Below, piece by piece: positions 1-64,000 of a stretch of 64,000 bases of DNA. The stretch covers positions 192,001 to 256,000 of the forward strand of contig JBFMAF010000055.1 of NCBI GenBank assembly GCA_040755995.1. The letters are read 5' to 3'. The stretch's first letter is position 1. Each line of letters starts with the position of its first letter. The notes beneath the pieces are model-generated. The model was not told the origin of the DNA, made no database searches, and was given only the letters and a program-made list of their open reading frames with translations. Both the position numbers and the translations under genes were made by a program. The DNA is from Acidobacteriota bacterium. Lineage in GTDB: Bacteria > Acidobacteriota > CAIWXX01.

Positions 1-874
1 GATTCCGATAGATGATGTTGTTGTAGATTCGGATGATCTCGAGCAGGCCGCCCATTTCTGACGCCAGGGACATGCCGCAGCTATCGCTCTCTTTGACGTC
101 GTGGATGACGTTTCGATAGACGTCGATGTGGTGAGTGCGCCGTTCCCAGGCGTCCAGGTAGATCCCAACGTCGGAGGTGTGGTGGACGTTGTTGCCAAAA
201 ACCTTCCCGTACGACGACCCGTCCTTGATGCAGATTCCCTCCTTGTCCGGCGTGTCATGGACATGGTTGTTCCTGACCTCGAACTGTCTCGTCTGTGCGA
301 CGGAGATGGCCTCCTGCTGCCCGCCGGAGCATGCCTTCGACACGTCGTTCCCGTCGACGATCACATACGAGCACGTCCAGACGCCGATCCCGCACGAGGC
401 GGTGTTGGAGGTGATGTTCTTCTGGATGATGATCCTGCTGCAGTTGTCGGCATTGATGCCGTAATAGCTCGAGTTCGTGACCGTGAGTCCGGAGACTGTG
501 ACGTACCTCTTCCCTTCCATATGAAACAGCCCCACGTACTCGGGCACATCGATACCTTTCCCGTCGATCACGGCCTTTTCCCCGGCGTAGGATGAGTACG
601 TGATCCGATGGCTCTCGTCCGTTCCAGAGCCCTTTGCCTCGACTCTTTCCCTGTACGTGCCGGCTCTGATGTAGACAGTGTCGCCGGCGACCATCGTGTC
701 GGCCGCCTTCTGAATCGTGCGCCAGGGACTCGCCAGCGTTCCCGGGTTTGAGTCGTTGCCCGTAGTGGCCACGTAGTACACGGTGCCCTCTGGAGCCGCG
801 ACACAGACGGGCACAATCAGCGACAGGTAGCAGGCAGCGGCGCCAAGGGCGACGGTCAGTGTCTTGCAGTGCAT
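1..874 (-). CDS. Secreted right-handed parallel beta-helix protein (DUF1565-type N-terminus), runs off the left edge
   Basis: Manual translation MHCKTLTVALG...YYVATTGNDSNPGTLASPWRTIQKAADTMVAGDTVYIRAGTY; AGGAGG RBS upstream of the ATG. Confidence 0.8.
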   Translation of the reverse strand, partial: MHCKTLTVALGAAACYLSLIVPVCVAAPEGTVYYVATTGNDSNPGTLASPWRTIQKAADTMVAGDTVYIRAGTYRERVEAKGSGTDESHRITYSSYAGEKAVIDGKGIDVPEYVGLFHMEGKRYVTVSGLTVTNSSYYGINADNCSRIIIQKNITSNTASCGIGVWTCSYVIVDGNDVSKACSGGQQEAISVAQTRQFEVRNNHVHDTPDKEGICIKDGSSYGKVFGNNVHHTSDVGIYLDAWERRTHHIDVYRNVIHDVKESDSCGMSLASEMGGLLEIIRIYNNIIYRN

Positions 875-974
875 GGTCAACCTCCTGGTTGGGTTCATCC
901 AATCCATCCTATGCAACGACCGACGGGGCAGAATCCCCTCATCGGATCAAACACGAAGAAACCCGCGCCTCTCC

Positions 975-1199
975 TCACTTGGCCATAAGCAGGAGCCATG
1001 GCGTCCCCACCAGCAGATACACGGCGAGGTTGAAGGCTGTGGTGACGGCGCCCATCTTGTAGAGCTCACTCTGTGTCAGATACCCGCTCCCCGCGAAAAT
1101 GACGTTCGCGCTGGAACCCTGGGGCGTGATGGTGGAGAAGTGGTTGCTGGCGAAGAGCAAGGCGTAGGTCAGGGGCGCGAGCGGCACGCACGCATCCAC
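975..1199 (-). pseudogene. C-terminal fragment of a DASS/SLC13 anion transporter
   Basis: ITPQGSSANVIFAGSGYL...ELYKMG matches the DASS C-terminus; no upstream part present. Confidence 0.65.
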
Positions 1200-1317
1200 T
1201 CATTTGCAGGGGTCCCCGGATTTGCAGTATAAAGTCTTGGCACCGGACACGGGACGACTGCTCAGTTGGACGCTGCCGTCGCAACCCAGACACAGGTGAG
1301 GGAGACTGGACAAGGTC

Positions 1318-2271
1318 ATGGCCATCGAAGGACTTGAGTTCGAGGAGGAACTGATCCGGCTCCGCAAGGAGATCGCCGCGGCCAGGGCCGCCGGCCCACA
1401 GGCCGATGTCCGGCGCGAGGAGCTGACGAAACAGCACGACATTCTGGCCCGGCAGATCTTCGGCAAGCTGACCCCCTGGCAGGTCACGCAGGTGGCCCGC
1501 CACGCCCTCCGCCCCCACACCCTCGACCACATCTCGATGATCTTCGACGGGTTCTCGGAGATCCACGGTGATCGAAACTTTGGTGATGACCCCGCGATCG
1601 TGGGTGGCATGGCTTTCTTTCGCGGCGAGCCCGTGGTAGTTGTCGGTCATCAGAAGGGGCGCGACACGCGTCAGAGGGTCTACCGCAACTTCGGGCAGCC
1701 TCGACCGGAAGGCTATCGCAAGGCGCTTCGAATCATGAAGTTCGCCGAGAAGTTCTCTCGGCCGATCATCTCGATCGTGGACACCCCGGGTGCCTTCCCG
1801 GGGATCGAGGCAGAGGAGCGCGGTCAGGCCGAGGCCATCGCGAGGAATCTGCGCGACATGAGCCGTCTCAGAGTCCCGATCGTGGTGGTGGTGACGGGCG
1901 AGGGCGGGAGTGGCGGGGCGCTGGCCATCGCGGTCGGGGATCGCGTGCTCATGTTCGAGTACTCCATCTACTCGGTGATTTCGCCCGAGGGGTGTGCGGC
2001 GATCTTGTGGAGGGACAGCGGGCAGGCTCAGGCGGCCGCCGAGCAGCTCGGCCTCACCGCCGACCGCCTGCTCGCGCTCAAGCTGATCGATCAGATTCTG
2101 CCTGAGCCGTCGGGGGGCGCGCACGCGGATCCGCGCGGTGCCGCGGCGATCGTGGGAGATGCCATCGCCGAGAGCCTGAAGAAGCTCAAGGGGATCAAGC
2201 CGGCGAAGCTGGTGGAGCAGAGGCACGAGAAGTTCCGGCGCATGGGCATCTTCACGATCGTCGGTGAGTGA
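1318..2271 (+). CDS. accA: Acetyl-CoA carboxylase carboxyltransferase alpha subunit
   Basis: 317 aa; ARHALRP, GHQKGRDT, RNFGQPRPEGYRKALR, GEGGSGGALA, YSVISPEGCAAILW. Confidence 0.97.
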   Translation: MAIEGLEFEEELIRLRKEIAAARAAGPQADVRREELTKQHDILARQIFGKLTPWQVTQVARHALRPHTLDHISMIFDGFSEIHGDRNFGDDPAIVGGMAFFRGEPVVVVGHQKGRDTRQRVYRNFGQPRPEGYRKALRIMKFAEKFSRPIISIVDTPGAFPGIEAEERGQAEAIARNLRDMSRLRVPIVVVVTGEGGSGGALAIAVGDRVLMFEYSIYSVISPEGCAAILWRDSGQAQAAAEQLGLTADRLLALKLIDQILPEPSGGAHADPRGAAAIVGDAIAESLKKLKGIKPAKLVEQRHEKFRRMGIFTIVGE

Positions 2272-2819
2272 TGATCGTCGGGCAGAAGGTGCGGCTGCGA
2301 GCCATCGAGCGCGAGGACATTCCTGCGTTCGTGAAATGGTTCAACGACCCCGAGGTCCGTCAGTTCTTGAAGATGTTCGAGCCGATGAGCAAGGCCAAGG
2401 AAGAGCGATGGTTCGAGACGCAGCTGGAATCGCGCGACCAGTTCATCTTCGCAATCGAGGCGGCTGCCGATGGGCGATGGGTTCACATCGGAAACACCGG
2501 CCTGATGCAGATCGACTGGAAGAACCGGACGGCGGTTTTCGGCATCGTACTCGGCGAGAAGAACCTGTGGGGGAGGGGCTACGGCACCGAGGCGACGCGG
2601 CTCACGCTGCAGTACGCATTTCATCAGCTCAATCTGCACCGGGTCGAGCTCGACGTCTTCGACTACAACCCGCGCGCCGTCCGCTGCTACGAACGTGTAG
2701 GCTTCAAGCACGAGGGAGTTCGCCGCCAGGCCTTCTTCAATGCGGGACGCTACCACGACGTGCTTCGGATGGGCATCCTGCATGACGAGCTCCGGGACGA
2801 GGCCGGTGGTGCGGGCTAG
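2268..2819 (+). CDS. GNAT acetyltransferase, RimJ/RimL family
   Basis: VRLRAIEREDI, WGRGYGTEA, LNLHRVELDVFDYNPRAVRCYERVGF; overlaps the accA stop. Confidence 0.9.
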   Translation: MMIVGQKVRLRAIEREDIPAFVKWFNDPEVRQFLKMFEPMSKAKEERWFETQLESRDQFIFAIEAAADGRWVHIGNTGLMQIDWKNRTAVFGIVLGEKNLWGRGYGTEATRLTLQYAFHQLNLHRVELDVFDYNPRAVRCYERVGFKHEGVRRQAFFNAGRYHDVLRMGILHDELRDEAGGAG

Positions 2820-3097
2820 TCGCAGCCTACAGCGCCGGTCGAGTGCAGATTCATACGACTGACCCACCGCACGCTCGAGGCGCCGTCGTGGCTTCGCTCG
2901 TTCCTCGCCTCCTCGCGTCACCTTCCTTGACAATTGCGCGTGACGGACATATTTTGACGTGGAGCGTACCCACGTGGAGACCGTGAGCTTGACAGTTCCA
3001 CCGTCGATCCCGGCAACGGGCCACGCTGGTTGTGTTGCCAGGGGAATGGTCCGTGCTGAGATCGACCAGTCGCCTGCCGAGCGCGTGGAGGAGCGAC

Positions 3098-4765
3098 GTG
3101 GATAGGAGTCCAGAAAGTCCCTACCGCCGGCTGAGACGGCAGATGCTTCAGGTGCTGCTGCTCTTCGGGCTTGCTCCGCTGTTCGCAATCGGAGTCACGG
3201 GCTACATGGCCCAACGACAGCAGGTCGAGACCGGCATGCGGGATGTGCTGCAGGCAATGGTGAAGAACAGGAAAGCCACAGTGGAGCTTTTCCTTGAGGA
3301 GAAACTCAGAGAGCTGGAGCTGGCCGCGGAGTCCATGTCCGTTGCAGAGCTTTCGAAACCCGCTGTGCTCGAAGCGCTGCGTGACCGCATGCGGCGGGAA
3401 AGAGGCGGAATCGTCGACCTCGGCCTGATCGATGAAACGGGGCGGCACGTGGCCTACGTCGGACCTTACAGCCTGCTCGGCGTCAACTACCGCGATCAGG
3501 CGTGGTTCCAACAGGTCATGGTGCTTGGCCGTTACGAGAGCGACGTGTTCCTCGGCTTCAGACGATTTCCCCACATGGTCATGGCCGTGAAGAAGCGTGA
3601 AGGAGGCCACGATTTCATCCTTCGCGCGACGATCGACACCGACCTCCTCAGCGCCCTCGTGCGCGAGGGAGGGCTCGAGTCGCAAGCTGACGTTTTCATT
3701 TTGAACCGCGCCGGCGAGTATCAAACACAGTATTCGGATGACCACCGGTTGATGGAAAAAGCCGACCTGGGTGCTGTGCCGCTGCATTCAGGGGTGCGCA
3801 TCGTGGAGGGCCGGCAGCGCAGCCGCCACGAGTTCATCGCCACGGCATGGCTGCACGGCGAATCCTGGGTGTTGGTGGCGCGGAAGCAAATGCCGGGCGC
3901 CCTCTCGCTTGCTTTCTCTCAGCCCGGCGTCCTCCTGGTCCTCGTGCTCAGCGCCCTGCTCGTGCCCGTGCTCTCGGTGCTGGTCGTGCGCGTGCGGCTC
4001 CAACAGATAAAGACCCTGGAAGCTGAGCGAGGGGCGCTCTACGAGTCTGTCGCCCAGTCCGAGAAGATGGCAGCCATCGGCAGGCTTGCTGCAACCGTCG
4101 CGCACGAGATCAACAATCCTCTCGCGATCATCCAGGCACAGGTCGGCGTCCTGCTCGACTACCTGGAGGACAACCCCGACTCGCAGTCCGCCAAGGAGTT
4201 CCGCGAGAGGCTCAAGAAGATCGAGGGGCAGGTCGACCGAGGCCGGAAAGTCACCCACCGCCTCCTCGGCTTCTCCCGCCGCATCGGACCCGACATCGAG
4301 CCGGTGGACGTTCAGGCTGCTCTGGAGGAGGCGGTCGGCTTCGTGGAGAAAGAGGCCGAAGCCGCAGGCACGCGATTCGTTCGCAACTACGAACCGGATA
4401 TCCCAATCATCCGCAGCAGCCTGGCCCAGATGCAACAGGTGTTTCTCAACCTGGTCAACAATGCAATCGACGCGATGGGACACCAGGGTCAGATCCGGCT
4501 CTCGATCAGACCGGCACACCAGGGTGTCGAAGTCCAGGTCGCCGACAACGGTCCCGGGATCAGCCCAAAGGACCTGGAGAAGGTATTTCAGCCGTTTTTC
4601 TCCACGAAGGGCGGCGGCGGCAGCCACAGTGGGCTTGGACTTGCTATATGCAAAGAGGCCATGCAGAATCTGGGAGGCAAGATCGCTGTCGAGAGCGCCT
4701 TGGGAAAGGGGACAACCTTCACCCTGTGGTTCCCCGTGGATATTCAGGCCGCTCAGGGTCGCTAG
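3098..4765 (+). CDS. Membrane sensor histidine kinase (Cache-like periplasmic domain, NtrB-type HisKA/HATPase)
   Basis: H-box VAHEINNPL, N-box QVFLNLVNNAIDA, DNGPGI, FFSTK, GLGL; GTG start after GGAGGA. Confidence 0.92.
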   Translation: MDRSPESPYRRLRRQMLQVLLLFGLAPLFAIGVTGYMAQRQQVETGMRDVLQAMVKNRKATVELFLEEKLRELELAAESMSVAELSKPAVLEALRDRMRRERGGIVDLGLIDETGRHVAYVGPYSLLGVNYRDQAWFQQVMVLGRYESDVFLGFRRFPHMVMAVKKREGGHDFILRATIDTDLLSALVREGGLESQADVFILNRAGEYQTQYSDDHRLMEKADLGAVPLHSGVRIVEGRQRSRHEFIATAWLHGESWVLVARKQMPGALSLAFSQPGVLLVLVLSALLVPVLSVLVVRVRLQQIKTLEAERGALYESVAQSEKMAAIGRLAATVAHEINNPLAIIQAQVGVLLDYLEDNPDSQSAKEFRERLKKIEGQVDRGRKVTHRLLGFSRRIGPDIEPVDVQAALEEAVGFVEKEAEAAGTRFVRNYEPDIPIIRSSLAQMQQVFLNLVNNAIDAMGHQGQIRLSIRPAHQGVEVQVADNGPGISPKDLEKVFQPFFSTKGGGGSHSGLGLAICKEAMQNLGGKIAVESALGKGTTFTLWFPVDIQAAQGR

Positions 4766-4837
4766 GCAAGCCCGTCGAAGGGGCATCCTCGTGACGGCGG
4801 GCTTCGCCAAGGAGCCCTGCGGACACCCATTGGTACC

Positions 4838-7315
4838 ATGAACATCAGTAGTGTGGTCAGGAAGGCGCTCGATCGCCTGACACGGCGGCCGTCAGCCGTC
4901 AAAGTGACCACGAGCCGGGGCGCGCGGTTCAGGCTCATGTACGAGCGCTTTCGGGAGATCCTCAGCCTCAACGACACCACCCTGCAGCTCATCGCCGACA
5001 TCGAAGACCGAGTCTCCGGACGGAGGCCGTTCTCACTGGACACGGTGGTCAGGCGCGTCCGAAAGGCAACCCTGGAGGTCTTCGTCATGGTAAAAAACCT
5101 CAATCAGATCGCCGGCAATCGATACGGCGAACTGTACGAGACGCTCCGGAAGCTCAACGCTGCGCTTGAAGCCGCGTTCCCACAGGAACGCCAGGCCGAG
5201 AGCGGACCTCTGGTGGTCCCCGTCGAGCGATTGCAGGCTCCAGACGCGCAGCTAGCCGGAAGCAAGATGGCGAACCTCGGCGAGGTTCGCAACGAGGTCG
5301 GGCTGCCGGTTCCACCGGGTTTCGTCATCACCACGAACGCATTCGTGAGGTTCATGTCGGAAAACGAGCTCTGGGAGCGCGCCCAGCGCCTCGAATCGCT
5401 CCTTGAAACTCACGGAGCGCAGGCTCTCGCGGAGGCTTGCAGAGAAGTGCAGAGAGCTATCATGGACTCGCCGGTCCCGACTGAGCTCGCCGCTGCCATC
5501 CTCGACGCTTATGCGAGGCTCTACGACGGCGCCAGCGTGCCCGTAGCGATGCGGTCCAGCGCCGTGGGAGAAGACACCGCGAACTCGCATGCCGGGCAAT
5601 ACCGCACCGAGATCAACGTATCTCGAGATCGGTTGCTGGACGCCTACCGGTCGATAGTGGCGAGCACCTACGGTCCGAGCGCGGTGTCTTATCGATTCGA
5701 GCGTGGACTGACGGCCTACGAGGCGACCATGGCGGTCGGTTGCATCCGCATGGTGCAGCCCCGCTGCAGCGGGATCATGTTCTCTCGCGCATACGAAGAG
5801 AGGTCGGCCGATCGCGTCGTCGTCAGCGCCACAGGCGGTCTTGCCGCGGGTGTGGCTTCGGGGGAGGAGGGGGCCGAGGAGATCCTGATCGAGGCGGGCC
5901 GGCCACAGGCCCCACCCCGGTGCTCCCTGTCCGACTCCGACCTGGACTGGCTCGCACAAACCGCCCGCAGGCTCGAGTCGCACTTCGGCTCACCACAAGA
6001 CATCGAATGGGCCATCGATCCGGACGGCACGCGCTACGTCCTCCAGACCCGGCCCATGGTTCTGCCCGATATCATCGATGCGGAATCGCAGGCGGACGAT
6101 CGCGAGGCGATCCTTGCCGGCGGCCGGCCGGCCTTCTACGGCGCAGGCAATGGACCGGTCTTCATGGTCAAAACGGAGGAGGATCTCGATCGGTTCCCTG
6201 ATGGAGCCGTGTTGGTGGCACGCCACTCTTCCCCGACCTTCTCGCGAGTGATGCGCCGCTGCGCGGCGATCGTTACGGACATCGGATCGCCGACGGGCCA
6301 CATGGCCATCCTGGCGCGCGAGTTCGGCGTGCCGGCGATCGTGGGATTGGATGGCGCCACGCGTCTGTTGCAAGATCGCTCCTGGGTGACGGTCGACGCG
6401 ACACGCTGCCGGATCTATGAGGGCGTCGTCAGCATGCCCGCTCCGGTTCGCGATGAGCGTCGATCGCTGGCCGGCTCACCCGCGGTCCATGCGCTTCGCC
6501 GGATCGCGGAACTGGTCACGCCTTTGCGGCTGACTGATCCGTCCGGCCCCAGCTTCACGCCGGCCGGTTGCCAGTCGCTGCACGATGTCACAAGGTTCGT
6601 GCACGAAAGTGTATTTCGAGTCATGTTCCACTACGGGGAGCTGGCGGCGAGCGACAAGCAGTGCTCGGTGCGGCTCGAAGCGCGGCTCCCGATCCAGGTG
6701 CTCATCTTCGACGTCGGTGGAGGTATTGCGCAGGAGGCTCCGCACTCCGATCGAGTTCGCTTCGAGGAACTCTCATCGCTGCCCATCAAGGCCTTCCTCG
6801 GCGGGATGCTCGACGAGCGGATTCGGTGGGACCAGCCGCGGCCGGTCTCGGGGCGCGGCTTTCTGTCGGTGCTGGGCGAGAGCATGATCGGGCCTCCGCC
6901 GGAGGTGAGGCGCGTCGGAGGCCCCTCGTACGCCGTCATCTCCGATCAGTACATGAACTTCAGCACCAAGGCCGGATACCATTTCTCGACTGTGGACAGC
7001 TATTGCGGCGAGAGCCTGAACAAGAACTACGTGCATTTCCGCTTCGCCGGCGGCGGCGCCGACGACCAACGTCGCACGCGCCGGGTCCGGTTCCTCCAGA
7101 CGGTGCTCGCCTCACTTGAATTCCATGTGGAGACCAGAGGGGACGTGCTGGTCGGGCGGCTCGAGAAGTACGACCAGGAGACGATCTGCGCGAGGCTCGC
7201 CCAGCTAGGCCGGCTCACGATGGTCGCCCGCCAGATGGACATGCTCATGGACTCAGAGGCGAGCGCCGACTACTTCGCCCGCGCGTTCCTGGCGGGGGAG
7301 ATGGAGCGGTTCTAG
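4838..7315 (+). CDS. PEP/pyruvate dikinase-like protein (PPDK_N ATP-grasp plus PEP-utilizer phospho-His domain, atypical C-terminus)
   Basis: GSKMANLGE, VAMRSSAVGED, FGSPQDIEWA, VLQTRP, TDIGSPTGHMAILAREFGVPA. Confidence 0.88.
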   Translation: MNISSVVRKALDRLTRRPSAVKVTTSRGARFRLMYERFREILSLNDTTLQLIADIEDRVSGRRPFSLDTVVRRVRKATLEVFVMVKNLNQIAGNRYGELYETLRKLNAALEAAFPQERQAESGPLVVPVERLQAPDAQLAGSKMANLGEVRNEVGLPVPPGFVITTNAFVRFMSENELWERAQRLESLLETHGAQALAEACREVQRAIMDSPVPTELAAAILDAYARLYDGASVPVAMRSSAVGEDTANSHAGQYRTEINVSRDRLLDAYRSIVASTYGPSAVSYRFERGLTAYEATMAVGCIRMVQPRCSGIMFSRAYEERSADRVVVSATGGLAAGVASGEEGAEEILIEAGRPQAPPRCSLSDSDLDWLAQTARRLESHFGSPQDIEWAIDPDGTRYVLQTRPMVLPDIIDAESQADDREAILAGGRPAFYGAGNGPVFMVKTEEDLDRFPDGAVLVARHSSPTFSRVMRRCAAIVTDIGSPTGHMAILAREFGVPAIVGLDGATRLLQDRSWVTVDATRCRIYEGVVSMPAPVRDERRSLAGSPAVHALRRIAELVTPLRLTDPSGPSFTPAGCQSLHDVTRFVHESVFRVMFHYGELAASDKQCSVRLEARLPIQVLIFDVGGGIAQEAPHSDRVRFEELSSLPIKAFLGGMLDERIRWDQPRPVSGRGFLSVLGESMIGPPPEVRRVGGPSYAVISDQYMNFSTKAGYHFSTVDSYCGESLNKNYVHFRFAGGGADDQRRTRRVRFLQTVLASLEFHVETRGDVLVGRLEKYDQETICARLAQLGRLTMVARQMDMLMDSEASADYFARAFLAGEMERF

Positions 7316-7320
7316 GAGGA

Positions 7321-7380
7321 GACGCGGTGACGCAGAGACGCGGTGACCCAACAACTTCCGTGTGGCCGTTTCGCCGCCCT
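7321..7380. repeat. Short 8-mer tandem repeat (GACGCRGW x3) with a degenerate inverse copy, between convergent genes
   Basis: gacgcggt-gacgcaga-gacgcggt followed by ccgtgtggccgtttcgccgc. Confidence 0.45.
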
Positions 7381-7521
7381 CGTCTCTTCAACCTGCGACC
7401 CGTCGCAACCTGTCGCACGCAGAGCGTAGCTCCGCTCAGGGGCGGAAGTCAGCCAATGCCCAGGTTGGCACAGCGCCTCCGCGCCCCTCGCGCGTTCAAG
7501 GTTACCGTCCGAGTCAAGTTG

Positions 7522-8805
7522 CTACCGATCAAACTGCGATTGCGCGACCGGAGCGACGGGCGCCGGCAACGCTGAGAAATCCACGCCGAGATCCTTCCCA
7601 TCGGACGCTTTTCCTTTGGCAGGGCTGACCGGGCTCAACGTATAGTCACCACCTGTGGGATTGGTGAACAACGGATCGGCCAAGAGGCAATTCGCGCCGT
7701 AGCCCGGATGCTTGGCCTGGAATTCGCTCAGGCTCAGCACGTCGTAGTACGGAAACGTGTGCGTCTCACTCAGATCCCCCCAACTCACGATCGCGTCCGG
7801 CTCGCCGGCATTGAAGAACAGGTTGTATAGATACTCGTTGTCGATCGGTCCGTACAGCCTCTCGATCAGCGGATCGCGATCCGTCGTGGTGCTGCTTCCG
7901 ATCACCAACGGCACGTTGCTCGTTCCCCCGGCGCCTCCGACCACGCAGATGTTGTCTCGCACTCGCGAGTGAGCGCTGGGGATGCAGAAGCCCTCGGAGC
8001 CGGGCTTCGAGCCAGTGAGGTTGCTCGTCCCTTCATAGATGTAGACCGCGCCGCCCGAAGGCTCCACGATCGTGTTGTGTACAACCTTGGTGCCGATTCC
8101 ACCGTAGAAGGTGATACCCCACGCTTCTTTGACACCGTTGTTGAAGGTCAGGTTGTTCAGGATCCGGTTCAGGTCGCCGCGTTTGATGCGTATGGGCGCT
8201 TCGTCGCTGTACGAGACGACGTTGTTCAGGATGAAGTTGCGGTGGCTCACGACCAGGTGCATCCCGGCATCGTTGTGGTGAATCACGTTGTTCGCGAACA
8301 CGCAGTTCTGCGCTCCGTACCCCGTCCGCGTCAGCGGAAACGCCTTTATTGCGGCTCCGTGCGCAACCGCTGTCCCCTCGCCGCCATAGGCCCCGGTCAG
8401 CTCGAACCCATGGATCTTGATGTACTGCACCCCAGCCAGGTCGAAACACGCGTAGCTCGGGGAGTCGATCACCACGCGGTCATCGTCGTATGCCAGGAAC
8501 TTGATCATCTTGCCGCGCTGACCGGATTTCCTGACAGACACCATCTCGCTGTATGTCCCCTCCTTCACGAAGATCATCGTGCCGGGGCGGGCGCGGTCCG
8601 CCGCCGCCTGTATGCTGCACAATGGTGCACTCTCAGTACCCGAGTTGTCGTCACTGCAGGACGGACAGTTGACGTCGACGAAGATGACCTGCGGCGGGAC
8701 CGCGTCCACAGCGAAACCATTGCCGCTGGAGTCCGCCGCCTGGTCCGCCCAGACGAAGGACAGGCCAAGCCCCATGAGAAGACACAAGACGAATGCCGTG
8801 CGCAC
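7522..8805 (-). CDS. Secreted right-handed beta-helix protein (DUF1565/NosD-like repeats)
   Basis: Signal peptide; SDDNSGTESAPLCSIQAAADRARPG; N-rich repeats; DPLF...DYTLSPVSPAKGKASDGKDLG tail. Confidence 0.85.
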   Translation of the reverse strand: MRTAFVLCLLMGLGLSFVWADQAADSSGNGFAVDAVPPQVIFVDVNCPSCSDDNSGTESAPLCSIQAAADRARPGTMIFVKEGTYSEMVSVRKSGQRGKMIKFLAYDDDRVVIDSPSYACFDLAGVQYIKIHGFELTGAYGGEGTAVAHGAAIKAFPLTRTGYGAQNCVFANNVIHHNDAGMHLVVSHRNFILNNVVSYSDEAPIRIKRGDLNRILNNLTFNNGVKEAWGITFYGGIGTKVVHNTIVEPSGGAVYIYEGTSNLTGSKPGSEGFCIPSAHSRVRDNICVVGGAGGTSNVPLVIGSSTTTDRDPLIERLYGPIDNEYLYNLFFNAGEPDAIVSWGDLSETHTFPYYDVLSLSEFQAKHPGYGANCLLADPLFTNPTGGDYTLSPVSPAKGKASDGKDLGVDFSALPAPVAPVAQSQFDR

Positions 8806-8877
8806 GGCGCCGTGGTTACGATGTGCATCGATTCGCTAAAAGCCCACTTTCATCGGATGACGCTCGACTCGCTAGAC

Positions 8878-9333
8878 ATGCCTGGCGAGACCCTGTTGTG
8901 GGCGTGGCGCGCAGTGGCATTTCAATCGGATCTCGAAAGACAAGGAAAGACGGCCGCGCCGGGCGTCACCGTTCCCGATGAATACAGCAGCTATGAGCTA
9001 TACCACATCAGAAGTGATGACTTCCTCAAGCCTAGCGGTCCCCTGCACTCTCAGGGCGTGCACGACGGAGATGTCTTTGTTCTGCTCCACAGGCACAGGG
9101 ATCTTGAGGCAACCCTCGGTTTTCTGCGAGCTCAGCGATTCCCGGTGACCGTCCCTCTTCGCGTGCCTGACACCAAGGTATTGCTGACTCTCGCAGAGAA
9201 TGATCAGCTCCGAGAACCACCGCGTGCAAAGGAAGGCCGCTCAGCGTTAGTATTGCGGAGAGCTGTCCGTGCCATTCCTTATGCGGGACCGGCGCTCGAA
9301 GCACTCCTGTTAGGACGAGAAAGTGACGAGTGA
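8878..9333 (+). CDS. Hypothetical gene-cassette protein
   Basis: 3' part of the 7969..9333 ORF; followed 12 nt later by an attC site. Confidence 0.55.
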   Translation: MPGETLLWAWRAVAFQSDLERQGKTAAPGVTVPDEYSSYELYHIRSDDFLKPSGPLHSQGVHDGDVFVLLHRHRDLEATLGFLRAQRFPVTVPLRVPDTKVLLTLAENDQLREPPRAKEGRSALVLRRAVRAIPYAGPALEALLLGRESDE

Positions 9334-9345
9334 AATTGACCAGGG

Positions 9346-9406
9346 GGCTAACCAGCCGCTCCACACGGACTCGGCTTCGCCGAGCCGGTGAGCGGAACCG
9401 TTATGC
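9346..9406 (+). other. Integron attC site
   Basis: R'' GGCTAAC, ccgctccac...ctcggcttcgccgag...gtgagcgg palindrome, R' GTTATGC. Confidence 0.85.
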
Positions 9407-9763
9407 CGCAGCGCGTCTTCCCTCGCGCTTCCGGGCGCGTGTGGATCGGTGAGGGGAGGGGATGGCAACGTCCAGTAGAGCATCGGGATGTGCCGCAGCT
9501 ACCCGAAGCAGTACCTTTGCTGGGCCTTCCGGCTGGCGACGCCGTTGTTCCCAGTTCTGCAGGGTGTCGACACTGATGCCAAGGAGTGCCGCAAACTTCG
9601 CCTGGCTCAGGCGAAACCGCCCCCGGAGGGCGGCCACGTCGGGCGTCCCTCGAGCGAGGACATCCGTGCCGCGTGTGACGCGCGACGGCTTCAACGTTCC
9701 AGCTTCAATCTCCTTCATCTGGCGAACGCTTTCTACCAATTGCTCGAACAGTTCCTTCTTCAT
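9401..9763 (-). CDS. higA: HigA-type XRE HTH antitoxin
   Basis: MKKELFEQLVESV...LSQAKFAALLGISVDTLQNWEQRRRQPEGPAKVLL. Confidence 0.88.
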   Translation of the reverse strand: MKKELFEQLVESVRQMKEIEAGTLKPSRVTRGTDVLARGTPDVAALRGRFRLSQAKFAALLGISVDTLQNWEQRRRQPEGPAKVLLRVAAAHPDALLDVAIPSPHRSTRARKREGRRAAA

Positions 9764-9767
9764 GTAC

Positions 9768-10088
9768 TCAGCTCTCCTTCTCGGCTGCGACCAGACTGCG
9801 CAGCACCCTCAGTTCCTCCGGGCGGAGATCCGACCGCACGTTCTTGGGGTACAGGAACAGAAGGCACAAGCGTGTCGCCGAGCCCATCCAGTAGTAGATC
9901 ACGCGCGCCCCGCCACGCTTTCCGCGGCCGCTCAGGCGCCAGCGCAGCTTTCTCAGGCCACCAGAGCGGGGAATCACTGGTCCGGCATCGGGTCGCAAGA
10001 CCAGGTAGAGTTGCAGCTGCCGGTACTCCTCATCAGACAGCCGTTCAACGACCTGCCTGGTGAAGACCGGTGTTTCGATCAACTCCAT
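9768..10088 (-). CDS. higB: HigB/RelE-family toxin
   Basis: MELIETPVFTRQ...PDAGPVIPRSGGLRKLRW...GKRGGARVIYY; toxin-first order. Confidence 0.88.
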   Translation of the reverse strand: MELIETPVFTRQVVERLSDEEYRQLQLYLVLRPDAGPVIPRSGGLRKLRWRLSGRGKRGGARVIYYWMGSATRLCLLFLYPKNVRSDLRPEELRVLRSLVAAEKES

Positions 10089-10094
10089 GCAAGA

Positions 10095-10123
10095 AGTATA
10101 CGCCAACGACGTACGGTCGTCAA
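10095..10123 (-). promoter_or_regulatory. sigma70 promoter of higBA with overlapping imperfect palindromic operator
   Basis: Minus strand TTGACG-17 bp-TATACT; gtacgtcgttggcgtat. Confidence 0.75.
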
Positions 10124-10131
10124 CACCGCGT

Positions 10132-10224
10132 GCATGACTCGCTGTTCCACCTGCCGCCGCGCTCTTCAGCCGTGGTATCGTGCCCCAGTCGTCAGCGGCG
10201 GCGCAGGTGAACAGCACGTTCGCC
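10132..10224 (+). other. Integron attC site
   Basis: R'' GCATGAC (near complement of the cassette's GTTATGC), gctgttccacctgccgccgc...gcggcggcgcaggtgaacagc, R' GTTCGCC. Confidence 0.75.
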
Positions 10225-10266
10225 TGCGAGCACTGCCGCAAGTGATCTCACGAGACCGCCTGTGCC

Positions 10267-10295
10267 TTGATTCTGACCAAACTTATGGTCATAAT
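10267..10295 (+). promoter_or_regulatory. sigma70 promoter with TGACCA-N6-TGGTCA operator
   Basis: TTGATT-17 bp-CATAAT; palindrome in the spacer. Confidence 0.7.
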
Positions 10296-10303
10296 GCTGC
10301 TGG

Positions 10304-10642
10304 ATGGCGAAGAGGAAGCCGGCGTTCGAGATTGTCTACCGGCCGGAGACGGTACGCCATCTAGACGCGATCCCGGCGAAGCATCTCAGCCTGATCCGGG
10401 AAACGATCGAGGAACAGTTGTCACATGAGCCGTTCAACGAAACGACCAATCGGAAGCCGCTCCTTCGGCAGTCTCCATTCGGGGAGAACATCTGGGAAAT
10501 TCGCTTCGGCCCGCAGAATCGGTATCGGGTGTTCTACTGTTCGGATCCGGATGTGCCTCACCGGGTGCTCGTTGAGGCAATCGGAATCAAGGATCGAAAC
10601 CGGCTCATGGTCGGCGGCCGGGAGGTGAAGTATGAGAGCTAG
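10304..10642 (+). CDS. RelE/ParE-superfamily toxin
   Basis: IEEQLSHEP...NRKPL...WEIRFGPQNRYRVFY...VEAIGIKDRN. Confidence 0.8.
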   Translation: MAKRKPAFEIVYRPETVRHLDAIPAKHLSLIRETIEEQLSHEPFNETTNRKPLLRQSPFGENIWEIRFGPQNRYRVFYCSDPDVPHRVLVEAIGIKDRNRLMVGGREVKYES

Positions 10643-10949
10643 CGTGGCTCAGGCCAAGGCGCGCTTCAGCGAGATGATCGAGGCCGCGCGCGGTGGCGAG
10701 CCCGTGATCGTGACGCGGCACGGTGAGCCGGTCGTTGCGCTCGTGCCGGTGCCGCAGGATCCCGACGACCAGGAGCGTTTTCTGCTGGCACACAACCCGA
10801 TCTTTCGCAGCATCCTCGAGGAGTCGCGCGGCAGCGGTAACCCGATCCCGCACGAGGAATTCTGGAAGCTGGTAGCGAGACGTCGTGCTGTCGGTCAAGC
10901 CGAACAAAGGCCTTCCAGCCGCCGGCGCACAAAGACGCGCCGCGGTTGA
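10632..10949 (+). CDS. Phd/YefM antitoxin
   Basis: SVAQAKARFSEMIEAARGGEPVIVTRHGEPVVALVP. Confidence 0.88.
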   Translation: MRASVAQAKARFSEMIEAARGGEPVIVTRHGEPVVALVPVPQDPDDQERFLLAHNPIFRSILEESRGSGNPIPHEEFWKLVARRRAVGQAEQRPSSRRRTKTRRG

Positions 10950-10964
10950 AGGCCTGCGCTAGGC
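10899..10964 (+). other. Integron attC site with non-canonical R' (GCTAGGC)
   Basis: R'' GCCGAAC, aggccttccagccgccggcgc...gcgccgcggttgaaggcct, GCTAGGC. Confidence 0.7.
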
Positions 10965-10980
10965 GCCTATCGGCGGAGCG

Positions 10981-11532
10981 ATGGGACTAGACGACATCTA
11001 CAACTACTTCCGTGCCTATGACAAGGACACCTTCGGCGTCTTCGCGTGCCAAGGTAGCGAGCCATCCGAAGCGGATATCGCAGCTTTCGAACGCGTCTGT
11101 GGCTTTAGACTGCCCGAGGAATTCCGAGAGTTCACGAAGTCGTCGCTTGGCGGTCTATACATGGAGGCCCGAGAGCAGTTCTGGCCTAGGCCGAAGGCCT
11201 ACGACGTGGGACCATTCTGGTCGTTCCTCTACGGAGTCAAGGTATTCGGTATTGCCGCAGACATCCCTGAGTGGCTCGACCTCCGGGTTCAGCATCGGGC
11301 CATGGGCGATGATGGCTACCCCCACTTGGTCCCGTTCCTTCAAGTGCAGGGTGATGCCAACCGCTACTGCTTCGATGCCCGTGGGCGTGTCATCTACTGG
11401 GACCACGAAGAGCCTGACGAGGAGAAAGAGGTGGCCCTCTCCTTCTCGGACCTGCTGCTACGAGAGATCCACGATCTCGAAGATCGCACCGGCAGGAAGA
11501 AGCGGGGCGAAGACAAACAGGGCGGGGCCTAG
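10981..11532 (+). CDS. SMI1/KNR4 (SUKH) family immunity-like protein
   Basis: PSEADIAAFERVCGFRLPEEFREF...YCFD...VIYWDHE. Confidence 0.85.
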   Translation: MGLDDIYNYFRAYDKDTFGVFACQGSEPSEADIAAFERVCGFRLPEEFREFTKSSLGGLYMEAREQFWPRPKAYDVGPFWSFLYGVKVFGIAADIPEWLDLRVQHRAMGDDGYPHLVPFLQVQGDANRYCFDARGRVIYWDHEEPDEEKEVALSFSDLLLREIHDLEDRTGRKKRGEDKQGGA

Positions 11533-11653
11533 CAAGCGGATGCAGCTGACGAAGCTCAGGGCGGCACTTGTACGGCGAGCTGAGGCGCCGCTCTGTGCCC
11601 CGCCCGCCGGACGGACGGGGGCACCGCGTCGCAGTTGATCCGCGGTGTTATTG
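11527..11653 (+). other. Integron attC site (127 bp)
   Basis: R'' GCCTAGC, gcggatgcagctgacg...cgtcgcagttgatccgc, R' GTTATTG. Confidence 0.75.
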
Positions 11654-11879
11654 CGCGAGCACACGGATGAGGCTCATATGGGGGCCACCGACTCCACCGG
11701 CGGAGACGGATGATCCGGCAGAAGCGGGATGGCAGCTGGTACGCGAACCGGCGCCAGACATGTTCGTTGTCGTCGGGAGATGGTGAAATGGCCGGTCGAG
11801 TGAACGTGACGGCGGTTGCAGGGTCTGGCATCGCCCCTGGCAACGCGACGCGGCTGACGCCCTCCAAAGGAGGTCTCGC

Positions 11880-13328
11880 ATGAAACGCGCAGCGCTCAGC
11901 TCCTTGGCTCTTATTCTATTGGTGACGGTCATCATTACAGCGGACACGCCCCTGGCCATACCGCGCGGGTGCGAGGCCGTCCAATACTACAGAGTGCGTC
12001 TGAAATTGAAGACGGCCTCCGGGGTTGCGAGCGTCGAGCTGCGCGACACGGGCAGGCTGATCACGGCCCGCCAGATCACTGTCTCGGGAGACCTCCGCAA
12101 GCACGGCGTCTCGCTTCGGGGAATCTGGGTCGGACCGAAGACATCGGGGACTCAAGTGGCGATCATAGCGGATTATGCCGTGAAGGCCACGGAGATCGCG
12201 ACTCCGCTCCCATGCATCTACCGGGGGAGCGGCGAGGGTCCTGCGACGCTCCAGGTCTACAATGTGCTGGCGGGAGGGGTCGAGCTCATCCGGACGTATC
12301 AGTTCAGCTGGCCCGAATCCCAGCGGTTCGAGATGGACCTCAGCTCGGTCGCGTCTTCCGCACCTCTCAGCGGCACGCCTCCGCGGATCGAGCCCCAGAA
12401 GATGATATGGGCTTTCTACTATCCATGGTACGACATCCCCTGGGACACCACGATTCTCTCCGACCGCCCCGCGGGCGGTTACTATGACTCGGACGATCCC
12501 GCGATCATCGCGAGGCACGTCAATCAGGCGAAGCTGGCGGGAGTCGACGGATTCCTTTCGTCCTGGTGGGGGCCGGGAAGCCAGACCGATGAGAATCTTG
12601 CAAAACTCCTGGACGAAGGCGACAAGAAGAACTTCAAAGTGATGATCAACTTCGAGCTGCTCACGACTGATGAAGACGGGGATGTCGTGCCGAGGGAGAA
12701 GAGCGAGATCGTCGCCTGGCTCAAGTATGCGATCACGGAGTACGGCAATCACCCCGCCTACATGAGGGTGGATGGCAAGCCCGTTTTCGTGATGTGGGCT
12801 TCGCAGGCGGTGCCGGCCTCAACATGGAGAGAGGTCCTCGAGATACTGCGCTCGACCGGTCGCGAGGCGGCGCTAATCGCCGAGTTCAACTCGCCCTGGC
12901 CCAAGCTCGACACCCTCGACGTGTTCGCCGGAATGCACACCTACAATGTGGTGAACTTCGTGGACAGCATCGAGAAGGTGCCGACGGATCTCGCCGGGGT
13001 CTACTCGAGAACGCGCCGGGTAGTCCACAACTTCCCGCTGCTGATGGAAACTCCGGAGCCGCGCATCTGGGCCGCCACGGTGCAGCCCGGCTACGATGAT
13101 CATCTCATCCCGGGGCGCACGGCCCCGATTCTGGACCGCGCGAGCGGAGAATTCTACCGGGCCACGTTCAAGGCGGCCACCGAGAGCGACCCCGACTGGC
13201 TCTTCATCACCTCGTGGAATGAATGGTGGGAACATACGTACATCGAGCCAAGCCGGAAGTACGGGCAGACCTACCTGGAGATGACCCGCGAGATGTCAGA
13301 TGCGCGGAAGGCTGCCTCCGGACACTGA
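11880..13328 (+). CDS. Secreted GH99/GH71-like glycoside hydrolase (endo-alpha-mannosidase-like)
   Basis: AFYYPWY, GYYDSDDP, AGVDGFLSSWWG, DGKPVF, ITSWNEWWEHTYIEPS. Confidence 0.85.
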   Translation: MKRAALSSLALILLVTVIITADTPLAIPRGCEAVQYYRVRLKLKTASGVASVELRDTGRLITARQITVSGDLRKHGVSLRGIWVGPKTSGTQVAIIADYAVKATEIATPLPCIYRGSGEGPATLQVYNVLAGGVELIRTYQFSWPESQRFEMDLSSVASSAPLSGTPPRIEPQKMIWAFYYPWYDIPWDTTILSDRPAGGYYDSDDPAIIARHVNQAKLAGVDGFLSSWWGPGSQTDENLAKLLDEGDKKNFKVMINFELLTTDEDGDVVPREKSEIVAWLKYAITEYGNHPAYMRVDGKPVFVMWASQAVPASTWREVLEILRSTGREAALIAEFNSPWPKLDTLDVFAGMHTYNVVNFVDSIEKVPTDLAGVYSRTRRVVHNFPLLMETPEPRIWAATVQPGYDDHLIPGRTAPILDRASGEFYRATFKAATESDPDWLFITSWNEWWEHTYIEPSRKYGQTYLEMTREMSDARKAASGH

Positions 13329-13350
13329 CGGCTATGGCTGGCCGGAGATG

Positions 13351-13439
13351 TCGACGGTTGTCAGAGGCGGTTATCGGCAGGCGGCCGCCGATCGTCCTGT
13401 CGCCTGGCTGTCAACCGACAACCGACAACTGACAACTGC
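13351..13439. repeat. 7-mer tandem repeat (CAACYGA x4) with upstream complementary arm; possible bidirectional terminator
   Basis: caaccga-caaccga-caactga-caactgc at 13412-13439; ggttgtc/ggttatc upstream; between convergent genes. Confidence 0.5.
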
Positions 13440-13446
13440 CCACCGT

Positions 13447-14448
13447 TCACTTCGCCGGCTTCTCGATCAGTCTCCTGATCATGTCGCCTGGGATCGTCCC
13501 TGCCAGCGTCACGCTATCGTCGTCACGATCGACTTCGAACGCGCGAATGGCGGAGACCATATCCGGGTTCTTCTCTTGCACGGCGAGTCGCCAGAAGGCG
13601 AGGACTCCGCGCAGCGTGTCCTCCAGCAGCTTCAGCGCCTCCTCGTCGGTCGAGACGCCGGTTGCCGAGAAATCGAGCTCTTCGCCTCGGAACGTCACCG
13701 ATGCTGCAAAGCACGACACCGGCTTGAATGCCGCAGCAAGCCCGGCCGCAGGGCTATCCGCGGAAGATGCAGTGTCCCGCGTCCCGAATCTGTGATCCTG
13801 TGCCAACTGCTTGGCGTCGACCAGCGCCCAGGCGGTTGAATTCACGTCTACGCGTTCAAGCTGTCGTCCGAGGCCCACGCCTGAACGGAAGCCGGAGCTG
13901 CCGCGCGCGTGATCCGCGAGCGCCTGCAGAACGGCGTCCTCGGTCCCTGCCACCAGGAGTCGCGATTCCACGAACGCGACCGCACCGCGCACATCCTTGC
14001 CTTCGACTTTGCAGTGCGTGTCCTTCTCAGGAAGGCGGTAGTATGTGCCGCCGGGCGCCGTCTGCTTCAACGCACCGCGCGCCTCCAGTGCCGCCGCCAG
14101 TCTACCTGCATCGAATCGCCCTTCTGCCGCGATGAGGGCCCGCACCTCTTGCTTCTTTCCCGCCAGCGGCGCCAGCGCCACGACCAGGAGATCGACGTCA
14201 TCTGCTGGCTTCAGACCCGCATCGCGCAGAAACGAGTCGGCCTCACCGCCGGATGCGATGCGATCGGTCTCCGAGATGAATTGCGCGCAAAGCGGATTCG
14301 CGCGCATCTCGGCGATCCGCACCATGCCGACCGTTGCTGCATCGGCCGGAACCAGCGAGAGAGCGTCGGCACTGCCGCCAGCCGACGCCGGAAGAGGCAG
14401 CACCAGTGCCAGGGCCGCGATCCCGAGTACCGCTAGACTTGTTTTCAT
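13447..14448 (-). CDS. Exported hypothetical protein, third gene of the ABC operon
   Basis: Signal peptide; start overlaps the permease stop. Confidence 0.8.
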   Translation of the reverse strand: MKTSLAVLGIAALALVLPLPASAGGSADALSLVPADAATVGMVRIAEMRANPLCAQFISETDRIASGGEADSFLRDAGLKPADDVDLLVVALAPLAGKKQEVRALIAAEGRFDAGRLAAALEARGALKQTAPGGTYYRLPEKDTHCKVEGKDVRGAVAFVESRLLVAGTEDAVLQALADHARGSSGFRSGVGLGRQLERVDVNSTAWALVDAKQLAQDHRFGTRDTASSADSPAAGLAAAFKPVSCFAASVTFRGEELDFSATGVSTDEEALKLLEDTLRGVLAFWRLAVQEKNPDMVSAIRAFEVDRDDDSVTLAGTIPGDMIRRLIEKPAK

Positions 14449-15302
14449 CAGAAGTCCTTTCTCTCAAAAAGCCACGCGGCCAGGGCGAGACAGCCCAGGC
14501 CGAACGCGGCTGTGGACGCGAACGGAAGGAACGAAACCGCATCGGCGATCCTCACGGATCCATCGGGGCCTCCGACCAACATGACTACGGCCTTGCCCAT
14601 CTCGCTGGTCTTGGGGCAGATCCAGTAGAGCGCATGCACCAGAGTCGCCTTCCACTCCGAGGAAACCAACGCGGCGATCTTATCGTGGGCGACGAGGATC
14701 GCCGAGAAAAAAAAGATGCCGTACGCGGTCATGATAGAAACCGCCGTTGATGACGTGACAACGCCGACGAGAAACACAAACGCCAGCAGCGTGGCGGTCG
14801 TGAAAAGGATCACCAGCCCGCCCAGCAGAAAGCGCGGGTGTACGACGTGGGTCTTCCAGATCACGATGAGCCAGATGCTGCCGAGGAGGTAGACGATGTT
14901 CGCCGCGGCGAGGAGAAGACCGGCGGTGTAGCGGAACAAGAGCAGCCGCACGCGGCCGACGGGCCGGGAAAGATACAGATCGATTGTGCCCTTGTCCTGG
15001 AGCCGCGGCACGAGGTGCGCCGTGGCGAAGATCGCCAGAAACGTGCCGACCAGGTAGAGGAACGCCGAGAACCCGGACTCGAAGCCGAGCACCAGTTTGT
15101 CCACATCCACTCGTGCCCGGCCCATGTGGACCTCCTGGCCGAACAGCTTCACGCCCGCGAGCGCACCGTCGACTATGTCGAGATTGACGGCCATTGCGAA
15201 TATCAGGATGAACAGCGATGACAGCACAAAATAGGCGAGCAGCGTCCAGCGCGCCGCAGCCTCGCGAAACACGTCCTCGACGCTGGCAGCAAGCGCCCTC
15301 AT
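14448..15302 (-). CDS. ABC-2 type permease
   Basis: Hydrophobic; KGTIDLYLSRPVGR; ends FERKDF. Confidence 0.88.
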   Translation of the reverse strand: MRALAASVEDVFREAAARWTLLAYFVLSSLFILIFAMAVNLDIVDGALAGVKLFGQEVHMGRARVDVDKLVLGFESGFSAFLYLVGTFLAIFATAHLVPRLQDKGTIDLYLSRPVGRVRLLLFRYTAGLLLAAANIVYLLGSIWLIVIWKTHVVHPRFLLGGLVILFTTATLLAFVFLVGVVTSSTAVSIMTAYGIFFFSAILVAHDKIAALVSSEWKATLVHALYWICPKTSEMGKAVVMLVGGPDGSVRIADAVSFLPFASTAAFGLGCLALAAWLFERKDF

Positions 15303-16252
15303 GACACCGGCCCTCCCTTCTCGCCGTTCTCCATCCGGACCAGGTCGACGAAGACATCCTCGAGCGTCGATCGCAGCGGCGACAGCTCCGAGATTTCAGC
15401 CCCGCGCGCTCTGGCGCGATCGACCAGCATGTTCAGGTGCGCTACGTCGCGCACGGTCAGCAGGAAATGACCGTTGCGCCTGTCGACCACCGCCCCCGTC
15501 TCACGGAATGCGCCTTCGAGAGCATCATCCAGCGGGGACGCCACCAGCTTGTACGCCGAACGCTTCTCGGTGAGATCGTCTATGCGACCCTGAGCCACTA
15601 TCTTCCCCTGCCTGAGAATCGCCACGCGGTCGCATGTCAGCTCGATCTCGGACAGCAGATGCGAGTTCAACAGCACGGTCTTGCCTGCCTGCGCCTGCTC
15701 GCGCAGCAGCTCCCGTATCTCGCGGCGCCCGACCGGGTCGACGCCGTCGGTCGGCTCGTCCAACAACAGCACTTGGGGCTCGTGAACGAGCGCCGCCGCC
15801 AGGCCGAGGCGCTGGGTCATCCCCTTGGAGAACTTCTTCACCTTGACGTCGAGCCAGTCGGCGATGCGGAGCCTTTCGAGCAGCATCGGGATGCGACGCT
15901 TCAGCGTCGCGCTGTTTGCGTCGGACATGCGTCCAAGGATCGTCAGCGTCTGGCGCGCTGTCAAGTACCCCGGGAACCGATGGCCTTCCGGCAGATAGCC
16001 GACGCGGCGCCGGCTCTCGGGATCGCTGACCCGCCGCCCGAGCACCTCGGCCTGGCCTCGCGTGGGCCGCGTGAGCCCGAGCATTATTTTGACCGCAGTA
16101 GTCTTGCCGGCTCCGTTCGGGCCCAGCAGCCCGAACAGCTCGCCCGGCCTCACCTCGAGGTCAATCCCGTCCAGTGCCGCCACGCGCCTTGACCGAAGGC
16201 GGGACTGGTAGATCTTCTGTAGCCCTGTGGCTCGAATCGCTGCGTCTATCAT
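15299..16252 (-). CDS. ABC transporter ATP-binding protein
   Basis: GPNGAGKT, FSKGMTQR, LLLDEPT. Confidence 0.93.
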   Translation of the reverse strand: MIDAAIRATGLQKIYQSRLRSRRVAALDGIDLEVRPGELFGLLGPNGAGKTTAVKIMLGLTRPTRGQAEVLGRRVSDPESRRRVGYLPEGHRFPGYLTARQTLTILGRMSDANSATLKRRIPMLLERLRIADWLDVKVKKFSKGMTQRLGLAAALVHEPQVLLLDEPTDGVDPVGRREIRELLREQAQAGKTVLLNSHLLSEIELTCDRVAILRQGKIVAQGRIDDLTEKRSAYKLVASPLDDALEGAFRETGAVVDRRNGHFLLTVRDVAHLNMLVDRARARGAEISELSPLRSTLEDVFVDLVRMENGEKGGPVS

Positions 16253-16446
16253 CTCCCCCCATTATACGCGCTTCTGGTCCTCGGGGTTCCCTGGAGGCGA
16301 ACTGCGCCCCGGACCCCGAAGACCCTTGTGTCGCAATGGATCTCTTCTAAACCGGTCATCGCACCCAGACGCACCCATCGTGTAGAATTGCCCGTCGAGC
16401 CGACGCGCAAACGAGAAGATTGTGCGACGCGACCAGCGATGCTGCG

Positions 16447-18417
<1,971 letters not shown>

Positions 18418-18619
18418 CCCGCGCGTCAGTCGCGTTCCTGGTCCGGCACCCACAGTCGCCGACTGCTGCCAGGGCGACGCCTCAGCCGGATCGAGCCTCG
18501 CGCTGCTGATCGTGTGGCAGAACAGGATCTCAGACAGGAATCGCGAGATCTGGGCCCGCATCCTCGATGTCACGCGCTAGAAGCGCCTCGGACCGACCAA
18601 GTCCTCCCGTCCCAGGCCG

Positions 18620-18872
18620 AGGGCCGGTGCTCATACCAGACCGGCGTCGCATGACCCGCTGGTTCCAGCTGTTCGCCAGCAAGGTGGAGGGCCTGCGGGA
18701 TGCCAGAGAGGATGGCGGCCTGCGGTTTCTGAGCTTCCTGTCCAAGGAACTGATCCCCTATATCGACAGCCGCCACCGGACGACTGCGCACCGGACGATG
18801 TACGGCCAGTCAGCCGGCGGCCAATTCGCCCTATTCTCCCTGTTGACCGAGCCCGAGGTTTTTGACGCGTAG
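18620..18872 (+). pseudogene. Internal fragment of an IroE/Fes-like alpha/beta esterase
   Basis: FLSFLSKELIPYIDSRHRT...YGQSAGGQFAL...EPEVFD then stop. Confidence 0.65.
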
Positions 18873-18993
18873 GAAGAGTCATAGTAGTTTGGGCGAGAAT
18901 CGAGACTGGATTACGACAGTGCCGAAGGGAAAAGCGCCGAAGAGCCCGGAATGCTATGGCAACATGAATTCTGCGGGTCAGTCGGGAAACAAC

Positions 18994-19992
18994 ATGAGGC
19001 AGTGGGTCGCGCGGCACGACACGGCAGTATTCCTGATCGTGACCTACGGCATTTCCTGGCCGCTGTGGTTTGTCTCGGGCACGCTCACGCGAACTCCGAT
19101 CCGCGCCCCAGATCTATCCTGGCTTGTGGCCCAGATCGGAGTCTTCGCGCCCGCATTCGCCGGCATGGTGGTCGGTGCGTGTGTCGGCCCCGGCGGGGTG
19201 CGGCGGGGGCTGCGGCTTTTGGCCCTCGTGTACGCACCGGCCGCGGCGCTCGGCCTCTGGATCGCGACTCGCGGCTTCCCGTCGTTCGTTGCGCTCAACG
19301 CACGCGCAACCTGGACCGTGATCGCTTTCGCCGCATGGGCTCTGGCCTGGGTCAGCGCGGGGCCGGACCGCCTGATCCCGTGGCCTGGCCAATCGGCTCG
19401 TCGCGCGCAGATAGCCCTGTGGTCCGTCGGTTGCGTGCTTGTGCCGGCCGGCCTGTTTCTGGCTGCCTGGGTGATGACAGCCAGCTCGGGCGGCGGGAAA
19501 GCCACGATCCCGCCGATGCCGGTGCGCGAGCTGACGCCGTCCGGCCTGCTGGCGGCTCTCGCCGTCAACCTCGTCTACGGTGGATCGCTCGGCGAAGAGC
19601 CCGGGTGGCGCGGCGCATGGCTTCCACGGCTGCTGCGAGCTCACAATCCGCTCGCGGCGAGCCTGATCATCAGCTTCTGGTGGGCTCTCTGGCATGCGCC
19701 GATCGACTTCGCACAAGGCTTCGGCCTTTCCGGCATTGGTGCGCTTGGAATCCGGCAGGTCTGGACGCTGCCCGTTGCCATAATCTTCACCTGGGTCACG
19801 TTGCGTGCGGGCGGCAGCCTTCTGCCGCCGATCCTCCTGCATGCGACTCTCAACGCAATTCCCGATTTCGCTCTCGGCGAGCCAGCGCACTACGAGAGCG
19901 CGCTCGGCCTTTTTCTCGTATTTCTCGTGGCCGCTGTTGTTGCGGCGGCAATCTTCGATTCGCGTCTCAGGAACTCACCACGCAATGGCTGA
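18994..19992 (+). CDS. CPBP/Abi (CAAX protease-like) intramembrane metalloprotease
   Basis: GEEPGWRG, WALWHAP, ILLHATLN. Confidence 0.88.
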   Translation: MRQWVARHDTAVFLIVTYGISWPLWFVSGTLTRTPIRAPDLSWLVAQIGVFAPAFAGMVVGACVGPGGVRRGLRLLALVYAPAAALGLWIATRGFPSFVALNARATWTVIAFAAWALAWVSAGPDRLIPWPGQSARRAQIALWSVGCVLVPAGLFLAAWVMTASSGGGKATIPPMPVRELTPSGLLAALAVNLVYGGSLGEEPGWRGAWLPRLLRAHNPLAASLIISFWWALWHAPIDFAQGFGLSGIGALGIRQVWTLPVAIIFTWVTLRAGGSLLPPILLHATLNAIPDFALGEPAHYESALGLFLVFLVAAVVAAAIFDSRLRNSPRNG

Positions 19993-20130
19993 CCGCCACC
20001 AGCCGAATCGCTCACTGGGTAGCCGGGGCCTTCTCTTCCTGGCCGCGCCGCCGGCCGACCCGGTGGAGAGCCTCAGGCACGAATAGAGCCGGTCGAAGGG
20101 GCGCCAGGTCTGCAGCGGCCCCGCCGGGCG

Positions 20131-20526
20131 TCAGGCCTCCCCGACTACTGCGTCGACCTCAATTTCGACAAGCCAGTCCGGATCGACGAACCGGACCACT
20201 TGCATGATGGTACACACCGGTCGGATTTCGCCAAAATACTTCCCGTGCACCTCGGCAACCGCTCGCCAGTCATCGATGCGGGTCAACAGGATTCGCGTTC
20301 GAATGACGTCCTGAAGGCCTGCACCGAGTCGCTCGAGAGCTGCACTGGCGATTTCGAAGCATCGGGCCGCTTGGGTGGCGGGGTCGTCATGCCCCACTGT
20401 CTTGCCATCCGGTCCGAGGGGAGCTGTCCCGGCGATTGCGATGAACTCACCGATACGAACCGCTCTGGAAATTCCAACAATAGGCTCGTACGGGCTGCCG
20501 GTGGACACACACTGACGAGAGCTCAT
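20131..20526 (-). CDS. RidA/YjgF family protein
   Basis: SRAVRIGEFIAIAGT...DVIRTRI...HGKYFGEIRPVCT...LVEIEVDA. Confidence 0.9.
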   Translation of the reverse strand: MSSRQCVSTGSPYEPIVGISRAVRIGEFIAIAGTAPLGPDGKTVGHDDPATQAARCFEIASAALERLGAGLQDVIRTRILLTRIDDWRAVAEVHGKYFGEIRPVCTIMQVVRFVDPDWLVEIEVDAVVGEA

Positions 20527-20673
20527 TCAACACCTCCGTCTGACGTCGACCACGAAAGGTCCCCACGACACCTGACGCTGCTGCGAGCGCGGGTCAGGCC
20601 GCCGATGGTTCTGAAGGGGATTCCCACGTGCTCCGCTATCTCGAGTCGTTTTCTGGGCAATGGCACAGCTAGG

Positions 20674-21138
20674 TCACTCCTGCGCCCCCGTATCGCCTCG
20701 GCTCCGTAGCGACAGCGCCAGACCGACGATCATCACGGCGAGGAGTACGAGATTCGCCACGGTGCCTGGTGGTGTTCCGGTTCTGGCAATGGGCAAGAAA
20801 TGAAGAATCAGTTTTCTGCTCAAGTGCTCCAGCAAGAGCAGAGCAAACATGAAGGGAATCACGGAGCGATATCGAACCAAGACCAACATACACATCGAGC
20901 AGATCACGAAGTGGGCGAGCCCCCAAATCGCGAAAAGAGAGACCACCGTCTGTGCCGCGGAGGACGTGAATGTGTCAAGGGGGATGCCGTCGGCGGAGCT
21001 CGCTACAAGGTAGCCATTGAAGATGGCATTCAGGCTCATGGCCACCTTCATCAACACCATCAGGGCAAAAAGCCAGAGCGCGATCTTGTAACCTCGATAC
21101 GTATTATCGAGGTGCTGGGGAAGAAGCTGGTTGAACAT
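20674..21138 (-). CDS. Four-TM hypothetical membrane protein (cassette)
   Basis: Hydrophobic ORF with RBS; preceded by a GTTAGGC core site. Confidence 0.75.
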   Translation of the reverse strand: MFNQLLPQHLDNTYRGYKIALWLFALMVLMKVAMSLNAIFNGYLVASSADGIPLDTFTSSAAQTVVSLFAIWGLAHFVICSMCMLVLVRYRSVIPFMFALLLLEHLSRKLILHFLPIARTGTPPGTVANLVLLAVMIVGLALSLRSRGDTGAQE

Positions 21139-21177
21139 GGCAGTTCCTTTCGTGACGGGGAGAGTCTTCTACACGAT

Positions 21178-21243
21178 GCCTAACGCTCCGCATCGGTCTC
21201 GCCGCCTTCCGGCGTTGGCGTTGGCCGCACGCCGTTGTTGGGG
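21178..21243 (-). other. Degenerate attC site
   Basis: Minus strand CCCCAAC aacggcgtgcggcc...gatgcggagc GTTAGGC. Confidence 0.55.
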
Positions 21244-21413
21244 CGCACGGGTCGTGATAGATCTCCAGTACCTCCCGGCCTACGATACGATCGGGACGCT
21301 GGTCTTGTTCCACAAGAGCTCATCCCTCGAACCGAAGTACGCGCTCGTCAGGACCTCCCCTCCGGAGTCGACGGCTGAGTCGGTGGCCTAGCGACTGCCA
21401 GGCCGCCAGCGCA

Positions 21414-21790
21414 TCACACCCAGTATACTAACTTGTATGCCACCCAGAAGCAGGCGAAGCAGATGCCGACAATTCCGCTGACGCAGAGCGCGAGGACTGG
21501 TGCGAGGCGGCGGTCGAGTTCGGGGACCTTCGCGCGAGAGTAGTTGCGGAGGAAGACTGCGTAGGCCACCAAGGCGAGGAATATCCCGGCGATCACGTCG
21601 GAAACGTAGTGCTGCTTGGTGAACAGTGTGGATATCGCGACGAGCGAAGCGCACAACATTGCGACGAGTCCAAGTGTGCGATGCACGCGATAGCAGGCCA
21701 GTGCTGACACGAAGGAGTGCGCGACGTGGAGGGAATGAAGGCAGTTATATGGCGGGTCGGCGTCGTAGAGGAACCCTCTCCTGCGAGTCC
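21414..21790 (-). pseudogene. PAP2/IPC-synthase-like phosphatase, C-terminal fragment
   Basis: LYDADPPYNCLHSLHVAHS...STLFTKQHYVSDVIAG; N-terminus missing. Confidence 0.7.
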
Positions 21791-21835
21791 ATGAGGCAGA
21801 CCACCTCCGCGCGCGCTTCCGGTCTGCTGCAAACA

Positions 21836-22564
21836 CTACTCCTGCACATCAACCGGGATCCTGAAGTCGTCGTCGCTCAGGGGTATGTTGACCTCGATAC
21901 TGGCAACCGTCGCCGTCTGCGTCCCGTCCTGGCGACCCGGGTAGACGAAGCTGCGAGGGAAGAGGATTCCCCCGGCAGGTTCGAAATCCGAGAAGGCGCG
22001 CTCCATGTGGTAATCATTCCCGCCCACGACGATGTCAGACGCTGCCCTGCGGACCAGAAAGGCATCGCCATCTACGTAGTACGTCATCTTCGCCCCGAGC
22101 GGCAGTGAGACGGCCAGTTTGTGCATCTCGGTCCCGCCGGCAACCTCCGAGCCGAGGTGCTCGTATGGGTAGTCGAAGAACGCTGGAATGAACCAGGCGA
22201 TGTCGACCTCGAAATCCTTCAGCTCGTCATCTGGTATGAGCCGGGGGCGGAAAGACGCGCCGGTCTGTCCGGTGGGGTCCTTCAGGAGACATCCGCGTGT
22301 GCCATCGAAGACGGTGATCCGGGTGCGGATCTTGTTCGGCCGTCTTATTTCGCAGAAGATGGGTGCCGCTCCGTGATCCGGATAGACTATGCCGATGCGC
22401 AAGGTTCGCAGAGCCCTGATCGTCTCCATCCCGCCCATGGCCTTCGCGCACAGCGCCACGATCTGATCGGCGCGGGCGGATGGTTGCCCCGCCGCCGGCC
22501 ATCGGCTCGAGGCAAGTGCGACGACAAGCCCCGCAGCAAGCCAGCAACCGCCGTGATCACGCAT
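21836..22564 (-). CDS. Exported LolA-like / lipoprotein-sorting-fold hypothetical protein
   Basis: Signal peptide, AMGGMETIRALRTL, YYVDGDAFLV, FSDFEPAGGILFP, SIEVNIPLSDDDF. Confidence 0.65.
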   Translation of the reverse strand: MRDHGGCWLAAGLVVALASSRWPAAGQPSARADQIVALCAKAMGGMETIRALRTLRIGIVYPDHGAAPIFCEIRRPNKIRTRITVFDGTRGCLLKDPTGQTGASFRPRLIPDDELKDFEVDIAWFIPAFFDYPYEHLGSEVAGGTEMHKLAVSLPLGAKMTYYVDGDAFLVRRAASDIVVGGNDYHMERAFSDFEPAGGILFPRSFVYPGRQDGTQTATVASIEVNIPLSDDDFRIPVDVQE

Positions 22565-22846
22565 CGCTCCTCCCCTGATGGTTGCCCACTGTTTCCCTAC
22601 AACCTGCCAGATTGTATGCCAGCGTTTTCGATCGGGCATCACTGGGACCGTGTCTTGAGGTTTCACTTTCCCACGAGATGCGGATTCCTGCCCCGGAGCT
22701 CGAAATGTCATGTGTGTCTCCGGCGACGCCTTGGGCATGGGTCGCTGCAGCCAAGCGTACATGCTCCGGTTGTCTCCGATCCGAGACGATGGCACGTCGC
22801 CGCCCGGGTACTCTTGTGTGGCTCAACAAACCGCCTTTCGATCAGA

Positions 22847-23554
22847 TCACGCGGAATGGGACGCAGCTGAGCGCTCGCTCAGGATCGCCACAACGCGCAT
22901 CATCCCTGCGTTCAGCACAGGGCTCCGTGCGGTCTCCTCGCGCAGCTGCTTCACCGCTGTCGACACGGCCGCCGGGGTCCTGCCGCAGCGACGTGCGATC
23001 GCAGAGACCCCCAACGATGAGAACCGGCGCAGCGCATAGCAGACCAGTCTCCTCTGTCGACGCGGCGTCTCTGCGCTGAAGACGTCCCTCACGGCGGCCT
23101 CAACGGCCTCCGGCGGCGGCGCACCGTGTCGTGCCAGGTGCCTCGCTTCCTGCTTGGCCCTCTGAAGACGGCTCAGGTGAACACACCGTAGTTTCCAAGT
23201 TCCGTCTCGCAGAATCCAGACGTGAGTAAACTCGTATTCCCCACCCACGTCCTGTTCATCGGCATGGCCGACTACTTTCAGTTCCCCGATGGTTATACAG
23301 GCGTGTTCGCAGAGCATCCAGGAGTTTGTTACGGTCGATTGGAATCGGCGAAGGCGAATCACTCGGCTGGTTAAATCGGCAATGGCCTGAGCCTCGGTGA
23401 GTCTGCCGCCTGATGAGCCTGTCAGACAATACTCGTCATCCAGTATTTCGCCCACCACGCCGGCATCGACAGAGCTCATGCCCCGCTCCAGGGCGTTCTC
23501 GCGGTTCAGCACTTCGTCAAGAGCCCTCTTGTTGGCAGGAACTGTCTCATTCAT
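22847..23554 (-). CDS. DUF4440/NTF2-like domain fused to a C-terminal HTH (DnaA_C / RAYT-tail-like)
   Basis: ILDDEYCLTGSSG...FTHVWILRDGTWKL then RRLVCYALRRFSSLGVSAIARRCGRTPAAVSTAV. Confidence 0.65.
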   Translation of the reverse strand: MNETVPANKRALDEVLNRENALERGMSSVDAGVVGEILDDEYCLTGSSGGRLTEAQAIADLTSRVIRLRRFQSTVTNSWMLCEHACITIGELKVVGHADEQDVGGEYEFTHVWILRDGTWKLRCVHLSRLQRAKQEARHLARHGAPPPEAVEAAVRDVFSAETPRRQRRLVCYALRRFSSLGVSAIARRCGRTPAAVSTAVKQLREETARSPVLNAGMMRVVAILSERSAASHSA

Positions 23555-23595
23555 GAAGATGCCTGCTTCGCTCGGGCAGAATGCCGAACCATGTT

Positions 23596-23653
23596 GCCCA
23601 ACGGCCGCCGTCAGTCGCCGCCGAAGGCTGCAGGCTGCCTGCCGTTGTTCGGC
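23596..23653 (-). other. attC site
   Basis: Minus strand GCCGAAC aacggcaggcagcc...ctgacggcggcc GTTGGGC; R'' complements GTTCGGC at the cassette start (24250-24256). Confidence 0.7.
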
Positions 23654-24246
23654 GGCGCCCCCACCGCCCTTTTCGGGGGGCCGAAGTATCGATGTGTGCG
23701 ATGCCGATACGCCTCATAAGCTTCTCCGTAGAGGCGTCCGAGAAGCTCCTCTTCGAGCGGCAGGCAGAGACGGTAACTCAGCCAGAAAACCAGCGCCAGC
23801 AGGAGAACCATTGCCGACCCGCGAACCAACCCGAGGCCCACCAACACGAGAGCCCAACCAACGAACAGCGGGTTCCGGCTCCACCTGTAGATTCCCTCGG
23901 TCACCAGACGCGTGGTATCCAAACCGAACTGGCGCTTGAAACCAAACACGCACGTCGCGCTCAAGTATACCGCCGTCCCCGCAGCAATCAAGGCTATCCC
24001 GCCACCAATGGCCACAGGCCTGAGAAGGCTGAAGTGCCAGGTCGGTTCCACGGCGGCGAGCACTACGAGGCCGAAATGAATCCAGTAGAACGCCATCGCC
24101 GCCGCCACCGTCTGGATGCTGGCACGCAGACGACTCCGGTACTCTGGCCCCAGCCGGCGCCCGATCACCACGCCCAGCACCAACATCAGCGCCAGTCCGA
24201 AGATGAATATCCAAAAAACGGTCACGCCGACCTCACAGCGACTCAA
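23611..24246 (-). CDS. PEMT/isoprenylcysteine carboxyl methyltransferase family protein (cassette)
   Basis: LVTEGIYRWSRNPLFVG...EEELL...YGEAYEAY. Confidence 0.85.
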   Translation of the reverse strand: MSRCEVGVTVFWIFIFGLALMLVLGVVIGRRLGPEYRSRLRASIQTVAAAMAFYWIHFGLVVLAAVEPTWHFSLLRPVAIGGGIALIAAGTAVYLSATCVFGFKRQFGLDTTRLVTEGIYRWSRNPLFVGWALVLVGLGLVRGSAMVLLLALVFWLSYRLCLPLEEELLGRLYGEAYEAYRHRTHRYFGPPKRAVGAPPNNGRQPAAFGGD

Positions 24247-24249
24247 GCG

Positions 24250-24393
24250 GCCGAACGATCATTAGATGGACGTACGAATTCTCCCGCGTTTGCCGGTGTT
24301 GAGCGGTTTGAGTGGTCTCTTGGGTTCCTCTTGTTCCAGATCGTATGTCCTTGCGTTTGTCGAAATCGTGCCCCATCCGAGAGGTCTTGTCAA
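24250..24393 (-). promoter_or_regulatory. Orphan attI/Pc-like site
   Basis: Minus strand TTGACA-17-CACGAT; 9/10 inverted repeat 24268-24277/24341-24350; atctaatgatc-GTTCGGC. Confidence 0.5.
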
Positions 24394-24813
24394 CACTCGT
24401 TGGCGTGCACGGGCGCGCCCCGACGAGGGAACTGGGTGAATCAGATTCAGGCGAGATCGGCTGGAGCGAAAGACGATGCTCTGTGCCGTCCGGCCGCCTA
24501 GCTACGAGGCCGCTCGTTTCTGTCGGCTTCTCATTCGTCGGCAGCGTCACGATCAACCTGCGGAACGCGATCCGGTACCTCCGCAGGCGCGTGTGACCTG
24601 CGCCGCGCCCGCCTACGGCTTCCTCGGGCTGGACCCTCTCATGCGACATGAGAGAGATCGCCATCCATCTCGATTGTGGTGGCACGTCCCATGGCGCAGC
24701 GTTCTCCGTCAGCAACCGCTGAGTATCGAGCGTAGGCTGGAATTCGTTCTCCAAATCGGGCGGCAATCGTTAAGAGTGTCCTGAAGGGCCGGTGGGCTCG
24801 TCCACCGTGGCCT

Positions 24814-25770
24814 TCAACGCCCGAGCAGAGCGAATACCAAGGGAATGCCGATGAGACTCAGAACGATGTTCATGAAGGCGACTGCGGATGCCATCTCACC
24901 CTCGCACTTGTACCTTGTCGCAAAGACCGTGCCCAGCACGGCCGACGGCATGCAGGCGACGAGGACCAGGACGCGACGTTCGAGCGGGTCGATGCCGTAG
25001 ACAATCGCCTGTCCATAGGCCATGAGGGGCTCGATGACTAGTTGGAGCAGAACGGAAATCACGAGCATCGGGAAGAGCCCTTGAGGCGACTTCACCTCCA
25101 TCTGGAGCCCGAGGATCAGGCAGCTCAGGGCTGCGAGCGCGCCGCTGATCATCTGGAACGCCTGGAGGACAGGCTGGAGCAGGGGGGCGTCCAGCGGCGG
25201 GCGGAGCGTTCCCAGTACCAGGCCCAGGGCGACGGCGAGGAAGATCGGTGAGCGCACGTAGCGGAGTGCTGCGTCCTTCAAGCTCGTGCGCTCGTGCTCC
25301 CACTCCCCGAACTGCATGGCCACAATCGGGCAGATCGTGAAGATAGGCAGGCCTACGGCCACCTCGCTGATGAGGATGGCGTAGGTCAGAGCCTCCGGGT
25401 TGTCCGGGAAAGCGAACTGGACGATCGGGTAGCCCAGGAGAGAGCTGGAGCCGAATGAGGAGACAATCATGAGAGCGCCGGTCCTGGGGCGGGAGAAGTG
25501 CATCATGCCCGCCAGCCAATGGGCCGCGGCCAGGTTCACGCACCCGGCCACGAACATGGCCAGAACCGCGAGCAGGTGCCTGCTGCTCGGAGGATGCTGG
25601 ATGAGCTGCGAGAAGATCACGACGGGCAAGACCGCCTGTGTGAGGAGCCTGGCGAAGACCTCTGCGTCCTGCTTCCGGAGCACGCCGCGATTCCTCAGCA
25701 GAGCCGAGAAGCCCACGACCAAGGCGAACGCGAGCACCGTGACGGCGATCTGAAGATGTCCTGTCAGCAT
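24814..25770 (-). CDS. AEC (auxin efflux carrier) family transporter
   Basis: About 10 TM segments; FGSSSLLGYPI, RSPIFLA, ACMPSA. Confidence 0.85.
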   Translation of the reverse strand: MLTGHLQIAVTVLAFALVVGFSALLRNRGVLRKQDAEVFARLLTQAVLPVVIFSQLIQHPPSSRHLLAVLAMFVAGCVNLAAAHWLAGMMHFSRPRTGALMIVSSFGSSSLLGYPIVQFAFPDNPEALTYAILISEVAVGLPIFTICPIVAMQFGEWEHERTSLKDAALRYVRSPIFLAVALGLVLGTLRPPLDAPLLQPVLQAFQMISGALAALSCLILGLQMEVKSPQGLFPMLVISVLLQLVIEPLMAYGQAIVYGIDPLERRVLVLVACMPSAVLGTVFATRYKCEGEMASAVAFMNIVLSLIGIPLVFALLGR

Positions 25771-25810
25771 GGCCTGCGCACGAGATCCTAAGGTGAGACG
25801 CAGGTCCGCG

Positions 25811-26014
25811 TCAAACCCCGAGAGTATTCCGTGTTTGACGCTCCCACCGGGATTGGTACTCGTGAAGTGTCTGTGCGAACTGGTCAAGCGAGTTGAGGCA
25901 CAACATGTTGGCATCGATGGCAAAAGCATAGAACGTCTCGCTCGGATGGTCGCGGGCGAAACGCTCAATGCTGGAACGGCAGTAGTCGAGAAGCTTGTCA
26001 ACCTCGAACGCCAT
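25811..26014 (-). pseudogene. Truncated DUF4303-like protein
   Basis: FARDHPSETFYAFAIDANMLCLNS; only about 67 aa. Confidence 0.45.
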
Positions 26015-26132
26015 TATTGTCCCGGACCCTTGACAAGCAACAAGACTGTTGCTATCCTGGAAGTCGAGTAGCAACAGAATTGTTGCTTCTGATGCGATCC
26101 ATGGGAGACGTCATCGATAGGAGGTTCATGCG

Positions 26133-27359
26133 ATGGCAACTCGAAGCATTGCGGGTGGCGTGCCGGAACCGGAGGAGTTGATCGGCCGGCAGCACACAAT
26201 CGAGTTTATCTGGGAGCAACTGGCTGCCAACAACGTCCTATTGGTCGCTCCGAGGAGGTTTGGTAAGACAGGGGTCATGGGGCACCTGTTGAAACGTCCC
26301 CGCTCCGGGTACCTTCCCATTTACCTCGATGTCGAAGAACTTGAAGATCCCGATCGCTTTGCCGCCGCCCTGATCGCTGCGCTTCTGGAGCAGAGTGAAC
26401 TGCGGGCGCTTGTTTGTGGAATCAAGGGCCTTCCGACGAGGGTTGTGGACTTCATCAGCGGGCACATTGGGCACGTCAAGGCCGATGTATTCGAGATTGA
26501 ACTGAAGGACGTTGTGAAGGATTCCTGGGGTGTTGTGACTCGTACCCTGGTGCTTGAGATGGAGAAGGCAACTGAAACGGTCCTCTTCGTCATTGATGAG
26601 TTTCCGCAGTTTGTTGAGAACCTCGGTCGTAAACACGGGGACGACTCCGCGAGGCAGTTCCTCCAATGGTTCCGGTCACTTCGGATGCATCAGAAGGATC
26701 GTCTGCGTCGCTACCGCTTTGTGCTGGGCGGTTCGACAGGCATCGACATGATCTTGCGTCGCCTCGACGTACCCGACAAGCTGAACGACTTCTTTCGTGT
26801 CCCCATTGAAGCTCTCAGTCCTGAAGCGGCGAAGGACCTCCTGAACAATCTCGCCATGAGTTACGATGTCCGTTTCACGGATGAAGGGCGCGCGGTTCTC
26901 TTCGAGTTAATCTCTCCGCCCGTTCCCTACTTCCTCCAATTGCTGGCCTCACAGATTCGGATGGATGAGAAGCTGAAGGGGAAAGAGCTTACGGCGGATG
27001 ACGTCCGTGACGTCTACTCCCGTCGTCTTCTCGGCCCTACCTGCCGTGCCTACTTCGATTATTACCACAGGCGCCTCAAACGCTATGGCGCGCCTGGTGA
27101 ACGTGCGGCGTTGGCCATCCTGCAGGAGATCTCAAGCGCGCCAGGGGGACGCGTTTCGAACAGCATGCTCTACGACGTCTATCGCAAGACCCGCAAGCGA
27201 GGGGCGTCCAATTTCGAATTCGACGATATCATGGCCGACCTGGAAACGGACTGGTATGTTCTGCTCGATACGAAAACCAACGAGTACGGCTTCCTGCTGA
27301 ATGTGATCAGGGACTGGTGGCAACGCTTCCACCGAACGCTTCGCGTGAAGGGAAAGTAG
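26133..27359 (+). CDS. STAND/AAA-like P-loop ATPase
   Basis: LIGR, APRRFGKT, FVIDEFP, VLGGS, PYFLQ. Confidence 0.85.
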   Translation: MATRSIAGGVPEPEELIGRQHTIEFIWEQLAANNVLLVAPRRFGKTGVMGHLLKRPRSGYLPIYLDVEELEDPDRFAAALIAALLEQSELRALVCGIKGLPTRVVDFISGHIGHVKADVFEIELKDVVKDSWGVVTRTLVLEMEKATETVLFVIDEFPQFVENLGRKHGDDSARQFLQWFRSLRMHQKDRLRRYRFVLGGSTGIDMILRRLDVPDKLNDFFRVPIEALSPEAAKDLLNNLAMSYDVRFTDEGRAVLFELISPPVPYFLQLLASQIRMDEKLKGKELTADDVRDVYSRRLLGPTCRAYFDYYHRRLKRYGAPGERAALAILQEISSAPGGRVSNSMLYDVYRKTRKRGASNFEFDDIMADLETDWYVLLDTKTNEYGFLLNVIRDWWQRFHRTLRVKGK

Positions 27360-27370
27360 CAGGCGACTCG

Positions 27371-29899
27371 ATGGCGTACGCGCGACTGGCATACGACCCT
27401 TGGGAGATTCCACCAGAGGAGCGCAGGGCCACTCTTGTAGGACGCGAAGCGTTGCTACAGCAACTTCTGTCGGCTGTCCGTGAGCAAGAGGGTCATCGGA
27501 CCATTCAACACTATCTGCTGCTGGGACCCCGTGGGATAGGCAAGACAACGGTTCTGCTCACCTTGCGCGACCGAGTTCGCGAAGATCCACATCTATCGAA
27601 GCGCTGGTTCTGCGTCCAGCTTCGCGAGGAGGAGTATTTCATCCGCACGTTGCGGGACCTGTTGGACCTCACACTACAGGCACTAGCGAGCGATGAGAAC
27701 CTGCCCGAAGCGTCTGATCTCGCGCAACGGGTGCACGACGAACATGACGGCGAAAGGAGCCGCGCGATTGCAGTCGATGGGCTGCGCACCATTTCCAAGA
27801 TGCACGACAAACGGATACTGCTCCTCATCGACAACTTCGACCAGGTCTTCCCCCGGACCCCTACTGGTCGCAGGAAGACGCGTTCGGCCCAGAACGAGTA
27901 CCGAGCCTTTCGCAAACTCCTCAGCGGCGAGAGTTCCATCATGGTCATCGGAGCTTCGGTCTGCCTCTTCGAGGAAATCGCCGCCTACGACCAGGCGTTC
28001 TTCAATTTCTTCTGTCCCGTCGACATTCCGAATCTGACTGACGATGAGATCTGCGAGCTTCTACGGAAGCGAGCCGAGGCGGATGCGAACCCCGGGTTTG
28101 TGCAGAACTTCGAGGAGGTCAAAGACAAGGTACGGGCAATCACGTACATCACCGGCGGCAACCCACGCCTGGTCCTGATGCTTTACGACGTGCTTCGCCA
28201 GCGCGAGATGCTGCCCGTAGTTCAGGCCCTCCGCGAGACCGTCGGCAGCCTCACCCCCATGCTCAAGCACGTCCTGGACGACATGCCCCGCCAGCAAAGC
28301 AAGACGCTCGATGCCCTTGTACGTCTTGGAGGCGCCGCCTCGCCTAGCAACATTTCCAGGTTGGCGCGCCTGCCGCTCAACGTGGTGACTGCCCAGTTGG
28401 GCCGACTGAGGGATGCCAGATTCGTATCGGTTGAGGGCCAGGGAAAGGGGAAGCCTGCGACCTACCGGGTCTCGGACCCGATGTTCCGAACCTGGTACCA
28501 GATGCGCTACCTTCGGCCGGCTGGACGGCGCATCGAGCTCTTCGTCGAGTTCCTTCGTGTCTGGTTCTCAGTGGAAGATCGCAGGCGATTCCTGGAAGAG
28601 CGCTGGCAGCAATTCCAGACTTGTGTTGACGGTGGCCCCCATGCACGCCTCGCCGAAGTCAGTCTCGGAATCGAGTACTTCGCAGCGAGTCTGGAGGACC
28701 AGCATGAACGTCGGGCGCAGTTCGAGCGGCTCGCCGACGGTGTGTTCGAGGCAGGACGCAGCCAGCAGGCGGCGCGCCTACTTGCAGAATTCGCAACCCC
28801 CGCCGCCATGTCGGAAGCGAGCTATGAAGCGACGGGATACCGCATGTTGGGTGACAGGCTCATTGACAAAGGAGACCTCGCAAGAGCTATCGAGACCTAC
28901 AGTGCAGCGCTGGAAAGGGATCCGCAGAACGTGGAAGCCCGCATCTGTCTGGGGCTTTCATTAGGGCGCTCTGGAGATCATTCAAGGGCCAAGGAAGAGT
29001 TGGACAAGGTGATTAGTAACCCAGCCCTTCGGAATGGCACTCTCTCGAGCGCGCTCCTCAACCGGGCCGTCGCCGAGTGGGCCTTGGGTGACCGGGAGGG
29101 CGCGATTGCCGATTACACTGCTGTAGTGGAGCTGCCAGGGGCAGCGCCCGGGCAGGTGGCCACAGCGCTCGTCGGGCGGGGTTTGGCCAAGCAAGCCTTG
29201 GGTAACGATCACGGAGCCGTATTCGACTACACGGCTGCAGTGGAGCTGCCGGAGGCCTCAGCCAAGCACGTGGCCCTCGCACTCGCCAGCCGGGCTCACG
29301 CCAAGAGGGTCTTGCGCGACACCCAGGGGGCGATTGGGGACTACACAGGCGTCGCGGAGTTGCCGGGCGCCACGCTGGAGCAGATCGCCCAAGCGCTGCT
29401 CGCGCGGGGTGTTGCGCTAGCGCAACTTGGCAGGAGGACGGATGCGATTCGAGATTTCGAGCGGTGCACGGAACTCAAGACCGATGCTGATTCTGTTTAC
29501 AGAGCGTTTGCCTTGCAGATGAAGGCTTACTTGACGGACGGCGGACTCCAAGAGGCGACAGAATGTATTTCAAGACTGCATAAGATCGAACCGGAGAGTG
29601 CGCCGTTGGAGGAGCGCCTCGAAGCCAGGGTGAGGGCGATCATCAGTGCCGGGCGCGAGCACTCGCTCGATTCCGCATCGACGGTCCTTGAGGCAGCGAT
29701 GCACCACGATCCGGATGCCATCCGTGAACATCTGGCGTTCCTGCAGCCAGCCATCGAGCTGGCCAGAACGGGCAGTGAGCAGGTCATTGCCGCATTGCCG
29801 GACCAGGAGCGTGAGCTCGCGAAACAGATTGCGGCGGTCCTTGTCCGAAAGGCAGGCCAAGACGGTACTCTGGACCCGAACAGCGAGAAGCAGCCGTAA
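27371..29899 (+). CDS. STAND-like ATPase with winged HTH and TPR repeats
   Basis: LVGRE, GPRGIGKT, LLIDNFD, TGGNPR, then repeated GAIADYTAVVEL-type TPRs. Confidence 0.85.
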   Translation: MAYARLAYDPWEIPPEERRATLVGREALLQQLLSAVREQEGHRTIQHYLLLGPRGIGKTTVLLTLRDRVREDPHLSKRWFCVQLREEEYFIRTLRDLLDLTLQALASDENLPEASDLAQRVHDEHDGERSRAIAVDGLRTISKMHDKRILLLIDNFDQVFPRTPTGRRKTRSAQNEYRAFRKLLSGESSIMVIGASVCLFEEIAAYDQAFFNFFCPVDIPNLTDDEICELLRKRAEADANPGFVQNFEEVKDKVRAITYITGGNPRLVLMLYDVLRQREMLPVVQALRETVGSLTPMLKHVLDDMPRQQSKTLDALVRLGGAASPSNISRLARLPLNVVTAQLGRLRDARFVSVEGQGKGKPATYRVSDPMFRTWYQMRYLRPAGRRIELFVEFLRVWFSVEDRRRFLEERWQQFQTCVDGGPHARLAEVSLGIEYFAASLEDQHERRAQFERLADGVFEAGRSQQAARLLAEFATPAAMSEASYEATGYRMLGDRLIDKGDLARAIETYSAALERDPQNVEARICLGLSLGRSGDHSRAKEELDKVISNPALRNGTLSSALLNRAVAEWALGDREGAIADYTAVVELPGAAPGQVATALVGRGLAKQALGNDHGAVFDYTAAVELPEASAKHVALALASRAHAKRVLRDTQGAIGDYTGVAELPGATLEQIAQALLARGVALAQLGRRTDAIRDFERCTELKTDADSVYRAFALQMKAYLTDGGLQEATECISRLHKIEPESAPLEERLEARVRAIISAGREHSLDSASTVLEAAMHHDPDAIREHLAFLQPAIELARTGSEQVIAALPDQERELAKQIAAVLVRKAGQDGTLDPNSEKQP

Positions 29900-29952
29900 G
29901 AGCCACTAGGCATTGGCACGGAAGGTGCCGACGGGGTGGTTTCGGCAGTCTT

Positions 29953-30674
29953 GGATCCGCTCAATCCTGGTTCAGCGGTTGATCGCGGTTCCCTTCAAGC
30001 AACTCTACTCACCGAACGGGATGCAGTGGCTCCGGCCCCTGGCACTGGAGCGAGATGACCGGCAGGCGATCGACAGCGAGCTCAGGCTCCTCGATTCAAT
30101 CGAGCACGAGATTCGCGAGATGGAGCAGACACTCATTCAAGCAGCATGGCAGGAGGATCGAGCTCGACTGTTGATGACGCTGTCCGGGATCGACTTCTGC
30201 GGTGCTCAGTCACTGATGGCGACGATGGGAAATCTCAGGCGGTTCGAGGACGGGGACCACTTCGCAAGTTATCTCGGGTTGGTGCCGTCGACGCGGGCGT
30301 CGGCAGATCACTGTTACCACGGGCCGATCACGAAGCAGGGGCGGAGTCATACCCGATGGATGTTGATTCAGGCCGCACAGCACGTGGCCGATCATCCCGG
30401 GACCGTTGGGACAGTTCTTCCGGCGGCTGCTCAAGAAGAAGAATCGTAACATCGCCGCCGTGGCGGTGGCGAGGAAGCTGGGCGTGATCGCGTACCACAT
30501 GCTCAAGAACAACGAGCCCTACCGGTACGCACTGCCGGATTCAACCGGGCAAGAGCCGGCGCAACTCCGATCCCAGGCGACAGGCCAAAGGCGTCTGCGA
30601 AGAGGAGACCAGCGCTGGGGGCCACCACGCCCCCCAGTGGCCGATCACCAGAGCTGCAATCCTCAGAGGTATTC
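29953..30674 (+). mobile_element. IS110/IS1111-family remnant, copy 1 (5'-truncated, frameshifted, internal deletion; right end at attC R'')
   Basis: HFASYLGLVP...GPITKQGRSHTRWMLIQAA, VAVARKL; ends cctcagaggtattc|GTTGGGC. Confidence 0.88.
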
Positions 30675-30693
30675 GTTGGGCCCCGCCCCACTT

Positions 30694-31197
30694 CTAGAAG
30701 TAGACGATCTCGCCAGTGGGGATGTAGCACCTGATGTAGGACCGCGTGCTTTCCGGGAATCGGTCGCTGAGAGGATGAAGCCGTTCCTCGATGACCGGGC
30801 CGAGATCTACGCGGGTCGGTACCTGTACCGCGAATTCGCGAATGCCGTAACTGTCTCGGGTGTAGTCACGTATCAGGGTGAGCTCGCCGTTCCTGACCAG
30901 GATTGTCATTCCGATCGGGGTGCCTTCCACGGAGCCGACTGTTGTGGAAAGGCCGAAAGAACCCCTGCCCGAGAGATACACATCGAGGAAGCGTTGGCGC
31001 TGAGCAGACTCGGATGAGGTTGACAGACGTTCAATGGCCGGATCATGAAGGGCAGCGGGTGTTCGGAAGGTACGATGGTATAGACCCTTGGCCGGGCCGT
31101 AGAACTGCGTGGCAGAGACGAGCACCAGGAAGAGAGCTGCTAGTAGGACCGCAGAAACGGCGAGGAGGATTCGGTATGACTTCGGGAGGGCTGCCAT
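30694..31197 (-). CDS. Hypothetical membrane-anchored cassette protein (copy A)
   Basis: N-terminal TM; near-identical to 33569..34069; GTTAGGC core before it, GCCCAAC after it. Confidence 0.75.
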   Translation of the reverse strand: MAALPKSYRILLAVSAVLLAALFLVLVSATQFYGPAKGLYHRTFRTPAALHDPAIERLSTSSESAQRQRFLDVYLSGRGSFGLSTTVGSVEGTPIGMTILVRNGELTLIRDYTRDSYGIREFAVQVPTRVDLGPVIEERLHPLSDRFPESTRSYIRCYIPTGEIVYF

Positions 31198-31210
31198 GTA
31201 TGCCTGCGCG

Positions 31211-31289
31211 GCCTAACGGATAAGGAGTTCAGCGGCGGCAGGGCTGGCCGCAGGCCAGACCTGACGTCCGCTGAAACGACGTGTCAGCC
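31211..31289 (-). other. attC site
   Basis: GGCTGAC acgtc gtttcagc...gctgaac tccttatcc GTTAGGC. Confidence 0.85.
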
Positions 31290-31811
31290 GACACGAGACG
31301 GACCGTCGGATGCGAGATTCGCAGCGACCCACGCTGCCTCGTTCGTGCCGGGTGTGAAGGAAAGATGCGGCTCGTCGGCATCCGGAGCTTCGAAGCGACG
31401 AGCGAGCTCGAGAAGCACCGCTTCGGTCACGCGCGGTCGCACCAATGTTGCCTCGTTCTCGCGCAATCGGCTGAGCGCCAGCGAGAGCGGTGCGTCGACG
31501 TAGACGACGAGACACTTCACCCCAAATCCGCTCGCAAGAGCACGATAGTCGTCGCGGAGAAAGCGAAAACAGTTTGTGTCGTCGACTACCACCGGGGCGC
31601 CGCGGGCGACCACATCCTCGGCTTTGCGAAGAGCTGTCTGGTGCGCCTCGGCCCAGACGGCGTCAGGGACGCCTAGACCGCCGTGGAGTCCCCGTCTCTC
31701 GTTGATGGCGTCGAGGCTCACGAGCACCGCACCCGTACGAGATGCGATGGCGCGAGCCAGAGTCGACTTACCCGCGAACGCGAGGCCGCAAAGCAGATAG
31801 ATACACACCAT
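31284..31811 (-). CDS. AAA_33 / predicted kinase (cassette)
   Basis: LLCGLAFAGKST, VSLDAI, VVDDTN. Confidence 0.85.
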   Translation of the reverse strand: MVCIYLLCGLAFAGKSTLARAIASRTGAVLVSLDAINERRGLHGGLGVPDAVWAEAHQTALRKAEDVVARGAPVVVDDTNCFRFLRDDYRALASGFGVKCLVVYVDAPLSLALSRLRENEATLVRPRVTEAVLLELARRFEAPDADEPHLSFTPGTNEAAWVAANLASDGPSRVG

Positions 31812-31823
31812 GGTGAGCGTGTC

Positions 31824-31842
31824 GGCTAACGGCTTGTTAGCC
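31824..31842 (-). other. Collapsed 19-bp attC (R'' and R' only)
   Basis: GGCTAAC aagcc GTTAGCC between two cassette genes. Confidence 0.7.
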
Positions 31843-31849
31843 GCTGGCC

Positions 31850-32287
31850 TCATACGAAGACCTTCTCCGGAAACGAGTTGTGAGGCACCGTTCTCTGCAG
31901 CCTCCCCTTCGAACCGCTGACACGGCAGCTACCTCCCTGGGGCAGTTCAACGCGGATGCTCTGCTGCGAGCCCGCGGTGACGTCAATGACCTGGTCGAAC
32001 TCATCGACGTTGAGAGCGCAGATCGTCGTATGACCGCAGACCAGGCACACAAACACTCGATTACCGGCCGATTTGGCCTTCGCGAGGGCCGACAGCTCGT
32101 CTGGCGCGAAGACGAACTGCCAAGGTGACCGCTTGGTCTTTCGGTACTTCGTGAACACCTGCCGATCCGTGTTCACGAGATAGTGCCCGTAGCGCTTGGA
32201 TGCTCGGTTGAGCGCCTTGAAGGAGGGATGCTCGACGATCTGCATCAAGGCGGGGCCGTGGTAGACATCCTGCTCCTGGATCTTCAT
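31850..32287 (-). CDS. Hypothetical cassette protein, first after an attI-like site
   Basis: 145 aa, AAGGAG RBS; follows the GTTCGCC core. Confidence 0.8.
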   Translation of the reverse strand: MKIQEQDVYHGPALMQIVEHPSFKALNRASKRYGHYLVNTDRQVFTKYRKTKRSPWQFVFAPDELSALAKAKSAGNRVFVCLVCGHTTICALNVDEFDQVIDVTAGSQQSIRVELPQGGSCRVSGSKGRLQRTVPHNSFPEKVFV

Positions 32288-32309
32288 GCGCAGCTCCTTT
32301 CGTCCATGC

Positions 32310-32465
32310 GGCGAACCAATGTCTAGATGCTTTCCGGATAAACCCGGTTTCTTGCCCTTCCTTCCAGATGATACGCCGCGTAAGAAACCGCGTCAACTTG
32401 TTTGCCATCAAGGACTTGCGGAACTCTTGAGGCCTTTCCAGCTTCTTGGATGGTTTCCGCATAGC
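32310..32465 (-). promoter_or_regulatory. attI/Pc-like site (type 2) downstream of an intI tail
   Basis: tatgcggaaacc...TTGACG-17-TATCAT...tatccggaaagcatctagacattg-GTTCGCC. Confidence 0.65.
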
Positions 32466-32482
32466 ATGAATCGCTTCTTTCC

Positions 32483-32553
32483 TCACAGGGTGTCCGCTGG
32501 GCTTGGGGCCTCGCGGACTCAGAACGTCTGTATTGATAGTGCTGGTCCGGAAC
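32483..32553 (-). pseudogene. intI: Highly eroded integron integrase C-terminal tail
   Basis: RTSTINTDVLS...(frameshift) SPADTL* resembles [12 protein letters not shown]...SPAD. Confidence 0.55.
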
Positions 32554-32943
32554 TGTGCGTTGCTGCCCCCTTTCTCTCCTTGGCCAGAAGCATCGACAAA
32601 CCTCAAACGAAGACATCGAACTCTCTATTTGATAAGTGTCATGACCCCATGAGTATCTTGGTTTCCGTTGCCCTGGGCTCGCTTCCAAGGGCCGCGATTC
32701 TATGGGAGCACCTTCCCTAACCTCCAGCCCAGACATCCCCCTGGAGGGCGAGCCCGTGTCGGCCACCTCGGTTGGGCGTGGACCGTCTCGCGGGTCTGGT
32801 CGTCAACAGTGACCATGACGCCATATGCCTTGTCACTCTTGTACTTCGCCGGGACCGTGACGGTGAACCTGCTCGCCGGGGCCTCGTGGCGGAGACACGG
32901 AGAGGAATCTGCTCAGTCGCCGCCGGATCGTGTCAGTCGCAGG
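32554..32943. repeat. Spacer repeat X, copy A
   Basis: Homologous to 43254-43716 and 46876-47340; joined to IS110 at the same gatcgacagcgagc junction. Confidence 0.85.
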
Positions 32944-33549
32944 GATCGACAGCGAGCTCGGTCTCGCGGATTCAATCGAGCACGTGATTCGCGAGATGGA
33001 GCAGACACTCATTCAAGCAGCATGGCAGGAGGATCGAGCTCGACTGTTGATGACGCTGTCCGGGATCGACTTCTGCGGCGCACAGTCACCGATAGCGGCG
33101 ATGGGATATCTCAGGCGGTTCGTGGATGGGGACCACTTCGCAAGCTATCTCGGGTTGGTGCCTGCGACGCGGGCGTCGGCGAATCACTGTTACCACGGGC
33201 CGATCACGAAATAGGGGCGGAGTCACACCCGATGGACGCTGATTCAGGCCGCACAGCACCTGGCCGATCATCCCGGACCGTTGGGACAGTTCTTCCGCCG
33301 GTTGCTCAAGAAGAACAATCGCAACATCCCTGTCGTGGCGGTGGCGAGGAAACTGGCCGTGATCGCGTACCACATGCTCAAGAACAACGAGCCCTACCGG
33401 TACGCACTGCCGGATTCAACCGGGCAAAAGCTGGCGCGCCTCCGATCCCAGGCGACAGGCCAAAGGCGTCTGCGAAGAGGAGACCAGCGCTGGGGGCCAA
33501 CACGGCCCCCAGTGGTCGATCACTGGAGTTGCGATCCTCAGAGGTATTC
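32944..33549 (+). mobile_element. IS110-family remnant, copy 2
   Basis: Transposase_20 motifs, premature TAG at 33212, same internal deletion and right end as copy 1. Confidence 0.88.
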
Positions 33550-33568
33550 GTTGGGCCCCGCCCCACTT

Positions 33569-34069
33569 CTAGAAGTAGACGATCTCACCAGTGGGGATGT
33601 AGCACCTGATGTAGGACCGCGTGCTTTCCGGGAATCGGTCGTTGAGAGGATGAAGCAGTTCCTCGATGACTGTGCCGAGATCTACGCGGGTCGGTACCTG
33701 TACCGTGAATTCGCGAATGCCGTAACTGTCTCGGGTGTAGTCCCGTATCAGGGTGAGCTCGCCGTTCTTGACCAGGATTGTCATTCCGATTGGGGTGCCT
33801 TCCACGGAGCTGACTGTTGTGGAAAGGCCGAAAGAACCCCTGCCCGAGAGATAGACATCGAGGAAGCGTTGGCGCTGAGCAGACTCGGATGAGGTTGACA
33901 GAGGTTCAATGGCCGGATCATGAAGGGCAGCGGGCGTTCGGAAAGCACGATGGTACAGACCCTTGGCCGGGCCGTAGAACTGCATGGCAGAGACGAGCAC
34001 CAGGAAGAGAGCCGCTAGGACCGCAGAAACGGCGAGGAGGATTCGGTATGGCTTCGGGAGGGCTGCCAT
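33569..34069 (-). CDS. Hypothetical cassette protein (copy B of 30694..31197)
   Basis: 166 aa versus 167 aa with scattered substitutions. Confidence 0.75.
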   Translation of the reverse strand: MAALPKPYRILLAVSAVLAALFLVLVSAMQFYGPAKGLYHRAFRTPAALHDPAIEPLSTSSESAQRQRFLDVYLSGRGSFGLSTTVSSVEGTPIGMTILVKNGELTLIRDYTRDSYGIREFTVQVPTRVDLGTVIEELLHPLNDRFPESTRSYIRCYIPTGEIVYF

Positions 34070-34081
34070 GTATGCCCGGGG

Positions 34082-34153
34082 GCCTAACGCGGCGGCTCAC
34101 CTGCCGGGATGAAGCGCAGCGGGATCCTGGGCAGGTGCAGCCGCTTGTTGGGC
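34082..34153 (-). other. attC site
   Basis: GCCCAAC aagcggctgcacctgcc...ggcaggtgagccgccgc GTTAGGC. Confidence 0.88.
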
Positions 34154-34306
34154 CTCCCTCAGTCTCTGCCGCCTAATCAGTCTGGGGCCTGCCAAGAGTT
34201 GCCGCTTTCGCAAATCCTCAAAAATGGCATGGACATCGTAGTTGAATTGTCTCGCGAGTTGCTCGCGTACCCGCCGAACTTCGGAAACAATCGGGTCCTC
34301 CGACAT
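34097..34306 (-). CDS. Small putative antitoxin of the PIN toxin
   Basis: MSEDPIVSEVRRVREQLARQFNYDVHAIFEDLRKRQ directly after the PIN gene. Confidence 0.7.
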   Translation of the reverse strand: MSEDPIVSEVRRVREQLARQFNYDVHAIFEDLRKRQLLAGPRLIRRQRLREAQQAAAPAQDPAALHPGR

Positions 34307-34310
34307 TGCA

Positions 34311-34781
34311 CTACCCTCCCATCAATTCTTCGGGCGTGCAGATCACCGGCATGTCGTACCCTTTCTGGTTGCACACAACTGCAACCCGCCGAATGACCTG
34401 CGCGTTGGCGAGATGCCTGCAGTTCCACGTCAACAGGTAGTCCATCTGGCTGACGGTGGCAACCGCAATGTGCGCTGCATCCCGCACAGCACTCGGTGGT
34501 ATGGCTCCGCTCTCCATGATCCTCGCTGCAAGCGATTCTGCCTCCTCTGTGACTTCAAGCACTGGGAAGTCGCTGATCATTTGGATTCGGGCCTTCGCCT
34601 CATCGGGGTCGCCAGCAGCCCCTTCATCGAGTACAACCTGGGAAACGTAGCACTCGAATTCCCGACGCCGTTCAATCCACCAGTCCTTGGTGGCCTGTTG
34701 ATGGGCCGCCACAAGAAGGTCCCGACTGGGACGAGCGACAAGATAGCTTATGAAGGTCGTCTCGATGTAAACGGTCTCCAT
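34311..34781 (-). CDS. PIN-domain (VapC-like) toxin
   Basis: VYIETTFISYL...SQVVLDE...DAAHIAVA...LLTWNCRHLAN. Confidence 0.88.
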   Translation of the reverse strand: METVYIETTFISYLVARPSRDLLVAAHQQATKDWWIERRREFECYVSQVVLDEGAAGDPDEAKARIQMISDFPVLEVTEEAESLAARIMESGAIPPSAVRDAAHIAVATVSQMDYLLTWNCRHLANAQVIRRVAVVCNQKGYDMPVICTPEELMGG

Positions 34782-34838
34782 GGTTCCACGCTATTCAATC
34801 TATTCTATCACGAAGGGCCCTCCTTCCCTGGTCGAACA

Positions 34839-34942
34839 CCGATCATCTCGGACCGTTGGGACAGTTCTTCCGAGGGTTGCCCAAGAAGAAGAATCGCAAC
34901 ATCGCCGTCGTGGCGGTGGCGAGGAAACTGGCCGTGATTGCG
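34839..34942 (+). mobile_element. IS110-family internal fragment, copy 3 (about 100 bp)
   Basis: GQFFRGLPKKKNRNIAVVAVARKLAVIA. Confidence 0.85.
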
Positions 34943-35164
34943 GCCGGCGCACGTCAGCCAGGGCACGTAGCCGATGAACGTCTGGAGTCCCCTCACCCAA
35001 GGCGACTGTTGATCGAAGATGACCTGTTCCCGTCCCATCAACCAGGCCGCAATCGCCAGCCAGTGCCACTCGAGGAGGATCAAGAGCACGAATGTGGCTA
35101 CGCCCAAGAGACCGAAGACGAGGACATCCTTCTGCTGCAGCGAAATGTTGGGCGGTTCAGTCAT
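34943..35164 (-). pseudogene. Truncated membrane protein
   Basis: Hydrophobic N-terminus cut by IS fragment 3. Confidence 0.4.
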
Positions 35165-35169
35165 TCAGA

Positions 35170-35549
35170 TCAAAACAGAAGGAGTGCGGGTGTCGTACCT
35201 GGTTTGATTCCAGCCGTCTCCAGCCGTTGAACCAGGCGGATGATCTGTTGTCTGATTTCCTGCGCGTCGAACGGGCGGCCCTGGGCGGAAAGTAGGGTGC
35301 CTCCGAGCCGAGATCGTGCATGCCGAGCTGCCTTGAGCATCGCGTCGTGGACCGCGAGGGGGGCGGGGCTCCGCGGAACTGAATACCCGAAGACCAAATC
35401 CGCGGTGTGTACACGTCCAGCCGCGATTTCCTCGGGAAGAAGTAACCGGGAGGCGTAGAAGTCCAAACGCTGAAGAGGTGGTCTCCGCCAGACTCTCCGC
35501 TTGGATTGTCGAGATGGAAAATGTCCATGTCGCCCCAGGGCAGGCCCAA
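35170..35549 (-). pseudogene. Frameshifted ZipA C-terminal-like domain
   Basis: [11 protein letters not shown]...LFSV...PGYF and, in another frame, MLKAA...RLGGTLL. Confidence 0.5.
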
Positions 35550-35565
35550 GGAGTTTGTGAAAGCC

Positions 35566-35643
35566 GCCTGACGTCGAGCGTCACCCTCGGTTCACCTGGC
35601 GTCCGCGCCGGTTGAACGGTAGTGGTCCTCGATCTTGTTGGGA
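35566..35643 (-). other. Degenerate attC site
   Basis: R'' TCCCAAC complements the cassette start GTTGGGA; R' GTCAGGC. Confidence 0.55.
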
Positions 35644-36461
35644 GGTTCTCGTCTCTTTGATGCCGCCTCGTGTTCAAGCAGTTCACCTATCCACTTCAAC
35701 AGCGGCGACTCTTTCAATGCTTGGCTGGTTTCCGCCAACGAGTAGTACACGACCCACTGGCCGCGTTCCATTACTCCGATGGTTAAGCAGAGTGAGTTGG
35801 TCGCCCGATCTCTGGTGATCGCATTGCCTGACTCCGCCATGTCTGCCCATAGTTCTTCGTGTCGGAAGCAGTCCGTTGGATAGCGCTTTGGCAACGCTGC
35901 GGCGTCGACGAGGAGTGAGCGTGCCGTCTCAGCGTCCACGTTCGCGTCGAGATGTGAGTGGCTTGCGTGGCGCCAAGGCATCCCCGGAATGGAATGCGTG
36001 AGAGATACGCCAGAACGTCCGTCCTCCTCAAGACCAAATTGCCACCGAGGCTGATTGCGAGCGGCGATTCCGGGGTGAAACACGAAGAGGTGTTTGCCGG
36101 GGGGGTAGTCCTCCGGTTTTCTGACGCCTGACTCTCGGACGTCGAGGAGTTCCACGACGGCATGGATCACCGCGTTGGGCGGCACATAGCCTGGTATCCC
36201 GGATGCGCCGTAGGCCAAATGCGGACTGATCTTCAGTTCTCGGATTCCACCAACACGCATTCCCTCAATTCCGTACCTCAAACCGGCAATGCAGTCTCGT
36301 CGCTTCAGGTCTACTACCATCCGCGGGTCACCCGTGAGTGTGCCCGTCAGTTCCGTGCCGTGATTGAGAAACAAGCGGACGTTGGCGGCCACCGTCTTCC
36401 CGTGCACAGCTTCTTCGCCTGTGCCGATCACAATGTCTTTTGCCTTCACACCCGAACGCAT
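35592..36461 (-). CDS. FKBP-type PPIase domain with unknown C-terminal domain (cassette)
   Basis: DIVIGTGEEA...IAGLRYGIEGMRVGGIRELKISPHLAYG...VPPNA. Confidence 0.85.
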   Translation of the reverse strand: MRSGVKAKDIVIGTGEEAVHGKTVAANVRLFLNHGTELTGTLTGDPRMVVDLKRRDCIAGLRYGIEGMRVGGIRELKISPHLAYGASGIPGYVPPNAVIHAVVELLDVRESGVRKPEDYPPGKHLFVFHPGIAARNQPRWQFGLEEDGRSGVSLTHSIPGMPWRHASHSHLDANVDAETARSLLVDAAALPKRYPTDCFRHEELWADMAESGNAITRDRATNSLCLTIGVMERGQWVVYYSLAETSQALKESPLLKWIGELLEHEAASKRREPPNKIEDHYRSTGADAR

Positions 36462-36488
36462 TCTGTCCCTACCTGCTTTCTCCGCTGT

Positions 36489-36552
36489 TCCCAACGAATA
36501 GCCTCAGCGACGCCGGCCCGTGGCCGGCGTCCAGTGGAGCGTGTTCTTGAAC
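36489..36552 (-). other. attC site whose R'' is supplied by element Y
   Basis: GTTCAAG aacacgctccactggacgccggcc...ggccggcgtcgctgag...GTTGGGA. Confidence 0.65.
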
Positions 36553-36618
36553 TGAGCCGCTGGCGCGCCAGTTTCGTGTTCATTCACTTCCGCCTGGGAA
36601 TCAAGCATAGTAGACCCC
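36546..36618 (+). mobile_element. Element Y terminus, copy 1
   Basis: ttgaactgagccgctggcgcg...ttcacttccgcc...gggaatcaa...tagacc, homologous to 49076-49150. Confidence 0.65.
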
Positions 36619-36620
36619 AA

Positions 36621-37041
36621 GACCACTTCGCAAGCTATCTCGGGTTGGTGCCTGCACCGCGGGCGTCGGCGAATCACTGTTACCACAGGCCGATCACGAA
36701 GCAGGGGCGCACTCATACCCGATGGATGTCGATTAAGGCGGCACAGCACCTGGCCGATCATCCCGGACCGTTGGGACAGTTCTTCCGACGGTTGCTCAAG
36801 AAGAAGAATCGCAACATCGCCGTCGTGGCGGTGGCGAGGAAGCCGGCCGTGATCGCGCACCACATGCTCAAGAACAACGAGCCCTACCGGTACGCACTGC
36901 CGGATTCAACCGGCCAAAAGCTGGCGCGCCTCCGATCCCAGACGACAGGCCAAAGGCGCAAGAGCGGACAATCGAAGGAGGCTGCCGAGAAGCGACGAGT
37001 CGGAACGCGGAGCCGCACGGTGCCCTCACTCGCAACGGTCT
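36621..37041 (+). mobile_element. IS110-family internal remnant, copy 4
   Basis: DHFASYLGLVP...RSRTVPSLATV. Confidence 0.87.
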
Positions 37042-37053
37042 TCTCAGGGTTCA

Positions 37054-38439
37054 CTATTGGCGCCCTCGCGGCTTCAGTAGCGTTCGCAGCCTTCTTGCAA
37101 TGAGGTGTATCTGTCGGTCGGGCCTTACCGCGTTGAAGGCGAGCTCCGCACATGCGTCGACGACGCGCGCCTCATCCTGCTTCCCCCGAAGGATGCACAG
37201 CCACTCTAGGATTTGTAATATGGCAACCATCAGATGAGCCGTATGATAGGAGCTTGGCGACGAGAACTCGGTTCGCAACGCCTCAAACGCTCGTTCAGCC
37301 TCCGCGAGTTTTCCCAAGGCCAAGTAACCCCTGCAGGTCGCCCCAAGAGCGTTAAGACGCCGGTGCCAGTATTCCTGGCTGTGCGGCTCTGACTTCCACT
37401 GCTCCAGCCTGCCCTCCAGCTTCGCAAGGAGCCGAGGGACCGAGGGCAGCCCTGGTCTGCTCCACAGTGCTGGGTAGGATGCGGCATTCAGTGCCTCAGT
37501 GGCGCGAATAATCTGGTCCTTCAGCGGCCGCCTCGACGCACTGCCCTCCTCGAATAGCTTCTGGCATCTCGCCCAGTCGGCATTGGAGGGATTCTCCATG
37601 CATCGCAGGAGTTCCACGAAAGCCTTTTCATATTTGGCTACCGGCATGCTGTGGCCGTCAAGCTGCTTCAAGGCCTCCGACGCCTCCTTTGATTTGCCGA
37701 GGCGTCGGAGAACACGTGCCTTCTTCAAGACCAATTCAGGAAGAACGGCGGGTCGAACGAGGGAGATCTGACGCGAGCCGAGGAGCTCCCTTACGATCTG
37801 GAGAGCGCGGTCCGGCTCTCCGCCTTCTATGAGTCGTTCTGCATCCTGGAGGCTTCGCGACGCAATCGCCTCGGTCGGGTTAACAGTCGTGGCGAGGAGC
37901 CACTCGCGGACACCTGTCCAGGGTGGCTTGGTGTACTTGATGGCTGGGCCTGCAAGGTTCCGCACGACTGAGCACCCTCTCTTCCCGAATTGCACCGCGC
38001 CCACTCTGTCGAGTCTCCCAAAGTCCAAGAGCGTCAGGCGCAGCGGAGTGGGGCCGCGATTCCTATGCCTGCATTCGACGAGACAGAGAACAACGGGCAG
38101 ACGCTGCAGCAACCAGTATTCATGGTGGCGCTCCCTCGCGCTGAACGCGATCTTGTCCCCGGGGCGGTCGAAGCTTGCGGCGCTCGTCTTCACCTGAAGC
38201 AGGATGTGCCCCATCGGGCGCTCCGTTGCCGGTAGCTCGACTGCGGCGTCGATGCCGATGTCCTGACCGGTCAACTCTCGCCAGATGAAGCCCGTTTCGA
38301 CGGCGCAACGGTGGACGTAAGCTACGCCGAGTCGATCGATTAGATCACTACCAGGATGTTCCGGAGTATTGGCGAGTGACGCATTGCGTCGACGTTGGAT
38401 CAGCAGGCTCCCACTCTGCTCGTGGATCCGGGCGCCCAA
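37054..38439 (-). CDS. DUF4365 (PD-(D/E)XK-like) domain plus helical/TPR-like region; start uncertain
   Basis: WRELTGQDIGIDAAVEL...LQVKT...YWLLQRLPVVL. Confidence 0.8.
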   Translation of the reverse strand: MGARIHEQSGSLLIQRRRNASLANTPEHPGSDLIDRLGVAYVHRCAVETGFIWRELTGQDIGIDAAVELPATERPMGHILLQVKTSAASFDRPGDKIAFSARERHHEYWLLQRLPVVLCLVECRHRNRGPTPLRLTLLDFGRLDRVGAVQFGKRGCSVVRNLAGPAIKYTKPPWTGVREWLLATTVNPTEAIASRSLQDAERLIEGGEPDRALQIVRELLGSRQISLVRPAVLPELVLKKARVLRRLGKSKEASEALKQLDGHSMPVAKYEKAFVELLRCMENPSNADWARCQKLFEEGSASRRPLKDQIIRATEALNAASYPALWSRPGLPSVPRLLAKLEGRLEQWKSEPHSQEYWHRRLNALGATCRGYLALGKLAEAERAFEALRTEFSSPSSYHTAHLMVAILQILEWLCILRGKQDEARVVDACAELAFNAVRPDRQIHLIARRLRTLLKPRGRQ

Positions 38440-38586
38440 CCAATGTTCATGTGGTTTCCAGATAGACCCCGTCTCTTACCTTTCCATCGAGATAGTACAC
38501 GGCGTACGGCCCCGTGTCAACGTGACTGGCATGAAACCATGAAGCAGTAATTCCTGTTCCGCTACAATCTCAGCGGCTGGTCTCGT
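38434..38586 (-). promoter_or_regulatory. attI/Pc-like site (type 2)
   Basis: TTGACA(38520-38515)-17-TACTAT(38497-38492)...tatctggaaaccacatgaacattg-GTTGGGC; aligns with 32310-32465. Confidence 0.7.
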
Positions 38587-39704
38587 GTATCGGACCGGAC
38601 GAGGGTGAAGAACCGGATCCACTCAATCCTGGCTCAACGGTTGATCGCGGTTCCCTTCAAGCAACTCTACTCACCGAAGGGGATTCAGTGGCTCCGGAAT
38701 CTGGCACTGGAGCGAGATGACCGGCAGGCGATCGACAGCGAGCTCAGGCCCCTAGATTCAATCGAGCACGAGATTCGCGAGACGGAGCAGACACTCATTC
38801 AGGCAGCATGGCAGGAGGATCGAGTTCGACTGTTGATGACGCGGTTCGGGATCGACTTCTGCGGCGCACAGTCATTGATAGAGGCGATGGGAGATCTCAG
38901 CCGATTCACGGATCGGGACCACTTCGCAAGCCATCTCGGGTTGGTGCCGTCGACGGGGGCGTCAGCGAATCACTGTCACCACGGGCCGATCACGAAGCAG
39001 GGGCGGAGTCAAACCCGATGGATGTTGATTCAGGCTGCACAGCACCTGGCCGATCATCCCGGACCGTTGGGACAGTTCTACGGAGGGGTGCCCAAGAAGA
39101 AGAATCGCAACATCGCCGTCGTGGCGGTGGCGAGGAAGCTGGCCGTGATCGCCTACCACATGCTCAAGAACAACCAGCCCTACCGGTACGCAATGCCGGA
39201 TTCAACCGGGCAAAAGCTGGTGCATCTCCGATCCCAGGCGACAGGCCAAAGGCGCAGGACCGGACCATCGAAGGAAGCTGCCGAGAACCGACGGGTCGGA
39301 GCGCAGAGCCGCACGGTGCCCTAACTCGCAACGGTCTACCAGCGTGAGGGAGTGCCCGCACTCCGAGCCCCCGAGTCGCTGCCGGCTGGCGAGAAGCGCA
39401 TGATCGAGGAACGCAAACTTCGACCGTTCAACCAGACTATCGACACCGCGCAAAGACACGAACAGAAGAGCCCCCACCGGCCGAATGCAGTCGCGAGTGT
39501 GAACTGAGATGAGAGATCTGCTGCGCCTCGACGACACGAGCCGACAGGCTCCTGAACATGACGCATCGAGGGCCCGCAACGACCGAGGCTCCCGTCTGCC
39601 AGGCTCACCGAATCAAGGATTCGTCTGTCAAGAAGAGACCACCGCTGGGGGCCTGTACGGCCCCCAGTGGCCGATCACAGGAGTTGCAATCCTCAGAGGT
39701 ATTC
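38587..39704 (+). mobile_element. IS110-family remnant, copy 5 (longest; intact right end)
   Basis: VSDRTRVKNRIHSIL...; premature TAA at 39322; natural stop 39507; ends cctcagaggtattc|GTTCGAA. Confidence 0.9.
39508..39704 (+). ncRNA. Candidate IS110/IS1111 bridge (seek) RNA region
   Basis: About 197-nt non-coding 3' end conserved with 48119-48315; hairpin ctgggggcc-N5-ggcccccag; TTGCAA near the terminus. Confidence 0.5.
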
Positions 39705-39712
39705 GTTCGAAG

Positions 39713-40564
39713 CTACTTCCGCAAATCCGGTACAAGCTCTGAGAGCCTTAACGATGGCTTCATCTTCCGAGGCCATTGAATCCCTCTCCTGGGTGTCCTC
39801 GTCCAGAAGCTTATCTTGTACTGCTCCAAGTCAAAGTGGACCTTGACGTCGTCGTTCTTGCCGTGAGCGTGATCGGATCTGCACGTCAGAAGAAGCGGAA
39901 CACCGAGACCGTGAGCAAACCCAACCTCGAAGTAGACTGATGGTCTTGCATACGTGAGGTCGGCGATTGCACAAGCACACTCCGTGATGCCCTCCAGAAT
40001 CGCCTCGGTAATGGTCTGCTTGGGTTCGGTCATATCTACTCGCACAGGCTCGTAACCCAAACTGGCGCATGCCGGAGCAAGTTGGTTGTCGTAAAGCATG
40101 TCTATATCCGAATGACCGAATGCACAAGCCACAAAGACGTTGGCTCGCCGCTCTGGCGCCGGGCGGAGAACGAGTCGCCGCTCCTCCTTGATGCTATTGG
40201 CAACTCGCTTGCCTTCGTGGGTGAGTTCAACAGCGACTTCTGAGAGGCTCCCATACGGAAGTAATAGCTTCTCCCCTGTGTCGCGCCGCGCCAAACCTGT
40301 ATAGCCTGGCCTCTGGATGAGCCCAACGGCAATGAGACCTTCCACAGTTCGCTCAAGCTCGGACAGCTTCGGCCTGTCAAGCGCGAAAAAGCGATCTTCC
40401 CGCGCTCTGTCCGCGACGACCCGAATAAAGGCGGAGAAATCCGACTCGGCAAAATCAACTGCCTTTACGACTCGCTGCAATGTCGGGAATGGGATGCTGC
40501 CCGTCTCCCCGAGTATGCGAAGCACCAATCTCTGGGGCCGATTCAATCGGATGTTGACTTTCAT
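39713..40564 (-). CDS. Nucleoside 2-deoxyribosyltransferase-like (TIR-like fold) protein (cassette)
   Basis: VFVACAF...VRVD...IADLTYARPSVYFEVGFAHGLG...HFDL. Confidence 0.8.
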   Translation of the reverse strand: MKVNIRLNRPQRLVLRILGETGSIPFPTLQRVVKAVDFAESDFSAFIRVVADRAREDRFFALDRPKLSELERTVEGLIAVGLIQRPGYTGLARRDTGEKLLLPYGSLSEVAVELTHEGKRVANSIKEERRLVLRPAPERRANVFVACAFGHSDIDMLYDNQLAPACASLGYEPVRVDMTEPKQTITEAILEGITECACAIADLTYARPSVYFEVGFAHGLGVPLLLTCRSDHAHGKNDDVKVHFDLEQYKISFWTRTPRRGIQWPRKMKPSLRLSELVPDLRK

Positions 40565-40579
40565 TCAGGTTCCTCATTG

Positions 40580-40638
40580 CTTCAACGTCGCGGATCACGC
40601 GCGGCTACAAGCCGTCGCGTGCATCCGGCTTGTTGGGC
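40580..40638 (-). other. attC site
   Basis: GCCCAAC aagccggatgcacgcgacggcttgtagccgcgcgtgatccgcgac GTTGAAG. Confidence 0.88.
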
Positions 40639-40640
40639 AC

Positions 40641-41381
40641 TCACATCCCTGTTCGGAGTTCATCGTCATCCTTGAAGAAATCCCGCAACTCTGGAGCGTG
40701 GCGGAGGGTGAAGTCCTTCGCTTCCCGAAGAAGCATGGACCTGTCTTCGGTCTTGAATCGGTGTTCTGGAAAAGGCCAGCCTGTGAGTTCGATTGCACCT
40801 TGGTGCACAACCAGCGTGCGCCATGCCGGCGCTTCCGTTGGGATCGTTCCAACCCGCTGCTGCACCGATTTGGGCGAGTCACCGCGTTGCGCGCAGTTCT
40901 GCTCCGTCTTCTTCTCGAGGTCCTTCCAATCAAACATCTCCGCGAGAGGCGTAGACGACGGATTCAAGACAAGCACGTGCGGAACACCCACGGCATCCTT
41001 GATCTCGGCAATGCCAAGCATGGCAGGCAAGACAGGCGCATACAGCTCCGCCTTTGCGACATCCGCATCAAGATTGTGTAGGATCAGGCATTGCCATACG
41101 CCACGAACCGTGAAGAAGAGGACTCTTGCCGTCGGGAACCATTCCATCTTCTCGGGGGCGCACGGTATCTGACGACATGAATCGCCCAGCGTTGTAAGGA
41201 CGCTGTGCAGTTCTCTCCGCAACTTCGGATGCGCGTACAGTGGATCATCGGACTCTCGACGGGGACCTTCGGGCCGAAGTCGATACGGATCGATGGATAC
41301 GGCGTCATTCCGAATCAGATCCGCCAACGGCCCCTTGCCTACGCCTCCAGGGCCGACGATGATGAGTGTCTTCTTGATCAT
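40641..41381 (-). CDS. P-loop protein, guanylate/NMP-kinase-like (cassette)
   Basis: N-terminal IIVGPGGVGKG, RLRPEG, RGDS. Confidence 0.65.
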   Translation of the reverse strand: MIKKTLIIVGPGGVGKGPLADLIRNDAVSIDPYRLRPEGPRRESDDPLYAHPKLRRELHSVLTTLGDSCRQIPCAPEKMEWFPTARVLFFTVRGVWQCLILHNLDADVAKAELYAPVLPAMLGIAEIKDAVGVPHVLVLNPSSTPLAEMFDWKDLEKKTEQNCAQRGDSPKSVQQRVGTIPTEAPAWRTLVVHQGAIELTGWPFPEHRFKTEDRSMLLREAKDFTLRHAPELRDFFKDDDELRTGM

Positions 41382-41395
41382 GATGTTCCCTCTAT

Positions 41396-41452
41396 GCCCA
41401 ACGTACGGCTCACCGGTGAGCGAAGCGAATGCAGGGCAGCCGATTGATGGGC
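41396..41452 (-). other. attC site (partly degenerate)
   Basis: GCCCATC aatcggct...ttcgcttcgctcaccggtgagccgtac GTTGGGC. Confidence 0.7.
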
Positions 41453-41472
41453 GCCGACTTCCACACCAGCTC

Positions 41473-42426
41473 TCAGTGCTCCCAGCGATCCCGGAGTTCG
41501 ATCAAGATATCCGCCAAATGGCTCTCGAACGCTCTATAGAGGTTCTCCACAAGTTCTCCACTAGCGACGACTGGAGGAGATTCTGGCAGAGGACCAACGC
41601 ACTCGATGATCAACCTGCCAGAAGCGTCGCTGATCGCATGCTTCTCCGTCACGCCGTCGTCAGAAGAAAATGAGGCACTTGCTTGTTGGCTGCCGCCAAT
41701 GGCCGGAAGCACGCAGTGCCACACAGGCACGGAGCGTCGAAGGGAGACTCTGGAAACGCCAGCCAAGACAGCGGAATCCGATGACTGGGAGCCAGTCACC
41801 TTCCGGTGTGTGGAGGCCAACACAGGGGCAACGTAATGGGTGATTTCGTCCCTTCGACTTATCAGCTGGCCAGCCCATCCGTCAAGCGCATCCGAAACAA
41901 GGGTAGATATCCTGTCGCCGGAGCCGAACATGTTGCGTAGCTTGGCGTACCGATGCACACCGACTTTTCCGAGGGAGTAACTAGCGACGAGTCGCGCAAG
42001 ATGGTCAAGGGTACTTCGCATTGAAGAAAGCAGCGCTTCAAATTCCGACTCAAGTCTCGCATCTTGGAGAGAGATCGTGAACGAGGCGTTGGCATTCGGA
42101 AGTAACGAACCGACGTCGTCTCCTGAGGAATCGGTGGTCCCTCGTTTCTCGACCTCGGCAAACCGTGATTCGTGCTCGCTGAGGACCTCCCTCCACCGTT
42201 CGAGACGGTATCTAGATCCCACCAGCTTGCGATACAGGCTCGCCACTCGTGCTAGGTACTCCTCTAGCGCTACGTGAATGAGTTCGGGAGCGGCGCCACC
42301 TCGCGGGATAATCCTATCGATTAGCAGGTCAAGACGACTGAATTCGGCCGGAGCAGATAGCGTCTCGTGCGTTGTGTTGGGTTGCAGGGATATCTTGGAA
42401 AGGAGTTGGTCGATCATATTGGCCAT
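41473..42426 (-). CDS. Putative HEPN-like (Cthe_2314-type) protein (cassette)
   Basis: FEALLSSMRSTLDHLARLV and RDEITH (Rx4H). Confidence 0.55.
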   Translation of the reverse strand: MANMIDQLLSKISLQPNTTHETLSAPAEFSRLDLLIDRIIPRGGAAPELIHVALEEYLARVASLYRKLVGSRYRLERWREVLSEHESRFAEVEKRGTTDSSGDDVGSLLPNANASFTISLQDARLESEFEALLSSMRSTLDHLARLVASYSLGKVGVHRYAKLRNMFGSGDRISTLVSDALDGWAGQLISRRDEITHYVAPVLASTHRKVTGSQSSDSAVLAGVSRVSLRRSVPVWHCVLPAIGGSQQASASFSSDDGVTEKHAISDASGRLIIECVGPLPESPPVVASGELVENLYRAFESHLADILIELRDRWEH

Positions 42427-42484
42427 GGGTCACATCCGCGCTGTCAATTCACTGGATCCCGCCTCTAACAACTGTTCCTCGTTC

Positions 42485-42650
42485 GCCCAACAATGATTAG
42501 ATTGATCCGCATAGGATGCGGAACTTCACTTTCCTCCCGGTATCGCACACCGCTGATTCATCTGGCAGTTTCGCGATAACCCCTTCTGTTTCGGTCGCTT
42601 CTGCCCTATGCTTTGACTCATCCTCCAATCCTATGCGGATCGGCATAACC
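42485..42650 (-). promoter_or_regulatory. attI-like site (type 1) downstream of intI
   Basis: 14-bp inverted repeat 42504-42517/42628-42641; tatgcggatcaatctaatcatt-GTTGGGC. Confidence 0.7.
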
Positions 42651-42664
42651 ACCTCCTCGTTGCC

Positions 42665-43027
42665 TCAAAGTCCCTCAACCGGGCTGCGTACGCCGGCCGG
42701 GCCACGGTTGAGGACATGGGTATAGATCATCGTCGTCGAAACGTCGCTGTGACCTGGGAGTTCCTGGGTGGCCCGCCCGGGTTGCCCTGCGCGATGGCCC
42801 ACCGAGTTCACCGGACCAAGTGAAGGGTGCACCTCCACCGGTTCTCCCGCGAAGAGGTTGAGGAGTCGAGGTAGCATCCCCTCGGTGTCCAGCACTGTCC
42901 AATAGCTCTCTTCGGGATGCCAGCGCCGATCATGGATAGTCTTGATCTTCTCCACTCGTTGCCACTCATACGGCACGATCACTCTCAACCGCCCCCTGGG
43001 TCCTGGATCAATGACCACAGAACTCAT
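42665..43027 (-). pseudogene. intI: Internally deleted integron integrase (N-terminal extension fused to the last ~33 aa)
   Basis: [33 protein letters not shown]. Confidence 0.8.
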
Positions 43028-43044
43028 CGCTGCGAACTCCCTGC

Positions 43045-43073
43045 ATTCTGAACAGAGGCGACGAATGTGTCAA
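43045..43073 (-). promoter_or_regulatory. Putative intI promoter
   Basis: TTGACA-17-CAGAAT, then GGGAG RBS and ATG at 43027. Confidence 0.6.
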
Positions 43074-43175
43074 CAAGGCTTGCCCATGCCCGTCGAGCCG
43101 GCGAGCATTCGCGCGACTCCTCATGGCTTTCCGGCGGCTTAGATGGTCTCTACATGACATGCGTCGCTTCTTTCC

Positions 43176-43253
43176 TCACAAGGTGCCCGCCGGGCTTCTG
43201 GCCCCTCGGCCTCCGAGATTCAGAAGGTTCCTGTTGATCATGTTTGTCCGCAA
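43176..43253 (-). pseudogene. intI: Eroded intI C-terminal tail
   Basis: LRTNMINRNLLNLGGRGARSPAGTL*. Confidence 0.6.
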
Positions 43254-43716
43254 CGGCACGTTGCTGCCCCCCTCCTCTCCCTCGCCAGAAGCATCGACAA
43301 GCCCGAAACCAAGGCATGGACTCCTCTCCTACAAATAAATAGTGTCGTGACCCCATGGGTATCTTGGCGTCCCTTGACTTCGGCTCGCTTCCAGGGGCCG
43401 GGATTTTACGGGTTCACCTTTCCTGACCTCCAGCCCCGGCATCCCCCCGGGGGGCGCGCCCGTGTGGGCAACCTGGTTTCGGCGTGGACGGCATCGTCTC
43501 GCTGGTCTGGCCGTCAACCGTGACCATGACGCCGTATGCCTTGTCACTCTTGCACTTCGCCGGGTTCCTGACGGTGAACCTGCTCGTCGAGGCCTTATGG
43601 GGTTGATCGGGCGAACAGCGGGGACGCCTCGCGATGCCGGACTAGGCGCCCGGGCCTCGTGGCGGACGCACGGAGAGCAGTCTGCTCAGTCGCCGCCGGA
43701 TAGTGCCAGTCGCCGG
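43254..43716. repeat. Spacer repeat X, copy B
   Basis: Homologous to copies A and C. Confidence 0.85.
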
Positions 43717-44399
43717 GATCGACAGCGAGCTTAGGCTCCTGGATACAATGGAGCACGAGATTCGCGAGATGGAGCAGACACTCATTCAAGCAGCATGGCA
43801 GGAGGATCGAGTTCGACTGTTGATGACGCTGTCCGGGATCGACTTCTGCGGCGCACAGTCGCCGGTTGCGACGATGGGAGATCCCAGGCGGTTCGAGGAT
43901 GCGGACCACTTCGCAAGCTATCTCGGGTTGGTGCCTGCGACGCGGGCGTCGGCGAATCACTGTTACCACGGGCCGATCACGAAGTAGGGGCGGAGTCACA
44001 CCCGATGGACGCTGATTCAGGCCGCACAGCACCCGGCCGATCATCCCGGACCGTTGGGACAGTTCTTCCGACGGTTGCTCAAGAAGAAGAATCGCAACAT
44101 CGCCCTCGTGGCGGTGGCGAGGAAGCTGGCCGTGATCGCGTCCCACATGCTCAAGAACAACGAGCCCTACCGGTACGCGCTGCCGGATTCAACCGGGCAA
44201 GAGCTGGCGCATCTCCGATCCCAGGCGACAGGCCAAAAACGCAAGACCGGACCATCGCAGGAAGCTGCCGAGAAGCGACGCGTCGGAACGCGGAGCCGCA
44301 CGGTGCCCTCACTCGCAACGGTCTACCAGCGTGAGGGAGTGCCCCTACTCCGAGCCCCAGAATCGCCGCCGCCTGGCGAGAAGCGAATGATCGAGGAAC
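43717..44399 (+). mobile_element. IS110-family remnant, copy 6
   Basis: Same motifs; premature TAG at 43985; 3'-truncated. Confidence 0.88.
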
Positions 44400-44460
44400 C
44401 CTCCCGTTCAAGGTAGAAGGCGTCGCCCTGCGCTACTGGAAATGCGATGAACTGGGGCAT
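44400..44460 (-). pseudogene. N-terminal stub of a ComEC/MBL-fold-like cassette gene
   Basis: MPQFIAFPVAQGDAFYLER; preceded by a collapsed attC-like GGGAAC...GTTACAA (44471-44512). Confidence 0.45.
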
Positions 44461-44515
44461 GTCTTGCTCGTTGTAACGACAGGCATGACGCGCGAGAAAT
44501 GGCACGTTCCCCGCA

Positions 44516-46201
44516 CTATTTCTCGTCGCTGTCCATGCCTTCGTTAGATTGTATTTCGACCAGGCCTCTTTCGAGGAGGGCCTGAAACGCTTCCTGCCTC
44601 CTGTGTTCGTCGCTCGCCTTCATCATTCTGAGGCCCACATCTCGAAAGCACTCGCTGGACAGGCCATGGCCAATGTCCGCGCCGGCCAACGTGATTTTCA
44701 AATACTCCCGATAAAATGGGACCTCGTGAGACAATGAACCAGTAGCTTCCAAAACATTACACACCGCACTGAACGTCCTTCTTGCTGATTTCCTGGTAAT
44801 GCGCAATGTAGTGCACCAGAGAAGAGGTCTCAGCACGTAATCCAACACCCATTCTTCCATAGCTATGAGGGGGAGTCCTTCATGATTCTTACTATGATTC
44901 GCGATTCGATCTATCAGGGCGACAACACGAGGCGCAATCGCTCCAGATTCACGCCTCGGGCCGTCAATGCGGTCAAAGAGGAGTGCGTCAATTTCCCGGA
45001 ACATAACCTCCAAGTCACCTATTCCCATCACCCCTCGAAGCCTATCTATGCCGGAGGCCCCAGTAACTACCTTTGCTGAGGCGAGGATATAGTCGGCTCT
45101 TTCCTCTAAGAGATGCATCCTTTCTTTGTAAGGGAGAATCTCAGTTTCCAAACCCCGAGCGAACACCTTGGCCCGCGTGACCTCCGAAAAGGCGCGGACC
45201 ATTTGGCTATGCGGATAGTAAAGGCGTAGATGAATCGGATCACGAAGAGCGCAAAGCTCCACAATAGAACGTTGCTTAGCGTTGAGAGAGCCCCAGCGTC
45301 TCTCGAACCAAGGGTATCCTAAACTTAAGATGCTAGCGTCCGGTTCTTCTCCAACAATGTGAAACAATTCATCACACACATAACCGGTCGGTTCATTCTC
45401 CGCAAGATGGAGCAGCATGTACATCCCGTTCGCTCGCTTATCAGAATCGGAAAGGCCACAAAAAAACAGCGCGGAAGAAACAAGGAAGGCGAATTCCCGT
45501 TCAGAAAAGGCCGAAAGCTTTGCATTCTCGATGAGCATTTGCCGCGCCGCCATAAGCTGTTGCGGATGACTTAGGTTGTCGCCATCTTCCACCGAATATG
45601 CCACCCACCGCAGCGTCCTCGAGTTGATATCCTCTCTTCCCTCCTTATCCTTGATAACGGCTTCGCATGCGGATTTTGCGTCATCTGCTTTCGGCGCTCT
45701 CAGTTGATGGCCAGTGCTCCAATCAGTATTGAACGGTAGGCGATTACCGTTCCGTACCTCAACTGACAGCCGATCCAGTTCATCTTGGTGGTAGCACTCG
45801 AAATATGGTGTGTCAGAAAGACTATCAGGTACGACCGAATGTGGGACCATATGTGCAACCATTACCCTTGACGCTGACGCTTGTCTTTCGACTTCAATCG
45901 CAGGCAGATATTCTGCGCGGCACCACACTGAATCGCGAAAACGATCATCGACGGACAATACTACAAAGCGAGAGCGAATCAGAGCCGAGCTCACCACTTC
46001 TTGAACTCTTCGATCGCGTAGATCTTGATCATCATCATGCCAAACCATGACGCCGCGGGCGCCAAGTTCTTGAGCAAGCCTCTTCGAGTGTTCGTCTCCT
46101 CTGTTATGACTAATGAACGCATCGAACTGAAACGAACGGTCACCGTATTCTTTCGACCATGAAACTGGGAGAAACGGATGCAAATCTATGTGCCCGATCA
46201 T
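44516..46201 (-). CDS. TIR-domain protein with large unknown C-terminal region (AT-richer cassette)
   Basis: FDAFISHNRGD...LAQELGARGVMVWHD...LIRSRFVVL...DSVWCRAEY. Confidence 0.85.
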   Translation of the reverse strand: MIGHIDLHPFLPVSWSKEYGDRSFQFDAFISHNRGDEHSKRLAQELGARGVMVWHDDDQDLRDRRVQEVVSSALIRSRFVVLSVDDRFRDSVWCRAEYLPAIEVERQASASRVMVAHMVPHSVVPDSLSDTPYFECYHQDELDRLSVEVRNGNRLPFNTDWSTGHQLRAPKADDAKSACEAVIKDKEGREDINSRTLRWVAYSVEDGDNLSHPQQLMAARQMLIENAKLSAFSEREFAFLVSSALFFCGLSDSDKRANGMYMLLHLAENEPTGYVCDELFHIVGEEPDASILSLGYPWFERRWGSLNAKQRSIVELCALRDPIHLRLYYPHSQMVRAFSEVTRAKVFARGLETEILPYKERMHLLEERADYILASAKVVTGASGIDRLRGVMGIGDLEVMFREIDALLFDRIDGPRRESGAIAPRVVALIDRIANHSKNHEGLPLIAMEEWVLDYVLRPLLWCTTLRITRKSARRTFSAVCNVLEATGSLSHEVPFYREYLKITLAGADIGHGLSSECFRDVGLRMMKASDEHRRQEAFQALLERGLVEIQSNEGMDSDEK

Positions 46202-46254
46202 GCCGAAACCTCAAGAACAAAAATACGTCACTACTCCCGACACCACACCAAGCG

Positions 46255-46420
46255 ATCTAACAATAACTAGATTGATCCGCATAAGGTGCGGGACTTCGCT
46301 TTGGTGCCGGTATCGCAGGCCGCTGATTCATCTGGCGGTTTCGCGACAACCCCTTCTGTTTCAGTCATTTGTGTGCTATCCTTTGACTTGTCCTCCGATC
46401 TTATGCGGATCGGCATAACA
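46255..46420 (-). promoter_or_regulatory. attI-like site (type 1) downstream of intI
   Basis: 12-bp inverted repeat 46274-46285/46400-46411; tatgcggatcaatctagttatt-GTTAGAT. Confidence 0.7.
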
Positions 46421-46434
46421 ACCTCCTCGTTGCC

Positions 46435-46875
46435 TCAATGTCCGTCAACCGGGCTGCGTACGCCGGCTGGGCCGCGGCTGAGGGCATGGGTATAGATCAT
46501 CGTCGTCGAAACGTCGCTGTGGCCTGGGAGTTCCCGGACCGTGCGGATATCGCACCTGCTTTTGACCGAGTGGGTGGCGAAGGAACGGTCGAAGGTGTTG
46601 CACGTAGCCCTCTTGGTCAAGCCAGCGTTCACCACCACTGCGTCCCCGACGGCTTTCTGAATGAGCGATTCACCCACATGGTGCCGTCCTTCCTCACCGG
46701 TCTTCCGGTTCCTCCGCCGGTTCTCCTGCGGAAAGATCCATTGCCACCGCCAGTCCTTCGACGCAGTGGGGTACTTGCGGTCGAGGGCATCCGGCAACAG
46801 GACGCGACCCTAGCTTTCCAGCAGGTCCCGTTCGTGGACCATCTTGACTGTCTTGAGATGCTCCTGAAGCGGGTG
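46435..46875 (-). pseudogene. intI: Integron integrase C-terminal half, inactivated
   Basis: IntI patch LPDALDRKYP...WRWQWIFP...GRHH; HxxR mutated (TCNTFDRSFATH); internal TAG; TTMIYTH. Confidence 0.9.
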
Positions 46876-47340
46876 TCCCTCGCCAGAAGCATCGACAAGC
46901 ATGAAACCAAGGCATCGACTGCTCTCCTACAATTAATAAGTGTCGTGACCCCCTGGGTATCTTGGCATCCGTTCACCTCGGCTCGCTTCCAAGGGCCGCG
47001 ATTCTACGGCTTCACCTTTCCTACTAGCCTCCAGCCCCGGCATCCCCCCTAGGGGGGCGATCCCGTGTGGGCAACCTCGTTTCGGCGTGGACGGCATCGT
47101 CTCGCTGGTCCGGCCGTCAACCGTGACCATGACGCCATATGCCTTGTCACTCTTGCACTTCGCCGGGATCGTGAGGGTGAACCTGCTCGTCGGGGCCTTA
47201 TCGGGTTGATCAGGCGAACAGCGGGACCCCCTCCCGCGGTGTCGCCGACGCGCCGCCATGCCGAGTGAAACGCCCGGGCCTCGTGGCGGAGGCACGGAGA
47301 GGAGTCTGCTCAGTCGCCGCCGGATGGTGTCAGTAGCAGG
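46876..47340. repeat. Spacer repeat X, copy C
   Basis: Homologous to copies A and B. Confidence 0.85.
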
Positions 47341-48315
47341 GATCGACAGCGAGCTCAGGCTCCTGGATTCAATCCAGCACGAGATTCGCGAGATGGAGCA
47401 GACACTCATTCAAGCAGCATGGCAGGAGGATCGAGTGCGACTGTTGATGACGCTGTCCGGGATCCATTTCTACGGCGCACAGTCACTGATAGCGGCGATG
47501 GGAGATCCCAGACGGTTCCAGGATGGGGACCACTTCGCAAGCTATCTCGGGTTGGTGCCGTCGACGCGGGCGTCGGCGAATGGCTATTACCACGGGCCGA
47601 CCACGAAGCAGGGGCGGAGTCACACCCGATGGATGTTGATTCAGGCCGCACGGCACCTGGCCGGTCATCCCGGTCCGTTGGGACAGTTCTTCCGACGGCT
47701 GCTCAAGAAGAAGAATCGCAACATCGCCGTCGTGGCGGTGGCGAGGAAGCCGGCCGCAATCGCGTACCACATCCTCAAGAACAACGAGCCCCACCGGTAC
47801 GCACTGCCGGATTCAACCGGGGAAGAGCTGGCGCGCCTCCGATCCCAGGCGACAGGCCAAAGGCGCAAGACCGGATCATCGAAGGAAGCTGCTGGGAAGC
47901 GACGGGTCGGAACGCGGAGCCGCACGGTGCCCTCACTCGCAACGGTCTACCAGCGCGAAGGAGTGCCCGGACTCCGAGCCCCAGAGTCGCTGCCGGCTGG
48001 CGAGAAGCGCATGATCGAGGAACGCAAACTTCGACCGTTCATCAAGAGTATCAACACCGCCCAAAGACGCGAGCAGAAGAGCCCCCAGCGGACGAATGCA
48101 AACGCGAGTGGGAACTGAGATGAGAGATCTGCTGAGCCTCGACGACACCAGCCGGCAGGCTCCTGACCAAGACGCATGGATGACCCGCAACGACCGAGGC
48201 TCCCGTCTGTCAGGCCCACCGAATCACGGATACGTCTGTCAAGAAGAGCCCAGCGCTGGGGGCCAGCACCGCCCGCGGTGGCCGATCACCGGAGTTGCAG
48301 TCCTCAGAGGTGCTC
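47341..48315 (+). mobile_element. IS110-family remnant, copy 7 (open C-terminal frame to 48118; intact right end)
   Basis: Transposase_20 motifs; ends cctcagaggtgctc|GTTGGCG. Confidence 0.9.
48119..48315 (+). ncRNA. Candidate bridge/seek RNA region, second copy
   Basis: Colinear with 39508-39704. Confidence 0.5.
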
Positions 48316-48349
48316 GTTGGCGCACCCTGAATGTACCCAGGTGGATGGC

Positions 48350-48991
48350 TCAGCTCCTCAGCTTGCTTTCTCTGCTAATGTCTATCAAAGAAAACGTCCT
48401 GATGACTTCAGTCGCAATCTGTCTGATGGACGGCGGAACGGGGTCATTCAGAGGAGACTTCTCGCCCGTTGCGCTTCTTATCCACCATCCGGCTGTGTTT
48501 TGTCGGCTCAGATCATAGTATTTCTCGTCAAGAGAGGCATCGACATGTGCTCCGCCATCCCGGTCAGCTGTTTCCAGGATGAGCCTCTTGCGGGTGAAGG
48601 ACTCTTTGTTCTGATCGACAATTACCTTCTTGCGGTTCCACCAGTTGTCGATGCTCACGAGGTTGTAACTGGGGTTGTCGGAAGGCACGTATGTGATCTC
48701 TTTGTCCGGCATGTCTACTCGAGTGCTCAACAAGCCCAAATGGGTTAGAAGATTCTCCGGATCGTACGGCCGACAGGTATCTACAATGCTGATGTGCTCC
48801 AATTTCAATAGCCGGAGCAGAGACTTCTGGTTGTTCGTGTTGCTGAAAATAAGCCGGATCTTTACGGCCATGTCCTGGGCGTAGTGGTACTCCCCACGGT
48901 CGTACAATTCGCAAAGGCCGGAAAGTTTGTTGACCTGATCTGAGAGCTTGTTCACGAGTTCAACTTTTGTTACTGGCTTCTTGGTGTCCAT
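48350..48991 (-). CDS. Conserved hypothetical cassette protein (DGGAHVD motif)
   Basis: YDRGE...AVKIR...WWN...TRKRLILETADRDGGAHVD...IRQIA; GGAG RBS; AT-richer. Confidence 0.8.
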   Translation of the reverse strand: MDTKKPVTKVELVNKLSDQVNKLSGLCELYDRGEYHYAQDMAVKIRLIFSNTNNQKSLLRLLKLEHISIVDTCRPYDPENLLTHLGLLSTRVDMPDKEITYVPSDNPSYNLVSIDNWWNRKKVIVDQNKESFTRKRLILETADRDGGAHVDASLDEKYYDLSRQNTAGWWIRSATGEKSPLNDPVPPSIRQIATEVIRTFSLIDISRESKLRS

Positions 48992-49044
48992 GATATCTCC
49001 TCATCCTGAGGCCTCACCGATGAGAATCATTTCCGATTGGGTGC

Positions 49045-49082
49045 GCCCAACACCGCGGGTCAGCTGCATCCGCTTGTTGAAC
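49045..49082 (-). other. Centrally deleted attC with R'' from element Y
   Basis: GTTCAAC aagcggatgcagctgacccgcggt GTTGGGC (compare the full-length family member at 11527-11653). Confidence 0.65.
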
Positions 49083-49202
49083 TGAGCCGCTGGCGCGGCG
49101 GGTTGCTGATCCTTCACTTCCGCCGGGGAATCAACCATGGTAGACCGCCCGTGTCCTTTCCGATGAGCCGTATCGCTGTCCCCGTTTCTCAGGAGGTCCA
49201 CT
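49076..49202 (+). mobile_element. Element Y terminus, copy 2
   Basis: Homologous to 36546-36618; leads into an AGGAGG RBS. Confidence 0.6.
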
Positions 49203-49394
49203 ATGTCTACACTCCGCGGACGTATGATCGAAGACATGCAGCTTCCCGGGCTTTCACCTCGCACGCAGCAGCCCTATGCCCGAGCGGTCGGCAAGCTAGC
49301 CGAGCACCATCATAGGTCTCCGGACCTGATCACGCAAGATCAAACGCGACTGGACCGCCGTCAATCTGGTCAAGCCCAAGCTTCGACCTCCTGA
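49203..49394 (+). pseudogene. N-terminal SAM-like domain (Phage_int_SAM_4 type) of a tyrosine recombinase, truncated
   Basis: MSTLRGRMIEDMQLPGLSPRTQQPYARAVGKLAEHHHRSPDLIT. Confidence 0.8.
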
Positions 49395-49413
49395 GCCCCG
49401 GCGCCGTCCGCTC

Positions 49414-51471
49414 TCATTCCTGAGCCGGGCGACAGTCGTAGAGTTCGAGCGCGGACTCACCGTACATCATGGAGACTATCTGGTCCGTCGGGCCCCACAT
49501 CGGCATGAAGGCGGAGGTTCGTGCCGATGGGACGTCGGGTGACTGCCACGCCTCTGCCGGCACCAGGGTCCCGTTGCTCTTCGCCCACTCCTCGATCCAG
49601 TTCCGCGGCGAGGACTGCCGGGAAGGCCCCGCCATCTGCCCCACGTTCGCTGCCGCGACTAGCACATAGCGGACTTCTCCCGAGGACACCCTGTGGGCGA
49701 ATTCCTCGACGCTCAGAGTCTCCTCGCGACCGTAGTAACCACCGAAGGCCATGACCGGCTCGCCGGTCTCTATGATCACGGGCGCCGCCCAGTGGATGTC
49801 CGGCACGGCCAGCAGGAATCGCTCGCCGCGGTGATTTGCCCGCAGGAATCGGATGAGGCTCGGGAGATGCGTCGGTCGCGTACCCTCGGCGGCCGTAGTC
49901 TCCCGGTAATCGAGCAACGCCGGATCGGCAATCGGCACCATGCGGCCCGCTGGAGCCAGAGCGGGTGTCGCCGCCCACAGGAAGGGACACACGAACGCGG
50001 CCGCGACCCCGAGGCCCAGTGCGCACTTCCGGACGAGCGGCGTCCTCGCAACCAGCAGGCCGACGACACTCGCGACGCCGGCCACGGTCAGCACGGGCAC
50101 AAGCGAGCGCGCCCATGAGGGGTAGAAGCCGATGATGCGCACGTGCCACAGCAGCGTGAGCGCCACGGCTGCGGCCGGCACAACCGCTGCTCGTCGGCCG
50201 CGGTCGAGTGCCCCCCATAGGCCACCCGTCGCAACAGCCGCGAGAACGGCCACGGCCGGCGTGAGCAGCGTGAGATAGTAGGTGTGGATGAAGGTCCTGG
50301 GCAGACTGAAGACGGTGGCGAACGTCAGGAACCAGACGATCCAGAAGAACGTGTCCCGATTCGGCCGCGGCCAGGCGTTGTACGAAGGTTTCCAGCGGAT
50401 CGTCGCGATCACCCCGATGAGGGCGATCGGGAGGAACCACGTGATATGGCCGGCCATGTCACGGTTCGCCAGCCGAAACGGACCCGGGATACCCCCGTGG
50501 CCAGTGATGACCTGGGATGGATGACCCGAGCCGCTCGGGAACCCGGGGCCGGGTCCGCCCGAGAACCCGCCGCGCCTGGAGTCGAGCCCCGGGCTGACTG
50601 CCTCCGGTCCGGGAGTGGGGCCCCCGGCCGCGGATCTCGGGGTTGGTCCGCCGTTCCTCATCGCAGGCTCAGCGCGGTTCAAGACGCGGCCAAGACCCTG
50701 GAGACCGAATGCGAGGCTCAGCATGGAGTTGTCGTTGGTCTCGGCGATGTAGGGACGCCGGTCGCGGGGCGTGAGATCCACGGTGACGGGCCAGACGAGC
50801 GACGTGAGGGAGACCACGACGGACGCGAGACCGAGGTGCATGAGCCGCCGCCGAAGCGCGATCGGCGCCGTGAGCGCGTATGTCAGGAAGAGCGCCGGAA
50901 TCGAGAGATAGGCCACCATGAGCTTGGTCATGAAGCCGACGCCGACGAGCGCGGAGCCCACAAGCAGTCGCCTCGCACTTCCAGTGTCGCTCGCGGAGAG
51001 CGTCAGTGCCGCGGCCCCGAGAAGCACGAGCAGCAGCCAGCTGTCGGCGAGATTGCTCCGGTCCGCCGCAACGCTGGCCGGCGTGACGGCCGCGACCAAC
51101 GCGGCGAACGCCGCGCCCGATACGCTCGTGACGCGCCGCGCGAGCAGGAACACGATCAGCACCGAGAGCCCGCCCGCGAGGACCTGCGGCAGATGGATGG
51201 CGAGGGCGTTGAATCCCCACAGGCGGACGCTGAGCGCCTGCATCCAGAAGGCGACGGGTGGTTTGCCGATCGCCAGGAAGCCCGCCGGATCGAACGCCGC
51301 GAAGAAGAAGTGGTGCCAGTCGGAGGCCATGCTGAGCGCGGCCGGGGAGTAGTAGAGGTTGTCGAACCCGTGGGCAGCGAGATTCCAGCACCGAAGCGTG
51401 GCGGCGACCAACAGGGTGAGCCCGACGACGAGCGCTTCCCACGCCTGAACCCTCGGAAAGCGCCGGGTCAC
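49414..51471 (-). CDS. GT39/ArnT (PMT_2) membrane glycosyltransferase, YkcB/YycA-like; start uncertain
   Basis: NLYYSPAALSM..DWHHFFFAAFDPAGF...KPPVAFW...RPYI...NS...HTYY...TGEPVMAFGGY. Confidence 0.85.
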   Translation of the reverse strand: MTRRFPRVQAWEALVVGLTLLVAATLRCWNLAAHGFDNLYYSPAALSMASDWHHFFFAAFDPAGFLAIGKPPVAFWMQALSVRLWGFNALAIHLPQVLAGGLSVLIVFLLARRVTSVSGAAFAALVAAVTPASVAADRSNLADSWLLLVLLGAAALTLSASDTGSARRLLVGSALVGVGFMTKLMVAYLSIPALFLTYALTAPIALRRRLMHLGLASVVVSLTSLVWPVTVDLTPRDRRPYIAETNDNSMLSLAFGLQGLGRVLNRAEPAMRNGGPTPRSAAGGPTPGPEAVSPGLDSRRGGFSGGPGPGFPSGSGHPSQVITGHGGIPGPFRLANRDMAGHITWFLPIALIGVIATIRWKPSYNAWPRPNRDTFFWIVWFLTFATVFSLPRTFIHTYYLTLLTPAVAVLAAVATGGLWGALDRGRRAAVVPAAAVALTLLWHVRIIGFYPSWARSLVPVLTVAGVASVVGLLVARTPLVRKCALGLGVAAAFVCPFLWAATPALAPAGRMVPIADPALLDYRETTAAEGTRPTHLPSLIRFLRANHRGERFLLAVPDIHWAAPVIIETGEPVMAFGGYYGREETLSVEEFAHRVSSGEVRYVLVAAANVGQMAGPSRQSSPRNWIEEWAKSNGTLVPAEAWQSPDVPSARTSAFMPMWGPTDQIVSMMYGESALELYDCRPAQE

Positions 51472-51529
51472 CTTTGCGGCCTGAAGCTGGCGGACAGCGT
51501 CGGCTTGAGCGATTGGTCGGGCAAGGATT

Positions 51530-51895
51530 TCAATTTGAATCCCTGTGAACCGTGCGCGGTGAAAACGCTGGCACGCAAATAGAGATGTACTCGGCCCCTT
51601 CGGGTCTTGGCGTGCTGTACTGAACCCACTTTCCACTGTGCGTGATAATGGCCTGGCCCGCCGCCACTTCAAACGTTTCATTCTTTGTCGCAACCATCAG
51701 GACCCCATGCAGGACGATGGTGTATTCGTCAAACTCGGGTTTCTGCCCCGGTTCAATCCATCCTCCTGGACTTGTCATCTTCGCGATACTGAGTGACTCA
51801 GTCTTGGAATTGACGCGGCCGACGAATTCATTGATCACCTTCGGTGTGTTGCCTGCCGCTTGGATGGTCGCCGGGGATTTGATGAATGTCGGCAT
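51530..51895 (-). CDS. Cupin (EutQ-like) protein
   Basis: IQAAGNTPKVINEFVGRVNS...GWIEPGQKPEFDEYT...PAFSPRTVHRD. Confidence 0.85.
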   Translation of the reverse strand: MPTFIKSPATIQAAGNTPKVINEFVGRVNSKTESLSIAKMTSPGGWIEPGQKPEFDEYTIVLHGVLMVATKNETFEVAAGQAIITHSGKWVQYSTPRPEGAEYISICVPAFSPRTVHRDSN

Positions 51896-52336
51896 ATATG
51901 GAGTCACTCCTTGTTGAGGTCCACGGCCGGAGTTGAGCGGGACCGCCCGCGCACAACCCAGGGCGCAATCTTCCTGCCCCACCCCAAGCATCTGCCATGA
52001 TAGCCGAAAGGACAAACGATCGCCACGAATCAAACTGAACGGTTTGCTCGCGGCGCGACTGGCTTAGGCGCGGGCGCTGCCGGCTCGATCGACGCGGGGC
52101 ACGGCACTGTCGAGCACGTTGTCAGCCTCATGGCCAGCGTGGCGGCGTGGAACGTGCCGTGTAAGTGAATCACGTCGGCGGCAGATCGACAATTGTCTCC
52201 CCCGCCGCTAGGTATCCTTCAGTCTGGAGATCACCTGATCCAGCCAACGGGCTACAGTGGGTCTCACAGAAGGTATTGACGGTTGTGGGCAAGGAAGTGC
52301 ATACTACGAGTGGACACATCGGAAGGAAGATCGACG

Positions 52337-52579
52337 ATGAAAGCCACCGTGCTGGACCTGAGGCGTAACCCCGGTAAGATACTCGAAGCCATCGGGCGTA
52401 ACGAGGCTGTCACGCTTTCGAAGCGTGGACGTGAGATCGCCCTCATAGTGCCCAAGAGGCCTGCCGCCAAGCCATGCTCCATCAGGTGCTCCCCCGCATT
52501 CGGGATCTGGAAGGACCGCGTGGACATGCGCGACCCTTCCGGATACGTCCGCCGGATGCGAAAGGGGCGCTTCGCGTGA
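52337..52579 (+). CDS. Phd/YefM-type antitoxin
   Basis: MKATVLDLRR...EAVTLSKRGREIALIVP; TTGACG-18-CATACT promoter at 52276-52305. Confidence 0.8.
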   Translation: MKATVLDLRRNPGKILEAIGRNEAVTLSKRGREIALIVPKRPAAKPCSIRCSPAFGIWKDRVDMRDPSGYVRRMRKGRFA

Positions 52580-52947
52580 TATTCGATTCCGACGTTCTGA
52601 TCTGGACCCTGCGTGGAAACGAAACGGCCGCCAGAGTCATCGAGGAAGACCAGGCCCGGAGTGTCTCCATCGTCTCGTGCATGGAGCTCTTTCAGGGCGC
52701 GCGCGACAAGAAGGAGTTGGCGGCCATCCGCCGCTTTCTCCTGGAGTTCGAGACATTGCCTCTATCAGAAGACATCGGGTATCGGGCCAGCATCTACATG
52801 GAGGAATACGCTCTGAAATCAGGACTTCAGCTGGCCGATTCCTTGATCGCGGCCACGGCCGTGCAGAGGCTGGAGACGCTCTGTACGGGCAACTTGAAAC
52901 ACTATCGCGCGATCCCCGAGCTCGAGCTCAGACCCTTTCGTTCATGA
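52576..52947 (+). CDS. vapC: VapC PIN toxin
   Basis: IFDSDVLI...SIVSCMEL...ADSLIAATA...TGNLKHY; GTGA overlap with the antitoxin. Confidence 0.88.
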   Translation: MIFDSDVLIWTLRGNETAARVIEEDQARSVSIVSCMELFQGARDKKELAAIRRFLLEFETLPLSEDIGYRASIYMEEYALKSGLQLADSLIAATAVQRLETLCTGNLKHYRAIPELELRPFRS

Positions 52948-53275
52948 TTCCGGCAAATCCTCCGCTATAGCGCCGGCCCGCGGGCGCAGGCTGTCCGTGA
53001 CGGCTAAGACCGAGCGGAGGCCACGGGTGCATCTGCCGACCAGATTCTCTGGTCCCTCTCGACCGACGCTGTGAAGTGGGTGCTCTGGCCAATCGCACAG
53101 GTAGGTCACTCGTGCGCCCGAAGATCGTCTCGGGTCTACAATCTGCAGAGCCTCAGCGAAGTCACGGCGCGGGAGGCCGATGCGGATGCTCGGACCAACC
53201 GGAGAGCCACATCTCCTCTCGGCGTCCTGGCAGGCACATCCCACCTCAGAGGTCGAATGTTGAACCTGAACGAGC

Positions 53276-54112
53276 TCAAAGCTCGATCGTCAGGCCGACC
53301 CCGACCTCGACGAGGTCCACCGCCGCCGACAGCGCGATCTTCGATCGCTGATCGGTGCAGTGACATGCGTGCACCGCCCTGGGGCGCAGGGACTTCATGT
53401 ACTCGATCGTCCCCTGCAGCCGTTCGGGAGAGGGATTCTGCAGATGAAAGCCGCCTATGATGTCAACGACTCTTTCATCTCCGCAGATCCTCTTCGCGTG
53501 CTCGATGGTGTTGCAGATTCCGGCATGGGCACAGCCAGTGATGATGACCAGGCCTTCAGGCGATTTGTAGGCGAGCGCCGAATCGTCGAGTATCAAGTCG
53601 TCCCTCTGCACACCATCTTCCAGGATGGATCCTGCGGGGCTCCAGGCTTCGAAATCATTCTGTCTTTCGATCTGGCCGAGGAACACCAGTCGTTCCGTCA
53701 ACCACACGGCGGTTGTGCTCACTTCGATGCGAAAATGGCTCGACAGCTTCTCCTGCGAAACCAGTGAGCCGGTCTCCGCCAGCGATCCCTGTGTTCGGGA
53801 AGACAGCGCAAGGGGATGGGCTACAAGTGCAGGCTTTCTGACGCGACTCCCCTCGAACGCCGCCTCGGTGTAGAGGCGAATCAGCGGAATGAGACCCCAC
53901 GTGTGATCCAGGTGACCATGGGACAGCACGATGGCATCGAGCTGGAGGAGATCGATGGAGAGTTTCCGAGCATTCAATAGGAGGACGTCCGAGTAGCCGG
54001 CGTCGAACAGAACCCGCCTGCCCTCGGCCTCAACACAGTACGAAACACCCGGTTCACCGACCAGGTACCTGTCGATGAGGGTGTGGTTGTCAACGAGCAC
54101 GGTCAGCTTCAT
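53276..54112 (-). CDS. MBL-fold metallo-hydrolase (COG1237-like)
   Basis: VLFDAG, LSHGHLDHTWG, ITGCAHAG, GGFH, CHCT. Confidence 0.9.
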   Translation of the reverse strand: MKLTVLVDNHTLIDRYLVGEPGVSYCVEAEGRRVLFDAGYSDVLLLNARKLSIDLLQLDAIVLSHGHLDHTWGLIPLIRLYTEAAFEGSRVRKPALVAHPLALSSRTQGSLAETGSLVSQEKLSSHFRIEVSTTAVWLTERLVFLGQIERQNDFEAWSPAGSILEDGVQRDDLILDDSALAYKSPEGLVIITGCAHAGICNTIEHAKRICGDERVVDIIGGFHLQNPSPERLQGTIEYMKSLRPRAVHACHCTDQRSKIALSAAVDLVEVGVGLTIEL

Positions 54113-54323
54113 TTGATCCTCCACCGGTAGGTCGCCATCTCAGCCTTACGCCGTCGCCGGGTGCGCTCGCCTGAACCGTCGACTCTGGGACCATGACAGC
54201 GCGAGCACGGCCACGCAGCCCAACACGCTGTACCAGAGGAAGGAGATCCCTGTAAACAAGAACGCACAGCGCGACATCATCGCCGAAACCGCCGCCGCAC
54301 GATGTCGAACATCACGGGGATGA

Positions 54324-54578
<255 letters not shown>

Positions 54579-54707
54579 AGGCATCAAGTTCGCCCTTCAA
54601 GAAATGACCGAACCGAAGGTGATCTCATTCTTCATGCCCCGCTGGAGAAGATGATCTGAATAGGATCACGCCGCAGGCTGGTTCGCATGACAGCACATGT
54701 ACAACCC

Positions 54708-57700
54708 TCACGGCCTCTGCGCCTTCTCGGCCGACGGCGGTTCCATCCGCATTGGCCAGCGGGGAGGGTTCTTCTGAATCTCCGCCTTGAGCAACTCGAT
54801 GGCCTTGTCGAGTTGCGGATCGCGTCCGGCCTGGAAGGCATTGGGATCCTCCTCCACCACCACATCCGGGTTGAACCCATAGCCGTCGGGCAGCCATTTC
54901 CCGTCCGGGCTGAAGCTGCCCTGGACGGGCGTCGAGACGAACCCGCCATCGATCGTTTCGAAGCCGTTCACGGCCATGAAACCACCCCAGGTGCGCGTGC
55001 CGACCGAGGGGCCCAGCTTCATCATGCGAAAGCCGGTCATGAAGTACTCGCCGTCTGAGCCCGTGCGCTCGTTGCAGAGCGCCACCACACGCCCCAGGTA
55101 CGCCGTGCGATGGTACGGCTCGGGCATGCCGTAGCGCCCCTGGTCGTACTCGAAGATCACACGGTTGAGGCGCTCCAAAACCATCCCCGACGTAATCCCA
55201 CCGCCGTTGTAGCGCACGTCGATGACCAGACCATCCTTGTCGAGGTTGGCGTAGAAGTGCTTGGCGAGCTCGGCCATCCCGTTCCTGCTCATGTCCGGTA
55301 GGTGCAGGTAGCCGAGACGGGGGCCGCCGTGAGTGGCGACGTAGTCACGGTTGCGCCGCACCCAGTCGTAATAGCGCGCGTCGCGTTCATTGGACATCGC
55401 CTTCACCCGTACGACCCTGGCTCCTTCGACGCTCGGCCGATCGTTCACCTGCAAGGCCACCACCTTCTTGGCCTGATCGATCAACAGGGCGGTCGGGTCC
55501 AGCTCGGGCTTGAGCGTCACGCCGTTGATGGCCAGGAGATAGTCACCCTCCTTCACCCTCAGGCCCGGTGCCAGCAGCGGCGAACGCGCATCGCCGTCGA
55601 ACCCATCGCCGTCGAAGAGGCGGGTGAATCGATAGAGCTTCGTGTCCTTGTCCAGCCCGAGTTCGGCTCCCAGAGCGCCAAATGCCGGCGGCTTCGGCGG
55701 CGTGCGCCGGTTGTATCCGCCGCCCACGTACTCGTGGGACACGTTCAACTCAGCCTGCATGTCGCCGATGATCTCGTTCAGCTCGGAGCGCGCGCCGACG
55801 GCGGGCAGCAACGCTTCGTACTTCTTGCGGATGGCATCCCAGTCCATGCCGTGCATCTTCGGGTCGTAGAAGAGATCGCGGTGCTGCCGCCATGCCTCAG
55901 AGAAGATCTGCTTCCATTCCAGCTCCGGATTGACCTCGAAGCGCCAGCCCTCCGTGCTGACCTTGGGAGCGTCCGGCTTGACGGCTGTGCCGGCGTCAAC
56001 GATCTGGAATCCATCCTTCGTCTTGAGAGCCAGCTTCTTGCGGTCAAAGGACAGCGCGATCGCGGCAATACCCGTGGCCAGGTCGGTCTCCTTCTTCTCC
56101 TTGAACTCGTACGCCTTCAGTGTCAGCGCGGGCTCGGGCGGCCCGCCATCCTCCCCATCTCTCTTGGTCTCTTCGCGCGCCAGGTAGAGCACCTTGTCGG
56201 CCAGCGCCTCGATGCCCACGTAGTTACCGGGCTCCACGGGCAGCTCCACCAGACGCCGCTCGATCCCGTCCAGATGGACTTTCATGTCCGGCAGCTTCGG
56301 GGGCCACTCCGGCTTGCTCTCGCCTTCCTTGCCCGCCGCAGAGGCCTTACCCTTCTCGCTCCCGCTCTTCTCGGCCCCCTCCGGCTTCTTCTCGGAATCC
56401 TTCTTCGCCTCGCTCTCGACGGCCGGCTCCTCGTCGCTCTCAACCGGAAGCGGCGACATCGTGTCCTTGGCCAGGGCGATCAGGCAGAGCTTGGTTGTCT
56501 TCTCATGATTCATCTGGAAATCGACGCCGTCCCACTTCGGGGTGATGTTCCGCTCGGAGAGGAAGTAGACATACTTGCCGTCCGGATCGAACGCCGGTGC
56601 GCGCTCCCGGGTCGGTGTCGACGTCAGGCGGGCGCTCTGCTTGCTCTGCAGGTTGTAGAGGTAGAGGGAGTCGACGAAGTAGTTCTCCGGCCGCACATAG
56701 GCGAGCCACTTGCCGTCCGGCGAGAAACGGTAGTCGTTGATGTCGCCGTATTCGGCGCGGGCGACTTCAGTCACGGCCGCGGTCTTCACGTCCACGACCC
56801 GGAGCGCGAGCGTGTGGTCCTGGAATGCGATTCGAATCCCGTCCGGCGACCATTGGGGTCCGGCCAGGCGCAGCTTCTCGAGCCTGGTCACCTGGACCGG
56901 CTCGCCGGTGCCGGAGGCAGGGGCAAGCCAGAGGTTCTCCTCCCCGGAACGGTCCGAGATGAAGACGATCTGCTTCCCATCGGGTGACCAGGCCGGCTCC
57001 TTCGCCCGAGTCCCCGGCTGAGCCGCGATCGATCTGATCTCGCCCTTCTCCGCCGGAATCGTGAACAGCATGCCGCGGTCTTCCAGAACGAGGCGCTTGC
57101 CGGTTGGACCGACGCCGAACACGCTGGGCTCCCCGGTCACGTAGACCGGGCGTGCGTGAATGCGGTCGGAGGTGAGCGCGAGCCTGGCCTGGGTGGTGGC
57201 GCCCGAGATCACGTCGTAGATCCACAGTGCGTCCCCGCACTGGTAGATGACCCGCTTTCCGTCGCTCGCCGGAGCCTTGACGTCCAGGTCGGTGTGGGAG
57301 GTCACGCGAGCCGCCTCGCCCGTGCGTGTGTCGAACCGCCACAGGTTGGCCGATCCGTCCTTTTCCGAGACGTAGAAGATCTCCTCGCCAACCCAGACCG
57401 GATACTGCTCGTTGATGTCACCCTCGTGGACGCGCTTGAAGGAGTTCTTCTGCAAGTCGGCAATCCAGATCTGGTTGGCTTCGCCGCCCCTGTAGCGCTT
57501 CCAGTGATGCCTTTCCATGGGCAGGCGGCAGTAAGCGAGGCGCGCGCCGTCGGGTGCGAAGGACCCTTGCGCCGCCCGCTCCATCGGCAGTGGCTCGGGC
57601 AGGCCTCCCGCCATCGGTACCAGGTAGAGGCGGGGACCGACCACGGGAACGGCGCGACGAGACCGGAAGAGAATCTTGGCCCCGTCGGGCGACCAGCCGA

Positions 57701-58046
57701 TCATCTCCGCCCCTGTCGGGTCGTAGGTCAGCCGCCTGGGAAGGCCGCCGGCAGCGGCCATGACATACACGTCCTGCCCGCCATCGTAGCCGGCCGTGAA
57801 CGCGATCCACGCTCCATCCGGGGAGAACCGCGGGTTCTCTTCCATCCCTTCGTGCGTGGTGACGCGCTCGGCCGAGCCCGCGGCCAACGAACCCAGCCAC
57901 AGATCACCCTCGGCGCTAAACACCACGCGATCGCCATGGATGTCGGGTGTCCGCACCATCCTCGGCGGCGAGATCTGGGCCCAAGCCGATGCGGCCCAGA
58001 ACAGCGTGCAGGTGAGAACTGAAATCGCGAACCATCGACGGTCCAT
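54708..58046 (-). CDS. Tricorn protease-like S41 peptidase
   Basis: PD40 beta-propeller repeats, WKRYRGG, PDZ, IDVRYNGGG, GSDGE, GTRTWGG; GAGGAGG RBS. Confidence 0.93.
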   Translation of the reverse strand: MDRRWFAISVLTCTLFWAASAWAQISPPRMVRTPDIHGDRVVFSAEGDLWLGSLAAGSAERVTTHEGMEENPRFSPDGAWIAFTAGYDGGQDVYVMAAAGGLPRRLTYDPTGAEMIGWSPDGAKILFRSRRAVPVVGPRLYLVPMAGGLPEPLPMERAAQGSFAPDGARLAYCRLPMERHHWKRYRGGEANQIWIADLQKNSFKRVHEGDINEQYPVWVGEEIFYVSEKDGSANLWRFDTRTGEAARVTSHTDLDVKAPASDGKRVIYQCGDALWIYDVISGATTQARLALTSDRIHARPVYVTGEPSVFGVGPTGKRLVLEDRGMLFTIPAEKGEIRSIAAQPGTRAKEPAWSPDGKQIVFISDRSGEENLWLAPASGTGEPVQVTRLEKLRLAGPQWSPDGIRIAFQDHTLALRVVDVKTAAVTEVARAEYGDINDYRFSPDGKWLAYVRPENYFVDSLYLYNLQSKQSARLTSTPTRERAPAFDPDGKYVYFLSERNITPKWDGVDFQMNHEKTTKLCLIALAKDTMSPLPVESDEEPAVESEAKKDSEKKPEGAEKSGSEKGKASAAGKEGESKPEWPPKLPDMKVHLDGIERRLVELPVEPGNYVGIEALADKVLYLAREETKRDGEDGGPPEPALTLKAYEFKEKKETDLATGIAAIALSFDRKKLALKTKDGFQIVDAGTAVKPDAPKVSTEGWRFEVNPELEWKQIFSEAWRQHRDLFYDPKMHGMDWDAIRKKYEALLPAVGARSELNEIIGDMQAELNVSHEYVGGGYNRRTPPKPPAFGALGAELGLDKDTKLYRFTRLFDGDGFDGDARSPLLAPGLRVKEGDYLLAINGVTLKPELDPTALLIDQAKKVVALQVNDRPSVEGARVVRVKAMSNERDARYYDWVRRNRDYVATHGGPRLGYLHLPDMSRNGMAELAKHFYANLDKDGLVIDVRYNGGGITSGMVLERLNRVIFEYDQGRYGMPEPYHRTAYLGRVVALCNERTGSDGEYFMTGFRMMKLGPSVGTRTWGGFMAVNGFETIDGGFVSTPVQGSFSPDGKWLPDGYGFNPDVVVEEDPNAFQAGRDPQLDKAIELLKAEIQKNPPRWPMRMEPPSAEKAQRP

Positions 58047-58601
58047 GCCAAGCCTCCTCATGTCGATTTTCGGTGATTTGTCTTCAGGGTCAGTGCAAAG
58101 ATGCTGCAATCGCTCCGGGATCCTATACATGTCAACGTCGAATGTCCTTCAGGAAGAGAAGCCCGATATCCCTCCGCCGCCTCGACGGCTATCATCGTGT
58201 CATGTGAGCGGCCTGCTCCGGTGCCACACATTCTCTTGCCACTGGGAAGCTCACATCGGCTCACCTCCTGCACAGAATAATACGTAACACAGAAGGCCGT
58301 GGTTATCGGGAGCAGGCGGACCGAGAAGAGGCCGAGTGAGGCTCGCCCATATCGTCGCGGAGCTCCACTACAGGCGAGTGGGTCCGGCCGTGCTTCACCA
58401 ATGGGCCGGCGCCTGTCTTCGTCGCTTGGAGCTCGCAAGGGCTCACTTCTCGTGTGCGCCGATGTCGACTCCGCTGCCCAGTGGGCGCGACGTGCCGTCG
58501 ATAAGGGTTGGTCCCGTTTGACCCACCGTAAGCCTCCTGTCAGCGCAAGTTGGCATTACACGTGGACGCGCGCGTGGACAACACACTCTTCCCCTACCCG
58601 G

Positions 58602-58975
58602 CTACCAGGGGTCCACTTCATGGACGAGCTCAACCATCCAGGTGACGATTTCATCGGCATACCGCCCGTCGGGGTCGAGATTCGGATTGTAGATCGTGAT
58701 GTCGGCGCCTATGAGGGCTGTGGACTGGGCCAACGGCCTGACCAGATTAGCCAGCTGACTCCGGGTGAGCCCGTTGGGCATCGGATAGTCGACCGCGGGA
58801 AGAACCTCCTGGTCCAGCACGTCCAAGTCCACGTGCAGCCAGAAGCGGCCGGGATCGGACTCGAAACGCCTCACAACCTGTGTGCCCAAAGAGCTCGGAT
58901 CAGATTGGCGGATCGCCTCGGCATCGACGAGCGTGATGCCAGGAGCAGCCAGCTGAGGTGCCAAGGCTCCCCTCT
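58602..58975 (-). pseudogene. Arginase-family C-terminal fragment
   Basis: FWLHVDLDVLD...PAVDYPMPNGL...GADITIYNPNLD. Confidence 0.75.
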
Positions 58976-59215
58976 CCTCGGCCGCTTCAACGTGTTTGCC
59001 GTCCTCGGCGAGATGGTGCGCGCGATCGACCGGCTGCTCGTCGGCCTCGGCCACGCCAACGCCCGCGGCCTCCTCCACAACGATCCGATGCCCTCGTTCT
59101 ATCCAATCTTCTGGATAGAGATTCCATTGATTGGATGGTTGGCGAAAAGAAGTGTAACTCCAACAGAACCGATTGTGCACTGAACCAGGGTTGACATCAA
59201 ACGAGAGGAGGATAC

Positions 59216-59815
59216 ATGATCTGGCCTTACACAATGGGCAGATGCGAGAAACGGACGCATGCCCTCATCGACCAATGGCTGCCCGAAGGAGCCTTTATGC
59301 TGGAGCACCACGGGATGGATATGTCTGCGCCTCCGGCCAGGGCCCTTGCTGCGACCACGCAATTGGCGTTGAATGCGCTTCCCTTTGTCCGGGTCCTCTT
59401 CGCCCTGCGAGGAATTCCTCATCGGGGCGAGATGACGCTCGGCAAGATGTTCTCGAACAAACCCTTCCTGCTTCTCGACGAGGATGTGGGCCGGGAACTT
59501 GTCTTCGGCATAGTGGGCCCCTTCTGGGACCTGCGACGGGGACATATGCCCGCCGACATCCCCGACTCTCCAGGGGAGTTTCGCGAGGCCATGAAAGGAG
59601 GGCGCGTGGCCGCCATTGGCAACTTTCGCGTGGATCCGGCACACGACGGATCCCGCAGATCGACTCGAGTCTGGACGGAGACCTGGGCCTGGAGTCCCCA
59701 ACTGATTCCGACCGTGCTCTTCACCGCCTACTGGCTGGCCATCGGCCCCTGGAGTGCCTGGATCCGTCGAATGTTTCTGAATGAGGCTCGCCGACAGGCG
59801 CAGGAGGCCCAATGA
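59216..59815 (+). CDS. Hypothetical protein (DUF2867-like)
   Basis: IDQWLP...LFALRG...ELVFGIVGPFW...TET...FTAYWLAIGPWSAWIRR. Confidence 0.7.
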   Translation: MIWPYTMGRCEKRTHALIDQWLPEGAFMLEHHGMDMSAPPARALAATTQLALNALPFVRVLFALRGIPHRGEMTLGKMFSNKPFLLLDEDVGRELVFGIVGPFWDLRRGHMPADIPDSPGEFREAMKGGRVAAIGNFRVDPAHDGSRRSTRVWTETWAWSPQLIPTVLFTAYWLAIGPWSAWIRRMFLNEARRQAQEAQ

Positions 59816-60210
59816 ACATCTCACTTCTTTCTGCCGGGATTCTCTCGGCTCTTGCCGGCCTGATCCATCCGGTCGCGGGGGAGTACCTGATTGTCCGACA
59901 TCTCGACGGAAGCCACCTCCGACCCACTCCCTTCGGGGATGGGGACATCACGCGACGAATCTTGAGGGGCGCATGGCATTTCATCACCCTGGACTTCTTG
60001 CTTTCGGCTGTGATACTCCTGGCGCTGGCTTTCTCCTGCGTGCCCGCCGGAGCGCGAGAAATGAGCCGGTTCATCTCTCTGCACTTCTTCGGTTATGCCC
60101 TCATTATCTGGATAGTGGCCGGCCACCGTTTTGTGCATGTCCTGATCCATGTGCCCCAGTGGATCCTTTTGTCTGCGATTGCGGCCCTCGCCTGGTGGGG
60201 AGGAAGATAG
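59812..60210 (+). CDS. Hypothetical four-TM membrane protein
   Basis: ATGA overlap with the previous gene; hydrophobic. Confidence 0.75.
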   Translation: MNISLLSAGILSALAGLIHPVAGEYLIVRHLDGSHLRPTPFGDGDITRRILRGAWHFITLDFLLSAVILLALAFSCVPAGAREMSRFISLHFFGYALIIWIVAGHRFVHVLIHVPQWILLSAIAALAWWGGR

Positions 60211-60266
60211 CGAGATATGGGGCAACATGCCGCAGGCTGCAGCCGGACCCTCTGGGGCGGCGAATC

Positions 60267-61874
60267 TCATTGATACCAGCTCAGCTCGTTGCTTCGCACG
60301 AGGTTGGCATCGTAGAGCGCGAATCCGGTGACTGAGATCCTCGGGGTGCCGACACCGATCGACCGAATTGGCAGGGTCAGGCTGAAAGAGACCGTGCCCC
60401 CCTTCTTGCCCGGCAGCTGGAGAAAGGCTCCGGTGACCCAGTAGTTGGCATTCGAGACCCAGGTGTCAGGGAATACCAGGGCCAGGTGGAACTCCAGGAA
60501 CGCGCCGCTCAGGGGGGTGGGGGAGCTCGCGATCCGCACGTCCCCGCCTGAATCCTCGAACGTGAAGCTTCCAACCATCGTCACACTCAGCGACGTGTAC
60601 GATAGAGTTGTGAACTGGAGGTTCGAGATCGCGAGCTCGACCGGCGAAGTCCCGCTCAAGAACAGCAGGACGTTCTGCATCTCGTAAGAGGTGGGATTGT
60701 CATATCCGTCCAGATTGTTGTAGTGGACCGCGACCACGTCCAAGTGTGCGTCTTTGTTGACGTCCGCCACACCCAGGTTGCGGTTCGGGCTGCAATGCGT
60801 GAAGAACCCCTCATCCACCTGCGAGATGTCGACCGGCTTGCCGAGCCGGGCTGAGCCGTTGCCCGGATACAGGGCGACATGGCTTTGGTAGAGTCCAGGG
60901 GCCGAGGCGACCAGGTCCGTCTTCCCATCACCAGTGACGTCGCCAAGTACCATGTCATAATCCAATTCACCGGCCGAGCCCGGGATCGATGCCTTCTTCC
61001 CAAACGTTCCGTTCCCCCTCCCCAACCAAACCCATCCGAATGGCGAGTCGATACCCTCACCCGCCAGGTCCAGTTTGCTGTCGCCGTTGACATCTCCAAC
61101 CGTCACCATCGTTCCGCTCGTCTTCGCGTCGATCGTCCTGCCCTGTAGAAACGATCCCGCGCCATCGGCCAGGAATAGTGTCAGCGTCGGAGCATCCTCC
61201 GCCCGCACGACAATGTCGTCAAGTCCATCCCCATTGAAGTCGCCGGCTGCCATTCGCTCGTAGATGACGTCCTCGACCAACTTGATCATGGAGAACTTGC
61301 TCCCGCCCAGGTTTCGGAAGGCCGCAACGGAGCGCGGCACATCGTATTCATAGTACGTGAGGAGCCCCGCGATGTCCGGGCGCCCGTCCCCGTCGAAATC
61401 CAGAACGACCGCGTCGCCGAAATCAGGCTCGGGACTCGCGCTGCGTACGATCTTCGGGTTGAGGAGCTCTCCATTCCCCTTGCCGGGAAAAACGGCAAAG
61501 AGAGCGCCGCCGGTTGCCGAGTCGACGGCGATGTCGATCTTGCCGTCGCCGGTGAAATCAGCCGCCCCGATGAGTCGCCTTCCCAGGCCGGAGTACCCTT
61601 TGCTGAGTCGCTTGCTGTATTTCAGTTGCGTGTCCCCGAGCAGTATGTTGATCTTCCTCTTGCCTCGGTCAATCGTGACGATGTCGGAGAACCCGTCGCC
61701 GGTGAGATCGGCTGCGATGATGTCACTGATGCTTCCTGAGACCGGAACACGCACCTGTTTGAGCTCGGCTGCTTGTCCAATCACGACAGAAACCAGGAGA
61801 CACCAAAGGGTCGTCAGGACAGCTGTTCCGTTCAAACACGGGAACCCGGCGGCGCGCATACGATTCATGGCCAT
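60267..61874 (-). CDS. Secreted FG-GAP/VCBS repeat protein
   Basis: Repeated DLTGDGFSD, DFTGDGKID, DFDGDGRPD, DFNGDGLDD, DVNGDSKLD; AGGAGG RBS. Confidence 0.9.
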   Translation of the reverse strand: MAMNRMRAAGFPCLNGTAVLTTLWCLLVSVVIGQAAELKQVRVPVSGSISDIIAADLTGDGFSDIVTIDRGKRKINILLGDTQLKYSKRLSKGYSGLGRRLIGAADFTGDGKIDIAVDSATGGALFAVFPGKGNGELLNPKIVRSASPEPDFGDAVVLDFDGDGRPDIAGLLTYYEYDVPRSVAAFRNLGGSKFSMIKLVEDVIYERMAAGDFNGDGLDDIVVRAEDAPTLTLFLADGAGSFLQGRTIDAKTSGTMVTVGDVNGDSKLDLAGEGIDSPFGWVWLGRGNGTFGKKASIPGSAGELDYDMVLGDVTGDGKTDLVASAPGLYQSHVALYPGNGSARLGKPVDISQVDEGFFTHCSPNRNLGVADVNKDAHLDVVAVHYNNLDGYDNPTSYEMQNVLLFLSGTSPVELAISNLQFTTLSYTSLSVTMVGSFTFEDSGGDVRIASSPTPLSGAFLEFHLALVFPDTWVSNANYWVTGAFLQLPGKKGGTVSFSLTLPIRSIGVGTPRISVTGFALYDANLVRSNELSWYQ

Positions 61875-62168
61875 GTTCTGTCTCCTCCTCTCGTAGTGCG
61901 ATCGGTGAACATCCCTGCCCCTTCTGCCCGACCGCAAGGGTCTTGGCCGGCATGCAATTGCCTCTCAGGATGAGCGCAAGACAGCGCGTGAGGTGCAGCC
62001 GTTGCGCCTCGCGCCGAAGCAAACCGGCTGGCGCGTGCCATACTTGGACAATAGGCCTCGAAGTAGCCGAAGTCAATTGCAGTCTAACCTGACATCGTGT
62101 GGGTGGTCAGACGGGTGAACTTCGACAGCGGAGATCACGTATCTCTTGGGCATAAACGGAGGGATACA

Positions 62169-63524
62169 ATGAAGATGCTCGCCGTTCTCCCGCTCCTGCT
62201 CGCGTTCGCACCAGACCCATCGGGGCAGCCGTCTCCGAAGACGTACGCGCTCACAGATGTGACGGTGATTGACGGGACAGGTTCTTCTCCGCAGCCGCAC
62301 AGGACGGTTGTCATCTCCGGGAACCGCATTGCTGCAATCCAGCCAGCCGAAGCCCAACTGGACGGGACTGTCGAGCGAATCGATGGGAAGGGCAAGTTCC
62401 TCATCCCGGGCCTGTGGGACATGCACGTCCACCTGGCATACATGGGCGACGTGGCCTGCCCGGCTCTGATAGCAAACGGCGTGACATCGGTTCGCGATCT
62501 TGGAGGAGGTCTGGAGGTCATCGATTGGCTGCGGGCTGAGATCGCGGCAGTGGATCTGATCGGCCCGCGAGTCTATCGGTCAGGCCCGGTCGTAGACGGA
62601 CCGAAACCGGGCGCCAGGGATCGGTTGGTGATCGACAGCACGGAGGACGGCCGGCGCGCGGTGTCTTTCCTGAAAGCCCGCGGTGTCGACTTCATCAAGG
62701 TGCACAATGGTCTACAGCCCGAGCCGTACTTCGCACTGCTCGATGAAGCGAAGCGCCAGGGGATTCAAGTCGTCGGCCACATTCCGCTTTCCATCATGGA
62801 CCCGGCTACGGCCGTCGACGCGGGGCACCGCAGCGTCGAGCACATCGTCAGCCTCATGGAAGGACCCGTCTATCAGAAGGTCAAAGCCGGCAAGTCGCAG
62901 GAGGCGGCGATCGCGGAGTTCACCGACGCGGAAGCGAGAAGGTTGGCACGGACGATGGTGGCAAACGCCGCATGGTTCGATCCTACACTCGTCGGATACT
63001 GGGCCCGGGCCAATCAATGGGACATTCGAGCGCAGGGAGATCCCCGTGACAGGTATGTCAGCGCATCGGGCAAAGAGTTCTGGGATACCTTCCCGGATCT
63101 CCCCGACAAGCCTGAGCTGCGCGCCCTGCTCGCTCGAGGGTTCGACCGTTTTCTTGAAATCACCCGGATCCAACATCAAGAAGGGGTGCGCTTCCTGGCC
63201 GGTACGGATCTTGCCGCGAAGTACGTCTACCCCGGGTTCAGTCTGCATGACGGATTGGTCTGGTTGAACAAGGCCGGGCTAACCCCGATGGAGGCGCTCA
63301 TCGCAGGAACCAGGAACTGCGCGGAGTCGCTCGGCAGGCTGCATGAGCTCGGCACGATCGAACAAGGTAAGCTCGCAGACCTCGTCCTGCTGGACCGAAA
63401 TCCGCTTGAAGACATCCGGAATACGACCAGGATTGCCGTCGTCGTGGCCAACGGCCGCGTCTTTCGCAGGGCAGAGCTCGACAACATCCTGGAGCAGGTT
63501 GCCGCGGCGGCGCCAACGCGCTAG
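62169..63524 (+). CDS. Secreted amidohydrolase (HutI-like)
   Basis: PGLWDMHVH, GVTSVRD, GTD, GLTPMEAL, GKLADLVLLDRNPL. Confidence 0.92.
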   Translation: MKMLAVLPLLLAFAPDPSGQPSPKTYALTDVTVIDGTGSSPQPHRTVVISGNRIAAIQPAEAQLDGTVERIDGKGKFLIPGLWDMHVHLAYMGDVACPALIANGVTSVRDLGGGLEVIDWLRAEIAAVDLIGPRVYRSGPVVDGPKPGARDRLVIDSTEDGRRAVSFLKARGVDFIKVHNGLQPEPYFALLDEAKRQGIQVVGHIPLSIMDPATAVDAGHRSVEHIVSLMEGPVYQKVKAGKSQEAAIAEFTDAEARRLARTMVANAAWFDPTLVGYWARANQWDIRAQGDPRDRYVSASGKEFWDTFPDLPDKPELRALLARGFDRFLEITRIQHQEGVRFLAGTDLAAKYVYPGFSLHDGLVWLNKAGLTPMEALIAGTRNCAESLGRLHELGTIEQGKLADLVLLDRNPLEDIRNTTRIAVVVANGRVFRRAELDNILEQVAAAAPTR

Positions 63525-64000
63525 GAATCGTCCCGGCTTCGCACCGACTGCCGGCGGGGGACATCGCCTGGAACCGCGGCTGCAACAGGAGCGCCGCAGG
63601 CGACCAGATGGCACCGTGTTCACGGCCGTAGGCCCGCAGAGCCTCGTACGCGCGGTCCCGTCGCCGCGTGTCACGCGCAAGCGCGCACGTCGTCGGATCC
63701 GTGTCATCATCCCCGACAGCCAAGACATGAAAGTGCAGGCCGAAGCCCTCGTCTTCGCCGCGGATATTGACGATCGCAGGTCGTCCGAGAGCGGACGACG
63801 ACGTCCGGTTCCGCTCGATTGCAGCCCGCGTGTCGGCGGCCTGGTCATTACGATTCAATGACTTGTGCCGAGACGCCATTCCCGGACGCTGGCACCCAGA
63901 TTGCTACTTCCAAGTCCGGGAAACACAGATGGATCGCGTGGTCAGCCCTGGCAAGAGGCGTCGGCGAATCATTCGCGCCTCGCTCGTAGCAGCGTCGCTC

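Follow-up and report, generated by a model that had tools for sequence, protein, structure and literature searches.

A decayed, IS-scrambled chromosomal integron array with two tandem intI-attI heads that probably arose by ordinary DNA duplication

The region between 29.9 and 49.4 kb of the window (the whole 64,000-nucleotide stretch analysed) is a dead chromosomal cassette array of the inverted type, with intI, attI and cassettes all on the minus strand, and it carries two broken copies of intI and its docking site in one array. Ordinary DNA duplication, not a novel type of mobile element, most likely lies behind these two copies, and the explanation that we consider probable is a decayed sedentary integron, scrambled by IS elements, whose head was tandemly duplicated through ordinary DNA copying. 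Taken singly, the parts are all known: IS elements that target attC, pseudogenised intI, multiple integrons in a genome and the inverted orientation. The unusual feature appears to be the second intI-attI head within a co-oriented array, and the present case is a fossil, known from a metagenome assembly that is unverified. The source is an uncultured soil-type bacterium represented by a 56-contig metagenome-type assembly, in which the window's contig measures 433,605 bases. Nothing inside the window is able to recombine today.

Two intI-attI heads in one co-oriented array

The array is identified as an integron by an IntI-clade recombinase, an attI beside intI, G|TT joins, and attC sites between single-gene cassettes. 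A first-pass annotation of this DNA had described a module recurring four times (B, E, F and G), and self-BLAST, repeat search and alignment recovered its repeat blocks where they had been placed (identities 82-94%, E-values to 0). The repeats are thus real, but only two of the four modules, G (46255-48320) and F (42485-44399), have a remnant of intI together with a genuine attI. Module B (33549-32310), although also claimed as a head, has neither, the full-length IntI matching only F and G on the contig by tblastn, and module E (39704-38434) likewise has no intI remnant and no attI. The features of the integron are as follows.

49203..49394, plus strand: N-terminal piece (63 aa) of a further tyrosine recombinase (PF13495), at the array's upstream edge (profile search)
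46441..46872, minus strand: intI remnant G, aa 299-441 interrupted by a single in-frame stop, its catalytic box degraded (TIGR02249, tblastn)
46255..46440, minus strand: attI_G, core GTTAGAT at 46261-46255
44477..46260, minus strand: TIR-domain cassette at attI_G, with attC at 44549-44471 (-23.7 kcal/mol)
42668..43066, minus strand: intI remnant F, aa 2-96 fused to aa 403-442, an internal-deletion allele (tblastn)
42485..42667, minus strand: attI_F, conserved ~180-nt region ending ...TCTAATCATTGTT, core GTTGGGC at 42491-42485
39708..42490, minus strand: three cassettes behind attI_F (317, 246 and 283 aa), the R'' of each matching the start of its own cassette
41452-41396 and 40638-40580, minus strand: attC sites of the F array
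34082..34153, minus strand: attC, GCCCAAC...GTTAGGC, constrained fold -17.5 kcal/mol
30062..31218: duplicated block, right part of the IS plus a 167-aa cassette, 94% identical to 32939-34089

Remnant G matches TIGR02249 with 160 bits (E 8e-47, positions 193-313 of 315), and the full-length intI paralog on contig C36 matches the same profile with 231 + 221 bits (cut-off 265). The IntI translations carry the stretch ALDRKYP..SKDWRWQW.FP, which we take to be the IntI-specific extra segment, and the IntI of this genome has an N-terminal extension of ~110 aa. At least five paralogous intI-attI heads are spread over four contigs (G, F and those on C34, C36 and C33); an alignment of the five extends over ~180 nt from the intI stop to ...ATTGTT and breaks off straight after the GTT; platform homology across loci begins ~10 nt upstream of the intI promoter. 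Identity of attI is highest between F and G (86.8%, against 82.8-83.3%), and the intI deletion junction of F is found again at the C34 locus and not in G. The assembly holds no functional intI: the C36 copy is full length with one TAA, those on C34, C47 and C33 are deleted (the C33 and C47 loci lying at contig ends), and F and G are remnants. Domain, tblastn and coverage checks agree with the earlier statement that every recombinase copy in the window is dead.

Heads F and G stand, as had been proposed, in one co-oriented array with different cassettes behind each and canonical G|TT junctions, and the reverse geometry also holds, intI lying upstream of, and co-oriented with, the cassettes. The TIR cassette has an R'' (ATCTAAC) complementary to the attI_G junction GTTAGAT, and the R'' of the first cassette behind attI_F reads GCCCATC against the junction GTTGGGC. 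Self-BLAST found no similarity between the cassettes behind G (44400-46260) and those behind F (39700-42490). The duplicated block at 30062..31218 terminates precisely on the cassette boundary C|GTTAGGC. Sites of the attC type were located with a home-made scan and not with IntegronFinder, at a background of 0.19 hits per 5 kb of strand; it gave one site behind the head on C36, two behind that on C34 and three candidates behind that on C33.

Seven truncated copies of one IS110/IS1111-family element

Self-BLAST and alignment identified seven truncated direct copies of one IS110/IS1111-family element between 29.9 and 49.4 kb, namely the four counted previously and three remnants (A, C and D) that had been overlooked. 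Amino acid positions below use the numbering of P0002, the nearest intact relative.

29946..30679, plus strand: IS remnant A, aa 139-354, 367-nt internal deletion, right end (self-BLAST, alignment)
32939..33554, plus strand: IS remnant B, aa 179-354, the 367-nt deletion of A, right end adjoining R'' GGCCCAAC
34839..34942, plus strand: IS remnant C, aa 288-320 only (self-BLAST)
36496..36616: stretch left of remnant D, its minus strand being a hairpin + GCTGAGGCTATTC + GTTGGGA that mirrors the IS right-end junction
36621..37043, plus strand: IS remnant D, aa 242-382 (self-BLAST)
38581..39707, plus strand: IS remnant E, aa 130-437 interrupted by a single TAA stop, with the non-coding region following; right end at 39707 adjoining R'' CTTCGAAC of the 283-aa cassette
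43715..44399, plus strand: IS remnant F, aa 179-406, lacking the right end and the non-coding region by deletion
47336..48320, plus strand: IS remnant G, aa ~179-437, transposase stop at 48116-48118 and then 202 nt of non-coding sequence; right end at 48320 adjoining R'' GCGCCAAC of a 213-aa cassette

The IS110-family C-terminal domain PF02371 occurs on the plus strand in six ORFs of the window, and the window transposase matches the NF033542 profile over positions 187-343 of 343. A domain search found the DEDD catalytic domain PF01548 in none of the seven copies and only once in the entire genome, on C24, within a 57%-identical element; the left end is likewise retained in none of the seven, and aa 1-129 are covered by none. 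P0002 (437 aa, 83% identical) has both PF01548 and PF02371, so the lineage belongs to the IS110/IS1111 family and the window copies are fragments. Pairwise identity among the copies is 87-96% without clear grouping. The non-coding region 3' of the transposase extends in G from the stop to the end of homology at 48320 and is the same in E, and its fold is no more stable than those of shuffles (z +1.2).

All four copies that keep a right end have it directly after the AAC of R'', in a single orientation, at three independent junctions (A/B, E and G), and in each case the R'' fits the start of the cassette to which it belongs (TTAGGCC / GGCCCAAC for A/B, TTGAAGC / GCTTCGAAC for E and TTGGGCGC / GCGCCAAC for G). 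By comparison with described elements, this placement appears to match the attC-targeting habit known for IS1111-type elements. Module F has neither an IS right end nor an R'', and the left flank of the target has been lost from all copies. The exact right boundary of the IS is uncertain by ~14 nt because of the mirror-image arm at 36496-36520. Separately, the stretch 36496..36616 contains a 73-nt repeat, D14, that is also present at 49074-49146.

Spacer X and predicted promoters

The copies of the spacer, X, and the promoter-like elements are as follows.

32308..32413, minus strand: promoter/leader repeat, copy B, TTGACG-17-TATCAT at 32396-32368
38432..38535, minus strand: promoter/leader repeat, copy E, TTGACA-17-TACTAT at 38520-38492
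43045..43073, minus strand: intI promoter-like site of head F, TTGACA-17-CAGAAT (10/12)
32423..32938: full-length copy of spacer X in module B
43097..43714: full-length copy of spacer X in module F
46876..47335: copy of spacer X in module G, lacking X-left by deletion

What had been taken for an attI/Pc-like site in B and E is a dispersed promoter-plus-leader repeat of ~86 nt with seven further copies on other contigs, after which attC hits were not above background. X with the promoter element is a separate dispersed repeat: X-left (32423-32580) is found too at C38 and C36:105k, and X-type repeats occur without IS or intI elsewhere in the genome. The X of B is only 82-84% identical to those of F and G, against 91-96% for the adjoining transposase part, and module B may therefore have a separate origin. 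Although the total of promoter-like sites in 29.9-49.45 kb was not raised relative to shuffles (5 vs 5.1), the top three matches there (10/12) all read along the minus strand (43073, 38520 and 32396). They correspond to three predicted strong sigma-70-like promoters aimed down the array in B, E and F, just after the IS remnant (and X where present), which may restart transcription of the cassettes behind them.

How the heads were probably copied

In modules B, F and G the truncated transposase, starting near aa 179 of 437, meets X at one common junction. The IS was thus already dead when these modules were copied, as DNA and not by transposition. Remnants A and B have a common 367-nt deletion and flanking cassette but different left halves. 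The order of events that we infer would begin with entry of an IS110/IS1111 element with a 3' non-coding region into several attC sites, in one orientation, beside R''. One copy would then have lost its 5' half and become joined to the dispersed non-coding repeat X just upstream of the intI promoter, after which unequal crossing-over or gene conversion between direct IS copies could have duplicated the stretch from truncated transposase through X and intI to attI. Such recombination would leave two heads (F and G) in one array and mix the left and right halves of the IS (A and B), and later deletions would account for the loss of most of each intI, of the 5' half of every IS copy and of parts of cassettes. 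Tandem amplification, which the first-pass annotation had offered as its alternative, fits the two-head layout.

Two observations sit less comfortably with this duplication. Unequal crossing-over would predict once-identical cassettes after F and G, and that none are left counts against it; furthermore, F shares its intI deletion with C34 yet has its closest attI relative in G, which needs gene conversion or an independent history. Both heads are followed by a canonical first cassette of their own. It follows that at least one attI remained in use, or that cassettes were turned over, at a time when the genome still had an integrase somewhere. Where integrase and cassettes read in the same direction, copying of promoter, intI and attI into the array might even give a working multi-headed integron with several docking sites and promoters; both heads would then have been used after copying, and the dead F-type platform at two loci would mean that platforms can spread non-autonomously, a suggestion that we regard as tentative and rather doubtful.

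It is unlikely that two separate paralogous integrons, each with its own cassettes, were joined head-to-tail by IS recombination or deletion of the intervening DNA. Such a fusion would accommodate the five or more paralogous heads on four contigs, the absence of anything common between the cassettes of F and G, and the occurrence of the F deletion allele on C34 and not in G, but F and G have a common X/truncated-transposase junction and are mutual closest attI relatives. This kinship implies that the platforms are copies of one IS-linked unit, so that fusion moves only the place of copying.

An assembly artefact, in which versions of a single IS-intI module from different strains were strung into a spurious tandem, is very unlikely. 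The assembly is of the metagenome type, the copies differ by 5-12%, within the strain or paralog range, and other intI loci break contigs; however, each module has unique flanks, a distinct truncation point and different cassettes, the junctions follow an integron logic (R'' matching each cassette start) not expected of random chimeras, and the contig is 433,605 bases long.

The first-pass annotation had proposed a composite mobile unit of IS110, X, intI and attI that transposed repeatedly into attC and seeded new platforms. The contiguity of the parts of G between a cassette R'' and the attI GTT, and the IS right ends beside R'' at three independent junctions, are consistent with such a unit, which we nevertheless judge highly improbable. 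The left end and catalytic domain are missing from every copy, the single truncation junction in B, F and G means that the unit was already dead at copying, and intI/attI is present in only two of the four modules, X being known from a repeat that lacks IS and intI elsewhere in the genome. Relatives give the composite no help either: X was found at 0 of 80 intI-relative loci and an IS110-family match at two, both distant, and among the IS relatives (24 metagenome loci plus L009 and L014) there was neither X nor the promoter repeat nor a right end that matches.

Just as improbable is movement of the R''-to-attI-GTT block as a giant cassette by a trans-acting IntI, whereby dead platforms would multiply non-autonomously: the G block is bounded by R'' AAC and attI G|TT, an internally deleted F-type platform occurs at two loci, and the A/B duplication stops exactly on a G|TT cassette boundary, but platform homology starts ~10 nt upstream of the intI promoter rather than at any R''-like site, an R'' side is missing from F, a functional IntI is absent from the assembly, and the shared deletion is more simply explained by gene conversion.

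Discussion

The elements ISKpn4, ISPst6 and ISPa25 target one end of attC sites (Tetu & Holmes 2008 and Post & Hall 2009, as cited in PMC11187229), and the part of PMC11187229 available to us describes, for the IS1111 type, a long non-coding region downstream of the transposase. Elements of this type also have subterminal inverted repeats that extend by 7 bp on the left and 3 bp on the right, a seekRNA with segments complementary to the target, and a circular intermediate. Compared by description only, the window element resembles this group in its DEDD-type family, 3' non-coding region and one-orientation insertion at an attC end, but differs in that its seven copies are all 5'-truncated. Inverted integron-integrase integrons (Treponema and others; Cury et al. 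2016, PMC4889954, in the text available) have intI co-directional with the cassettes and attI downstream, as here; the window differs in its two tandem heads in one array and in the ~110-aa N-terminal extension of IntI. According to the available portions of two surveys (Nemergut 2008, PMC2426708; Cury 2016, PMC4889954), pseudogenes make up about one-third of intI genes, more than one intI occurs in ~20% of the bacteria that have an integron, and an IS is present in 23% of complete integrons. The intI pseudogenes, several intI per genome and IS within the array that these sources associate with degraded chromosomal integrons and CALIN are all present here, and a second intI-attI head inside a co-oriented array is not described in those portions of PMC2426708 and PMC4889954. 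Among the 80 intI-relative loci, one had a second intI-like fragment. Group IIC-attC introns, as far as the accessible text of PMC3001079 describes them, are likewise attC-lodged mobile elements able to supply a promoter to downstream cassettes, but the predicted promoters of the window come from an unrelated dispersed repeat and the intI promoter and not from the IS. Rfam detected no intron in 28-51 kb.

Integrons are usually depicted with a single integrase, a single docking site and a single promoter, and most cassettes of long arrays are therefore thought to be silent. A tandem head in a co-oriented array would show a simple route, IS-aided duplication, to multiple entry points and promoters, and extra heads bear on the expression and reshuffling of large environmental arrays. 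Were a working multi-headed integron to have existed, cassettes deep in the array would be expressed and new cassettes captured at several places. The value of this region lies in its being a documented case and a prompt to seek live versions.

The cassette array and its cargo

With few exceptions, the larger ORFs between 29.9 and 49.4 kb are on the minus strand, and what they encode is usual for integron cassettes: a 561-aa TIR-domain protein, a DUF4365/TPR protein showing an Aga_REase-like match in PADLOC, a protein of 283 aa whose domain is TIR-effector-like and deoxyribosyltransferase-like, one PIN protein, one AAA_33 kinase, one FKBP protein and many more proteins without a family. An Rfam search of 28-51 kb returned a single sub-threshold match (Ocean-V, 25 bits versus a gathering score of 75).

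27317-29899, plus strand: AAA_16/TPR gene, flank
37054-38439, minus strand: DUF4365 cassette, Aga_REase-like N-terminus and TPR, defence-like
39713-40564, minus strand: 283-aa cassette, TIR-effector-like/deoxyribosyltransferase-like, defence-like
44516-46201, minus strand: TIR_2 cassette, PADLOC PDC-S66/SAVED_TIR matches, defence-like
49414-51693, minus strand: PMT_2 glycosyltransferase gene, flank

Integron cassettes have been reported as stores of anti-phage genes, and the three defence-like cassettes fit this role.

Seven dead IS110/IS1111-family remnants

Self-BLAST and alignment revealed seven direct, plus-strand copies of one element in the array, four of which the first-pass annotation had recognized as IS110 copies and three of which it had missed.

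29946-30679, plus strand: copy A, aa 139-354
32939-33554, plus strand: copy B, aa 179-354
34839-34942, plus strand: copy C, aa 288-320
36621-37043, plus strand: copy D, aa 242-382
38581-39707, plus strand: copy E, aa 130-437
43715-44399, plus strand: copy F, aa 179-406
47336-48320, plus strand: copy G, aa ~179-437

The copies match PF02371 and NF033542 ('IS110 family RNA-guided transposase', positions 187-343 of 343), and the closest intact protein in a large database, P0002, is 83% identical, has 437 aa, is encoded on a 1,637-nt contig, carries PF01548 and PF02371, and supplies the residue numbering used for the IS copies. As none of the seven copies covers aa 1-129, the DEDD catalytic part, in tblastn with P0002, all of them are dead. 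The 7.7-Mb genome has a single PF01548 occurrence; it belongs to another IS, on contig C24, whose identity to P0002 is 57%. Relatives of the IS were found in 1/60 kin genomes other than the source genome (48% identity) and in 2/400 genomes of the phylum (52-57% identity), and the right-end regions of 50%-identical relatives gave no alignment with the window IS. In copies E and G, conserved non-coding DNA of about 200 nt extends from the transposase stop to the end of homology, resembling the non-coding region downstream of the transposase that, in the part of Siddiquee et al. consulted (PMC11187229), marks the IS1111 type.

IS right ends adjoin attC R'' arms

In minus-strand reading, an attC R'' arm directly precedes the IS right end in all four copies that keep this end (junctions marked by a slash).

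Copies A and B (duplicates): GGCCCAAC / GAATACC
Copy E: CTTCGAAC / GAATACC
Copy G: GCGCCAAC / GAGCACC

The R'' at each junction is complementary to the start of its own cassette (TTAGGCC for A/B, TTGAAGC for E, TTGGGCGC for G), which argues that the R'' sites adjoining the IS are genuine. There are three independent IS/R'' junctions, with a single orientation throughout. The consulted text of PMC11187229 names ISKpn4, ISPst6 and ISPa25 as IS1111-type members that target one end of attC; one-orientation insertion beside R'' is like the behaviour reported there for the IS1111-attC group.

On the minus strand, 36496-36520 comprises a GC-rich hairpin, GCTGAGGCTATTC and GTTGGGA, mirroring the IS right-end junction ...CAGAGGTATTC GTTGGGC. 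It might have survived as the right arm of an attC that had been targeted; alternatively it could be a repeat of the IS left end, or a solo end in inverted orientation. Apart from the four IS right ends and the site at 36505, a genome-wide search for an empty attC of the mirror-arm type, allowing up to two mismatches, returned nothing but scattered matches without the conserved IS flank.

Two intI-attI heads inside a co-oriented array

A full-length IntI paralog is encoded on contig C36 (C36:325604-326929; single TAA stop; TIGR02249 231 + 221 bits), and in the window's contig tblastn with this protein matched just two remnants, those of heads G and F. The intI previously assigned to module B was not matched in this search, and E is likewise without intI.

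46872-46441, minus strand: intI remnant G, aa 299-441 (tblastn)
43066-42782 and 42787-42668, minus strand: intI remnant F, aa 2-96 joined to aa 403-442 (tblastn)

Heads G and F align with loci on contigs C34, C36 and C33 over ~180 nt, from the intI stop to ...TCTAATTATTGTT, and all five diverge right after GTT (cores GTTAGAT in G, GTTGGGC in F, GTTAGGC in both C34 and C36, GTTCGGC in C33), which is the signature of attI sites followed by differing first cassettes. The alignment also shows attI downstream of intI, so that intI and cassettes are co-oriented, as the first-pass annotation had proposed; this 'inverted' arrangement is already known from the consulted part of Cury 2016 (PMC4889954). 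The TIR cassette behind attI_G terminates in an attC at 44549-44471 (-23.7 kcal/mol), the R'' of which (ATCTAAC) is complementary to GTTAGAT at the junction; three cassettes with attC R'' arms that fit their own cassette starts stand behind attI_F, and the heads on C36, C34 and C33 likewise precede attC-bearing cassettes. The genome thus has a family of five or more paralogous platforms and, on C47, an additional fragment, with intI broken in all.

The intI/attI remnants on C33 (C33:135862-135984) and C47 (C47:1-545) each sit at the end of a contig, and on C33 foreign sequence containing inverted repeats takes the place of intI directly before that end; the assembly may therefore underrepresent the heads of this genome in both number and layout. 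All five attI regions (46255-46440, 42485-42667, C34, C36 and C33) keep a 12-bp inverted repeat (GATCCGCATAAG ... CTTATGCGGATC) with arms ~130 nt apart and a local 7-bp hairpin ~20 nt before the GTT core; both features are candidate elements for integrase binding or for folding in attI sites of this type. IntI also carries an N-terminal extension of ~110 aa ahead of the canonical start (C36:325604-326929; window 42782-43066), TIGR02249 beginning at residue 113. Pfam returned no family in this extension, and two loci from Elusimicrobia match it as well (L018 and L021, 44-46% identity over residues 1-290).

Spacer X and a dispersed promoter repeat

Modules B, F and G also carry spacer X, and modules B and E carry an ~86-nt unit.

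32423-32938: spacer X, copy B
43097-43714: spacer X, copy F
46876-47335: spacer X, copy G
32308-32413, minus strand: ~86-nt repeat, copy B, near-consensus promoter (TTGACG, 17-nt spacer, TATCAT)
38432-38535, minus strand: ~86-nt repeat, copy E
C4:107028-107112; C9:40617-40663; C28:59887-59972; C31:35194-35275; C36:104994-105270; C38:63781-63973; C56:10966-11050: ~86-nt repeat, copies on other contigs

The left part of X and the ~86-nt unit form a dispersed repeat, with seven occurrences on other contigs and no IS or intI nearby. The unit comprises TTGAC(G/A), 17 nt of spacer, a -10 box of the TAYNAT type and a ~55-nt leader that is conserved. It had been annotated in B and E as an attI/Pc-like site. 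The 7 x 5 kb downstream of the repeats contain 2 attC-like matches versus a background of 0.19 per 5 kb, and the homology between B and the C38 copy continues beyond GTT. With downstream attC at background level and similarity passing GTT, the B/E unit is not a hidden attI; it is the dispersed promoter repeat. Its copies stand upstream of unrelated genes, and its leader contains a small covarying hairpin (AAAC-NGG-GTTT versus AGAC-GGG-GTCT) and ends in ...GAACATTGGT; Rfam gave no match to the repeat, which is a candidate mobile promoter or, alternatively, a candidate small leader RNA.

Three other origins were rejected. Against X or the promoter repeat being part of the IS, neither had a match in the loci of IS relatives (24 from metagenomes, L009 and L014), except a 32-nt one inside the transposase. 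X does not encode transposase and is not a degraded N-terminal half of it, as PF01548 is absent from the window and tblastn with P0002 is blank before aa 130. Nor does the right part of X derive from the gene diverging from X near 105 kb on C36, which had no tblastn match in the window.

At head F the left part of X abuts the intI promoter (TTGACA-17-CAGAAT), and homology to other intI loci begins ~10 nt upstream of the -35 box. The best three promoter matches in the region (10/12), namely the B unit, the E unit and the F intI promoter, all face down the array; the total of promoter-like sites in the region equals the shuffled expectation.

Proposed copying history of the modules

Modules B, F and G have an X/transposase junction in common, at about aa 179, and since a dead fragment cannot transpose, these modules were copied as DNA. 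Copies A and B share a 367-nt deletion followed by a 167-aa cassette (30062-31218 = 32939-34089, 94%), but their left parts differ, that of A being E-like and that of B being X; such a mosaic is typical of recombination between direct repeats. Identities among the IS copies are 87-96% and define no clear groups, as would be expected from a single old episode with subsequent decay.

Five steps make up the simplest account. IS copies would have entered attC sites, one of them would have come beside X and the intI promoter and been truncated, and the resulting 'truncated transposase - X - intI - attI' unit would have been duplicated via unequal recombination between direct IS copies. Cassettes would then have been exchanged at one or both heads, and deletions would have removed X-left and intI aa 1-298 from G, and intI aa 97-402 and the IS right end from F. 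Several observations fit this history less neatly. The deletion junction of F is common to C34 and absent from G, yet F and G are still the closest attI pair, a conflict that could stem from gene conversion between platforms; module B shows greater divergence in X than in its transposase part; and the cassettes behind heads F and G have none in common. The mirror stretch at 36496-36520 and a 73-nt repeat (D14, 36544-36616 = 49074-49146) likewise have no place in this history. Adjoining the second copy of D14, at the upstream edge of the array and on the strand opposite to the cassettes, is a 63-aa piece from the N-terminus of another tyrosine recombinase (49203-49394, plus strand; PF13495, E 3e-6).

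Relation to known integrons

Among 80 intI-relative loci of other species, a second intI-like fragment occurs at one, a distant IS110-type gene at two and X at none. In the portions of the sources consulted, intI pseudogenes are frequent and several intI occur per genome (Nemergut 2008, PMC2426708), and 23% of complete integrons hold IS and a group with inverted integrase is known (Cury 2016, PMC4889954). Each component is thus already known: attC-targeting IS1111 elements, intI pseudogenes, several intI per genome, IS in integrons and the inverted integrase. Judged by titles and the starts of abstracts, the papers retrieved on integrons with two attI appear to deal with the biochemistry of attI recombination or with epidemiology, and none describes an additional intI-attI head within a co-oriented array. 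We rate the window array, in its layout as assembled, as an unusual but mechanistically ordinary product of rearrangement that is now dead.
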